In this document: one piece after another, positions 1-64,000 of the stretch
Numbering within the stretch: position 1 is the stretch's first letter
How the letters are laid out: each line of letters opens with the position of its first letter
Assembly (NCBI GenBank): GCA_001179505.1
Contig: CDMY01000290.1
Span: 68,389-132,388 of the forward strand
Source of the DNA: Vitrella brassicaformis CCMP3155
Lineage: Eukaryota > Protista > Chromerida
Reading direction: 5' to 3'
Length of the DNA: 64,000 bases
The notes under the pieces: model-generated
The model's input: the letters and a program-made list of their open reading frames with translations, nothing else
What the model was told of the DNA's origin: nothing
Databases searched by the model: none
Made by a program: the position numbers and the translations under genes

Positions 1-2220
1 GCGCACCACCACAGAAATGTCGGCACCAGAGAAGCTGCGTACAAGGACGGACGTATGAATGCAATGCCGCAATACAGAATATATTGTCGGTGGATGTGTC
101 TGTACGTACGTGGCAATGTATGTCACTTACCCCTCAGTGCATTCGGCGAGTCGTTGGAAGTCTGCGTCATTGAGGCTGTTGGGCGTCTTGCCCACGTGAA
201 GCTCAAAAATCTGATGCACACACATAGATCGATAGGCCATACATGCGATGCGATCGATGGCTTATCTTCCACTTCCTGGGTCTGGTCTCATCGTCTCGTG
301 TGCACTGCACATTATATGAATGTATATGTGTGTCGTGTCCGTACCCTTTTCCTGGCCCTGACGTCTGGCAGTGGAATGTAAATGCGGCGCTCGAACCTTC
401 GCCGAATGGCCGCGTCCAGCTCCCACGGCACATTCTGCCACAGACACAGACACAGACACAGACCAGCGAACAGACAAACAGACACATCACATGCAGCCAG
501 GTTCAGGCAGACAAGCGACCCTTTCTGTGTGTGCGTACGGTGGCCCCGAGGACCAACACGCCATTGTCGTCCTTGCCGACACCTGATGCATCCATCGATA
601 ATGCATATCGAGATGTGCCGTTCATGTGTCAGTCAGCGTGTCGTGTCGGTGCTGTGGTGTCAGTCAGTCAGTCAGTCTGCTTGCCTTGCATTTGCACGAG
701 GAACTCAGTCTTGATGCGCCGCGATGACTCGCTCTCGCCGTCAGAACCACGACCTGCAGCGCACACCAAGACACAAAGAGATAGAGGCGCATGAATGAAA
801 TGGATGCGTACGCTTGCATGGTGAGCCCACTCCCCTGACCGCTGCACAGTGAGTCGACTTCGTCGATGAATATGATAGACGGCTTGGAGGCACGCGACAT
901 CTCAAACAAAGTGCGAACCAACCTGCAAACACGCGGTGCAGCATTGGTGGTCTGGTCGTTGCCGGCTTGTTGGCTCCTCGCGAATCTCATCTCACCGCTC
1001 GCTTTCGCCCTGCCACTTGCTGACGAGGTCAGAGGATGACACTGACAGACAGGCAGACAAACAGACACCACGCAGCGCACACACACGATGAGGCAGGCAA
1101 CCAATCGTGCGATCGATCGCTCGCTAAGGCACCCACCTGAGAAGAACTGTGCGGATGCCTCGGTGGCGCACGCTTTAGCCAAATAAGACTTGCCCGTGCC
1201 GGGAGGCTGCACACACATTCCAACACATATGCTATGCCACTCACCCAGTGGCCTGGCCATGTGTGTTCGTTGGTGCTTGTTTTGTGCTTACGCCATAGAG
1301 TAGAATTCCCTTCCAGGGTTTTCTGTTGCCCGTGAACAGCTGTGGGAACCTGGTGGGCAGGATGACGGCCTCCTGCAGCGACTCCTTGGCCGACTCCAGA
1401 CCTGATGCGATGCGATGCAGGATGGGATGGTGCGGACACATCCATCCATCCATTCATACAAATGTACGGCGGTGATCTATCTATCGATCGATTGATCGAC
1501 TTCCTTGGTTCCTACCAGCCACATCGTCCCACTTGACGTTCGGCTTCTCCGTCACAATCGCGCCTGACAGACAGACAGACAGACAGACACGCACAGAGGG
1601 ACGCAAACACAATCGATGCAAAAGATGACTGACGGCTGTGCTGCAGTGCACTCGCACGTACTTGTGAGTGCGTTCTTGAGTTTGTCCTTCTCTTCGGCGC
1701 CGTCCTTCTCACCGCTGAAGCCAAGCATGATCCACAGACAGACACAGCAGACAGGACAGGCACATCCATCTCTGGTGTATGTATGTATCTATCGCTGTGT
1801 GTGGATAACTTTGCTGGCTGCCACCGTCCGTACCCCTCCTTGTGGTCCTCCCCGCCAGCGGGCAGCGGTGGCTGTTTGTTTTCACTTTTGGCAGCCAGGT
1901 ACTCCTTGATCTTCTCGGCTCGGGTCACGTACTCCTCCATCTTCTTGTACAGACGCTGCTTCAGCACCTCGTTCGACTGATCTGTGTGGTGGCCATTCAC
2001 ACACACACACACACAGGCAAAGATCTCTCTGCAGTCTGTCTGTCTGTCACTCCTTGTTTGTGAGATGTCGTCTGTGGCGTTGATTACATTTGCATACGAG
2101 TGACCAGTTGTCGAGTGAGAGTTTGTACAGCTCGAGTGCCTCCTCGTACTGGCCATCCTTGTCCTTCTGAGCCGCACTCTGCGCCAGCTCTATCGCGCGA
2201 CGCAGACGCTCGTCCTCCAT
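1..2220 (-). CDS. VPS4: VPS4 AAA+ ATPase (ESCRT-III disassembly), multi-exon, 3' end beyond left edge of window
   Basis: ATG at 2220 starts the MIT domain [39 protein letters not shown]. Later exons give [68 protein letters not shown] (Walker A), [12 protein letters not shown] (Walker B), [36 protein letters not shown] and [11 protein letters not shown] at the window edge. Confidence 0.96.
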
Positions 2221-2478
2221 TGGGCCGCAGATGCTGCCGCTCTCTGTCTACGCCAATTTCCTCTCTGATGCAATCAACTCTCGCTCCTTCGAACTTCGGG
2301 ATTTGCGCGCTCAGGCTCGCAGAAGGGGGAGCGTTTTACGAGCGATCGGCAGCGCTGTGTCGTGGACAAAACGAGATGAATTCACTCGAAGGACTCATCC
2401 CAGGCACTGCTCGCCAGCCGCCTGTACCGCAGCAGAGAGATCTTCATCCATTGTCTGCCCTTCGCCTGATCTCTCGAC

Positions 2479-4041
2479 ATGATGCAGCTGACGACACTGG
2501 TTGCAGGTGCGCATGAGATGCCATCCCATGCATCACGCAGAAAAGAGCGTGGTTTGGTGAGTCATCCCTGTCCGGTCTGTCAGTTGTGGCCCTGGTGATC
2601 CAGACGTCGACTGTCGGTGCAGCGGAGGTGGCCTTCGTCGCTGTCCATGGGCCGCCACTCATGCGCACCCGAGCACAGCACCGCCTTGCGGGTCCGGCTG
2701 TGAGGAGGAGCCAGCCCATGCGTCAGGGGCCCGTCATGATAACAAGCGACAACTTCATCGACAGGGCGTTCAGGCTCGCCCGCAGTGTGATAGGTGGCAC
2801 CGACAGACTCTGCCTGCCGTTGCGCTTTGAGTTAACGTTGTCCCCCCCTGTGATAGGTGGCATTCTCCTACGCATCGAGGACCCAGAAAAGCTCATCGAA
2901 CAGGCCGTCACAGGTAGTCACAGGCACACGCAGTCCGTGGCGGATGCATCAGGGTGACTGACCGCCGTGTGTGGTGTGTCCATCCATCGTCAGACATGCA
3001 GAGTGACCTCGGCCGCATCAAGCAGAGTTATGCGGAGGTGACGTCGACCCAGCGGCGTGGCGAGCGGCAGCGGGAGGCTTTACTGGAGCAGGTGCAGGAG
3101 TGGGAGAGGCGAGCACAGCTCGCCGTCAGCAAGGTGGGTGCGTGTGGCTGCGCTTATGTACGCATCGATGTGCACACGCTAATCGTGTGTGTGTGTGTGT
3201 CTGGATGGCGCAGGGCCGTGATGACATGGCGAGGGAAGCACTGCAGCGCCGCGTTGTGTTGACGACAAAAGTGCAGGGTCTTGACGAGCAACTCCGAGTG
3301 AGTGATCAACGCCGATTTCTCACACAACAAACCACACTTTCCTTCCCGCGTCTTCTTTGCAGATCCAGAAGGAGGCGTTGTTGCAGCTTCGCTCTTCGAT
3401 GAGGACGCTGGAGGGCAAGATTCTGGAGGCCCGCAGCAAGAAGGAGCAGCTCATCGCCCGCGCCCGCACCGCCAAGACGGCTCAGCAGATCCAGGATATG
3501 CTGGGCGGCCTGGGTGCAGTTCCCACATCCCTGCAGGCGTTCGAGAGGATGCGAGAGCGCGTTGAGGCCCTCGAGGCCAAAGTGGAGGTATGCATGATCG
3601 CTGACTAACCTTAGCGTGCTTACCATACGAGAGTGTCTTTGTCTGTGCGTGCGTGTGTGTGTGTGTGTGCAGGTGAGTCGTCAGATGAGTGAGAATGCGG
3701 GCAGCCTCGAGGAGCAGTTCCTGTCGCTGGAGTTTGGGGGTGAGGTTGAGGAGGAGCTCTTGCGGCTTAAGCAGCAGCAGGGCATCATCGACACTACTCC
3801 CCAGGAGCGACAGATACCCATCCAACCGGTCGGTGTGCGGACGGACAGAGGCACGAAAGAGGGTCGGATCCTTCTGCGCGCAGCTCGAACAAACATTGTT
3901 TCTGTCATGTGTGTGTGACGCATGTCATTTCAGCTTCGCTTCTCGTCACCCGAGACAGTGGAGAGAGAACTGATTGAGTTGAAGCGCGCCAAGCCGCCTG
4001 CTGCTGAAGAGGAGCGAGCTCCCACCAGATACACGTCGTGA
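2479..4041 (+). CDS. VIPP1: VIPP1/IM30 (PspA family), plastid-targeted, multi-exon
   Basis: Splicing 2507-2583 gives a signal peptide plus transit peptide (MMQLTTLVAVVALVIQTSTVGAAEVAFV...RRSQPMRQGPV). This is followed by DNFIDRAFRLARSVIG/GILLRIEDPEKLIEQAVT/DMQSDL, WERRAQLAVSK/GRDDMAREALQRR, LEGKILEARSKKEQLIARARTAKT, AFERMRERVEALEAK and SLEEQFLSLE. The extra C-terminal helix VERELIELKRAK is typical of Vipp1. Stop at 4039-4041. Confidence 0.92.
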
Positions 4042-4928
4042 CCTGACGACAAGACACACACACACACAAACACACACACCGTGCTCCAGGACGGCCCTTC
4101 CGTGAAGGCGGCATTCGCGATGCGCAAGAGGGACAAACATACACACGTGGCGGCTGAGGATGTAGGCTTGCTGCCATTTCTGCCACTCATGTATTTTCTG
4201 GTCATTGATCCTTCCGCGTGCTGACTGTAATCCGTTTGTGTGGATGTATGTTCGTATGTTGGTATGTGTGGGTGTGTTTTTTCGGCCCATGTATGTATGT
4301 ATGTATGGTGTGTGTGTGGCGTCCACCGCGGACTTGAGGCAGATAAGTACTGCTGTGCATAGGATAGCATAGCAGAGGATAGCATAGCAGAGGGGGAGAG
4401 GAGAGGAGACCACGTGTCTGTCCGTTTGAATCAGTCAGCTGCCATGGGATTGATCAATACGATCGATATGCACACACACCCCTACACACAAGTGGACACC
4501 AAAACGGCCGACACTCACTCGGGTAAGTCTATACGCACCCGCACACACGAGCCACGTACTGACACAAAACACGCACGAGTCACGAGCAGTGGATGACCGA
4601 TCGCTCAGGGCTGCCTACCCACTCCTACACACCATGCAGAGACACTGACAGAGAGAGATAGCTAGACATCAAGAAAGAGGAGGGAGGCTCGCTAGCATTG
4701 AGACAGGTCAAACCACACCGCCCGCAAACACCGGCACGCCGCAGCCACCAGTCAGTGTGTCGGGTATGCAATCGATCAGTCAGTCAGTCAGTCAGTCAGC
4801 ACGAGGAGCACCTACCTGGCAATCCATTCATCAGTCGAGTCGTCCAATCCACACATCCAATCCACCATTCGAGAGCCCTGAGGTGCTTTGACCTCAGCGC
4901 CACAAACACCCACCCATCCGTCCACCAT

Positions 4929-5927
4929 CTAGTCCTCCGCCGCGGCGGCCACCGCCAGGATGTCCTCGTCCAACTCCACCTGCTCCTTGTCCAGCGCATC
5001 AGGCAGGAACGCGTTGATGATATCAATCAGGTTCTCCTCGAACGAGAAGATCAGCAAGTCCAGCGCCGTCTCGCCAATGTCAATGTGCTTCTGCGTCTGC
5101 TCCGTGAGGAACGACGCCACATTCTCGGGCGCCCACGCGTTGGCGATGATGCCGACTGGGCCGGGGCCGGGCTGGATGGGGACCAGCTCCTTGAACTTTG
5201 CCCTGTCCTGGGGGATGAGGGTCTCGTTGATGGCCTTGACAAAATTATCGATGGGGAACTTGCTGAGAGGCTTGATGTCCACGCCATACACAGGGGACAC
5301 TTTGTCATCGCCATCCTCGTTGGGGAACTTCTCGGCGAGGTCCTCGGTGAGCTTCTCGAGGCGGTAGTTGTTGAGGTTGACCAGCTCCAGCCCCGCCGAC
5401 ACCGTGCCAGCCGTGTCGCTCACATGCTCCAATGCGCTGTCGATGATCTTCTCGGGGTGCAGTGACTCAAGCGTCTTGTCCACTGCCGCACCGACAGCCT
5501 TCGTGGCGACAACATCGACAGCCCCAAGAGCGCCCTTAGCAACGTCGCCGGCGGCGGCGACCTTGCCAGCCGTGTCGCTCACATGCTCCAATGCGCCGTC
5601 GATGATCTTCTCGGGGTGCAGTGACTCAAGCGTCTTGTCCACTGCCGCACCGACAGCCTTCGTGGCGACAACATCGACAGCCCCAAGAGCGCCCTTAGCA
5701 ACGTCGCCGGCGGCGGCGACCTTGCCAGCCGTGTCGCTCACATGCTCCAATGCGCCGTCGATGACCTTCTCGGGGTTCAGTGACTTAAGCGTGGTGTCCA
5801 CTGCCGCACCGACAGTGGCGACACCATCGACAGCCTTGCCGGCGGCATCGAGGAAGTCAGCGACCTCACATTGCGCCACCAGCAAGGCACTGGCGACGAC
5901 GAGCAGCGTCAGCGCCGCACGGGCCAT
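4929..5927 (-). CDS. Intronless secreted acidic protein with 53-aa tandem repeats, unknown function
   Basis: Single ORF from ATG 5927. Signal peptide MARAALTLLVVASALLVAQC, about 2.6 copies of a 53-aa unit, then a unique acidic C-terminal domain. Confidence 0.8.
   Translation of the reverse strand: MARAALTLLVVASALLVAQCEVADFLDAAGKAVDGVATVGAAVDTTLKSLNPEKVIDGALEHVSDTAGKVAAAGDVAKGALGAVDVVATKAVGAAVDKTLESLHPEKIIDGALEHVSDTAGKVAAAGDVAKGALGAVDVVATKAVGAAVDKTLESLHPEKIIDSALEHVSDTAGTVSAGLELVNLNNYRLEKLTEDLAEKFPNEDGDDKVSPVYGVDIKPLSKFPIDNFVKAINETLIPQDRAKFKELVPIQPGPGPVGIIANAWAPENVASFLTEQTQKHIDIGETALDLLIFSFEENLIDIINAFLPDALDKEQVELDEDILAVAAAAED
5403..5815 (-). repeat. Coding tandem repeat, 159-bp unit x ~2.6
   Basis: GCCAGCCGTGTCGCTCACATGCTCCAATGCG recurs at 5406, 5565 and 5724 (period 159). 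It encodes DKTLESLHPEKIIDGALEHVSDTAGKVAAAGDVAKGALGAVDVVATKAVGAAV. Confidence 0.95.
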
Positions 5928-6238
5928 CGCTGAAGAAAGAGATAAATGAATCGATGTGGCGAAGTCGGCGCAGGAGGGGAAGGCTCGCGCTCCTGCGGCG
6001 TCAGGGATGGTCAACAACGTCGTCTTCCTGGCGTTTTGCCGCCTTCCGAAACCCAGCACTGTAGCCCGTACGGGTTTACAAATTTACACATCCCTTCTCA
6101 TTCTGGCACACGTCTCACCCACGCTCTCCCAAGAGAGGGATCAAGCGCAGGAAGGGAGAGGCCGTGGTTTTGCGTGGAGGCGACAAAGTGCCCCTGGCTT
6201 GCCTCTCACTGAGGCTCTTCAGTGTGTGTGTGTCAGTG

Positions 6239-7734
6239 ATGATGAGAGCGGCAGCGTTGATCTGTGCGTGCCTCGTGTCGTCATGCTGGGCACAGCTCCT
6301 CCCGAGAGGCCGGGCTGGGGAGGGTATCCTGGGAGGCCAGAAACGCATCAAAGAGTCCCGGTACGTGTCACTGCCATGCCGCGCATTACTCCCTCTTGGC
6401 TGCATGAGCTGCTGTCCATCTGTCTGTGTGTGCAGGAAGGTTGATATGGCCAAGTGGGGCATGCCAGGAGTGAAGATCGGCATCGACGAGATGATCAAGA
6501 ACGGGCCCACCTTCAACAAGCTCAAGGAGATAGCGGAGCTGCCATCGGACCAGATGTTCGACGCCCTCGCGTCGGAAAGGGGGCAGCGGCTGGTGAGCAG
6601 CCTGTTCGAAAACCTGAGGCCACAGACGGCTGGCGACATCGTCTCGCAGCTCCTCACTCAGACCACACCCGAACAGGCCGAGCAGGTCAGTCAGGCAGGG
6701 CCCTCAGCTGTTGTTTGGGTGCGGCATTTATCCACTGGCTGTGCGCGTGTGCAGATGGTTGAGACGGTGATGGAGAAGCTGGAAGACGAGGAGACGCCCC
6801 AGATGCTGGAGGAGCTCGTCGACAGACTCAACGAGGAACAACTGCAGGACATTGTCGCCACTTTCGTCGAACGGGTGAGTGAGCTCACGGCAAGCACGCA
6901 TCACAGTGCGGCCATCACCCCCCTGTTGTGGCGTTCCGTCAGGTCCCGTCAGAGCCTATAGCCGAGTTCGCCAAGGCGTTGGCATCCATTGATGAGGAGA
7001 AGATCGAGAAGGTCAGTCAGCACGAGCCAGCCAGGGAACACGCATCCTCACCGCATTCGTCACCTCTGTGTGCGCCAATGTGTCGTGTCTGCAGAGCGGT
7101 TTGGATCCCGAGAAGCTGAGGCCCATCTTGGCCAAGCTCCTCGACAGTATCGATGATGAAGACTACAACAAGCTCGCCGGCGCCATCGAGGAGGCCCTCC
7201 CCCCATCCAACCTTGGGGGCGTCCTGGCGGCCACTCTCCCCTCTCTTCAGACCAACTCACTCCTCTTCGAGCGCACTCTGCGCACCATCTTCTCCGCAGA
7301 GGACACACTCGAGCGGTCGGCACCCGCCACGGCTGACGCGGATGAGAGCAAGAATCCGCTAGAGAGGACTCGCAAGATCCTGGAGGAGACGCTGCTGCAG
7401 GCACCGAGCAGCACGGGCAACAAAGTCGTCGCCTTCATCCTTGAGGACTCGAAGCTCGACGCCTTTGCGACACCAGCAGAACGTGAAGAGTTTGTCAAGT
7501 GAGCCAAGAGAGGGAAGAGTGGGGACACAAAAACCGGACTGCACTGATGAGAGCCGTTGTGTGTGTCGCAGGGGGCTGATCGATGACATCCAGACGAAGA
7601 ACAAGACGCTGGCTGGCGAGCTGCGGGAGCTCCTGGACGAGGAGGACACAGACGGCAAGACAGCCAGCATTTTGAGCAAAACGAACAGCACCACGAGCGC
7701 CAGCAACAGCACGGCAAAGGACGAGAAGCGGTAG
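6239..7734 (+). CDS. Secreted acidic alpha-helical protein, multi-exon, unknown function
   Basis: Signal peptide MMRAAALICACLVSSCWAQ. GT-AG introns join helical exons (KVDMAKWGMPG..., MVETVMEKLEDEETPQMLEELVDRL..., SGLDPEKLRPILAKLL..., GLIDDIQTKNK...DEKR*). Confidence 0.75.
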
Positions 7735-8867
7735 CCGAGAAATGCGAAGAGTGTGGGTATCGTACTGGCATGTGTGTGTATGTATGGGATGCATACAATG
7801 AATGCATCGACTGATATAATGAGGCAGTCAGGCCTATAGGCCTCCCGGCCCAGAGATGAGATCCTTCCCTTCCCTCTCCCTTCCCTCTCCCTTCCCTCTC
7901 CCTTCCCTCTCCCTCCCCTCCCCTCCCCCGCTTCATGTCTGCCTCCCCCTGTGAGGGAGTGTGTGTCTCTTGACAGGCAGGGCCGGTTTTACGTGACGTA
8001 CGTGAGCGTTTGTTGATGGGACACATGAGAGTATGTATGTAATCTGCGTCCATGTGTCGTGTCAAGGTCTGTGTATATTTGCTAGCCTGTTTTGGATGGG
8101 AATAAGAGTAGGAGGGAGGGAGGGGTGGTTGATGGGGTGGGTGGTGGAGAGAGAGATGGATGCGCCGGCCCCCAAAGTGGGAGCTAGGTAGAGCATAGCA
8201 CACATTCGATCATTCAGGGCGCATCGACTAAATACTAGGCGTCTATCATTGTGAGGGGATGGCATATGAGTGGGTCCCATGGTGTGTCTTCGTGTGTGTA
8301 CGGATGTATGTATGTGATTGAGTGGGTGTCTTGAGCTGAGCTCGTGTGGATTCCGAATGAATGGACACGACACGTTGCATATATTTTTGTGGATGGATGC
8401 TCATTCGTGTTCATAGCAACAAGAAGCCTTCCTGTCGCTTTCATAGCCATGCACACGTCTGTTGTCCCTAGGCTGCTGCGACATAGCTGCCTACATGTGT
8501 GTGTGTGCTGCCGTGGCCACATCATCACCACACGCACCAACATCTCCAAGCTCGCTAAGTGTGATCGAACTCAAAAGCTGCCCTTGCGGCGTACGAACCG
8601 AGCGGTTCGGATAGGGGACGACGGGCTGATACGCTGGAAAGTTCGGGCAAGAGCGCGTATGCCTGGTGGGCCACAGATTGCTGGGAGAGCGCTCATGCCC
8701 CTCCTCCCGAAGCTGCTCCTCCCATATGAGCCGCAGAGCATAGGCGTCGGCAAGCGGCGCTGGATGCACAATACATGTGAATCGTGGGCAAACGACACAC
8801 CTTGGGTTCCTTGTCCTTGTAGCACACGAGGACGTCCGTGTAGCCATCAACGTCTTCGGGAGGAAGA

Positions 8868-9704
8868 GGGCCCTCTCCACTCGGGCGGGAAACCACGTGG
8901 CGGGCATGGCACGGGGCATTGGCGGTGAAAGGCAGGAGTGCAGCGAAACGTCGCCTCTGCGCCTTTCGATTTTCACGTGAAGCCCTCCCACATCAGCGAG
9001 GCCACTGCAGACAATGTAGATGCCGGACAGCCCGCACATCGGGGGCGGTGCTGGTATGGACAGGCGGAGCGGCCTGGCCGTCCATGGAGTGGAATGAACG
9101 ATCAACAAAGTAACTGAAGCGATGGCAACAGCCACCACAACGACAGCAACCGCTACACCTACACCAACGCCGCACACAGCACACACACAGCACAGCACCG
9201 CAGAGCACAACACGTGAGTGAATGCTTATGTGAATGTGTGTTACCTCAGATGATACCTACTGCGTTCGATGGTCTCAATCGTGCTGTACAAAGAGGCCGG
9301 CGGCTGAAAAGTATGCGTGTGTGATGCGGTCATGTGTCGTAGGTCACCGTGTAGCACATTGAGTGGGCTCTCTCGTGGGGCCGGAAGCAGCTGGGCGGAG
9401 CTGCAGTTGTCGCGAAAACACGGGTCAGTGAAATCTGGACACACGGAACAGGGAAATCAGTGTACGGTGACAGCCACCATGAAGCCTGGCTGGTTCGCCG
9501 ACTATGACGTGGAGTTCATGGACGTGGACGGGTGGCTGTACATGCCATGCCATGTGGACATTGCTTGACGCGATATGAGCAGGGAAAGGGCCCTCTCCAC
9601 TCGGGCGGGGAAACCATGTGGCGGGCATTGGTCGGGGTCAAACACGTCACGGTGAAAGGCAGGAGTTTCGATTTTCACGTGAAGCCCTCCCACTTCAGCG
9701 AGGC
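8868..9704. repeat. Degenerate direct repeat pair (8868-9002 and 9588-9704), possible gene relic
   Basis: Both copies share the blocks GGGCCCTCTCCACTCGGGCGGG, CGGTGAAAGGCAGGAGT and TTCGATTTTCACGTGAAGCCCTCCCAC, separated by indels. No coherent spliced ORF could be built. Confidence 0.7.
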
Positions 9705-10243
9705 TACCATACTTAGACGCTGCGGCTCTGCAGCCTGCTGCACCGTCCTTTGTTGTCGCTCATTGTCGTCGCTCACCAAGAGCTGCAAAGAGGAAAACCA
9801 AGCATAAGATACACCGGATGAATTGCATGATTGAGGGTTGGTCGATTGACTGCCTGTCGTTGCGCATCTACTGAAACAGGAGTGTGTACGAGCACATCTC
9901 GCTCTTCTCTCCGTCTTCTCCCGCCTTCTCTCGCTTGTTGAAACATGATGATGATGAGCCACTCACTGGCCAATCTGCACAATACTTAGAGGCAGGAGCG
10001 AAAGCTGCAAATTGTTCAGCAGCAGATTTTCATCTCGAGGTGCGAGCTGCTATTCGGCCCACTGTAACGACGCATTTTTCCGCTCTCTCCCGTCTTCGAA
10101 GGACAGCCCCTGAAACAGCTTCCGAGGAGCAGGAGCAAGTCCGACGGAGAGACTGTTCTGCGGCGCGGCGTGAGTTGTGATTCTCACCCTCTTCTCGGGG
10201 TGAAGGTGCGTTGAGGAGAGGCAGGTGGCGGCATCGTCTCAGA

Positions 10244-13200
10244 ATGGGTACGGTGGAGGCGGTCGAGGGGCCCATGCCGCCAACCAAGGCCGCAGGTGCG
10301 GGTAGCCAGCCACCCAGTGGCCGAGGGAGACCGCGCGGCTGCACTCTGGTGGTGCGCAGTGCCACGTGGGGCAATGACAGCCACGGCCTGTTCGACTACG
10401 AGTCGAGGAACCTTCACAAGAAGACCTTCAAGGTCACCGGCACAGGTGCGTACGGGAGAGTCAGGGAGGGAGGGGAGTGGACGTGTGCACCCGCATGCAT
10501 CTGCACCATGACGTGCATGCAGCTAGCTCACGGCAGGCAGGCCAACGAGAATCGGTGTCCACCTGCTGGCACGGCGCGGTGACCTGCTTGCTTCTGTTTT
10601 CCTCTGTGTGGTTGGTTTGATCAGGTCCGTGTTTATCGTTTCGTGCAGTGCGTGTCGGCACCGATGTGCAGCTGCTGTCAGAACAAGAGGTGAGCCATAG
10701 GGAGACAGACTGCTGTACACCAGCCACCGTGAATGAGAAAGAAGAGGACACTCACTCACTTTTGTGTCGCTCTTTTTTATGCAGGCGATCGAGCTGGCCC
10801 AAACAGAACGGACCAAGACCCTCATGAGAATAGCGTGGGAGGACGGTGAGCATGCCGCAGACCGATGATGGGAACCACATTTAAAGTTGCTCTTGTCTGT
10901 CTGTGTGTGTCGTTGTTTGTTTCAGGTGCGTACTCCATCAGCCAGGCCGACAAGGGCAGCGGTGGCGGGGGCAGCGACAAGCTGTGGATGGTGGTGCGGT
11001 CCCTCAAGACACAGGGCGTCAAGCTCACAGAAAACGACGTTATCAAACTCGGCAGATTCAAACTCAAGTACCGACTCGCTCACACACACACACACACACC
11101 ACCCCCAAACACTGCACACCGCCTCCTCATCTCATTTCGTTTCGTCCCGTGTCATCCATCGATCAGGGTCAAGGAAGTGGTGGCCACGCCCAGTCAGGCC
11201 GACGCGGCCATCGCCCGCGCATCACACCGGCCTGACGACGACGAGATCGAGACCGTGGCACCCGCCGAGCACGAGCACGAGGAAGAGCCCAGCGGCGGCC
11301 ACCCCGAGGACATGGAGGCACATAGCTCCCTCAACCCCTCCCCGATGGTGCGAGAGCCGCCACAAGAGACTTCAGACACCGAGCAGATGGACGCGGCGCC
11401 CGACAGGGACAGGGATGAGGGTCAGGTCACCCACCGGTCGGCCCACTCGTCGGCGGCCTACTCGTATCTGTCGGTGTCGCCCGTGGCTGCGACGACCTTC
11501 ACGCCGATGAGCAACGCCAACACGGCTGTGACGGCCATGACCAACGTGACGGCAGTGCCGCCCACCAACCGGGCCGAGGGGGAGGACGTCACGCCCGTCT
11601 CGACGCTCGGCGGCCAGCAGACCACGGCGGGGGGCGATGACAGCAGGAAGGCCACCAATGACGAGGAGGCCGTGCAGCTCGTCAGACTGCTCGGGTGGGT
11701 GAGAAGGGGAGGGTCTGCAAACGCACCTCATCAGACGGCCGCAAAATGCAGTGCAATGCGTGTGTGTTTTTGGTGTCTGTGTTGCGTGTGTTCAGTGCGC
11801 TTCCGACGCGTCGTTCTCCGACGAATGGGCAGGCGAACATCTGCCGCATTTGTTTGTCCGAGGGCGGTGAGGCGGGGAACCCCCTGATATCGCCATGTCG
11901 ATGCAAAGGCTCCATGCGATTCGTCCACCTACACTGCCTTCGGACCTGGATGGAGGGGCGACTCAACATCAGACAGGTCAGTCAGCTGACTGACATGAGA
12001 CGAGAGAGACGAGATGGCCTGGATGACCAGGCAGGCAGACCAAGGCAAGGTTGGTTTGTGTTGGTGTGTGCAGCAGGACGGCACCCATGCGGGCGCAATC
12101 TTCTGGCGCACACTGGACTGCGAACTCTGCAAGACGCCATACCCAACATTTGTGGTACAATCCCACGCGCACATAAAGGGACAATGGTCGATCTGTCCGT
12201 GTGTGGGTGTGTGTGGGTGTGGGTGCGTGTGCAGGAGGCTGACCACAAGAGCATCGAGCTGTTTGCCATCCCGCGGCCCGAGTACCCCTACCTGATGCTC
12301 GAGGTCATGATGCGACACAGGAACCCTCATACCGGACACGCACAGGCCGGCAGGGGACTGCACATCATCTCACTCGCACACAGAAAAATCGCCAAGATGG
12401 TACACTACACACCCACACGAAGACGCCCACCCTCACGCGAGCAATCAAGGCATGTCTGTCTTTTGTGTGTTGTGTGTGTTGTGTGTATAGGGTCGTGGTC
12501 ACGACAGCGAGGTGCGGATCAGCGACATATCGGTGTCGCGGTGTCACGCCACCCTCCGCTTCCACCGCGGCTGCTTCATACTCGAGGACCATTTTTCAAA
12601 GTTCGGCACACTCGTGGCACTCAAGAAACCATTCAGGCTCGACGTCGGCAACACCATTTCTGTCCAAGTGGGTGTGGTGGAGTGAGTGGGTCACATGTGA
12701 GTGACACGCAGGGCGCCGCATGTGTATTGCGTGTGTGCAGGTCGGTCGGACGGTGCTGACGGTCCAGGTGAAGCGGTCGTGGCGGCTGCTGCCCGGGTGC
12801 TTCAGGAGGACTCATGGCGTGGGCACAGGTGAGGAAGCCCCAGGCAGGGGACGGACGCACTGCACCAGCCAGCAAGCACTCACTGGATGGGTGGAGTGTG
12901 TGGTTTGTGTGCGTGTCGTGCAGATGTCGTGACGACGGATCAGCCGATCGGCAACTTGGCGTCGAACGATGCTGCATCGGGGCAGCGGAGGCACCTCTTT
13001 GCGCCGCCATATCGATTCAACGGGTGAGGAATGAGCCATCCCAGATACATCTCTTGCACACCGAAATACTGCCTTTCTCTTTCAGAAACGGTCGCGCGGT
13101 GCCATTCTTCAACAATCGTCGCCGGGCGCCCCAAGCAGAGGACCCCACACCAGACGACGATGACGAGCAGCAGCAGGAGCCGGCCCCCTTCCACCAGCAG

Positions 13201-13563
13201 CATCCCCTCCAGCTCGCCCTCCCTGCCGAACCAATCATGCCCATGCCTATCATCCACCACCCCCACCCTCCTGCTGACGCCACGCCCCCCACCACACACC
13301 ACCTCGCCCACCAGAACACGGCACACGACGATCTGCACCTGGGCACCATGGCGAGGCTGCATCTGGCTGACGAGGATGAGCATGGCCATGATGACGATCA
13401 ACAGCATCAGGGTGAGGGAGAGGGCGAGCATGAGAGTGGAGATGACGAGGGGGATGGCGTGGCGGCCACTCCGACTGGTTTCACGCCCATGGCTGCGACG
13501 GCTGTCATGCTGGCGATGGAGAGCATGGGCAGCAGGGGGCTGCGGGATGCTGTCAGCCAGTGA
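10244..13563 (+). CDS. FHA-domain and RING-CH (RINGv, C4HC3) protein, probable E3 ubiquitin ligase, multi-exon
   Basis: N-terminal TWGNDSHGLFDYES motif and an FHA-like block (DKLWMVVRSLKTQGVKLTENDVIKLGRFKLK). RING-CH: CRICLSEGGEAGNPLISPCRCKGSMRFVHLHCLRTW...CELCKTPYP. FHA: GRGHDSEVRISDISVSRCHATLRFHRGCFILEDHFSKFGTLV. Confidence 0.92.
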
Positions 13564-13925
13564 CTAACGGAGGGAGGGAGGAGAGGGAGGGCAGGGAGGG
13601 TGTGGGTGTAATATAAGGGGCCGGGGTAATTGGCGGTTACTAGTTGAATGATCAATGATCTGAATTCGTGGCTTTGTATTGTTTTGTCTGTCGTCTTGTT
13701 CTGCTATGAAGTGTGGGTGGCGGTGGGGACGGCCGTGGGGGGCGGTGGGGGCTGGCTCGCTTTTGCTTCTTGCATTGTCTTGTCAGTCAGTCAATGCACA
13801 GAACAATCGGCACAACGTGCACAAATGAATCCCTGCATCGATGCGGGCAGTGGCGGTCTCCTTGTCTGTCTTTTTTTCCTCCTCTTCTTTCTACCACTCC
13901 TGCCCCCCTCCCCCCTCCCTCCTCC

Positions 13926-14225
13926 NNNNNNNNNNNNNNNNNNNNNNNNNNNNNNNNNNNNNNNNNNNNNNNNNNNNNNNNNNNNNNNNNNNNNNNNNNN
14001 NNNNNNNNNNNNNNNNNNNNNNNNNNNNNNNNNNNNNNNNNNNNNNNNNNNNNNNNNNNNNNNNNNNNNNNNNNNNNNNNNNNNNNNNNNNNNNNNNNNN
14101 NNNNNNNNNNNNNNNNNNNNNNNNNNNNNNNNNNNNNNNNNNNNNNNNNNNNNNNNNNNNNNNNNNNNNNNNNNNNNNNNNNNNNNNNNNNNNNNNNNNN
14201 NNNNNNNNNNNNNNNNNNNNNNNNN
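13926..14225. other. Assembly gap (300 N)
   Basis: Run of n from 13926 to 14225, flanked by C/T-rich low-complexity sequence. Confidence 0.99.
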
Positions 14226-14359
14226 CCAACCTCTCTCGCCCCCCTCCCTCTCTCGGTGGGCAGCTGTCAGAGCACCCCCACCAATCCCCTGTGGGTGGGC
14301 GGGCGGGTTTATGTACACCGATCGGTACCTTTTTCCCTCTCTAATCGCACCCATTTGGG

Positions 14360-15290
14360 GGTGGATGGATGGATGGATAAGTGGGTTGGTGAGTGCTTTG
14401 CTGTCCTCTGTTGCGTGGGTGTGGCTGGGTGTGTGTGTGTGTGTGCGACCGACGTGTTGCATGGCATTGCCAATCAGTGGGTGGATGGATGGATGGATGG
14501 ATGGGGATGGGGTACATTGCATTACACACACGGCTTGGCTGGCTTGGCTGCCATGATGCATGGATGTCTCGACACACACATACAATACAGTGGGATCGAC
14601 CACTCACTCACTCAGTCACTCATTCATTCACGCCTTTCTTTACAAAGGTGGAAAGGCGTCACCCATTCATTCATTCTACCCATCTCACTACCAACAATGA
14701 TTCAGTCAGTGCATGTGTGTCCCTCCCTATGTCAGTCAGCCCTAGCCTTGCCCTGCCCTGCTGCCCTGCCCTGCCCTGCTGTCTGTAGTCTCTCCCCCTC
14801 TCTCTCTCCCTATTGTTCCCTTTCTTGCGCCTGTCTGTCTATATCTGGCTGGCTGGCTGGCTGGCTGTCTGGCTGTGAGTGAGTGAGTGATCCCTTTCTG
14901 GGCCCCCTCTTTTTGCATGGCATGCAGGACAGGCACGGTGTGTGGGTGCACGGCTGGCTGGCTGGCTGGCTGGCTGCATGAACGTGGTCTATTTAACCCG
15001 ACTGACTGACATGGTGTCCGTGTGGTGTGTGTGTGCGTCCGTGTGCATTTCACATGTGCCACCCGCCCGCCCACCAGCCCACCCACAGGCAGGGGATTTG
15101 GTGGGGGTGCGTTTATTGATTGTTATCATTCTTTCGTGCATTGATTGTTATTGTATGACGAGACCAAACGTTGTGTACGCTCAATGAGATTTCTTTGTAC
15201 GCACAACACATAATGGATCGGATCTATCATTGATCGGATCGGCACACATACGCCACACACACACACACACGCCACACGCCACACGCAAAT
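14360..15290. repeat. Microsatellite-dense intergenic region
   Basis: Runs of (GATG)n, (GT)n, (CACT)n, (GCCCT)n, (GGCT)n and (CA)n; no credible ORF. Confidence 0.85.
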
Positions 15291-15400
15291 GCCAAGGTCC
15301 AATGTCCACTGTCCACACACACTAAGCCCTTCTCAACAAACAAACACACACTCTTCTTCGTCCATTCATCGCCTCGGCTCTGTGAGGCCTCCGTGGCTAT

Positions 15401-16613
15401 CTACCTCTGTATTACGACTGACGCAGACGCACGGGGCGGCGGCTGTGTGGTCATACGACGGGTATCGGTGGGGTGCATGCCATGTGCCTCGAACAGCTTG
15501 TCATCGAGCATCGCGGTCGACTCCTCCACACACTTGGCCACCATCCTCCAGTAGCCCACCCACTGCATCACCTGCGTGTCCGCCAACACTATGTGCTTGG
15601 CCGGTGTTGGGGAAGGGGTGGTGCTGTGTCCGCTGCTCCCGGTGCTGCTGGCCTGCATCATATCCTTGACTGTCGTCTCTGCTGCTGGTGTGGGTGTGAA
15701 TGCGGGGGCTCCAGGCGGCCGCAGAGGGATGACTTGGTACGGGATTGGTGTCGTTGTTGCTGTGGGTGTTGCGGCAGGCGCGCTCCCGGTTTGGTGGAAG
15801 GCGGCCGCGAGTTCGAGCTGCATCTTGCTAAGGGTCTCGGAGCAGGTCTTCGCCATCTGGTGCAATGCTGCAGTGCAGTGCACCACACATCACATCACAA
15901 CACAGCACAGCACAGCACAGCAGACCACACAGTGTCAGAGCCCACACGGGCTCTCTCCTCTCCTGTCCGTAGGCACCCACGCACCCACCTTGTCCTTCCG
16001 ACTCCTGGAAGAAGACGAATGCGGCGCCCTTGTGCTGCACGGCAGCTGACGGTGTCGGTGGCACTGTTGTCGTAGGACCGACAGTGGTGCTCCTCATCGG
16101 CCCAGTCGCCGCGCCATGTGGGCCAACGCTGGCGGCGTAAGCCTTCGGGCCAGGGCCCGTCTCCTCATCTACGGTAGGAGTGGATGCATTCGACGGCCTC
16201 CCCGTCGTTGTCGGCTGCGGGAACAGCGGCGTGGGCAGGGGGGTGGTGGTAGTGGTGGTGAAGAGGTCATACAACGGCTTGAACACGCTCGATGCGGTGG
16301 TGGTGCTCGGCTGCTGTGTAGTAGTGGGTGGGGCGGAACTGCTGGCCGCCGCGGATGTGTTCATGGTCTGGCCCGTGGCAGTGGGCGAGGGGCTCATGGT
16401 CGTGGTGGATAAACCACCCGCAGCGGCGGTAGGGCCGGATGGGGTGCCATACGGCGATGGCGGCGATGAAGTGGTCACCTGGGAGGGATCTTGCGCTGCT
16501 CGAAGCCTGATCTGCTTACGCACGGCACCTGGCGGCCGCTCGTCTGGCAAAAGATCGCTGCGGTGGGCCGTTGTCGCGGCAACGCTCAGCAACAGCAGAA
16601 AAATGGAATACAT
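15401..16613 (-). CDS. Secreted Thr/Pro/Ser-rich mucin-like protein, two exons
   Basis: Signal peptide MYSIFLLLLSVAATTA, a long T/P/S-rich tract, an intron near 15873-15983, then ALHQMAKTCSETLSKMQLEL...QWVGYWRMVAKCVEESTAML. Confidence 0.7.
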
Positions 16614-16786
16614 CGCGCTGGGGTGAACACGCATTGACTCTGCATGCATTCACGTTGCAATGACAAGGCAATGACGCGTTTTACGCTCGGCTCTAAGTCG
16701 TAAGTCGACGAAGTGGCAGCGCGAACCAACTGCACAGCACGAACTCCGTGTATCCATCTGATTCATCCCGTCTGCAGATCACGAAG

Positions 16787-18509
16787 ATGAGTCTGTTCGC
16801 CGCCGTCTTTGCCGTCTGTGCCTCATCGATGGCAGCAGCTTTCATCGGGCCTGTCGGCGTCCACCAAACAGCACATTCTCTTTCTCCTTGTCAGCGCTTA
16901 CGCATCACTAACAAGGCGCCAGGGCGGCAACTTATCCCAATCAGGCAAGTGCCATGTGCAAGCATCGTATCGTCCTTCATTCGTCTGTGTGTCTTGTCTT
17001 GCCTTTCTGATGCCAGGGCATCATCCTCATCGCCGGGCGATGGCGAGTACTCATCGAGGGACTGGGACAGCATCAGAGGCGGAGATGACGGCACAGCAAG
17101 CTCACCAAGGCGGGGCATCATGTCGTCCGTCGGCGACACAGATGTGATCGTGACCAAGTCTAAATCAGGTGCAGATGTGTTCATGCCGCCGATGCCGTCA
17201 ACCGTTGCCCCCACCGCCGTTATCCACTTCATCGGCGGCACACTGGTGGGGTCGGCACCGAGGGCAGCGTACGGTCCACTGCTTGAGGGCTTGTGTCGGC
17301 TGACGGGCGCCGTCATCGTGGCCACCCCGCTGCCCCTGGCGACTTTTGACCACTTAAGGGCATGTGTGGAGGCCAGCTTGCAGGTGTGTGGGGCGGCAGG
17401 GAGGGAGCGGGGCACTCGCAACGCCAAGCACATGGCGTGTGAAGAACGCTGTGTGTGTGATTGCAGTTTAGCGAGACTGTGCGTGAGGACTTGGGAATGA
17501 CGGAGTCCTCCGTGCCAATCATCGGCATCGGACACTCACTAGGCAAGCCGCCCAATCAGACCCCAGACCACCCATCGATGACACACTGGAGCATGCTGTC
17601 TGTCTGCCTTTCTTTCCTCTCTCGCAACAGGGTCCAAGGTGCTGATGCTGCTGGGCGCCTTGCCCGCCGACAGCAAGGAGCGCCTCAGCCTCATCACGCC
17701 CTCCAGCAACATCTTCCTGGCCTTCAATAACTATGGCGCGTCGCAGTCCATCCCATTTTACAGCCAGTTGCGGTCTGCAGGCCAGCAGCTGGGCGGCCTC
17801 GGACCGTACGGCGACGTCCTTGGCGAGCTTCTTGGTGGCGGTCTGCAGTCGCTCGATGACTCTTACGGCGGCCGGCTGGGCCGTCTTGGGAGGTCCTTCC
17901 TGCGCGAGATGGGTGTCGGCGGCCCGCAGGCCGACAACATGATCAGCAACCTGCCATCGGCGCTCGCCAACCTGCCAGAGGAGTTTACGCCTGATCCCGC
18001 TAGCACGTGGAGGATACTGGAGTCGTCTTATGGGGTGGAGAGGAACGCTGTGATCAAGTTCACGCGGGACGGCATCGATGAGAGCGACAGGCTGGCGGGG
18101 CTGCTGGTGTCCAAGATGGACCCGAAAGGAGGCAGCACCGACTTCATCACGCTGCCAGGTAGAAACCAATGGCACACAAGAAGGATTGATGCACACACAT
18201 TTCTGTCTGACTGTGTGTGTGTGTTTCTGTGTGACTTCAGGTACACATACGACGCCCAATGACTCGAGTGCTCAGCAGCAGACGGGCAGCCTTGCCGTCA
18301 CGACGTCGGCGGCGACGGCCGGGCAATACGGAGGCCCCCCAGCGTATGACGGCGGTCCGTATAAGGCGGGTGCGAGTGAGCCTGAGTTGGAAAAGCTGAC
18401 GTGGGAGATGGCCGGGATACTGAGGAGGTTTATCAAGATGAACAAGGACAGGCGAGAGGTCAGCCAGGGGGGTGACTCAACTGAAGAGAACGAAGAGAAT
18501 GAAGGGTAG
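16787..18509 (+). CDS. DUF1350-family alpha/beta-hydrolase-like protein, probably plastid-targeted
   Basis: Bipartite leader MSLFAAVFAVCASSMAAAFIGP. Family-like motifs HFIGGTLVGSAPRAAYGPLLEGL, IIGIGHSLG/SKVLML, IFLAFNNYGA, EEFTPDP, VIKFTRDGIDES and LPG/THTTP. Confidence 0.8.
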
Positions 18510-19082
18510 CCAGACAGGCAGGCAGGCAGGCACGCGATGCGTGTCGAGTGAATGGGGTCTCGGCGGCCTCTGTCTGTGTGAGGCGTGTGGATATTTGTCT
18601 GTGTGTTGGTGTGACGTGACGAAAGAGATACGATAGATAGATGAGAGTGTCCGGTAGGCAGGCGGTTTATTCGTCGTGGCTGAGGGAGGGAGGGAGGGAG
18701 GGAGGGAGGGAGAACTCAATACGTATATTGATGTGATGTGTGGTCAACGAGGTCCTCTGCGCACCTTTCGCTCACAATCACAATCACGATCACATTCATC
18801 GAAGGGTCCATCAATCCAATCACGCACGGGTGGACTGAACGTCCACAGAAACAGGTCACATTGATTGATTGCCGTCGTTGCCTTCTTTGCCACACACGTG
18901 TGCATTGATTGAGTTAAATCTAGTCACATGCATCATCAAACCCACCAGCTCAGCATAGCCCAGCATCGTCGAAAAAACGAGGGCCCCCGAGGGACCATAC
19001 CCGCCCCCACCGGCCCCGAGCAGCGACCGTTGCCGCCGCCACGAGATACTAGCACCCCCTCCCCCGCCCCTCCACACATGCA

Positions 19083-22000
19083 TCAGCTCTCCCCAGCGAA
19101 TTCATTGATGTAGGGCGACAGCTCCAGCAGCTCGTCGGCCTCATCGTCGGCACGCAGCAGGGGGGGCGAGTCGACGATGGCCTTGCTGGTGGCCAGTACG
19201 GACGAGGCGGCGATGTGTCCGTATAGGAGTGCGAGGACGCGCTCGACAATGCCGTGTGGGAAGGCGAGCGAGCGGCAGACGGTGAGAGCGACCCGCTGGT
19301 CGCGCTGCCTCAGGGCGGCGAACCACTTGTTGGACGTGAAGATCCCCTGAGATGTCAAAGTGAACTCGATCAAACGACGCAATCTACTCACACACACAGG
19401 TGCAGGTGTATGTATTCCCGGATTGTCTTGGGTGTTTGGCAGCTTGCTGACCTCTCCCTGACGGAGCATATGGGGTGGTCTGTCCGCCACCCCAAAGCCA
19501 ACGCCTTGGCCTTGTTGCCCTTGACCGCCGCTGGCACACCAGCCGTCGCCTTCTCGCCCTCACCCTCACTCTCCCCGGCCCGGAACACGAATACCTCACT
19601 GGTGCCGTTGACATGGTCCCCACCGGCCGCAGCTGCCGAACTGGACGCGGCGGGTGGCTGCTGCTCGGTGGCGAGAATGGGGGCAAGGCATGCAGCGGGC
19701 GCCGCACACAGCGCCTCCAACAGCAGCACACGACTGAAGAAACAGAAAGCAGAGAGGAGAAAGGTGGCAATGGTGTGTGTGGTATGCTGTGGTGGTCATG
19801 TCATCGCATTATCGATACCTACCGGTCGTGTGTGAAGGGGTATGCCATCTTGACCTTGACGGATGATCTGGAGCGACCAGCAGCAGCAGCAGCGTGTCGT
19901 GACATGGCAGGAGCGGGCGGCGGGTTGTTGGCGTTGTGGCTCACAGGGGGAGGGATGGCCGAGTGGGGGAACAGCACCGCCTTGGGCACTCTGTACGTGT
20001 GTGCCTCGTCCTCATCCTCATCGCTCTCATCTGCGGTGGCGTCGGTGGGCTGTGGTGGCGCGGCTGCCGCTGCTGCTGCCGCGGCTGGCGCATCGCCCTC
20101 ATCTTTCCCATCCTCACTACTGTCGCCCTCCCCCTCCTGGCTGCTGCCCTCCTCCGGCTGGTTGTGGGTCTCCTCAGGCACGTCCTCATCTGCCTCATCC
20201 TCCTCTGCGTCAGGTCCATCGCTATCGTCGTCACTCAGTGTCAGCTGGGTGGCCTGGGGTGAAGCTTCTTGGGGCGTGTCTGTGTCCGCTTGTGGTAGTG
20301 GAGGCTCCTCTTGCTGTGTGTCGAGGAGGGCCAGGAACGGGGTGACGGGCCGCTCGCTGATGAGACGGGCTATCACCTGATCAAGCAAAAGTATCATGGC
20401 GTTGTGGGCACTTCGGGTGTTTGTGGTTTGTTTGCGGACCCTGATGAGTTCTCTGGCGAGGTGTTGTATCGTCTGTGAGTCAGCCGGGATGGCCGTCTGA
20501 CCGTCCTGCCAAACAAACACCAACCACAACCACAACCACCCTCTCGTGTAAGCGTCTCAGGCTCGCCTCATCCCTTCGGCGCTCACCGTGGCCTGCCACA
20601 GGCGCCTCGCCCATATCAGATCAGTCGTCAACACCAACGCTGCACATAAAGGAGCCCACGAAAGAACGTCAAATGAATGCGGCTCGCGCTCCCTCATCCT
20701 CCGCTCACCCAGCAAATGTGGCTCTCTCTCGACCTTAGCTTTGGCGCCGTCATCCGTCGGTGCGGCAGCAGCCGATGAAGACGACGACTGGCCTGGCGCG
20801 CTCTCGCTGGCACTAGCCGCCGACACAACGGTGGGCCGCTGGAGGGATGTGGTGAGCTTGGCTGCCAGGTCGGCCGCCAAACGCGACACACGCCCGTAGT
20901 CGGCCGTGTGGCGGTGGTACACACTGACGGACGGCGGACGGAAAGGCAGTCAATGAGTGAGCCTGTCTGTCTGTCTGTCTGTGTTTTCCTTGTGTATGGT
21001 ATGTCTGCCAGTGCTCACGAGCATCCGAGCGCATACACCTGGAACCGCAGCCAATCCCTGACGGACGACACGGCCACACACACACATGGGTCCATGGGCG
21101 CACACACATGAACACACGACACACGTACCACCTCTCAACGGTGCCGAAGAGGCTCTGTTTGTATGTCCGCACCGCCCTCTCCACCAGCCCAAGCATCCGC
21201 TCATGCGCAGCGCGGGTCGAGTCGGTAATGGGGATGCGATCCAACACCAGCGCACACAGACGCACCGCCCCCTCCATCCGCACCAGCCTCTCCTTCTGCT
21301 GCTCCCGCCGCCCCTGATCGTTCTCCAGACTCTCCACACGGGTCGTCACGAGGTCGGTCAATTCGTCAAGGTAGCGGATGGTGCGAGGGTCGGGATTGTC
21401 GCACGCGAGAGCGAGGTAGTACATGGCCTTCCTCTCGGCGAAGGCCTTGATGGCGTCGATGGAGTGCCTGCGCGGGTCGATGAGCTGCAGGCCGCCGGTG
21501 TTGTGCGTGGCGGTGGACGAGATGTCGGGTGTCATGGTGGAGATGACGAAGAGCGAGAGGGACAGCATCCGGTGGGCGATGTCGTCGTACTCGCGGATGC
21601 ACGTGGCGCTGCGGATCGTGTGGTGGATCAACTGCATGGACGGACGCAACACACACATCCTGCCGGCCTGCCTGCCTGCCTGCCTGCCGGCGGATGTGTG
21701 TGTTTATCTATGGGGCCTCGCTCACCTGTGCGGTGCTGACGGTCATTTCTGCATTTTCCATCGAGTCGAAGAAGAGCTGTATGTGGCCCTCTGCCCTGAT
21801 GCGGGCATATAGAGACTTCTGCCGCATCAGATGCGCCACGAAAAACGTCGACACCTCGTCGGTGAACCTAGACACACATCAAGTGGTGGATGGCCTCGAC
21901 ACACTGCTTAGCTGATATTGACGTGCATGTGTATGTGCACCATCTGTCGAGTAGGATCCTTGCGAAGTTGGAGTTGAGCAGCGAGGGCCAGAAGGTGTCG

Positions 22001-22407
22001 GGCGGGCCGTTCTGCGCCAGCACGATCAGCAGCCCGATGATGGACGAAGCGCCATCATCCTCCTCCTGCACCCCATCCCATTCCCATTCCCACACACATA
22101 TCAACACAACCACCACACACACACACACACACATGAGCTGCTGATTGCTGTGGTACTCTGATCTGACCTCTCCGAAGCTCTGCAGTGACTCGACGAGGAA
22201 AGCCAGCATGTCATGCAGCGTGTCTGCCGCGAAGAACTGCTGCCGCTTGTTGTCGTCGAACTGCAGACTGAGCGTCAGGTCGTCCACACTCTCTATGAGC
22301 TCGGCGATGTTGCCGTCCTCGAGTGCGTGCCGCAGGTCGGCCAGAGTGGGGAGGTCGCTGTCGTCACTGCCCGCATCCAGTGGGCCAGGGAACATCGACA
22401 CAGACAT
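19083..22407 (-). CDS. Hypothetical protein, multi-exon, helical N-terminal half and acidic/Ala-rich middle
   Basis: A chain of same-strand coding-like exons with GT-AG introns runs from MSVSMFPGPLDAGSDD (22407) through IREYDDIAHRMLSL..., TIQHLARELIRVRK... to GIFTSNKWFAALRQ...INEFAGES* (19083). The start codon and some junctions are uncertain. Confidence 0.62.
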
Positions 22408-22552
22408 GAGATGAGTGAATCAGAGGGGGGTCGCACACGGATGGATCACCGCTGCCGAGCGTAGGAATTCGCAATCAATTGGGTAGAGATGCTGTCGAGC
22501 ACCTCAATAGGCAACCACGATGCTTTAAAAATGATGCTTTCTTCCGTTTTCT

Positions 22553-22579
22553 CGCAGCGGTTTCAGGGAGCACCCTAGG
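22553..22579 (+). promoter_or_regulatory. Recurrent promoter motif, copy A (upstream of SEC22)
   Basis: CGCAGCGGTTTCAGGGAGCACCCTAGG. The first 24 bp are identical at 49363 and 25/26 match the reverse strand at 35773-35798. Confidence 0.6.
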
Positions 22580-22724
22580 TGGCCTGACGGCCAAGTCCCC
22601 TTCCGTTTTCTCGAGTTGCGAGCTTAGCTGGCCTTACGCCTCCGCGCTGTTGTGGACGTCTCCGGTAATGGGCAGATAGATCATCAATCAAAAGATCCCA
22701 GCTTGCGGCAATCACATCACAAGA

Positions 22725-23905
22725 ATGCCTCGTCTGACGTTCATAGCTCGTGCGACGGACGGTTTGATCTTGGTAGAGACCTGGGACGACATCAACAACA
22801 ACAAGAGCCTGCAGACGTTCAAGCAGCAGGCCAAGCAGCTGCTCAAGAAGCTCGACCAAGCCCCGCCCAGATGCTCCGTCGACTCATCCACACACACCTT
22901 CCAGTGAGGCAGGCAGGCAGGCAGGCACAGGCGACACACCACACACCTGACACAACACAAGCACCGAGAATTGTCTGTCTGTCTGTCTGTCTGTGTGTGC
23001 TTTGTGTCCTGTTGCGATTTATTGAATCATCCCATCAGTTACTTGTGTGACAGCGGCATCTGTTACATGACGCTGTGCGAGAAGTCCTACCCCAAGAAGC
23101 TGGCCTTCTCCTTCCTCGAGGAGATCCACAGGGCCTTCCAGGAGGAACTCAAGCGGGAATTCGGCACACACTCCGTCGACTACCGCTCCCAGATCGAAAC
23201 CGTCGAGAAACCTTACTACTTCATCAAATTCGGTCAGTCACACACTCACACACAGACACACACACACAAGGAAACTGGGTGCTCTTCCTTCCCATGGCGT
23301 CGCTGTGACCGTGGTTGACTGACGTGGTGTGCTGTACGGGTGTGGTCAGACCGAACGATTCAGCGGAAGAAGATGGAGTACCGCGACCCCCGGTCGAACA
23401 AGGCGCTGCAGAAGCTCAACGACAGCCTCACTGAGGTGGCCTCCATCATGAGACAAAACATCGACGAGGTCCTGCAGAGGGGAGAAAACCTTGAAGGTCC
23501 GTCCGCCAAGCAGCACCACACACACAGCCGCACACGGGCCATCCATCATCCTGCGTACTTTTCTGCATGTATGTCTGATGTCTGTCTGCTTGTGTCATTC
23601 CTTCATTCAGATGTGGGGAGGAAAGCGACGAGCCTCAAGTACGAGTCCGACAAGGTACAGTACACGTCACGTGGGGGATGCAAGGAGGGAGGCTGTAGGG
23701 TGGTCGACACACGACGGTCGTGTTGGACAAAACCCCTCGGGACCTGCTGCTGTCTGTGGCATGTGGCATGTGTGTATGTCAGTTTCGGAAGGCGGCCCAC
23801 ACGTTGAATCTGCAGGCACTCGCCCGGCAGTATGCGCCGCTGCTGGTCATCGGTGGGGTCATCTTTCTCTTCATTGTATACAAAGTCTTCTCGTGGACCA
23901 GATAG
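22725..23905 (+). CDS. SEC22: SEC22 longin R-SNARE, five exons
   Basis: MPRLTFIARATDGLILVETWDD, YMTLCEKSYPKKLAFSFLEEIHRAF, TVEKPYYFIKF/DRTIQRKKMEYRDPRS, LNDSLTEVASIMRQNIDEVLQRGENLE and a C-terminal TM segment YAPLLVIGGVIFLFIVYKVF. Confidence 0.96.
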
Positions 23906-24307
23906 CCAGCCCAAACCAGCCAGTGTGATGTATGTTTTTCAGTGTCGTCTGTTCGTGTGGTGCTTTTCTCGGTATCTCCCTCCCTCCATGCCATGGGTGT
24001 GCTTGTGCGTCATGTCATCTGTGCATGGCGTGGTGCGTGCGTGTGTGTTTTAAGCTGTGTGTTGATTGATCCGGTCAGACAAGTGCACACACTGACGATC
24101 GACCCTCGAATGGTGTGTAACTCGGTAATACTATGCAGTTTGTTGTCAGATCTACTACTATGCCGGCAACCTACGAGATGGAGCAGCAGCTCGATGCTCG
24201 GTCAGCTTCATGCAGCACTCGAACCCGCAAGACACCCACCGCAAAGCATTGTTACCAGACAGGAATCTCGTCCTCAGCCATACACACCGCGCAGCGCAGT
24301 CCCTCGA

Positions 24308-27300
24308 TCACTCGCCCCCCCCTCCACCCTCTCTCTTCCTGCCAGCGTTCGACAGGTGGGCTATCTGCTGCAGAATGTGCCTCTTCCGCCACTGCCCCGC
24401 CCAGCTCTGTGCATGCCGGCCCTCAGCGTCAATCCAGTCTCGCTCAGACACACAGATCACCTGCCACCCCAGGGCCCGCAGCGCATTCAGCTCGGCGAAC
24501 TTCTGTGCCGTCACCAGGTGGCTCTTGTACTTGTGTCGGCCGAACTGCCTGACGGCCGGCCCCTCCCAGTAGAAGTCCCAGTCATGCCACAGCAGATAGA
24601 CCAACACGTGCTCCTCAGGGGACGCTGCGCTCGGGGTGCTGCCAGTGGAGAATGGTTGGGAGGGCGGGGCCGCACGCACTCGTCCTTCGCCGAGTGATGA
24701 TGTCTTCATGTCTTCTTCTGGTGCAGCTGATGGGGGTGGCTCCTCCTCTTCTTGGATGGTCGGCTTGTGTGACTCGTTTGTCGTGTGTGCCGGGCTGTCG
24801 ATGGACGGTCTTTTGGACCGCCTCCCCCTCCCTCCCCTCGTAGCAGCTGCCACTGGAGGCTGGCTTTCCTTGTCCCTGCCTGTCTCCAGCTCATCCCCAA
24901 GCGTCATCCAATCATTCGTCGAGTCCTCCTCTGACGCATCGGCAACCGTGTTGCCGCTGCGGCAGCTCTCCTCGCGCTCGCCGTCGCTCTCCTCTTCCTC
25001 CCTGTCTCCTTTCCCGAAGATGCCATCCTCCGTATTGTCTTCCCCCTCCGACGATTCCTCCGACATCTCCAGCGGCATCAGTGGGTGCTCGCGCAGGTGT
25101 CTGGCGAGGCTCACGAGGCTGACGGCAAACGGCACCACTAAGGGCCCCACACGGACGTCCTCCAGCACATGCACTCGCTGCCACGACCGCAGCTCCCGCC
25201 TGACGCGCTGGGGGAAGCTGTTGCTGACCAAGGGGGACACGTGGCGACCGCCACACCACCGAGCCGACAAACCAGAGTCGAGCTGAGAGGCCTCCACTGG
25301 TGCACGGTCCCTGTCACGTAGAGGGGGAGCGGTGGGGGCCGTGCTGTCCGGTGAGGGGTCTTCTGGCTGCTGGTTTGCATTGTGTGTCCTGGTCAGTGAT
25401 GGCGGCAGGAAGGTGTCTGCGTTGGGTCTGAGTGGGGGTTTGGCGCTGTACATGGCGGGGAGGTCGAGGGATGAGGTGCGGCGGTGGTGGGCGGCCACGG
25501 GCTGACACGACCACGTGCACTCGTGGAAGAACTGAATGAATGGATGGAGGCACAGACAGGTATGGCTGCTGGCTTTCTGGTGTGAGGGGTACCTTACCTG
25601 TTTGACGGTCTCCGGGCACTCGTCGAGGATTCTCGAGCAGGCGACGAATCCCAGCGATGTCCGCTCGTCTTCACTCAGGGCATCCCTCTGAATGAATGAA
25701 GGTAAGGTAGAAGCGGAACATCACACCACCACAACCATGCCAGCATGCTCATTCTGTTACATTGTGGAGGACGTATTGAGCGACGGGTGTCATCATGGCT
25801 GGTGTGAGGCTCTTTGGCCGCGACGAGAGGTCGAATATGGCCGCAGCCAGCAGCACCGACACTGCGTGGGTCGTCTGGGGCGGAGCAGGCAGCGACACCA
25901 ATGCTGTTTGTCTGCACCTTGTCCGCCTGCGTGGTGTGCATACCGATGAATAGGTCAGCGTCGACGCCAGAGGGAAGATGTTCAGCGCATCAGCCTACAC
26001 ACACGCATCAGTCGATGTATCCCTCTCCCCCCATTCTCCCTCCCTCTCCCTCGTCTCCGTACGTACCACAGTGGGGAGTACCAGTCTGGCCAGTGAGCCC
26101 GCCAGCACTGTCAGGGCGGCCGGCGATGCCACGGGCATCTCATCGTCCAAAGTGCAGCACAGCGACGCCCACCGACGATCACGCACACCCAGACGAGCAA
26201 AGATCCACGAAGCACGAGCAACTGTCTGCAGCCATGACAACACAAACAAACGGAACACCACACCACACCCAGTCGCCCACACCCACCAAAGACGGCTTTC
26301 CCTCAACGACTGACTCACCATGGGTGCGTGTGGGGCCTTAGTCATTCGTAGGTGTTTGACAAGGTGGGCGGCCAGCTCCCTGTGCGGCCCCAGCCGGAAG
26401 CCTGACGGCGAGGCACACAGCGTCTCGCCCAGTGCGAGCATCTCCTCCACACTCAGCAGCGATAGGCCGTCGCCAACCATCAGACGCAGACACAGGTCCG
26501 CCTCCAGCCCGGGCAAGATCGGCCTGCCCTCAACCTCCAGCCCCTGCATCTCGTCGATCGGCTCCAATGGGGCCTTGTCCACTGTCAGGTCGGTCGGCCG
26601 CTGGATGCCGCCGATGCGGGTGTCCATCGGGAGAGGGGCGAAGGTGTCCTCCGTCGTCGCGACACGCCCCCCAAAGGCCGACCGGTCCGCCCATCGCTTA
26701 AGCAAGTGGAGCACCTGCAATGCCTGGTCGCCCTCCAAATCGGCCACCCGGTATCTGAGCTCCTCCAGCACTCTGGCCTTGACGACGCTGTCGATGGCCG
26801 TGGGGGGGATGTCTGGGAAGGTGCTGAGCAGCTTGATGAACTCAGGGCCGCGCAGCTCGAACAGCACGTTCTGCAGTTGACGCGTCACCTGCCGCAGCAG
26901 CAGGAAGGGGACCATCCCGGTGCCGGTGTCTAGGGGCGACGGTCTCTTCTTCTTGCCCAAATGCCGGCCATAGACCTTCCTCAGGGCTCTCCGCTCGTCC
27001 TCATCAGCGGCCTCCTCCCACTCCTCCTCACCAGGCTGGGGCTCCTCCGTTCCCTCCCCCTCAGCTGCTGCTGGTGGCGGTGGTTTGTCGCGTCTGAAGA
27101 TCTGCTGCATGGAGAGGAAGAGGAACATCAGGTCGGTGGACCGGAACTTGTGTAGGTGTTTGGACGCCTGGTCCAGCAGCAGCTGGATGAGCGCTCGGTG
27201 CGGCAGACCATCGCCAGCCTCACTCTCGTCAGAACCGCCCTTGGCGAACCGGATGGGCTCTGATGCTGATGCAGCGTCGCGCAAGACGGCCGCCTCCGGA

Positions 27301-28438
27301 GTCTCTGCCTCTGTGGCTGAGGGGCCGACCGGCGCACCGCCGCTGTCGTCTCTCTTGTTGCTGTGGAGGAATGAGGCTCTCTTGGTGAAGGGCACCATGT
27401 GTGATGGGGGGAAGGTGAAGGCGTGGAGCAGCAGGCTTAGGGTCAAGGGGTTCTCGAGCTTCCTTATCCGTGGGGCGATAGCTGCAGCCACCCTGTCGAG
27501 CACCGCTTGTCGGCTCGGCCCGTCGATCCGCACATAAGCATGGGCAAGGACGGCTATGTCCTGTGCGTCAAGGACAGACAGACAGACAGACAGGCAGACA
27601 GGCAGACAGGCAGACAGGCAGACAGGCAGACAGGCAGACAGGCAGACAGGCAGGCAGGCAGGCAGGCATAAGAAAAAAGTGACGATAGGATCCTCCTCCT
27701 TGCCATGTCACCTTCGGTGGCGCCTGTGGCGTTAATTTCTTATAGATGACCGGCAGGGCGGCCTCGACGAGGAATCTGTCCTCTCTCCTCAGCTTGCACA
27801 CACTCACCAACAGAAGGGCCAGGTGGCCCAGCCGGAAATTGTGCAGCCGCCCTCGCAAACCCTGCACAGTCCACATGCACAGCAGACAGACACAGACAAA
27901 GCCTCCTTCGTGGCGGTGTGTTTGTTTGTGTGGCCCACGTCGAGCATGTAGTCGAGGAATGAGTCGACCCGTTTGCCGATGGTGGCGAAGCAGTGGATGA
28001 TCAGTGTGGCGTCGGCCACCTTCATCTGCGACCGCAGCACCGCCGCCCTGTACATGTAAGCCTCCCACACCTCACGGTGGCGGTAGTGACGCCGAGTGGT
28101 CTCCTGGATCGAACGACGCAGCGCCGTGCCGTCCATCTGGTAGATGCGCTTCTGCAGGACAAACAAATCAGACACACACGGACACACATTCACGAGATTG
28201 ATTCATGAATCAGATGAACTTGGCTGTGATCTGTCTGCCCATGAGTGTCGATGCCTACCAGTGAGGGAATGGCGGGGTTGTGGCCCTTGGCTGTCAGCAG
28301 TGAGCGCCCCTGGACACTCTGCCGCCTCTCGTCCATCGCCGTCATCATTACTGGAGCTGGGAGGGCGCTGTTTTGCCACGGCAGACCTCTCTGCACGAGC
28401 CCCCCTGCCGAAGGCGGCCTTCTGCACGTCTGAATCAT
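24308..28438 (-). CDS. RAP-domain protein with helical-repeat N-terminal region (organellar RNA-binding type), multi-exon
   Basis: C-terminal RAP-like motif YWEGPAVRQF...LVTAQKFAELNALRALGWQVICVSERDW. Upstream helical repeats such as DATLIIHCFATIG, HLALLLVSVCKL, DIAVLAHAYVRI and TVARASWIFARLG. The N-terminus is basic, like a targeting peptide. Confidence 0.85.
27573..27667. repeat. Intronic compound microsatellite (GACA)n/(AGGCAGAC)n/(GGCA)n
   Basis: Directly visible inside an intron of the RAP gene. Confidence 0.9.
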
Positions 28439-28692
28439 GAGCAGATCTTTCTAGCTCGCCATCGCCAAGCTCGCAGTGAGGATTCGCAGGAATACGACGT
28501 GTTCCGAGTGAATTGAGACTACCATGTCAGCGGCCTCCCTTCATTGAGCCGAGATCTGGCCATTTTGCTGTCCGGTGCTGCACCGTGGTAACCGTCTAAC
28601 GCATCTGCGTCATCGCACGTCATCTCTGCGTCTGACAGCCGCCAGGGAGAGCCCATGAGCAAGCCGACGTGACGGCAGCAGCAGAAGCGACG

Positions 28693-31600
28693 ATGGCGAG
28701 TGAGCAGATCCACCCCCCTGGCGCCTCACCATCAGCAGCCGAGGAGGGCTCTCGGGCTCCAGCTATGCAGGCGGGCGAGGCGGCCGCTCCATCAACAGAA
28801 GCGCGTCAGGGCGGCCATTCATCTGTCCCTGCTCAGCTGGCTCATTCGGGCCCTCAGTGTGGTGCACCAGCCAGTGGTGCAGCGGTGATCCAAACCGATC
28901 TCGGAGCAGGTGACATGGCAGCAATGCAGCCGGCCTCGTCGACTACTAGCCTGTCTGCATTGCTGGCGGCCGTCGTCACCCCCAAGCCCATCCCCGCACA
29001 CCCACACCAACGCTCACACCCACAGGGGCAGCAGGGCGGTCAGACCCCTCCTGCCGGCCATGACCTGCTACTCAATCGCGGTGGCAAGCGGCAGAGGACC
29101 GGTCGGGGCCGCGGCCGGCGGTCGGCGGGAGAGGTAGAGGGTCAGGAAGAGTACACGCCCGAGAACGACTTGGCTGCGGCGCGGCATGAGGCGAGGGGTC
29201 ATGCTGGTAGTCGTGGCGGTGCTGCGGAGGACCACCAGGCCCTCAATCCAGCCACCCACATGTCGCCCGAGGAGGAGGGCAAACACGTGAGTCAGAGGGG
29301 GAGAGAGAGGGAGAGAGAGGGAGAGAGAGTCCCTGCCTACACACACAACAACCCAATCCCGTCTGTATGTGTGTGTAGATCACCGAGTGTTTGAAGGAGT
29401 ATCTGCCCAAGAAGCCCAACGGCAGGCCGGCCCCCCTGGGCCTGCCAATGGTGCAGGGCAAGGGCGTCCGCGTCCAGCTCTACCACCCAAGCGTCGGCGC
29501 CCTCTGGGGACCCACTCGCAACTTCGAGCAGCTCAATTCAGTCAGATCCGGCTTCAAGGCCGCCTGCGAAGACCGCGAACAGGTAGGCACACACATACAT
29601 ACAGACACGTCCCCGTACGCATTCTGACGCCAATGTGAATATGTGTCTGTGTGTGTGGTTGATGGATGTGTGTGTGTATCAGTTTGTGCGTGACATCTGG
29701 GGTCCGAAGGGCGAGGCCCACCAGCTCCACCTGCTGCCCGGCTGGGAGACGGTCGTCGACGACTCACCCCAACCCGCCACCACCCTGGCCATCGCGACCG
29801 ACCGGGCCGAGCAGGTGCCTCAGCAAGGGCCACCGCAGATCACGACAGGCGCCCACTCATACGCACCCCCCGCCCCAGACCCACCGGCACCAGGACCACC
29901 ACGCGACTTCATTACCACGGCCGGCGCGGTGTAGTCATGATCGACGTGCGGCGGATCAATCTGCAGCCACAGCCGACGGACAAGCATGACGCCGACAAAG
30001 GCACGAGTGCTGGTGCGGCCTCCAAGGGTCCGGCACATGACGGCAGGGAGGCGGATGTGTGTGGTGTTGGGGGCGATGACGACATGGATTGGGCTGATGA
30101 CGTGTCTTCGCGTGACGGACAGCCGGGGCACAAGGCCGGCAAGGCTAACACCGTCTGCCGCAAACGTGCCGAGCATCAGTCAGCCGTGCAGGGCGTCCAC
30201 TGGTGTGAGCGGGGTCAGTACTGGCAAGCGAACTGGTACGACAAGGGCGACGGCAAGCAGGAGCGCAAGCGGTTCTCCGTCAAGGAGCATGGCTTCCACA
30301 AAGCGAAGGTACCGACGTCGCATCGCAGCACCCTGCCTCCATCTCACTCTCTGTTTCCCCAAACATATGGATCAGGAGCTGGCTGAGCACCATCGTCTCG
30401 AGATGGAGCGCAACGGCCGGGCAGTTGTGAAGAAGCGTTCGAAGCACCAGAGCGGCGTCAGGGGCGTCAGCTACTCCGAAGGATACAAGAGCTGGGTGGC
30501 CGAATGGCGTAAGGGCGGCAGGAGGAAGACCAAGGCCTTCTCCGTCAAGCAGCTGGGCTACGAGGAGGCCAAACAGGCGGCCATCGCACACAGACGGGAG
30601 ATGGAGCAGCGGCACCACACGTCAGAGGGCGGGGCGACGAGAGATGAGAGCCGTTCCCACAACCCCCCCAATGATGATGATGATGATGAGATTCTTTCGC
30701 CGCGCCGCCACGGCCCCCCCAGCAGCAGGCCAGATTTGGGTGGGATGGAGGGCGGCGACCTGGCTGCTGCGCTCGTTGAGGTCCTCAGCAGCGACGGGTA
30801 AGACAAGACAAGGGAATACAAGGAAGGGCCCGATTTGTCGCGTGTGTACATGTGTGTGGGATGGATTCTTTCGGTCAGGTCATGCGGGTTGTGTTGGCAG
30901 GACGGCGGCTTCCGTGTCCGTCTGCCGTCCTCCGAGGGGGAAGATGGCGAGGACCGCATTGTCGATGTCCCGGTGGTCGACCTCAGCTCCCGTTCGGCCG
31001 TTATCGCCGCTTTTCGCCGCGCCGTCGAGGAGCTCAACCGCCTGAGCACTGCTAGTGAGGGAGGGGCCGCTGCACCCCTGGACATCAGCTGGCTCGATGA
31101 CATCAGCCCCGACGGCTGCGATCGACCTCGGACGCGCCGCCGCAGCGGAGCGAGGCGCGAGCCCATGCCGCCCCCGTCTCTGTCTGAGGGCCCCAGTGAC
31201 CGTCCACTTTACAACGATGACCCCATGGCGCCCCACATTCAGCGCCGGCGCCGCCACAGAGGCAGGTCGTCACCTCGTGTCAGTGAGAGGCCAATAGCCG
31301 ACTCGTCCAGCTCCGAGAACGAGCTGCTCATCGACCGGCCAGCAGCCAAGCGCCATCGTGAGGACTCGGGCGGCGAGAGGGAGCGCTGTGTGTCGGCGAA
31401 GCTGAGTGAGGCGGGCGGCAATTCTCTGGCGGCCAGCCTGGTGGAGCAGGCAAAGCCTCAGCTGGCGGACCTAAACCGAGACGATGCCGACGGGCAGCAA
31501 TGGAGCGCATCGAGACCAGAGGGTTCGACTCGTGGCGGGTCATCCGACCACAACCCCTCTCGCAAGCAGCGCCGCAGACATACGGCTCTCGCCAGCAGGA

Positions 31601-33597
31601 GCCCATCCACCATCGAGGGGCGGATCGGACACCGGAGCGGCGTCAAGAGCGTCAGCTACGACAAGAGACACAACTCATGGGTGGCCCGCTGGAAGGAGGG
31701 GGGCAGCAGGAAGAGCAAGCACTTCATGGTCGAAAGTCTTGGCTTCGAGGGTGCTAAGGAGGCCGCCATCGCACACAGACGACGGAAGACGGAGCGATTG
31801 CACACGTCAGAGGGAGGGGCCAAGAGGCATGGCGACCAAGCTGACTCGAGAAGTGCCGACGATGGCGACGATCCTCTGCCCGTCAAACAGCGACAGGCGC
31901 CTCAGCTGCGTGACGGTGGTGTGGGGGGCGGTGTGCTTCTGCACCCTACGGCTCGCCGTGACACCAACCGACCGCGGCGCCGCAGAGACGACCGATTCGA
32001 GTGCAATCCCTCACCTGCAGACATCGAGGCCCCCAGTTGGCTGCGGGAGGGCCCACCGGCAACGCCGCCGACACACCACACGGCCAGTCGCGGCCCTCGT
32101 GTGTCGCCGGTGCAGAGGGGGCATCTGATTCGCCACTTCTACCAGCAGCTGGAGGCACTCGGCCGAGCCCATCCCGACACGCCCCTCTGTCTGCGGTTCA
32201 GGAGTGGGTCTGCCCTGCCACAGCTGGCCGTCGAGGTGGTCCTGCCCGGCACCCCAGTGCAGTCGGTGCCCCTCTCAGCGGCCACCAGGGAGGCCATGGG
32301 GGCGGCCGTCGATGCCGCATGGGCATGCCGCCAGCAGGAGATGGACATTGACAGTACTGAGGACCAGCAGCCCATGATACACGCCCAGCGGATGGTCCTA
32401 TGCCGTCTGTATGGTCAAGTGGGTCACAACATTGGGGCGATGCTGGCGGCCGTCCCCTCTCTGAGCTTTGCGTCTATCGACTTGTTTGTGCGCCATGGGC
32501 TGCCGGCCATGGTGGGGCAGCGTGACGGCGAGGACCTCAAGGAGGCCGCCAGTCGATTCATCAAACAGCTTCACCACCTCGGTAACCAGCACACCACACC
32601 AGCCATGTCCAAGCGGCTCAAGGCGGCAGATGACGAGCAGCTGCCGAGTGGCCATCACCGGCTGGCCGATATCGACATGACGATGCGGCCACCACTCCAT
32701 CAGCGCGTCAATGACCCGCACCCACCCAATGTGCCGCAGGAACGAGATCCGAATGAGGCCGATCGCATGGCGGATGGGGAGGTGGGCGGTGGGCGGGATG
32801 GTGAGCGCGACGACGGCAATTGCGAGAGGGAGGGCGAGATGATTCCGTTCGATGAGCTGACGAAGGGTCGGTCAGCTGGTGGAGCTGCTCAAGGCCCACC
32901 CATCACCCGACATGCGACACTTAGCCGACAGCATCATGGTCAGCTCACCACAGACACATGTGAAGGCAGACGTGGTAAATGTGCGTGTTGTCTTCTCTTG
33001 TGTGTGTGCAGGGATTGGAGGTCTGTCTGGCGGTGAGTTTGCTGGACATGTTGGATGACATCGACAGTGTGGCGGCGGGTGAGGACATCGGCCGCGACCT
33101 CGGCCTCCACAAGGGCATCGCACTCGTCATCATAGTGCAGCTGCGGCGCTTCCTGCAGTCACTCAAGCGGCGGGGGGCCGTCCAGTGGCCACCTGGGGAT
33201 GGTGTGATGGGTGAGGGAAGCTTGGCTGCCGGTCAGTTGTGGGACTCAGGTCGTCTGGTGTCGGCCGTCGAGCGTTCGATGGGCGTCATGGCGGCCGACA
33301 AGAAGGAGCGGCACGGCGACAAACTGCAACACGTCATCGACAATATCAAAGAGGTCAGCCGGCACACAACACACAGAATACGCACATGACTTCCGTCCGT
33401 GTCTGTCTGTGCTGTGTGTGCAGTATGGCATATCAGGCATGAGCATGTCACTGCTGGTGGAGCCGCCCCAAGACAGCGGTGCGTCTGATGACGGCAGGGT
33501 CGAGGCGGCACTCATCGATGCGGCCCGAGAGACCGTCTTTGGGGGCATATCCGACGTCGCATCTATCCGCCGCACCATCAACCGACAAGACGAATGA
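28693..33597 (+). CDS. Multi-AP2 (ApiAP2-type) gene, copy 1: 3 clear AP2 domains and a SAM-like C-terminus; apparently disrupted by two frameshifts
   Basis: AP2 domains: EHQSAVQGVHWCERGQYWQANWYDKGDGKQERKRFSVKEHGFHKAK/ELAEHHRLEME, KHQSGVRGVSYSEGYKSWVAEWRKGGRRKTKAFSVKQLGYEEAKQAAIAHRREME and HRSGVKSVSYDKRHNSWVARWKEGGSRKSKHFMVESLGFEGAKEAAIAHRR. There is a 1-nt deletion versus copy 3 near 29925 and a 4-nt insertion versus copy 2 near 32868. Confidence 0.8.
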
Positions 33598-33737
33598 GCC
33601 ACCGATCGGCGAGGCTGATGAGCATTTGTGTGGCAAGCAATCGGTGTCCATCGCACTCTACCGGCGTCTATCGCAGTCTATCTGTCAGCGAGACGCGATA
33701 GACGAGACATATAATGTATCGCATCTGTCCACACATG

Positions 33738-33937
33738 CGTTTTTCCGGCCATATGCGAGACATACCCGCACTTTTTTCATCTTTTTTGCTATCGCACACG
33801 GTCGTTCGGATGCAAGCATCACTCGTTCCTAGAGAGGAAATGGTGGGACGGCCATGGCCTGCTGATGATGTTGATGTGAGTCAGTCAGTCAGTCAATGGG
33901 AGAGACTGCCCTTGGTGTGTGCGTGTGTGTCTTTTGG
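33738..33937. repeat. Conserved non-coding element downstream of AP2 copy 1
   Basis: 33738-33837 matches 42921-43020 at 98/100. Similarity resumes after an indel through TGGTGGGACGGCCAT...GAGACTGCCCTTGGTGTGT. Confidence 0.9.
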
Positions 33938-34293
33938 GCCATGCCATGCCATGCCATGCCATGCTATGAGACATTTGCATAGCATGGCATGGCATGGTCA
34001 TCACGCCTGTATGGTCGGTCATTGTGAGACGACGGATGGTCGGTTTGGTGTGCATAGAGAAGGGAGGATGGCGTACGAACGACCTTGACAGCATATATAG
34101 CATCCATGGGACGGGTCACCAAGCTACACACTTCCTTCCCCACAATGCCCCTCTTATCGACCCACCATCAATGCCTCTCCAATCCCCCTGTCCTGTCTGT
34201 CAGTCTGTTGGTCGAGCTACCGCCTCTTGGCCATCAATAGATAGCTAATTAACCTGCAGGTAATGAAAACACACGTGACAAGATGTCTTTTAC

Positions 34294-35741
34294 TCATGTC
34301 CCACCTCGCCCCACATCATCGCCCCCGTGGCCATCTCCCCCGTTGTCCTGGTTGGGGTCCTCACCGTCGAATATGATGGGCGCGATGGGGCCCAGGACGG
34401 GGCGCGCCAGGGCGGTGGTGAGCGGGAAGCGGTGCTTGAAGGGCGCACTCTCAGCCACACCAGGTGCAGGCGTCTCGCTCGTCTTGACGGACACCAACAC
34501 TGCAGACACACACCTCTGTTTTCTCACGTCATGTGTCCCGTCTTCTCTGTCTGGTTTGGAAAGGCCCTCTTCTCATTATGTACCATATTCGTCATCAACG
34601 GTATCGCAAAGTTGTAGCCATGCGATGAATGGCTGGTCGTAGGCCGTCAGCAGCAGCTGCACGTGGTACATATCGGGTGCCTGGTATGCCGTCACTGCCG
34701 TGGTGCCAGCGACCGGCTGATGGGGCGGCCGATCGATGAGGCCAGCCAACACACCACCACGAGCATCGCTGCAACACACCAACATATGAGTGTACCCATG
34801 CATGAATCGGTGTGTCCCTCGTGTCATGCTGACCGGCGGACGCTTCTCCCGACGTCCTTGACCTGTTTGTACGGCAGCAGGGTGTTGATGATGAACCCCG
34901 AGAAAGACGCATTGGTCCAGGGACCATCAGCCGCCGACCAGCCATCGCCACTCAGTCCGATGCGATGACTGACGGGGGGGTTGTGGGGCAGGGCGTTCTG
35001 CTGGATGGGGTTGTTGGCGGGGAGGGGAGGGGTGAGGTCTATCGCATACGCGGCGTCGTCTTCAACGGCACGCAGCCCGCCGCCAGGCTGACCGAACAGC
35101 TCGACTGTGCCGTTCTTGGCGCCCACGTGGCGGCCGACCATCTTCCACTGAGCTATCACACGGGGCTGAGCCATATACGCCTACACGACACAAGGCATAC
35201 ACACACAGAGATGAGTGCCGCCCACCATCCAATCCACGCCATCTGTCTGTTCTGTGTACCTGTTTGCTTTGGTGCTTCTCGAGGTCTTGCTGTGTGATGT
35301 TGACGGGCAGCTCACAGTAGGTGAGCTGACGCGCCAGCCGCAGTGCGTCGGCCACCTCGTCCCAACTCTGATCCTCAACCAAGTACATGGCCTATGTTGA
35401 CACAGTGGAGCATGCCACCCATCCCCCAGGCCATCTGTCTTCCTTCTGTGTACCTGCAGCAGCAGCTGGTCCTCCAGTTGTGCGTCATCGAACGTCAGCA
35501 CAGTGTCCAGCGGCGTCCCGTCGGCAAGTGTCGTGTCGTGCAGGGCGCGGGCGAGCCGTCGGCGCAGCACGTCGGTCTCAAAGTCGACCTGCGATAGGAA
35601 GAGGGCGGTGGATCTGAGGACGCCCAAGTCCTTGAGCTTGTGCAGCCTGTCCCGCTCTTCTCGATGGATGAAGTCCGGCTGCTGGCCGCGGATCGATGGC
35701 CAGTGCTCGTCGTTGCTTCTTCTGCTCACATTACCACCCAT
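34294..35741 (-). CDS. Hypothetical protein with N-terminal MGxxxS myristoylation-type motif, multi-exon
   Basis: Starts MGGNVSRRS. GT-AG introns join ...DQLLLQ/AMYLVEDQSWDEV..., AYMAQPRVIAQWKMVG...ASFSGFIINTLL, DARGGVLAGLID...CDTVDDEYGT and VSAVLVSVKTSE...GRGGT*. Junctions are partly uncertain. Confidence 0.65.
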
Positions 35742-35772
35742 TTCCTTCTCAACTCAATCTCGGCTTGACGGG

Positions 35773-35798
35773 CCTAGGGTGCTGCCTGAAACCGCTGC
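35773..35798 (-). promoter_or_regulatory. Recurrent promoter motif, copy B
   Basis: The reverse complement reads GCAGCGGTTTCAGGCAGCACCCTAGG, 25/26 identical to 22554-22579. It lies 31 bp upstream of the ATG at 35741. Confidence 0.6.
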
Positions 35799-36033
35799 CC
35801 GCTAGCTCGCGTTGTGAATCTCTCAGGAATACGGACGTGTCCGAGTGGAATTGTGACTACCATGTCAGCGGCTTGCCTTCCTTCAGCCGAGATCTGGCGA
35901 TTTTGCTGTCCGGTGCTGCACCTGGGTCACCGTCCAACGCCGCATCTGCGTCATCGCACGTCATCTGTGCGTTTGACAGCCGCCAGGGAGAGCCCATGAG
36001 CAAGCCGACGTGACGGCAGCAGCGGAAGCGACA

Positions 36034-39000
36034 ATGGCGAGTGAGCAGATCCATCCCCCTGGCGCCTCACCATCAGCAGCCGAGGAGGGCTCTCGGGCTC
36101 CAGCTATGCAGGCGGGCGAGGCGGCCGCACCATCAACAGAGGCGCATCAGGGCGGCCATTCATCTGTTCCTGCTCAACTGGCTCATTCGGGCCCTCAGTG
36201 TCGTGCATCAGCCAGTGGTGCAGCGGTGATCCAAACCGATCTCGGAGCAGGTGACATGGCAGCAGCACTGGCGGCCTTGTCGACTACTGGTCCATCTGCA
36301 TTGGCCGCCGTCGTCAGCCCCAACCCCATCCCTGCACACCCACAGCCACAGTGGCAGCAGGGTGATCAGACCCCTCCTGCCGGCCATGATCAGACCCCTC
36401 CTGCCGGCCATGACCTGCTGCTCAACCGCGGTGGCAAGCGGCAGAGGACCGGTCGGGGCCGCGGCCGGCGGTCGGCGGGAGAGGTAGAGGGTCAGGAAGA
36501 GTACACGCCCGAGAACGACTTGGCTGCGGCGCGGCATGAGGCGAGGGGTCATGCTGGTAGTCGTGGCGGTGCTGCGGAGGACCACCAGGCCCTCAATCCA
36601 GCCACCCACATGTCGCCCAAGGAGGAGAGCAAACACGTGAGTCAGAGAGAGGGAGAGAGAGACCACCTACATACACACACAACAACCCAATCCCGAGCAC
36701 CCCGTGTGTGTGTAGATCACCGAGTGTTTGAAGGAGTATCTGCCCAAGAAGCCCAGCGGCAGGCCGGCACCCCTGGGCCTGCAGATGGTGCACAACAAGG
36801 GCGTCCGCGCCCAGCTCAACCACCCAGGCGTCGGCAAGATCCGGGGACCCACTCGCAACTTCGAGCAGTTCCAGTCAGTCCGATCCGCCTTCAAGGCCGC
36901 CTGCGAAGACCGCGAACAGGTAAGCATAAACATACACACGCACACATCCCCCCATTTCCCACGCCAATGTGATTTTCTGGTGGCTGTGTGTGTGCATCCA
37001 TCAGCTTGTGCGTGACATCTGGGGTCCGAAGGGCAAGGCCCACCAGTTCCAGTTGCTGCCCGGCTGGGAGACTGTCGTCGATGACTCACACCAACCCGCC
37101 ACCATCGAAAGCGACCGGGCCAAGCCGGTGCCTCAGCATGGGCCACCGCAGATCACGACAGGCGCCGCCGCCCCACAGACTCACCACCCAGACCCACCAG
37201 CACCGGGACCACCACACGGCAGCACACTGTCACGCGAGGGGACTCCGCCACCTGCCGGCAACAGGCAGCAGACGTCGAGCCGCCAACCGGAGCTTCTTCT
37301 GGGAGCGCTGCGCAAGAAGCGGAACAAGCACCAGCCCGAGTACGAGGGTTTTGAGTTCAGTGTGGCCGACGAGGGCGACGGAAAACGGTTTATGGTGACG
37401 GCCTGGCGGGGGGAGGGGGGAGGGACCGACCGGCCGCCGGTGTGCGTGCGGGCTGACGTCACTCGTGACCACATAGGGAGGGGGTGGGACATGAGCATGC
37501 TGAGCGACCTGCTGATGGCCGTCCACAACGGCACGGCAGACAGTGACGATCGCTTTGAGAGTGTGTCTGATGTCATCGATGGCCTCGAGCGGACCGTCAC
37601 ACAGTGGAAACAACCTGCTGCAGGTAAGAGACTGGAGAGGGGAAACAAGGGAGGCTGGGGGACTTTGATGCACATCATTGTGTGCGTGCTGCTGTCTTTT
37701 CGTATGTGCAGGGTTGATTGGCGTCCCTCCCCCTGTCAATGATTCACCGCCCGCCGGTGCCCCCGGTCCCTCGTCCATGACCCTCGCTGCTCCTGCTGCT
37801 GGTGGCGGTGGGTCAGCCGACCCACCTCACGATGAGCGACCCGACGACAAAGGTAGGTACCTGCAGGTGACAACCATATCAGCCGAATCGTCGATCGACA
37901 CACATTCATTCATCGTGTCCGCCCTGCGTTGCCTTCTCAGGTCTCATATCAGCCAGGAAGCCCGCCAACCAACGTGGTGGCCGCAGGCCCCGCTCCTCTG
38001 CGAGGGCGGGGGAGGAAGTGCAGCAGGGAGGCCACGGGCGTGACGAGTCCGTCGACCGCAGCCCGTCGCTGAGGCATCGCCACACACACCCTCTCGGCAG
38101 CTGCGCCCCAGCCCACGAGGAAGCACCGATGCCCGACGCCAGCGAGGGCAGCTACCAGTCAGACGTCCGTGGCGTCTTCTGGGCGAAAAAGGACAAAGCG
38201 TGGAGGGCGACTTGGTGCGAGAGGGGGGACGCCAAGAACAAGCATTTCTACGTCAAGGAGCACGGCTTCGACAAAGCAAAGGTACTAAAGACAAGAAGCA
38301 CGGCGACAAAGCTAAGGGGCAAGAGACAAGAAAGAGCACAGCCCGCACACGTGATGGTGATGCTCCTGGCTTCCTTCAGGCTTTGGCCGAGCAGCATCGT
38401 CGTGAGATGGAGCGCAGCGGCCGGGCAGCAGTCAAACAGACATGCAAGCATCAGAGCGGCGTGCGGGGCGTCAACTTCGACGAGAGAAACAAGCGCTGGG
38501 TGGCCATTTGGCAGGTGGGGGGCAGGAGGAAGAGCAAGTGCTTCCCCGTCAAGCAGCTTGGCTACGAGGAGGCCAAACACGCCGCCATCAACTACCTCCG
38601 GGCCATCTTGGAGAGGCAGTCCAACACGCCCGAGCGAGCGGCGGTGCTGGATGGCGACCCGGCTGACGCGAGAAGTGCCGACGATGGCGACGATTCTCTG
38701 CCCGTCAAACAGCGACGGGCGCCTCAGCTGCGTCAGGGTGGTCTGAGGGGCGCTGCTCCTGTGGATCCCATTGCTCGCCCTGACACCAAGCGCCAGGACC
38801 GAAGAGACGGCCGACCCAACCGCAAGCCCTCGCCTGACATCGAGAGCCACGGTGGGCTGCGGGAGGGCCCCCCTGGTCATCTGCAGGAACATCGCACGGC
38901 CACTCATGTGACGCCACTCCAGCGGCAGCGGCATCATAAGTCAAAAGCCGACACCCCGGGAGATGAGAGCCTTTCCCGCAGTCCCCCCAATGATGATGGT

Positions 39001-42000
39001 GCGATTCACTCGCCGTGCCGCCACGGGCCCCCCAGCTGCGGGCCAGGTGTGGGTGTGATGGAGGGCGGCGACCTGGCCGCTGCCCTCGTCGAGGTCCTCA
39101 GCAGCGACGGGTAGGGAAAGACAAGGGAAGACAAGAAAGGGCCAGATTTGTCACGTGTGTGCATGTGTGTGTGGGATGGTTTCTTTCGCGCAGGTCATGC
39201 GAGCTGTGTTGGCAGGACGGCAGCTTCCGTGTCCGTCTGCCGTCCTCCGAGGGGGAAGATGGCGAGGACCGCATTCTCGATGTCCCGGTGGTCGACCTCA
39301 GCTCCCGTTCGGCCGTCATCGCTGCTTTTCGCCGCGCTGTCGAGGAGCTCAACCGTCTGAGCACTGTCAGTACGGGAGAGGCCGCTGCACCCCTGGACAT
39401 CAGCTGGCTCGATGACATCAGCCCCCACGGCCCCATTCGTCCTCGGACGCGCCACCGCAGCAGCAGAGCCAGGCCCAAGCCCATGCCGCCCCCGTCTCTA
39501 TCTGAGTGCCCCAGTGGCCATCCACTCGACAACAATGACCTCATGCCGCCCCACATTCAGCCTCGCCGCTGCCACAGAGGCAGGTCGTCATCTCGTGTCA
39601 GTGAGAGGCTGAGAACGGACTCGTCCAGCTCCGAGAACGAGCTGCTCATCAACCGGCCAGCAGCCAAGCGCCATCGTGAGGACTCGGGCGGCGAGAGGGA
39701 GCGCTGTGTGTCGGCGAAGCTGAGTGAGGCGGGCGGCAATTCTCTGGCGGCCAGCCTGGTGGAGCAGGCAAAGCCTCAGCTGGCGGACCTAAACCGAGAC
39801 GATGCCGACGGGCAGCAATGGAATGCATCGAGACCAGAGGGGTCGATTCGTGATCAGTCATCCGACCACAGCCCCCCTCGAAAGCACCGCCGCGCTCTCG
39901 CCAGCAGAAGCCCATCCACTATCGGAGCGGCGGAACACCGGAGCGGCGTCAAGAGCGTCAGATACGACAAGAGATACAACTCATGGGTGGCCCGCTGGAA
40001 GGAGGGGGGCAGGAGGAAGAGCAAGTCCTTCTCCGTCAAGTAGCTTGGGTTCGAGGAGGCCAAAAAGGCCGCCATCGCACACAGACGGAAGATGGAGCGA
40101 TTGCACACGTCAGAGGGAGGGGCCAAGAGGCATGGCGACCCGGCTGACTCGAGAGGTGCCGACGATGGCGACGATCCTCTGCCCGTCAGACAGCGACGGG
40201 CGCCTCAGCTGCGTGACGGTGGTGTGGGGGGGCGTGTGCCTCTGCACCCTACGGCTCGCCGTGACACCAACCGACCGCGGCCCCGCAGAGACGGCCGATT
40301 TGACCGCAATCCCACGCCGGCCCCCAGTTGGCTGCGGGAGGGCCCCCCTGGTGGGCTGCAGGAGCATTGCACGGCCACTCGTGTGTCGCCGGTGCAGAGG
40401 GGGCATCTGATTCTCCACTTCTACCAGCAGCTGGAGGCACTCGGCCGAGCCCATCCCGATACGCCTCTGTGTCTACGGTTCAGGAGTGGGTGTGCCCTGA
40501 CCCAGCTGGCCGTCGAGGTGGTCCTGCCCGGCACCCCAGTGCAGTCGGTGCCCCTCTCAGCGGCCACCAGGGAGGCCATGGGGGCGGCCATCGATGCCGC
40601 TTGGGCATGCCGCCAGCAGGAGATGGACATTGACGGCACTGAGGACCAGCAGCCCATGACACACGCCCAGCGGATTGTCCTCTGTCGCCTGTACAGTCAA
40701 GTGGGTCACAACATTGGGGCGATGCTGGCGGCCGTCCCTTCTCTGAGCTTTGCGTCCGTCGACTCATTTGTGCGCCGTGAGCTGCCGGCCATGGTTGGGC
40801 GGCGTGACGGCGAGGACATCAAGGAGGCCGCCAGTCGATTCATCAGACAGCTTCAGAAGACCAATCAGCAGAACACCAGGCTGGGCTACGAGGCTGCTAT
40901 GGCTGCCGCCACCCCTCACAAACGGGCCGTGATGGAGCAGAAACCATGTGAGCATCAGAGCGGCGTGCGGGGCGTGTATTTCGACAAGGCACACAACGCA
41001 TGGATTGCCAACTGGTCGGAGGGCGGCACGAAGAAGACCAAGGACTTCTCCGTCAAAGAGCTCGGCTACGAGCCTGCCAAACAGGCCGCGATCGCGCACC
41101 GCCGTGCGATGGAGGAGAGGCACTCGACCCTCTTCGGCAGCGACAGGCAAGAGGGCGGCCAGTGTGATAAGTCTGTCAATCGCAGTCCGTCTCTGAAACA
41201 CCGCTGCAGAGACCCATCCGCCAGCAGCAGCGCATCCGCCGTCGAGAGGCGACAGAGACCCAAGGGCAGCAAGACAGCCGAGGCCACCAAGGGCAAGACG
41301 GCCGCCATCCGCAGACGTGCCGAGCATCAGTCAAAGGTCGTGGGCGTCTCCTGGGATGGGAAATTCCGGGCGTGGACGGCGTCATGGTATCCGAAGGACG
41401 GCACCAGGCAGAAGAAAAAGCACTTCAAAGTCGGAGAGCACGGCTTCGACAAAGCAAAGGTATGCAAGACCTACATGGCCTGAAGCAAAGGTGCTTATGG
41501 ACCAGTCGTTTTCCTTCTCTCTCTCTCTCTCTCTCTCTCTCTTCGCCTCAGGCGTTGGCTGAGCAGCATCGTCTCGAGATGGAGCGCACCGGCCAGGCAG
41601 TGGACAGGGGGCGAGTCAAGCGCCAGAAGGGCCACCGGCTGGCATCAGCCATATTCGAGCGGCTCAAGGCGGCAGATGACGAGCAGCTGCCGAGTGGCAA
41701 TGAGCCGCTCGATATCGACGTGACGCCGCAGCGCATGAGTCGAGACGCGGCCGATGTGGTCCCGCAGACGCAGTCCCCCTCGCCAGCCAATGGCCCGCAC
41801 ACACCTGATGTGACGCCCGATGCACGAGATCCGGCCGCTGCCCGTCGCATGGTGGATGGGGCGACGCACGGAGGACGGGATGCTGGGCATGGCGACGGCA
41901 ATGGCGAGAGGGAGAGCGGGATGATTCCGTTCGATGAGCTGACGAAGGTTCAGCTGGTGGAGCTGCTCAAGGCCCACCCATCACCCGACATGCGACAGGT

Positions 42001-42539
42001 TGCCGAGAACATCATGGTCAGCACACCACACTCATTTGTGAAGGCAGACGTCATAAATGTATGTGGCCAACTGTGTGTGTGTGCGTGTGTGTGTTTCAGT
42101 TGGTTGAGAAGTACGCGCCTCAGCAGCTGTTCACTGGTGGCGGCCACACTTTATCTGAGCCCTCGCACGCCCCGCCGCCCCCCGCCCCCAACACCGCCAA
42201 AGACCACGACTACAGCCCCCCCATCAACACTGACAAGCCCACCACCAAGGTCAGTGTGTGCCCAGTCACACAGGCGACAGCCAACGGTGCCCTTTGTGAT
42301 GGCATTGATTGCAGGTGACGCTGCGGCTGCACACGGGGGAGCAGGTGAAGCTGACCTTCAACAGCGCCATGGCCGTCAAGGAGCTGTACGCGGCGGCCTC
42401 CAAGGCGAGCAACATCGGTGTGGCCAGCTTCCGGCTCTTCTCGTCGGCGGCTTTCCCTCCCAAGCCGCTGGACGACCAGGCGCAGTCGCTTGAGGAGGCG
42501 GGGGTGATGGAGTGCCTCGTCACGCAGAAGCTCACATGA
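36034..42539 (+). CDS. Multi-AP2 (ApiAP2-type) gene, copy 2: 5 AP2 domains and a C-terminal SHP box plus UBX domain; in-frame TAG at 40041
   Basis: AP2 domains near 38150, 38445, 39935, 40950 and 41325. The last exons read LVEKYAPQQLFTGGGHTLSEP (SHP box) and VTLRLHTGEQVKLTFNSAMAVKELY...FRLFSSAAFPPKPLDDQAQSLEEAGVMECLVTQKLT* (UBX). The TAG interrupts KSFSVK*LGFEEAK. Confidence 0.82.
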
Positions 42540-42920
42540 ATGAATGACAGACAGACGGGGAGATGATTCATTCGTGCAGGCGAGGGAGGTGAGGCTGCTG
42601 TTTTGTGTGTCTGAGGTTTGAGAGGGGATGCATGGAGTAAGGTGTGTGTGTCGGTTGACTGACGATGGGGCCTCATAACATAACATACGCACTGACTGAG
42701 GTGTGTCGATGGAGCTGGGTGCGGTGCGGTGCGGTGCGGTGCGTTGCGTTGCGTTGCCTTTATGTATGTGCTTACTCGTGGTGTCGGCTGGCCTGGCCGG
42801 GATCTTGGATCGGTCTGTCGGTGTGGTGCCTTACCTGAATGCCTTTTTGAAGTAAAGACCATTGATAGATACCAGGTTGGTGATGCTTTGGATTGCATGC
42901 ATTCGTCAGTGCCTCACATT

Positions 42921-43153
42921 CGTTTTTCTGGCCATATGCGAGACATACCCGCACTTTTTTCATCTTTTTAGCTATCGCACACGGTCGTTCGGATGCAAGC
43001 ATCACTCGTTCCTAGAGAGGTCTTGTCTGCATCGTCGAGTCGATGTGTCGTGTTTTGAGTGGTGGGACGGCCATCGCATGCTGATGATGTTGATGTGAGT
43101 CAGTAAGTCAATGGTACAGTAGAGACTGCCCTTGGTGTGTGTGTGTCTTTTGG
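42921..43153. repeat. Conserved non-coding element downstream of AP2 copy 2
   Basis: Second copy of the 33738-33937 element, with a roughly 40-bp extra segment after CTAGAGAGG. Confidence 0.9.
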
Positions 43154-44335
43154 CGTCCTTGTGTGGCTGTTCGTTTATCGGTGTACGTACCATCGAGCAG
43201 CTGGCCATGGGCGCCAACGACCTAGGTCCCTGTGTGTGATGACTTCCCTTTGTTTTTTCTCCTCTTTTTTGGCCGTGTGGCGGTGCATACGATACGGCTT
43301 TACTCACGGCTGAGTTGACCGGTTCGGCACGGGGTGGGGTATCTATGTTTCTGTTCGTTTTGTCTTGACAGACACATGTCGGGATTGAAGCAGTGAGTGG
43401 CACATGGCATGGACATACAAACTGATAGACAGACAGACAGACAGGAGACAAGAAGATGTGATGCGGTGGATTCGCGCACACGCTGCCGGAACGCCGTGTG
43501 ATGGAGCGAGTGATAATATGGATACTAACGGCCATGTGGTGGGTGTGCGGCCGCGTGGCTGTGTGCATGAGACGGTTGACTCATGGCATGGACGCCCATG
43601 GCTGGTGGGGATGCTGTCTGCAATGAAATGCCCGCTTCAATCAAACAAACAAGTCTCACCAACACGTAACACGCAACACGCAACACGCAACACGCAACAC
43701 GCAACACGCAAGAGGGCAGAAGCAGGCCGGCCGATAGGCACATATGTACAGTATGTCTATTCGCCCGGCATTCGTGTCTCCGCCAGCCAATGCAAATGGA
43801 CCGATGAGATCAGTCGCACACACATACGGCACGGCCTCAGCACCAGCACCAACACCAAGACAGAGATGAGTGCAGGGCAGGTATGGCGGCAGGGAGTGAA
43901 GGGGCGCAGAGAAGACAGTCAGGCAGACCGCACCGCACCGCACACCCACGCCGACGACCACAACTCCCTCCCCGAAAAGTCACTAGAGAAAACACAACAC
44001 ACCCCATGCAATTCTGGCTGGACTGGACGGAGGTGCCCAAGTTGGGCCGCAACCGTCAAATCCAGTGAATAATGAGACCCACTACACTGGCCAGCCACGG
44101 CAATCACTCGACAGACAGAACCGCCGATATATGCCGTCACGGTTGGCTGCAGTGCACAAGGCGAGTCAAGTCGTCTTCAAACACACACATACACCACTCA
44201 CACCCACAACCGACACACAGCGTCATGAAAGGGACAGAATCGACCCACACAGATCGAGACCTCACGCACACATCGCATCGCATTCGGACCTAGGAAAATA
44301 ACTAAAGATGACTGCGCTCTCGACAGCCCGATGAG

Positions 44336-44926
44336 TTAGTAGTCAGAATTGTATTGAGAGGCAGCACTGGACACCATGGCGACTTGGATGATAACAATGA
44401 TGAGCACCAGGATGAGCGTGACGCTGGCCGAGATGAGGCAGCGCCAGGCCCACTTGCGCCTCTCCGACCCCTCCGGGGCGTCCATGTTGAAGCAGAAGGC
44501 AATGCACCCGACGATGGGGAAGAATATCGACAGAATGCACGACACCTGACATCAACATACCACACACACGGGGAGGGCAACGTATGGGCGACTGACTGAC
44601 TGACTGGCTGTTTCTCCCTGCCTGCCTGCTCGTCCAGATAAGTCACCCACCTGTGCGCAGCCGAGCATACACGCCTCATCGTCGTATCGGCGATCCACCA
44701 CCACTGCCTGCGGGACGTGAATGACGTGTGCACCACCCCCATACTGTGCCGGAATAGCCTGTGGCTGGACGTACTGCGGCTGCTGAACGTACTGCGGCTG
44801 ATCACCGCCCTCCGGCTTCCCAGCTGTGTTTGTCGCTTCCAGCGGCTGGCCGACAACAACCGGCTGCACTTCGTATGCCGGTGCAGTGGCGGGGACTACG
44901 TTCATGGTGTGGTCGCTTTGGGTCAT
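44336..44926 (-). CDS. Small membrane protein, Pro/Gln/Tyr-rich N-terminus and two hydrophobic segments (CD225/dispanin-like layout), two exons
   Basis: MTQSDHTMNVVPATAPAYEVQPVVVGQP...DDEACMLGCAQ, an intron at 44546-44650, then VSCILSIFFPIVGCIAFCFNMDAPEGSERRKWAWRCLISASVTLILVLIIVIIQV. The start is either 44926 or 44905. Confidence 0.75.
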
Positions 44927-45166
44927 GACGTGGCGGACGAAGATCTGGTTGATTTGGCGGAGGTTTCGCTGAAGGAAGTACCGTGAGGAAGGAGGTATCA
45001 GCACCGACCGAAGAAGGGAGGGGAGGGGAGATGAGAGAGGGAGGGAGGGACAAGACGGGGAGGGAGGGAGAGGGGAAATGGAGGGGAAGGGTTTGATGGT
45101 CTGGGTTTCTGGTTTCAAACCCTTTCGGATTTCAAACCCTGCAGCTCCAGCGTCCTGGTGCGGATA

Positions 45167-48100
45167 ATGGAGAAGCTCACAGCCGACCTCACGGCCTCCT
45201 TTCCCAAGCTGTCGCCGCAGACCATCTCTGCGGCGCTGTTTGCCTACTGTGACTCATCCAAGGCGAATCGGCAGACAGATCTCGCCAAGGGGCTCACGCA
45301 GCTGCTGAGAGCACATGACGGCGACAAAGTGATGGTTGGCTGCAGCCTGCTGGCGGCGCTGGGAGGCGGGCTGGTGGATGTCGAGGCTCTCATGGGGAAG
45401 GCGCTGACGCCCGAGTGCATCGAAGGGTGGCTGCAGACGCTCTCGGCAACACTCAAGAAGGTCTGTGTGTGACGATTGTGTGATTTCGATGAATGCCTGT
45501 GCGTGTCACTTATGTGTCTGTCTGCAGGAGGGAGACTGGGTGTCCACATTGGCCGCCATCGAGGCGTCTGTGGGCGTGTTTCATCTGTGCGAGCGACTGC
45601 CCGTCGACACGCGCCATCGCCTCGTCCGTGAGGGGGCGGCATCAAGCACCCGAAACCTCATGGCCGTCCTTGACGCCATTGACCGCCACGCAGCTGTGCC
45701 GACGATCCTGGTGAGGCGAGGCGACCAACCGACGACAGACGAACGCTGGTAACATGTTCGTGTGTGTGTCTAGGAGCGTGGCTGCCGTGGTTTGTCATCA
45801 GTGCTCTTCCGGTCTTCCTTCCCTCTCTACCAGCTCATGGGTAAGGCTGTCCACCTGATCTCCACGTTGAGACCTGCCTCTCTTCTCGTCTCGTTGTTCT
45901 GGAGGCCGGCTGCGTGCCTTCTTCCTCAAGGTCTCACAGCACGACGACGACACCCTCGCAGAGGTGAATGAGGACGAAAGCACCATAGAGTGGCTGCGGT
46001 TACAATGCCAATTCTCATGACGTGGTGTTCTGTGTGTGTCGTTCACCGATTGGTTCGTTCAGTTGTCGCGCTGCTCACTATGTCGGCTGAGCTGGATCGC
46101 CAGCAGCAAGAGGGCGCCCAAGACCGACGGACCACAAGCAGCAGCAGCTGCGGCTGCATCCTCTGACGAAGGCAAGATGGGTCCGGCGTTCAGTGAGCAC
46201 CTCCTTGCTCAAACCACCAATGACCTTAATGCAGGCAAGACACACACACACAGGCAGGCGGTGGACGCACCGTACCATCAAAGCAATATAACCTGATGAG
46301 TCTGTTCATCGTGTGTGCAGTGCTGGGTCTCCTCAAGGATGGCAGTGTGTCGGGCAACACGACAGCGGCCGCCCTGTGGCACCGCGCCACCCGCCTCTTC
46401 CAGCTGCTCACAGCCCTCATTCTCCACTCGGCAGGCGGCAGGATGCGCCAGGGGCTGGGCACTGTTGAGCTGAGCCCCGCCACACACAGCATCGTTGTCA
46501 TACCCGTGCGCGAGCTGCTGCAAGTTGTTCGTGTGGCCGTGGGTGTCAGCAGGGGAGGCGGGATGGGGGGCGGTGAGGGGGATGGTGCAGCGTCGGTGGT
46601 CGACCAGAGGTGTGTTGTGCTGATGGGGGCAGCATTGGAGGTCCCGGTGGCCATACTAAATGTGTAAGGGAAGACAGGAGGGTGCAGACGAGAGACTCTC
46701 TTCTGCACCTGTTGTGGCTGTATGTTGTTTTGAATTCAGGCTCGGCAGCGGGGCTGTTTCGGTCTACAGCCAGCACTTCATCACCATACTGGACGAGCTG
46801 TGCAGGTAGGCACACCATCATACACACAAGCCAAGCCAAGCCAAGCCACAGTACCCGTTTCTTGCATCTTGATGTGCCGCCCTCCCTTGTCAGTTTCGAG
46901 AGCGACTCCATGGCGGCCCTCCACGCCTTCGCCTTCTCATCCCCCATCCACAGCTACCTATTAACCCTCGCATCAGCCATCCCCGCCGCCCTCATAGCCT
47001 CCAACACATGGAAGACACCCTTCGAGTGGGCAGTCGCCGCCATCAGCCACATGCTCACCCCGTCGACCTTCCCCTCCCTCTGCCGGATGGCTGCACACTC
47101 GGCACACGTCTCAGAGGCCGAGTATACCGCCGACACTAGCGAGCTCTCATCCATTGCGGGTGGGAGGGCGACGAAGCGACGCCGCGGGAGGTCCAGAGGC
47201 GGCGGTCTGTCGGACTATGGGTCATGGGGAGAGTCGGCGGGGGACCAGGATGCCGTGGGGCTGATCAGAGCGCACAAGACGCAAGAGATGGCCGTTCCGG
47301 AGATGCGGATCGCTTTTGCAAAGGTCTTTGTAGATCTCTGCGGCTCACTGACGGCTCTTCTGACCGGCGTGGGGAGCTTCCTAGGAGCCACCGAGAAGGC
47401 GCAAGCTGAAGAGCTCGCCATCGGTGTGCTATTCCACGGCCAGCAGCCCGAGACGCTCAAGAAGAGCCCCGCCACGGCCGTCCTCTGCGGCCGGCCGTCA
47501 GCCGTGCTGGCGGTGCTGCGGCTGATGGAGGCATCTCTCCTCGGCCCCTCTCCCCTCCCCAGTGCGACCCTCCACGCATCCATCGGCCTACTGAATGTCA
47601 CGGAGGCGACGGCAACTGACGGCGGGAGAGTGGCTGCTGCGGCTCGTGCGCTGAAACGGAAGCTGCTGGCAAGAGTTGGCGGTGGGTCCATTGGCCGTGA
47701 GAGCGATGAGGGCATCTTCCTCCAGGCCTACGGCGAGTCCCTGAGGGAGGCGCTGCACGAGTATGTCGACACTGGTGAGGCGCCTGCCGATCAGGAAGGC
47801 ATGAATGGCTATGGAGAGGCGTCGGCCATGGAGGAGCCCCCGGCTGCAGCTGCCGCGGCAGCCGCGGCAGCTGCCGCAGCCTCAGCGTTCGACCAGCCGA
47901 TGGGGGCGGCCGCTGCCTTGGCAGATAGGACCCAGCAGATGGAGCCACCACCGCCCGAGCCCTTCGCTGTCCTTGACGGACCGGTCCAGCAGGAAGGAGC
48001 TGACCTGGAGATGACGGCGGCCGAGCAGGGAGAGTCTACTTCTGATGGGAGAGGGGCAGGCGAGGCGCCAGCGGTACCGCAAGAAGCGAGCCCTCCTGCC

Positions 48101-48345
48101 GCAGCTGCTGCCGCCGCCAGTGCGAGTGCCGCCGCTCAAGGGAAGCAAGTCAATGCGCTGTTTTCTGTCGGTAAGGAGATGCGGAAGCGGGCGGCTGGTT
48201 GTCAGTGTCTGAGTGTCAGGGTGTTGTGTTGTGTGTATTGATTGATTGCAATGGTTCAGATATGAGCGACATGGCGGCCGCCGAGGCCTTTGTGCGCGAC
48301 AATCTCAACATGGATAGCCCGTCGGGCGGGGAGGAAGAGGACTGA
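45167..48345 (+). CDS. Large alpha-helical (ARM/HEAT-like) protein with acidic Ala/Pro-rich tail; weak resemblance to PELP1/Rix1
   Basis: Leu/Ala-rich helical exons from MEKLTADLTASFP to ...NMDSPSGGEEED*. VIPVRELLQVVRVAVGV recalls the PELP1 N-terminal region, from memory and not by alignment. Confidence 0.65.
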
Positions 48346-48690
48346 CTGACTGACTGTCGGATGGATGGATGGATGGATGGATGGTGCATTCATGAATTCA
48401 TGGTCAGTGAGGTCATGGTGTTGACACACCTTCCTGTCCCATCAAGCAGCTTGGCCGCAAGTGCAAGTAGGTCAACACAAGACATACACGTACACTGGTA
48501 CCAAACCACAGACGCACAGAGACGAAAAAGAAGCATCGCATGGCACGACAAACGAGCTCGCTCGTATCCCTTATCCTCCCATTGATTTGACACACGGCGG
48601 AAGCACAGCACCAGAAACCGACACCCGAGAAAAAAGTCGTGCAGCACGACCCACCCCCTCCCCTCACTCGCTTGGAGTGAAAAATCACCT

Positions 48691-49276
48691 CTACCAGTCT
48701 CCTCCCCAGCCGCCGCCATCATCCCCGCCCCACCCGTCCCCCCCATCATCCTGACCATTGTCGTCCTGACCAGGCCATCGAAAGGCCTGATTGGGATCAT
48801 CCCCCCAGGACCAGCCGGAGTCAGCGGGGTTCTGCTGCGCGTCGGACTCACTGCCCTGGGAGGGAGGGGGAGGCTGGGAGGCCTGTGAGGGGTCCTCATG
48901 CGTGTGATGGACCTCCATCTGGCGCGGACCAAGGAAGGAGTCCATCAGCCGCATGCCCATCCCCCACCCCAAACCATGCGCCATCCCATCCATGATAGCG
49001 CCGAAGATGCCTGGCCTCTGGTACTGGGCGGGAGGCTGATTCTGATACTGCTGCGGCGCGTACTGGCCTTGCTGTTGCTGTTGTTGCTTGGCCTGTTGTC
49101 CTTGACCGAACCACGAGAAAGCTCCCTGTGACGGATACGGCCCTTGCTGCTGCTGTTGAGCCTTCTTGGTGGCATGCTTCATGATACGGGCACCTGCAGC
49201 CACCACACAGAGCATGCAGTAAGGCAATCCGCACGTCGGCTGCTCGCGTACCTTTTTTCAACACGTTGCGCGTCAT
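48691..49276 (-). CDS. CHCHD2/CHCHD10/Mix17-like protein lacking the CHCH domain, two exons
   Basis: An intron at 49195-49251 gives the basic leader MTRNVLKKGARIMKHATKKA. A Gln-rich linker is followed by the conserved-looking helix PGIFGAIMDGMAHGLGWGMGMRLMDSFLGPRQMEVHH and a cysteine-free Gly/Asp/Trp tail. Confidence 0.72.
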
Positions 49277-49362
49277 GTTGGCTCGACGACTTTAATGAAG
49301 GGGAGAGGGAGCACCAGACTTCGATGTCGAGCACTTTCACCAGAAGTTCGCCAGGCTTCGCA

Positions 49363-49386
49363 CGCAGCGGTTTCAGGGAGCACCCT
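49363..49386 (+). promoter_or_regulatory. Recurrent promoter motif, copy C (upstream of LRR gene)
   Basis: CGCAGCGGTTTCAGGGAGCACCCT, identical to 22553-22576, 45 bp before the ATG at 49432. Confidence 0.6.
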
Positions 49387-49431
49387 CGCCAGGCTTCCTT
49401 TTGCGAGCTTTTAGACTGGGGGCCTGGCCAT

Positions 49432-51566
49432 ATGGCGAGCTCGGGCAGAAAACCACCACAGATGGTATCCATGGATGCGTCGACTGCACGGTGTCGCATG
49501 ATGCAAATTCATGACCTCGGCTTGGTGCTTAAGAAGCTGACTGATCTCACAGCTGTGACAAGACTGGAGGTGGGCAACAACCGGCTGAAGGAGATGCCGT
49601 CGCTTCAGGCCCTCCCCAGTGTGCAGCATGTGGATCTTTCAATGAACTTCATCAGGTGTACAGACCGTGTGCGAGTGTCCGGGTGGATGGGCCGGTCGTG
49701 TGTGTTTGCAGCTTCCTGGATGGAGCGGCGGTGCCGGAGCAGGTCACACATCTCAACATATCCCACAACATGATCAAAAACGGCAGCGCACTCCCTGCGT
49801 CTTCCAAGCTGACGGAGATGGTGAGCTCGTATGGGCTCCATCTGTCTCCTGGTGGCTCTCATTTCCGTGCCCTCACTGCAGGACATCAGCTTCAATCGGC
49901 TGGCGACTCTCGCACCCCTCAAGCTGCAGTCGCTTTCTGAGCTTCAGTCGCTGGTAAGGTCAACCTTTGTGTCTTCCAGTGACAGCTGATGCTCCCATTG
50001 TGTGTGGGACAGAACTGTTCCTTCAATGCGCTGCGCGACATTGGAGGACTCGAGGGTCACCCCTCGCTCACACACCTATTTCTACAAGGAAACAAGATCG
50101 AGGTCAGCGCTAGTGGAGGATGCGATGTGCCGTTCATTGCGGTGGTCTTGTGGGCAACACACATGCAGGACCTTCGGGCGCTCACCAGTGCCGAAACAGC
50201 TTTTCTAGCGTTACAGGCACTCGACATTTCAGCGAACGCAATTCAGGAGGTGAGATGCTGGCAGAAAGGTAACCTACGGGGCTCCACTGCCTCTTTCGTG
50301 TTGACAGGACCAGTATCTGGTGTTGTATCACTTCCTCCCAAGGGTCGCGCCAAAGTTGGTAGAACGAGACACACACCTGGTCTGAAGCGCCGAGCAGCCA
50401 CTCTTCCGACTGTTTGTTCCATTCTCAGGCTGACATCTTCATGGGGGCGAACCCCTTCGTCAATGTATGTAGACAGACGACGGGCTACATGACGTCTGCC
50501 AGCGCACTGTCTCCCCGTACGCAGAAACGAGCCAAGGACTACGCCCTCCTCCTCCTGTCGACCAACGAAAAGCTCAAGCGAGTCGACGGGGCCCGTGCCA
50601 CTCCGCATCTGAAAGGGATGCTCATGGTAGGTGCAGCTGGTGTACTCCTGACTGATGCTGACACACGTGTCTGCTTGCAGAAAAGGATGACTGATGCCTC
50701 CGTCAAGGATCTGATCGACCACACAAGTGAGTGAAATAGATCAAGAAGAAGACGCCATTGATTGCACCAATGCCGAACCTTGGCCAGGAATGCTGTACGA
50801 GACTGATTGCAAGGTGACTGATTGTAAGTGCTGGGCTAGAATTCAGCTGCATGGTGTGTTTGTCGGCTGCATCAGTGGGAGAAGCAACGCACGAACATGC
50901 AGCTGCGGCTGCTGCAAGACCTGCACAAAAGGGTTCTCGAGAACATGTCTGACTATGAGAGTGAGATGGAGAATGATCTGCTTATCAAGGCGCAATACCT
51001 CAAGAAAGAGGTGAGCATGTGTGACAGCCACGGAGCTGGGCGTCAGCGAGGGCCTGCCCGCGCGTGTCTGCAGGTGGAAAAGCCTCTCAACGAAGACACG
51101 ATAGAGGTACGCTCATAACATGGCACCTAAGTGACACATCGTCGTCTGATTTGTTGTGCAGAAGCTGCAGCATGACTGGAAGGCACGGCTGGAGGAGATC
51201 CGACAGATGGAGCAAGCTCACCGAGCCGAGGAGAAAGACCAAGAAGTTCTCGCCATGGAGCCATCCACACAGGGGTACGGCAAGGGCGCACATTGATGAT
51301 GGCGGAGACACCCCTCCGCATGTGTGTGCAGACGGGTCCAGAAGCTCGTGCTGTTGCGTAAGGAGGCCGTGACAGCCACAGAAGAGTGGCGCAGGAAAAA
51401 GAGGGAGGCACGCGAGGCCATGCAACAAGAGGCAGCACAAGAGAATGTCAGTGCCACCCAACAAGAGACGGCTCCCGACGAGGAGAAGCCGCCAGAGGAA
51501 GAACAAGTCGGTGAAGGCGTGGACGAAGGTGAAGGCATGAATGAGATAGAAAGCGAAGGCGACTGA
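49432..51566 (+). CDS. Leucine-rich-repeat (SDS22-like) protein with C-terminal coiled coil, multi-exon
   Basis: LRR units VTRLEVGNNRLKEM, VQHVDLSMNFIR, VTHLNISHNMIK, DISFNRL, NCSFNALRDI, LTHLFLQGNKIE and LQALDISANAIQE. LRR cap ...GANPF...LKRVDG, then charged helical exons. Confidence 0.88.
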
Positions 51567-51788
51567 GTGGCTCACTGCACTCGAGTGGCCAATAAAACGG
51601 CAAGAGAACTGTCTTGATTGACATTCATTTAGTGAATGTGACTTTCTCATGTACACAAATGTATACAAAACGTGTACATGAAGACACAATCAGAGAGGCC
51701 GAGCGACGCAAAGCACTCGGCACACTGTGTGTGTGTTTGAGTGAGCGAGTGACGGCAAGCGACAGTGAGTGACCGGCACGAGCGAGCG

Positions 51789-53437
51789 ATGGAGAGCAGG
51801 GAGGTGATAAAGGAGCCCGTCCGTGAGTCAGACCGTGAGCACCCTCTGCTCCTCGCAGACCTCACCCGACAGCAGGTACTGTATGCACACTCTGACTGCT
51901 GGACAGGGAGACAGAGGGAGCAGAGCACTTGGTTGCTGCTTGGCTGCTCATGTCTCTGTTCGTTCCTTGGGTCAGTCGTTCGTCAAGTACTCGCCGGTTG
52001 TGTTCATCGCCTTCCTCTTCGGAATCATCTACGTCGCACACATGCTGTCAGTGGACTCAGTCCACCCACCATGCCAGAGAGAATGGCAGAGAGGGAGGGA
52101 GACATGTGAGTGTGTGTTGTTTCAGCTATCGCATCTTGCCGCTGCTGCAGCTTGCGTTGCCCGCCAAGATCCGCAACCACGACATCGAGACGCGTAATAG
52201 GAAACCACACATCGTGATGACCATTCTGATGGAGGTCTCTCTCTCTGTTTCTCCTTCTGATGTGCAGAGGGCTGGATTGAGTCGGTTGTGCTGCACTTTC
52301 TGTTAGGGATGTTTGTGTGGTCGTACGCCCGTGCCGTGTTGGAGGACGCCGGCTTCATTCCCAGCCGCCAGTGGTCGACAGAGCCGGCAGACGAGCTCGT
52401 GATGGAGCGCAAGGAGAACGGCGACAAACGATTCTGCAAATACGAGAAGCTCTTCAAACCAGGTGTGGGTGGGTGGGTGAATGAATGTGTGCACAGGTCA
52501 CTTGTATGTCGGTTGGCATGTTGTCCATTCATCAGACAGGGCGCACTACTGCCGTCCTCTCGGCTGCAACATCCTCAAGATGGACCACTACTGCCCGGTT
52601 TGATCTCACACAGATCAGTTCCAGATGGACCGGTGAACTTGTCCCTCCGTGTGCCATGTGTCTGTCTGCAGTGGATCGCCAACTGCGTGGGATTCAGAAA
52701 CCAGGCACGAAACACACAGTAAAGGACCAACCACACATGCATTGCATTGCATGTGTGTGTGTGTTTCATGCATGCATCCATCAGAAGTACTTCTTCCTGT
52801 CTCTGCTGGTGAGAGGGAGGGAACGCAGAGAGGGACGGAGGGACGATTGGCACCTTGTTGTCGTGTCTCTTCTCAGTACGCTGTGTGCGTGCTGCTGATG
52901 GTCGATTTCACACTCACGCCGAGATTTGCCGTCTACGCCGAGGACCCTATGAGCACATACGGTGAGCGAGACAGGGAAACAGTCAGTGAGGCATGTAGAT
53001 GATGTCTCTCGTGTCGGACTGCAGGGACGTTGATCATCGTGCTGTTTGGGATTGTGCTGTCGTACATTCTGACGTTGGTGGTTGGCGGGTTCTTCCTCTT
53101 CCACTGCTGGCTCATCTCCCACAACATGACAACCATCGAATTCTGTACCTACAACAACGACCGACACACACATCAGTTGACATCGGTGTGTATGTCTGTC
53201 TCATGGATGGATGGATGGATGTGTGTAGGTGAGAAGCGCCGCAGAGAGGGTCAGCGTCCCAATCCATACGACATGGGCATCGTCGAGAACATCATCCAAG
53301 GTCATCCACTCGTGTGCACACGAGAAGGAGATGGATGGGTGGATGGGGGCATCCATGTGTGTGTGTGTTTTGTGGCAGTGCTGGGCGAAGACATTGACAA
53401 AGTGCTCGTCCCGCTGCCCCTCCCCAGTCAGCGCTAA
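51789..53437 (+). CDS. DHHC-family palmitoyltransferase with DHYC active-site variant, multi-exon
   Basis: TM segments, then KRFCKYEKLFKP/DRAHYCRPLGCNILKMDHYCP/WIANCVGFRNQ/KYFFL. Also FHCWLISHNMTTIEF (TTxE motif) and NPYDMGIVENIIQ/VLG (PaCCT-like). Confidence 0.93.
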
Positions 53438-53486
53438 AACCTGACTCTGTGGATGTTAGAATGAATGAGCGGATCGTCTCTCCCTC

Positions 53487-53517
<31 letters not shown>

Positions 53518-54198
53518 CAGCGAGCCAGAAGCGTCGATTTGGGTACGGCACTGTGTTCCCACGCGTCGACAGAGTGACCGGCCGGCAGGTGCAGGTCGCC
53601 TGAGCGAAACCGCCACTGACCGACCAACCAACACACAGACCGACACACCGCGACATGCGACAGGAATGAAATCGCTGACAGACAGACAGCCAATGGACTG
53701 ACAAACTGAACAATCATGAAATGTATGTCACACGCACTGATCGATCACAGTGCATTCATGATCAAGAAAGGGGAAGGATCACATCGACCTCGAGGCTGGT
53801 GCTGATGGTGAGAGAGAGGGAAAAAGAAACGGACAGATGGACACATGCTTGCAGTCTGAGAGACGCACTTCAAAGGACGACTGTAAAATGAGGTATGTGA
53901 TGCGATTGTCCGTCGACTGGTATCCATCCATCCATCCATCCATCCATCCATCCATCCATCCATCGGTTTGGGCACGGATGGATGGATGGACTGGGGGGCG
54001 ACGAATGCGAGCTAGTAGATTGTCTCGATCGCGAGATCCCGCCGTAGTTTTGTTCTGCGCGTGTGTGCCCTCTCTGTGAGCATGCCTGTCCAGTATAGTC
54101 AGCCCATGCCCTTCTGAAGGCCTCCCGCCCACCCATTGCCATCGTATCGACACCATAGTATCGACATCGCCCGGCAAAGCCAGTGGCGGCAAAGGACC

Positions 54199-56296
54199 AT
54201 GCCGACCGCCGCCAGTCTTGAAGATAAGGCCGCCGACGCGCACCTTGCCCCGCCGTGCCCAGCCAGTGACCAAAAAGGCAGCAGCATCCCAGCCGTGGCG
54301 CGGCAAGTGGCGCGGCTGACCATTTTCGACTGGGACGACACCCTCTTCGCCACCACGGCCATCATGACGGGGCCGCTCTCGGTGAGAAAATGGCAGATCT
54401 GCCGTCTGCATTGTACTGGGGAGATGTTTGCACTGGTGGGTGGGTGATGAGATGGGTGGGTGGGTGTGTTGTGTGGTGTGTGCAGCATGGTGGTGAGGAG
54501 AGCGCGATTCGCAAGGCCCTGAAGGCGTTTTTCAAGAAGGCGGGCCAGCAGATGGCGGCACTGGACGCGGCGGCCAGCAAGGCCATGGAGAGGGCCGTGG
54601 CCGAGGGGAAAGTCATAGTCATAACCAATGGCGAGACGGTACGCCCGCATGACGCGCCAACCGACCAGAGAGAGACACACACACAGAGAGACACCATCCA
54701 TCCATCCATCCGTTGTGTGCTTTGTTGCGTTGTGGGGATCAGGCGTGGGTGAGGTTGTCGGCTGGGTTCATGCCGCTGCTGCAGAAGGTCATGGAGAACA
54801 ACACCGTCCGAGTAGTGTCGTCGCGCGAGGCCTTCAGCAAAGACTACCCAAACCGATCGGATCTGTGGAAGGTCAGATCACCACACACACACCACACCAC
54901 AAGAGGGGGAGGGGGCAAGGAGAGAGGCGGAGAGAGGGAGTATGTCCATTTTGTGTGTTGTTGGGTGTGGGGTGTGGTGTGCGCAGATATACACGTTTGC
55001 GCGCGAGATCGGCAAGATGCGGCCCCTGGACATGGCCATCACCATTGGCGACGCCCCACATGACATGGACGCCCTCAAGAAATACAGGTACGTACGTACC
55101 TCAGACACATATGGCATGGACGAGCCGAACATGTGCAAACACCTGACCTGCACCCTCTCTGTGTGTGTGTGTGTGTGTTCTGTTTTTGTGTGTGTGTCAG
55201 GGGCAAGGGGTCAGGGGCGGTGGCCAAGCGCTATGTCCGCTTCACGGGGCTGCCAGAGCCGCCGACGTTGACCAAGGTCAGAATACAAGACAACACAACA
55301 CTCACACGAACAGAGACACACGCCTCACATCAAGGCGGTGCATTGGGTACATGTGTGTGTGTGTGTGTGTGTGGAATGGTCATCAGGAGTTGGACAAGTT
55401 GACTTCGCTGTACGACGAGATCATCCACCCCGCCACAAAGCACAAGAACTGGGACATGGACGATATTCTACAGGTAACCTCACACGGCACGGCACGCACA
55501 CAACAAACACCCCCCCTACCCAACACAGGACATCTCTTTTTTCTGCTCTCTTTCATATTGAATGCAGCTATCGCTCCCGGAGGATTTCGAGTACCTCCCA
55601 ATGGACGGTATCATCAACCCACCCCCACCCTCACCCTCACCCCCACCCCCACCAGCCAACGGCACTCCCCCAGGCACCCCCGTCGTATCCACACACACAC
55701 CGAAGCGCGGCCGCTCACCCTCTCCCCGCCTCCGCCGCCACAACAACAACAACAACCACATGCGGCCCGCATCGCCACCCCCACGCAAGAATGGCGGGGG
55801 CAAGCGCAAGGTGGCCGACAAGACCAGTAGTGCCGCTGCCGATGAGGACGATGAGGGTCCGTGCCCGATGGACCTGTCAGAGGACATCGAAGGCGTGGAC
55901 GAGGTGGCGAATGATCGGAGCAAGAAGGCCAAGAGCAAGGCGAAGGGCACGGGAGGTGGGATGGGCAAGACACGTGAGGTGGAGGGGGACGAGGTGGTCG
56001 TGGCCGGGGATGAAGAGGAGGGAGAGGGGGGCCGCGAGAGCGACGCCACGCCCCAGCGGCAGCTCAAGAAGCTCCGCCGGCTCACCCAGCAGCGGGCCGG
56101 CGTGATCCGCATGAGCATGGGGGGTGGTGATGGTGCCGACGAGGGCAGCAAGACGCCCCAGTTCGGCGCTGCCACCCCCTCTGCCGGCGCACGGTCGTCG
56201 TGCCGCACGCCGTCGCCGTCGAAGCGGGGCAAGACGCGGCTGGGCGATCCCCCCGCCACACCGCGGTACGACTTCCGCCACAAGCGGTCGTCCTAG
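54199..56296 (+). CDS. HAD-superfamily protein (FDWDDTL type, resembling apicomplexan HAD-domain ookinete protein family) with low-complexity tail
   Basis: Motif I LTIFDWDDTLFAT, motif II VIVITNGE/AWVRLS, RVVSSRE...DLWK and motif IV ITIGDAPHD, followed by a Pro-rich and acidic/basic disordered tail. Confidence 0.85.
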
Positions 56297-57313
56297 ATAG
56301 CGAATTTCGATAGTATACCATCATGATATGATACAGGCAGGGAGGCAAGGCGGGAGGGAGGGGAGGGGAGGTCTGTGCATATGTGTGGGTTCGTGTGTGT
56401 GGCGCGTTGTGATGTTGAAGGCAGCTACCTGAATGAATGAATGGATGGATGGATGGATGGAGGGGGGGAGGGAGGGAGGAAGGGGTGGATGGGGGAGTGC
56501 AGGCAGCCAGGCAGGCAGGCGGGCGGGCCGAATCTCACACGAGAAAGATATGATAAGAGAGGAGGCGCTGCGCTGCTCCGCTGCTTTTCGCTCAGCTTCC
56601 CAAGGTATAGCCGTCTGTCCGTCTGGCCGTCTGTTTGTCCTCTGCCGGAGCTCTGCAAGGCTCATGCATTGCAATGCATGATGCCCATGCATTGCAATGT
56701 CTCCCCGCTTACTCTTCGCTTCCTTTTCTTCTTCTTTCTTCTCTTGCACATCTAGCTGCATTGGCTGTGGTGTGATCGTGTTGTCTTGTGTTGCGGAGGA
56801 GAGGGACATGAAAGGCACAGAGAGAGAGGGAGGGAGGGGGGGAGGGGGGGGGAATATGTGATGGTGTCGTGGTTCCATCCATATGTACAAACGTTGGTTG
56901 GTATGACACGACTGACTGAGACACGGGCCACATGGTTGAAAGCCGAGTCGTTTCATCCTTCGATCATGATGCTGTGTCGACCGATTTGAGCGTCAACACC
57001 GCGATAGTCAAACGAATGACCACGATAGTCTAATTCATATGCACACACGAGACACATCCAAGGGAATTGAGTGCATTGCCGTCTGCCTCTCTGAGCGTCA
57101 TCGTGAGGCGGGGCTGCGATGAACGCCAAGACATCGCAGCCCGACATCCCGATCACGCTCAGAAAGGTACAAAGCAACACAGTCATTCGACAACAGGTCT
57201 GAATGCACAACATACTCCAAAGCAAGGCCATCTATGCTGTACACACGCGCACTATGCCCACAGTACGACGTCCCTCCCCAGCTGGCTGCCTCCCTCAGTC
57301 GGTGACAGACAAC

Positions 57314-58042
57314 TCACAGCGTCCAGAAGAGCAGCATGAGCCCTCTGAGGTACTGCATGACCTCCCCCGCCCCCAGCTTGGACGAGCCATAGATGCGGTC
57401 GACGAAGGTGATGGGGCACTCGGCCACTGTGTAGCCCATCTTGGTGGCCCTCGTGATGAGTTCCATCTGGAACACATAGCCCCTGCTGACCACACGCGAG
57501 ATGACCTCCTCGAACACCGCCCGTCGATAGAGCCGAAAGGAGCCCGTGAGGTCCGACACACCGGGGCTGAGCATCACCTGCGCCAGGTAGTTGGCCACAC
57601 GGCTGGTCAGGATGCGCCGCATGTCCCAGCCGTACACACCGCCGCCCCTCCCCTTGTAGCGCGTTCCCGTCACGATGTCGGCCTGTGTGGTCCGCTGGAT
57701 GGCGATGAACTGGGGGATGAACTTGGGGTGGTGCGACAGATCGGCGTCCATCAGGAGGATGAAGGCGCCCTTTGCGACCTCCAGGCCGCTGCGGTAGGCC
57801 GTGCCGAGGCCCAGCTTGCCGGGCCGCTCATGCAGCCGGATGTGTCTGTCGCCGTAGATGCGCTGCAGCTGTCTGCAGACGTCTGCCGTGCCGTCAGGGC
57901 TGCTGTCGTCCACCACCACCACCACCACCACCTCCCAATCGCCGATGCCCGCCTTCTGCAGCTCACCCACAATCAGCCAGATGATCAGCGGCAGGTTGTC
58001 GCGCTCATTGTACGTCGGCAAGATAATGGAGTACTCCACCAT
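57314..58042 (-). CDS. DPM1: Dolichol-phosphate mannosyltransferase catalytic subunit (GT2), intronless
   Basis: YSIILPTYNERDNL, DDSSPDGT, KLGLGTAY, LMDADLSHHPKFIPQFI, DLTGSFRLYR, GYVFQME and PITFVDRIYGSSKLG. Confidence 0.97.
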   Translation of the reverse strand: MVEYSIILPTYNERDNLPLIIWLIVGELQKAGIGDWEVVVVVVVDDSSPDGTADVCRQLQRIYGDRHIRLHERPGKLGLGTAYRSGLEVAKGAFILLMDADLSHHPKFIPQFIAIQRTTQADIVTGTRYKGRGGGVYGWDMRRILTSRVANYLAQVMLSPGVSDLTGSFRLYRRAVFEEVISRVVSRGYVFQMELITRATKMGYTVAECPITFVDRIYGSSKLGAGEVMQYLRGLMLLFWTL

Positions 58043-58366
58043 CGCTGCGGCTGCAAAGAGGCGCAAAGATCTGCAGATCTGCACACCTTCCTCTTTTTTT
58101 CCGAGCTCGCAGAAGATTCCTTCCGGGGCGGGATTGAGGCGCTTTACGACCTCGCCAGCGGCATAATGTCTTCCTCTTCCGCAGATCTCCTACAATTGAA
58201 CAAAGATCTGGCGGTTTTGCTGTCTGCCGCTTCATGGAGTGGAAGTCAGACACCGCATCTACCGTTATCTGTGCCCCTGACGGCGCCAAGGGAGGGGCCC
58301 ATGAGCAAGCTGAAGCGACGGCAGCAGCAAAAGTGACGGCTGAATCGTCCAGCCGCAGCGACGTGA

Positions 58367-61300
58367 ATGGTGCCGTCGATTTATGACGCCGACAGGTCTA
58401 CGCCTGGTGAGGACGGCTCTCGGGCGGCGCCAGCAATGCAAGCGTCCTTGGCGATTCCTGGTCCGCCTTTAAACGCCGCACCAGCCATGAGGACGAGTCA
58501 GCACAACAATCCGTCTCTTCATTCCACTGACGTGCCCCTCCCATACTTAGACGGCACCGCAGCACAGCAGCGAGAAACGGGCTCTCGACCGTTTCCTGAT
58601 GCGGCGTCGGCAAGCCAGTCGCGGCAGAATGGTGCGACAGCGGCTGTCCGAGACGATGAGGGCCAGTCAGCCTTTCCTCTGACGATAGGCGAGCAGACGC
58701 ACCCACCCCCCCTTCCAGACCTCGTCCCCCCCTTACCACCGCCACCCGCACACCGGCCGGCAGCACCACTACAGGACATCACCACCTCAGCAGGACATCA
58801 CACACCGCCCCGTGGTCGCAAGAGGAAGCACGAGGGCGGCTCATCAGCCCGACAGGGCACTCCAGCACTTGCCCACCACAGGGAGGGGACCTCAGGCACC
58901 TCGGTGGGCCGACCCAGACCGATCCACCTGCTGAAGGTGCTGGACAAGATGCGGACGCCCGACGACCGCGATTTTCTGCCCGAATACGAGGGTTTTGCGT
59001 TCAGAGTGGCCGACGAGGGGGACGGAAAACGCTTTATGGTGACGGCCTGGCGAGGGGAGGGGGGAGGGACCGACCGGCCGCCGGTGTGGGTGCAGGCGGT
59101 TGTCACTCGTGACCACATAGGGAGGGGGTGGGACATGAGCATGCTGAGCGACCTGCTGGTGGCCGTCCACAACGGCACGGCAGACAGTGACGAGCGCTTT
59201 GAGAGTGTGTCTGACGCAATCGATGGCCTCGAGCGGACCGTCACACAGTGGAAATCTGCTGCAGGTAAGGATGGAGAGGGGGAACAAGGGAGGCTGGGGG
59301 ACTTACGTGTATCGTTGGGGGGGGGGTCTTTTCATGTGTGCAGGACTGAGTAGTGTCCCTCCCCGTGTCAATGATTCACCGCCCGTCGGTGCCCCCGGTC
59401 CCTCGTCCGTGACCCTCGCTGCTGCTGCTGGTGCTGCTGCTGGTGGTGGTGGTGGCTCAGCTGACCCACCTCACAATGAGCCTCCCGATGACAAAGGTAG
59501 ACAGCCACACCATTCCTACCGTCGAGCACCCATCCATTGTGGGCGCCTGTGTTGTTTTCGCTTAGGTTTGTGGGCCAAGAAGGCCAAGAAGGAGCCGCGG
59601 AAGCGCAAGGGCGGCAAGACAGCCGAGGTCGGCAAGGGCAGGACCGTTATCCGCAAACGTGGAGAGCACCGGTCCGACGTGCCGGGGGTTTACTGGTCTG
59701 AGCAGTACCAGTATTGGGCGGCATCTTGGTACGACAAGGGTGACGGCAAGCAGAAGCACAAGTTCTTCTACATGAAACATCACGGATTCGACAAAGCAAA
59801 GGTGGGAATAAGCCGAGGGGCGCCGTCCACCTTGTTTTTTCTCTCCCTTGGCTTCAGGCGTTGGCCGAGCAGCATCGTCGTGAGATGGAGCACACAGGGC
59901 AGGCAGCGGTCAGGGGGCGATTGGAACATCAGAGCGGCGTCAAGGGTGTCCACTACCACGAGGTAAACAACTCATGGAAGGCCAGCTGGCAGGTGGGGGG
60001 CAGGAGGAAGACCAAGTCCTTCTCCGTCAAGGAGCTTGGCTTCGAGGAGGCCAAAGACGCCGCCATTGCACACAGACAGAAGATGGAGCGAGTGCACACG
60101 TCAAAGGGCGGGGCGGAGAGGCATGGCGACCCGGCTGACTGGAGAAGTGCCGACGATGGCGACGATTCTCTGCCCGGCAGGCAGCGACGGGCCCCTCAGC
60201 TGCGTGACGGTGGTGTGGGGGGCGGTGTGCCTCTGCACCCTACGGCTCGCCGTGACACCAACCGACCGCGGCCCCGCAGAGGCGGCCGATTCGACCGCAA
60301 TCCCTCGCCGGACATCGAGGCCCCCAGTTGGCTGCGGGAGGGCCCGGCTACGCCGCCGACGGGCCACACGGCCAGTCGCGGCCCTCGTGTGTCGCCGGTG
60401 CAGAGGGGGCATCTGATTCTCCACTTCTACCAGCAGCTGGAGGCACTCGGCCGAGCCCATCCCGACACGCCTCTGTGCCTGCGGTTCAGGAGTGGGTCTG
60501 CCCTGCCACAGCTGGCCATCGAGGTGGTCCTGCCCGGCACCCCTGTGCAGTCGGTGCCCCTCTCAGCGGCCACCAGGGAGGCCATGGGGGCGGCCATCGA
60601 TGCCGCATGGGCATGCCGCCAGCAGGAGATGGACATGGACGGCACTGAGGACCAGCAGCCCATGACACACGCCCAGCGGATGGTCCTGTGCCGTGTGTTT
60701 GGTCAAGTGGGTCACAACATTGGGGCGATGCTGGCGGCCGTCCCAGCTCTGAGTTTTGCGTCCGTCGACTCGTTTGTGCGCCGTGAGCTGCCGGCCATGG
60801 TGGGGCGGCGTGACGGCGAGGACATCAAGGAGGCCGCCAGTCGATTCATCAAACAGCTTCAGAAGACCCATCGGCAGCATACCAGGCTGGGCTACGAGGC
60901 TGCTATGGATGCCGCCAACAGGCACAAACGGGCCTTGATGGAGCAGCGACACTCCACGTTCGAGAGAGGGGCGCCTCCGTCGAGCGGCAGCGACAGCAGT
61001 GGCTCACGTGAGAGCCGCAATGGCAGCCAGCGAAACAAGCAGCGGCGGATGGACGAGGAGGATGGCGGCCTCTCGCCTGCGCCTGACCGTTACGATCTGG
61101 GCGGGCTGACGGGCGACGCGTTATGTCGTGGCCTGATGCGGCGGTTGCGTCAGAAGCAGCCAAATGTCCACTCCCTCTGCCTCAACAACGGAGGGTAAGC
61201 GAGGGAGGACGACTCTCAGCGACAATGAACGGCCGGATGTCATGAGGGACTCGTCTCTGGATATGTGTGGCGTGTGTCAGTGTCGGCGTCACGTGGCGGG

Positions 61301-64000
61301 CGAGCTACGTCTTCGAGGCCTACTTCTGGGACAGCCAGGCTGCAGCCGCTGTGGATCTTCGTCAGTTCGGTGTTGGTGAGGACGTCACCTCCCGTGAGGC
61401 CATCTTCACGGCCTTCCGCCAAGCCGTCGAGTATCGCAACGCCCTGCATAGCTCGCGTCTGGGCGACCAGGCGGTGCTCATCGACCTCTCGTGGCTCGCC
61501 CTGGTCGCTAGACGACAGGGCGTGAGCCGCTCACCTGTCGAGCGACACGGCGGGGGAGCGAGTCATGGGTCCATGCCGCCACCGCTACTGCTTGACGACC
61601 GCGACATCCTTCCACTCGAGGAGCGTGGCCTCATGCCGCCCCGCATTGAGCCCACGGGCCGCAGAGGCAGGCCATTACATGGTCGTGATGGCCGGGGGGT
61701 GGGCGACTTGGCTGGTTTTGAAGGCGAGGAGGCCAGTCATCGGCCAGGGACCAAGCGCCGTCGCGATATGTCGGGAGGCAAGGGAAGGCAGTTTATGTCG
61801 CCCAGGCTGGGTGAGGCGGACGGCCATGCTCTGGCAGCCAGCCTGGTGGAGCAGACAAGACGGCAGCTGGCAGACGTAAACCAAGACGATGCCGACAGGT
61901 GGGCAGAACGATGGAGTCTCATGGAATGGGCCACGCATTTTCCTCTTCCTTGGTGTGTGCTTCACTCAGTTTCGGTCTCGAATGGCGCGGCGAGGAGGGT
62001 AGCTTTGTGGCTTACCGACCAGACGGCGGAGAGGGGCCCGAGCAGCGTGTCTTCAGTGTGTCTGACGTGACCTCACCCCGGCTCATCCTGCGTGCCTTCG
62101 CCCAAGCGGCGCACCACCTCAACGCCACGGCTGGCAACGGTGCAATCGTGGTCGACGTGTGGCGCATCAATCTGCAGCCACAGCCGACGGACAAGCATGC
62201 TGTCGACAAAGGCACGAGTAGTGGTATGGCTTCCATGGGTCCGACGCATCATGACGGTGGCGAGGCAGATGTGTGTGATGTTGGTGGCGATGACGACATG
62301 GATTGGGCTGATGACGTGTCGTCGCCCGACGAACAGCCGAGGCGCAGGGCCACCCCGGGCAAGGCGAAGACCTTCGTTCAGAGGGCCCAGCATCACTCAG
62401 ACGTGACAGGCGTCTACTGGTCTGAGAAGTACCAGTCTTGGGTGGCAACTTGGTACGACAAGGGCGACGGCAAGCAGAGGGAGAAGCACTTCTACGTCAA
62501 ATATCACGGATTCGACGAAGCCAAGGTACCGGCATCGCATCGCAGCACCGCACCTCCATCTCACTCTCTGTTTCCCCAAACGTATGGATCAGGAGCTGGC
62601 TGAGCACCATCGTCTCGAGATGGAGCGCAGCGGCCAGGCAGTAGTCAGGAGGAGAGCCAAGCATCAGAGCGGCATCAAGGGCGTCACCTTCGACGAGAGA
62701 TACAAGCGCTGGAAGGCCAGCTGGCGGGTGGGGGGCAAAGCGAAGAGCAAGTACTTCTCCGTCGCTGAGCTTGGCTTCGAGGGTGCCAAGCAGGCAGCGA
62801 TAGCACACAGCCGTGCTATGGAGGAGAGGCACTACCCTCGTCCGGGCAGCGGCAGCCAGCCCGTCCACCAGCCTTCTCCTCACCACTCTGCCGCCGGCCA
62901 CGGTCGAGCGGAGGCTTCCCACTCTGCCGCCGGCCACGGTCGAGCGGAGGCTTCCCGCCCTCAGCCGTCGCCCCCCGCTGCACAGGAGAATGACATCGAT
63001 ATGCGGGGCGGCAGCATGGCGTCATCTCGGCACTTGGGTCAAAGGTCTGATGTCCAACCGAGCTCTTCACCCCATCGGCGCGTTCCCCCGACCCTCTCTC
63101 CAGTCGGACGTCGCGGCCCCAAGCCACGGTCAAGTGAGGCCAGCCGCGGTGCCGACATGGCTTCACCGTCTGAGTCGGAGTGGCAGGGCTATGTAACATC
63201 ATCACTGTCGTCTGGTGGTGAGGGGCGTGACAGCGACTACCGCGATAGCAGCAGCTCGAGCCCGCCGCGCCGCCTTCTCCCCAAGTCCACCAGTCGTCAC
63301 AGCGGCAGGCGAGGGCGCAGGAGGGTGAACACCGACGACATTGAGGAAGCGGGGAGTGCTTCGGATGATTCGGTGCGGTGCTGGGAGTGCGGCAAGGGCG
63401 ACGATGAGCAGCTTCTGCTATTGTGTGACAACGGGGGCTGCTCTGCGGCGTACCACACCTACTGCGTCCAGCTGACGGCCGTCCCCAAGGGCAAGTGGTT
63501 CTGCCCCGAATGCACGCACAGCAAAAGGACCGGCACTCGTGGCAACCGGGCGCTCGAGCGACGGCAAGAGGGCGGCCACTGCGACGAGTCTGTCAATCGC
63601 AGTCCGTCTCTGAAGCACCGCCGCAGAGACCCATCCGCCAGCAGCAGCCCATCTACCGTCGAGAGGCGACAGAGACGAAAGGCCGGCAATGCAGCCGAGG
63701 CCACCAAGGGCAAGACGGCCGCCATCCGCAAAGGTGCCGAGCATCAGTCAACGGTCGTGGGCGTCTCCTGGGATGCGAGGGCCCGGGCGTGGAGGTCGAC
63801 ATGGTATGCGAAGGATGACACCACGCAGAAGAAAAAGCTCTTCACAGTCCGAGAGCACGGCTTCGACAAAGCAAAGGTGCGCGAGACCTACACGGCCTTA
63901 AGCAAAGGTGCTTATGGACCATTCGCTTCCCTTCTCTCTCCCTTGCCTTCAGGCGTTGGCCGAGCAGCATCGTCGTGAGATGGAGCGCACAGGGCAGGCC
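58367..64000 (+). CDS. Multi-AP2 (ApiAP2-type) gene, copy 3: at least 5 AP2 domains plus a PHD finger; 3' end beyond right edge
   Basis: AP2 domains near 59665, 59925, 62390, 62660 and 63740. PHD finger CWECGKGDDEQLLLLCDNGGCSAAYHTYCVQLTAVPKGKWFCPEC at 63379-63513. No stop or frameshift was seen in the visible part. Confidence 0.88.

What the first reader, a model, noticed from the sequence alone, without database searches (positions are those of the whole stretch)
28451..64000. A modular multi-AP2 gene family with shuffled modules and swapped effector domains
Three paralogues (28693-33597, 36034-42539, 58367 to beyond 64000) share a 5' leader and draw on one set of blocks in different orders and numbers. 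The blocks are an intron-split AP2 (always spliced at GFxKAK|xLAE), an intronless AP2, degenerate AP2-like units and two unknown globular domains. They carry 3, 5 and at least 5 clear AP2 domains, whereas described ApiAP2 factors usually have 1-4. Each has a different effector: SAM-like, SHP+UBX or PHD. This looks like an actively recombining transcription-factor construction kit that couples DNA binding to polymerisation, p97 extraction or histone reading. No transposase, RT, HNH or helicase is visible.
Basis: partly seen in the sequence, partly recalled or inferred. Interest (0 to 1): 0.85.

Follow-up and report, generated by a model that had tools for sequence, protein, structure and literature searches.

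The report
Recombining multi-AP2 gene cluster in Vitrella
Three neighbouring genes of the alga Vitrella brassicaformis are young, recombining copies from a known species-specific expansion of AP2 DNA-binding proteins, but two carry reading-frame breaks, and only the SHP+UBX tail is a real swap, a piece copied from another gene.

Summary
The window is the last 64 kb of Vitrella brassicaformis scaffold CDMY01000290.1.

**Observation: confirmed.**
- The three loci share DNA blocks at 70-90% identity.
- They carry 3, 5 and at least 5 Pfam-grade AP2 domains.
- Every split AP2 (6 of 6 here, 6 of 6 at a sister locus) has a phase-0 intron at KAK|ALAE.
- PHD, UBX and an SHP box are real.

**Interpretation: partly supported.**
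- Recombination is real. Conflicting informative sites cluster along a 1-kb shared block (neighbour-similarity test, p<5e-5).
- The SHP+UBX tail is an 850-bp inverted copy of the 3' end of a thioredoxin-SHP-UBX gene. It is joined in frame through a phase-0 intron, and a second locus on the same scaffold has the same join.

**Against three intact genes with swapped effectors:**
- Gene 1 has two frameshifts.
- Gene 2 has an in-frame TAG inside an AP2. The annotation splits both genes.
- The second fusion copy has its own premature stop.
- Gene 3 is cut by the scaffold end, and paralogues carry the PHD internally together with the usual C-terminal tail.
- "SAM-like" was not confirmed.
- No transcript evidence was obtained.

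Woo et al. 2015 already reported a cluster of 50 homologous apiAP2 genes in Vitrella. First-stage notes of this scan had also flagged the second fusion copy, elsewhere on this scaffold.

The parts
28468..29905 (+). 5' block of gene 1 (upstream region, leader coding region, degenerate AP2-like unit at 29457-29712) shared with gene 2
   Evidence: 85.7% identical to 35804-37218; module hit degL
28693..29934 (+). Gene 1 leader reading frame; annotated separately as a 275-aa gene (28915-29934); ends at TAG 29932-29934
29925..29926 (+). 1-nt gap relative to gene 3. The leader is in frame 1 and the AP2 part in frame 0, so the leader is not joined to the AP2 array
30084..33597 (+). Annotated gene 1 (P0001, 1042 aa); introns 30309-30375, 30798-30878, 32782-32875, 32939-33011, 33354-33423
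   Evidence: exact spliced mapping of P0001
30171..30429 (+). Gene 1 split AP2 (phase-0 intron 30309-30375)
   Evidence: Pfam AP2
30442..30609 (+). Gene 1 intronless AP2 no. 1
   Evidence: Pfam AP2 55.4 bits
30879..31056 (+). Gene 1 degenerate AP2-like unit (P0001 residues 216-275)
   Evidence: family HMM, i-E 3.7e-21; hhalign against AP2, P 3e-4, probability 39%
31630..31797 (+). Gene 1 intronless AP2 no. 2
   Evidence: Pfam AP2 48.5 bits
32101..32571 (+). Gene 1 D1 domain (found only in Vitrella proteins so far)
32866..32869 (+). 4-nt insertion (GGTC duplicated) at the start of tail domain T1, absent from three paralogues; the annotation hides it in an ad hoc intron
32842..33561 (+).
   Evidence: fold not confirmed
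35804..37218 (+). 5' block of gene 2, shared with gene 1
36034..40043 (+). Annotated gene 2a (1162 aa), ends at the in-frame TAG
37338..37610 (+). Gene 2 D2 domain
   Evidence: 91% to gene 3 D2
38153..38433 (+). Gene 2 split AP2 (intron 38282-38379)
38446..38616 (+). Gene 2 intronless AP2
   Evidence: Pfam 50.7 bits
39933..40100 (+). Gene 2 AP2 interrupted by TAG at 40041-40043 (gene 3 has GAG, gene 1 AGT)
   Evidence: no alternative letter in DNA-run contigs X2 and X3
40092..42539 (+). Annotated gene 2b (735 aa): exons 40092-41459, 41552-42016, 42100-42249, 42315-42539. These give 735 codons and a 240-nt intron sum, matching the annotation
40383..40859 (+). Gene 2 D1 domain
40950..41114 (+). 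Gene 2 intronless AP2
   Evidence: Pfam
41322..41599 (+). Gene 2 split AP2 (intron 41460-41551)
41924..42016 (+). First third of tail domain T1; the rest is replaced
42066..42915 (+). Inverted copy of the 3' end of a thioredoxin-SHP-UBX gene: part of an intron, the SHP exon, an intron, the UBX exon and the 3' flank
   Evidence: 89% to L002 14617-13781; breakpoints read
42100..42249 (+). SHP-box exon (motif FTGGGHTL)
   Evidence: 50 of 50 residues identical to the parent gene
42315..42539 (+). UBX exon with stop codon
   Evidence: Pfam UBX 23.5 bits, cut-off 21
42912..43153 (+). 3' flank homologous to the gene 1 flank 33729-33937; marks the right edge of the replaced segment
58367..64000 (+). 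Gene 3 (P0005, 1727 aa as annotated): uninterrupted frame, introns 59265-59343, 59497-59565, 59802-59857, 61195-61280, 61899-61969, 62526-62592; cut by the scaffold end
   Evidence: exact spliced mapping
58982..59254 (+). Gene 3 D2 domain
59664..60091 (+). Gene 3 AP2 pair no. 1 (split AP2 59664-59911, intronless AP2 59924-60091)
60389..60865 (+). Gene 3 D1 domain
61282..62126 (+). Gene 3 degenerate AP2-like units A (61282-61446) and B (61971-62126) with a low-complexity linker
62388..62823 (+). Gene 3 AP2 pair no. 2 (split AP2 62388-62646, intronless AP2 62659-62823)
63373..63516 (+). PHD finger (Cys4-His-Cys3), in the same exon as the flanking AP2 domains
   Evidence: Pfam PHD 31.2 bits, cut-off 24
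63630..64000 (+). Last 371 bp, holding split AP2 no. 3 (63739-64000, intron 63877-63952). 100% identical to the first 371 bp after a 300-N gap in scaffold CDMY01000269.1

Best explanation
This is a cluster of young duplicates (synonymous divergence about 0.1-0.2) from the Vitrella-specific multi-AP2 family. Shown: the proteins follow one plan. It has an N-terminal leader with or without D2, then repeats of an adjacent AP2 pair (a split AP2 with a fixed phase-0 intron, then an intronless AP2) mixed with very divergent AP2-like units, and normally a D1 domain plus two helical tail domains at the C-terminus. Shown: the copies differ through segmental duplication, deletions and short gene-conversion or crossover tracts between repeated modules. 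Shown: in one lineage about 720 bp of the tail was replaced by an 850-bp inverted copy of the 3' end of a thioredoxin-SHP-UBX gene. The left breakpoint lies in a phase-0 intron next to (TG)n tracts, so the SHP and UBX exons are in frame. That chimera was then duplicated with its locus. Shown: in the assembly, gene 3 is intact as far as the scaffold goes, while gene 1 (two frameshifts) and gene 2 (one nonsense codon, truncated tail) are interrupted. Inferred: the intact members are multi-site DNA-binding regulators whose AP2 DNA-contact surfaces diversify while D1 and the tail stay constrained. Inferred: genes 1 and 2 are either decaying copies or genes recently split into shorter ones. The cluster is a gene-family birth-and-death process, not three finished factors with chosen effectors.
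For: Organism and scaffold. Shared blocks. Module maps of the window, L002 and L003. Fixed intron in 12 of 12 split AP2 domains. Recombination: 74 informative sites in five copies, conflicting splits clustered (g1+g2 at columns 4-97, g2+L2c at 465-485, g1+L2c at 984-1008), neighbour similarity 0.753 against 0.417 in permutations, p<5e-5. Origin and breakpoints of the UBX tail. Second colinear copy, 90.5% over 3.4 kb. Lesions. The annotation splits the genes at those points. Gene 3 intact. dN/dS is 0.16-0.73 for D1 and 0.66-1.73 for the AP2 before it. Variation sits in the first two-thirds of the AP2 domain, while the framework residues and the C-terminal third are kept in 22 copies. PHD is internal and followed by the normal tail in P0006, and by AP2-D1 in the L003 array. 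Published expansion by duplication: PMC4501334.
Against: No transcript evidence: the two possible RNA runs gave only short pieces at 95-99% identity, which fit paralogues. The lesions rest on one short-read assembly that has gaps inside sister arrays, so some may be consensus errors. AP2 dN/dS near 1 rests on small counts and fits relaxed constraint as well as diversification. The SHP and UBX exons are better conserved than the adjacent intron and 3' flank (96.5-97.1% against 83-92%, no indels). That fits a tail still under selection, but a further flank is 98.3% identical, so divergence is patchy.
Confidence: 0.7

Rival explanations
1. One reading: three intact, expressed transcription-factor genes that each couple an AP2 array to a different effector (SAM polymerisation, p97 recruitment by SHP+UBX, histone reading by PHD).
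For: All the domains except SAM are real. The SHP-UBX join is in frame and the public annotation predicts it. UBX keeps the Arg and FP signature, and the SHP motif fits F-x-G-x-G-x-x-L. The fusion exons are better conserved than the adjacent intron and 3' flank.
Against: Gene 1 has two frameshifts and gene 2 a TAG. The second fusion copy has its own premature stop before the tail. PHD is internal in paralogues that keep the usual tail. SAM is unconfirmed. There is no transcript evidence.
Confidence: 0.1
2. Assembly artefact: the different module orders, the lesions and the chimeric tail come mainly from mis-assembly of a repetitive family in a short-read assembly.
For: Gene 3 ends at the scaffold end. 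Its last 371 bp are 100% identical to the first bases after a 300-N gap in another scaffold. The L003 array has three N gaps. DNA-run contigs show alternative joins between modules.
Against: Paralogous blocks differ by 10-30%, enough for unique assembly. The chimeric tail is present at two loci that are colinear over 3.4 kb yet 9.5% diverged.
Confidence: 0.1
3. Functional gene fission: the stops and frameshifts are real, but the pieces are separate working genes, as annotated. That would give a leader-only protein, an AP2 protein without a leader, and a D1-AP2-AP2-SHP-UBX protein starting at 40092.
For: The annotation calls them so. AP2-less D1-tail genes exist in the family (P0004, P0007). 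D1 of genes 1 and 2 has dN/dS of 0.16-0.6 against other copies.
Against: There is no evidence for internal promoters or separate transcripts. The abutting gene calls (24-50 bp apart) look like products of the annotation pipeline. Sister arrays show similar lesions inside domains.
Confidence: 0.2

Closest known systems
ApiAP2 / AP2-ERF DNA-binding proteins of Myzozoa, in particular the Vitrella 'cluster of 50 homologous apiAP2 genes' of Woo et al. 2015 (PMC4501334)
   Same: Pfam AP2 domains above the curated cut-off; a lineage-specific expansion by gene duplication; annotated as AP2/ERF domain-containing proteins of V. brassicaformis CCMP3155.
   Different: The paper gives counts only. It does not describe the adjacent AP2 pair with a fixed intron, the D1, D2 and tail domains, the mosaic recombination, the reading-frame lesions, or the PHD and SHP-UBX additions. 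Each gene here has 3 to at least 5 AP2 domains. Whether these three genes belong to that cluster of 50 was not checked by gene identifier.
SHP-box plus UBX cofactors of Cdc48/p97 (p47/NSFL1C/Shp1 type)
   Same: An SHP-type motif is followed by a UBX domain with the conserved Arg and FP loop. The C-terminal half of the UBX resembles that of p47.
   Different: No UBA or SEP domain is present. The parent gene is a thioredoxin-SHP-UBX gene, not p47. Only its last two coding exons were copied. Binding to Cdc48 is untested.
Exon shuffling through recombination in same-phase introns, giving young chimeric genes
   Same: The left breakpoint lies about 7 nt into a phase-0 intron. The acceptor and the following exons come from another gene's phase-0 intron, which preserves the frame, and a ready 3' flank came along.
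   Different: The donor fragment is inverted relative to its arrangement at the sister locus. Both known copies carry upstream stop codons, so the chimera may be dead.
PHD fingers (NSD-type by best Pfam match)
   Same: Cys4-His-Cys3 spacing is intact and the Pfam score is above the cut-off.
   Different: It is embedded between AP2 domains. Its histone ligand cannot be told from sequence.

Membership tests
AP2 (PF00847) DNA-binding domain | Profile match above Pfam's gathering score (33.3 bits) | tested here: met
   55.4, 48.5, 50.7, 73.8 (two domains), 52.4 and 59.3 (two domains) bits. Split copies score 27.6-37.2 bits on their first exon alone.
AP2 (PF00847) DNA-binding domain | Sequence-specific DNA binding | not testable with these tools
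   Needs protein-binding microarray, DAP-seq or EMSA.
Degenerate units as AP2-fold members | Detectable homology to the AP2 profile in the right register (three strands, then a helix) | tested here: inconclusive
   hhalign of 17 units against 22 AP2 domains: 48 columns aligned in register, P 3.2e-4, probability 39%. There is no Pfam hit.
UBX domain (PF00789) | Profile match above the gathering score (21 bits), plus the conserved Arg in strand 1 and the FP loop | tested here: met
   23.5 bits for 42315-42536. The motifs RLH...FPPK are visible in the translation.
SHP box | Motif F-x-G-x-G-x-x-L upstream of the UBX domain | tested here: met
   FTGGGHTL in exon 42100-42249, identical in the parent gene.
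p47/NSFL1C/Shp1 family | UBA and SEP domains N-terminal to SHP-UBX | tested here: not met
   No SEP or UBA hit in any frame scanned. The parent gene carries thioredoxin instead.
PHD finger (PF00628) | Profile match above 24 bits and the Cys4-His-Cys3 pattern | tested here: met
   31.2 bits, residues 266-310 of ORF 62584-63978.
SAM domain (PF00536 / PF07647) | Profile match, or a confident five-helix SAM fold | tested here: inconclusive
   No Pfam hit at E up to 10. No SAM hit in PDB profile searches. AlphaFold pLDDT was 43 and 39, with five helices predicted but not trustworthy. Language-model similarity to SAM clusters was 0.76-0.85, below the 0.9 lead threshold.
Myb/SANT (for the C-terminal half of D1) | Profile match above 24.4 bits | tested here: not met
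   Only the divergent paralogue P0008 gives E 0.0016, below the cut-off. The window's copies give nothing. No PDB match.

The most novel reading that the evidence does not exclude
The frame starting at 40092 (or all of gene 2, if the TAG is an error or is read through) makes a protein that joins D1 and two or more sequence-specific AP2 domains to an SHP box and a UBX domain. That would be a Cdc48/p97 adaptor aimed at particular DNA sites, born recently by exon shuffling and kept at two loci.
Probability: 0.15. Interest if true: 0.75.

Novelty: new variant of a known kind. Interest (0 to 1): 0.45.

Why it matters
Chromerids are the free-living reference point for how AP2 regulators multiplied before the parasites arose. 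This cluster shows the process at base-pair resolution. There is a duplicating two-AP2 cassette, gene-conversion tracts, and breakpoints of a domain capture that can be read to within a few bases. Copies also stand in different states of integrity. The pattern warns that counts of AP2 genes and of their 'architectures' in this genome are inflated or distorted by split, broken and gap-spanning gene models. If the AP2-SHP-UBX chimera is expressed, it would be a natural DNA-targeted p97 adaptor.

Tried and rejected
1. RNA evidence. Two runs behave as DNA. The two guessed RNA runs gave fragments at 95-99% identity that fit paralogues, so splicing and expression of gene 2 could not be judged.
2. 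Brute-force enumeration of GT-AG gene models from annotated lengths gave many solutions and was not relied on. Exact mapping of P0001 and P0005, plus homology, was used instead. The 735-aa model of gene 2b was recovered only through its matching intron sum.
3. AlphaFold of D1 plus tail (P0004) and of the tail alone failed, with pLDDT 43 and 39 on alignments of 9 and 6 rows. No fold search was run on these models.
4. PDB profile searches for T1, T2 and the D1 C-terminal half gave only chance-level hits.
5. I first read the high conservation of the SHP and UBX exons as purifying selection. I withdrew most of that weight after finding a neighbouring flank at 98.3% identity and a dN/dS of 0.51 between the two fusion copies.
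6. A mobile-element explanation was considered. No transposase, reverse transcriptase or endonuclease domain was found in the large ORFs between the genes.
7. The annotated proteins of genes 2a and 2b were not returned by either homology search.

Full report
**Identity and setting**

The largest ORF of gene 1 matches, at 100%, an annotated protein of Vitrella brassicaformis CCMP3155 (P0001, 'AP2/ERF domain-containing protein'). Its contig is CDMY01000290.1 (132,388 bp). From the fetched coordinates, window base 1 is record base 68389 and window base 64000 is the last base of the scaffold. GC content is about 60% and the genes have short GT-AG introns of 55-98 nt.

The public annotation calls these genes:
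- 28915-29934 (275 aa)
- 30084-33597 (1042 aa, AP2)
- 34249-35741 on the minus strand
- 36034-40043 (1162 aa, AP2)
- 40092-42539 (735 aa, AP2 plus a faint UBX)
- 58367-63978 (P0005, 1727 aa)

**Observation**

Self-BLASTN confirms that the three loci share blocks at 70-90% identity in different combinations.

Pfam finds 3, 5 and 5 AP2 domains. Module searches place them, and the other recurring pieces, in order. In these maps S is a split AP2, I an intronless AP2 and d a degenerate AP2-like unit.
- Gene 1: leader, d, [frame break], S, I, d, low-complexity linker, I, D1, T1, T2.
- Gene 2: leader, d, D2, S, I, d, linker, I (with TAG), D1, I, S, first third of T1, SHP, UBX.
- Gene 3: N-terminus, D2, S, I, D1, d, linker, d, S, I, PHD, S, then the scaffold end.

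S and I are two distinct subtypes that always sit about 8 residues apart as a pair. This also holds in the divergent family member P0008.

All 12 split copies examined (6 in the window, 6 in locus L002) have the intron in phase 0 between ...AK and (A/E)LAE.

PHD (31.2 bits) and UBX (23.5 bits) pass Pfam's cut-offs. The exon before UBX carries FTGGGHTL, an SHP-type motif.

The degenerate units form a real repeat family, with 18 copies in six proteins. They align to the AP2 profile in register, but only weakly (P 3e-4, probability 39%).

D1 was found in only nine of 1.84 billion representative proteins, six of them strongly. Those whose source is on record are Vitrella proteins.

**Reading-frame lesions**

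1. Gene 1, leader junction. The leader is in frame 1 and runs into TAG at 29932-29934. The AP2 part is in frame 0. The alignment with gene 3 shows a 1-nt gap after 29925.
2. Gene 1, tail. A 4-nt insertion (GGTC duplicated, 32866-32869) sits at the start of T1 and is absent from three paralogues. The annotated model removes it with a 94-nt 'intron' that also deletes the conserved start of T1.
3. Gene 2. An in-frame TAG lies at 40041-40043 inside an AP2, where gene 3 has GAG. This is exactly where the annotation splits the gene. Contigs of two DNA-like runs cover the place without an alternative letter, but they may derive from the sample that was assembled.
4. Gene 3 has an uninterrupted frame over 5.6 kb.
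5. Sister arrays show similar damage: a nonsense codon and a frameshift in L002, and a nonsense codon in L003.

**Origin of the SHP+UBX tail**

Window 42066-42915 is an inverted copy (89%) of L002 13781-14617. That segment is the 3' end of a gene for a thioredoxin, SHP box and UBX protein. At the L002 locus this gene lies tail to tail with an AP2 gene.

To the left, gene 2 matches paralogues up to about 7 nt into the intron that follows the first third of T1. To the right (from 42912) it matches the 3' flank of gene 1. So about 720 bp, holding the rest of T1, T2 and the stop codon, were replaced.

Both introns involved are phase 0 and rich in (TG)n. The right junction shares a few bases of microhomology.

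With the donor after ...NIM (an 83-nt intron), the exon set 40092-41459, 41552-42016, 42100-42249, 42315-42539 gives exactly 735 codons and a 240-nt intron sum. That matches the annotated model.

The same chimera exists about 40 kb away on the same scaffold, in inverted orientation. It is locus L003, colinear over 3.4 kb at 90.5% identity. There an in-frame stop lies just before T1, and the annotation calls a separate 180-aa UBX gene.

The SHP and UBX exons are 96.5-97.1% identical between copies with no indels. The intron is 86-88% identical and the 3' flank about 92% with many gaps. A further flank is 98.3% identical, and dN/dS between the two chimeric copies is 0.51 (8 non-synonymous to 5 synonymous changes). 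Constraint on the tail is therefore possible but not shown.

**PHD and the end of gene 3**

The last 371 bp of the window are 100% identical to the first 371 bp after a 300-N gap in scaffold CDMY01000269.1. There the sequence continues as I, D1, T1, T2.

The paralogue P0006 carries the PHD internally and ends with D1-T1-T2. In the L003 array the PHD is followed by S, I and D1.

The PHD is therefore an internal addition, not a replacement of the tail. Gene 3's true C-terminus is unknown. I put the odds at about even that it is the D1-T1-T2 tail. The annotated protein P0003 spans the scaffold gap and is probably a composite.

**'SAM-like' and the unknown domains**

T1 and T2 are conserved helical segments. 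They give no Pfam hit at E up to 10, no SAM hit in PDB profile searches, and failed AlphaFold models. Several SAM clusters appear among language-model neighbours at 0.76-0.85, which is only a lead.

The C-terminal half of D1 gives a sub-threshold Myb hit only in P0008. D2 has no match.

**Recombination and rates**

I aligned the colinear block (AP2, linker, D1; about 1 kb) from five copies. The 74 informative sites support conflicting groupings that are spatially clustered. The neighbour-similarity score is 0.753 against 0.417 in 20,000 permutations. This supports gene conversion or crossover tracts of tens of bases.

Synonymous divergence is about 0.1-0.2. dN/dS is 0.16-0.73 for D1, 0.31-1.64 for the linker and 0.66-1.73 for the AP2. 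AP2 variation sits in the first two-thirds of the domain. From established AP2 structures, these are the strand positions that face DNA. The framework residues and the C-terminal third, the helix region, are kept in all 22 copies aligned. This fits diversification of binding specificity, but the counts are small and relaxed constraint is not excluded.

**Comparison with what is known**

Woo et al. 2015 (PMC4501334) report many paralogous apiAP2 genes in chromerids and 'one cluster of 50 homologous apiAP2 genes' in Vitrella, attributed to gene duplication. I found no paper describing the architectures seen here or an AP2-UBX combination.

Other notes of this scan describe AP2 arrays with up to ten divergent units in this genome. 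They also flag the second SHP-UBX copy, as a first-reader note only.

**Verdict**

The three loci, however, are not three finished genes with alternative effectors.

The one true swap is a well-resolved exon-shuffling event whose product may be dead.

This is a new variant within a known expansion, of moderate interest. It would be of higher interest if the AP2-SHP-UBX protein proves to be made.

Noticed in passing
L003 (CDMY01000290.1 record 18379-42501, reversed), 12503-15773 and 18364-20655: A second copy of the D1-AP2-AP2-T1(part)-SHP-UBX arrangement (90.5% to window 40199-43535) and of a DHHC gene (90.3% to window 51678-53948). Together they show a large inverted segmental duplication on the same scaffold. 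This copy has an in-frame stop just before T1.
   Followed up: partly
L002 10493-10792 (CDMY01000269.1): A 300-N scaffold gap lies inside an AP2 array. The annotated protein P0003 (863 aa) is spliced across the gap and is probably a composite of two genes.
   Followed up: partly
L002 14146-15185 (minus strand): The parent gene encodes thioredoxin, an SHP box and UBX (223 aa as annotated). Its model seems to read through part of an intron. This would be an unusual Cdc48 cofactor in its own right.
   Followed up: partly
L002 15940-17485 and L003 15695-17721: Family members without any AP2 domain (P0007 of 362 aa, P0004 of 515 aa) consist only of D1 plus the T1-T2 tail. Each sits just downstream of an SHP-UBX segment.
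   Followed up: no
L002 about 8015 and about 9960: A sister array is cut into three abutting gene calls (1849, 572 and 863 aa) by an in-frame stop in a linker and a frameshift inside an AP2.
   Followed up: partly
window 57314-58084 (minus strand): A glycosyltransferase family 2 gene, resembling dolichol-phosphate mannosyltransferase, lies head to head with gene 3 (Pfam 113.6 bits).
   Followed up: no
protein P0016 (another Vitrella contig): An AP2 protein that also carries a CENPB/Tc5-type HTH domain (PF03221), another AP2 fusion in this genome.
   Followed up: no
window 5401-5835: A direct repeat of about 160 bp (5401-5682 against 5560-5835, 95% identity).
   Followed up: no
window 43535-51678: About 8 kb between the two duplicated segments has no counterpart in L003, where the D1-tail gene P0004 and an N gap lie instead. 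The ORFs here gave no Pfam hit except a weak LRR at 49144-49773.
   Followed up: no
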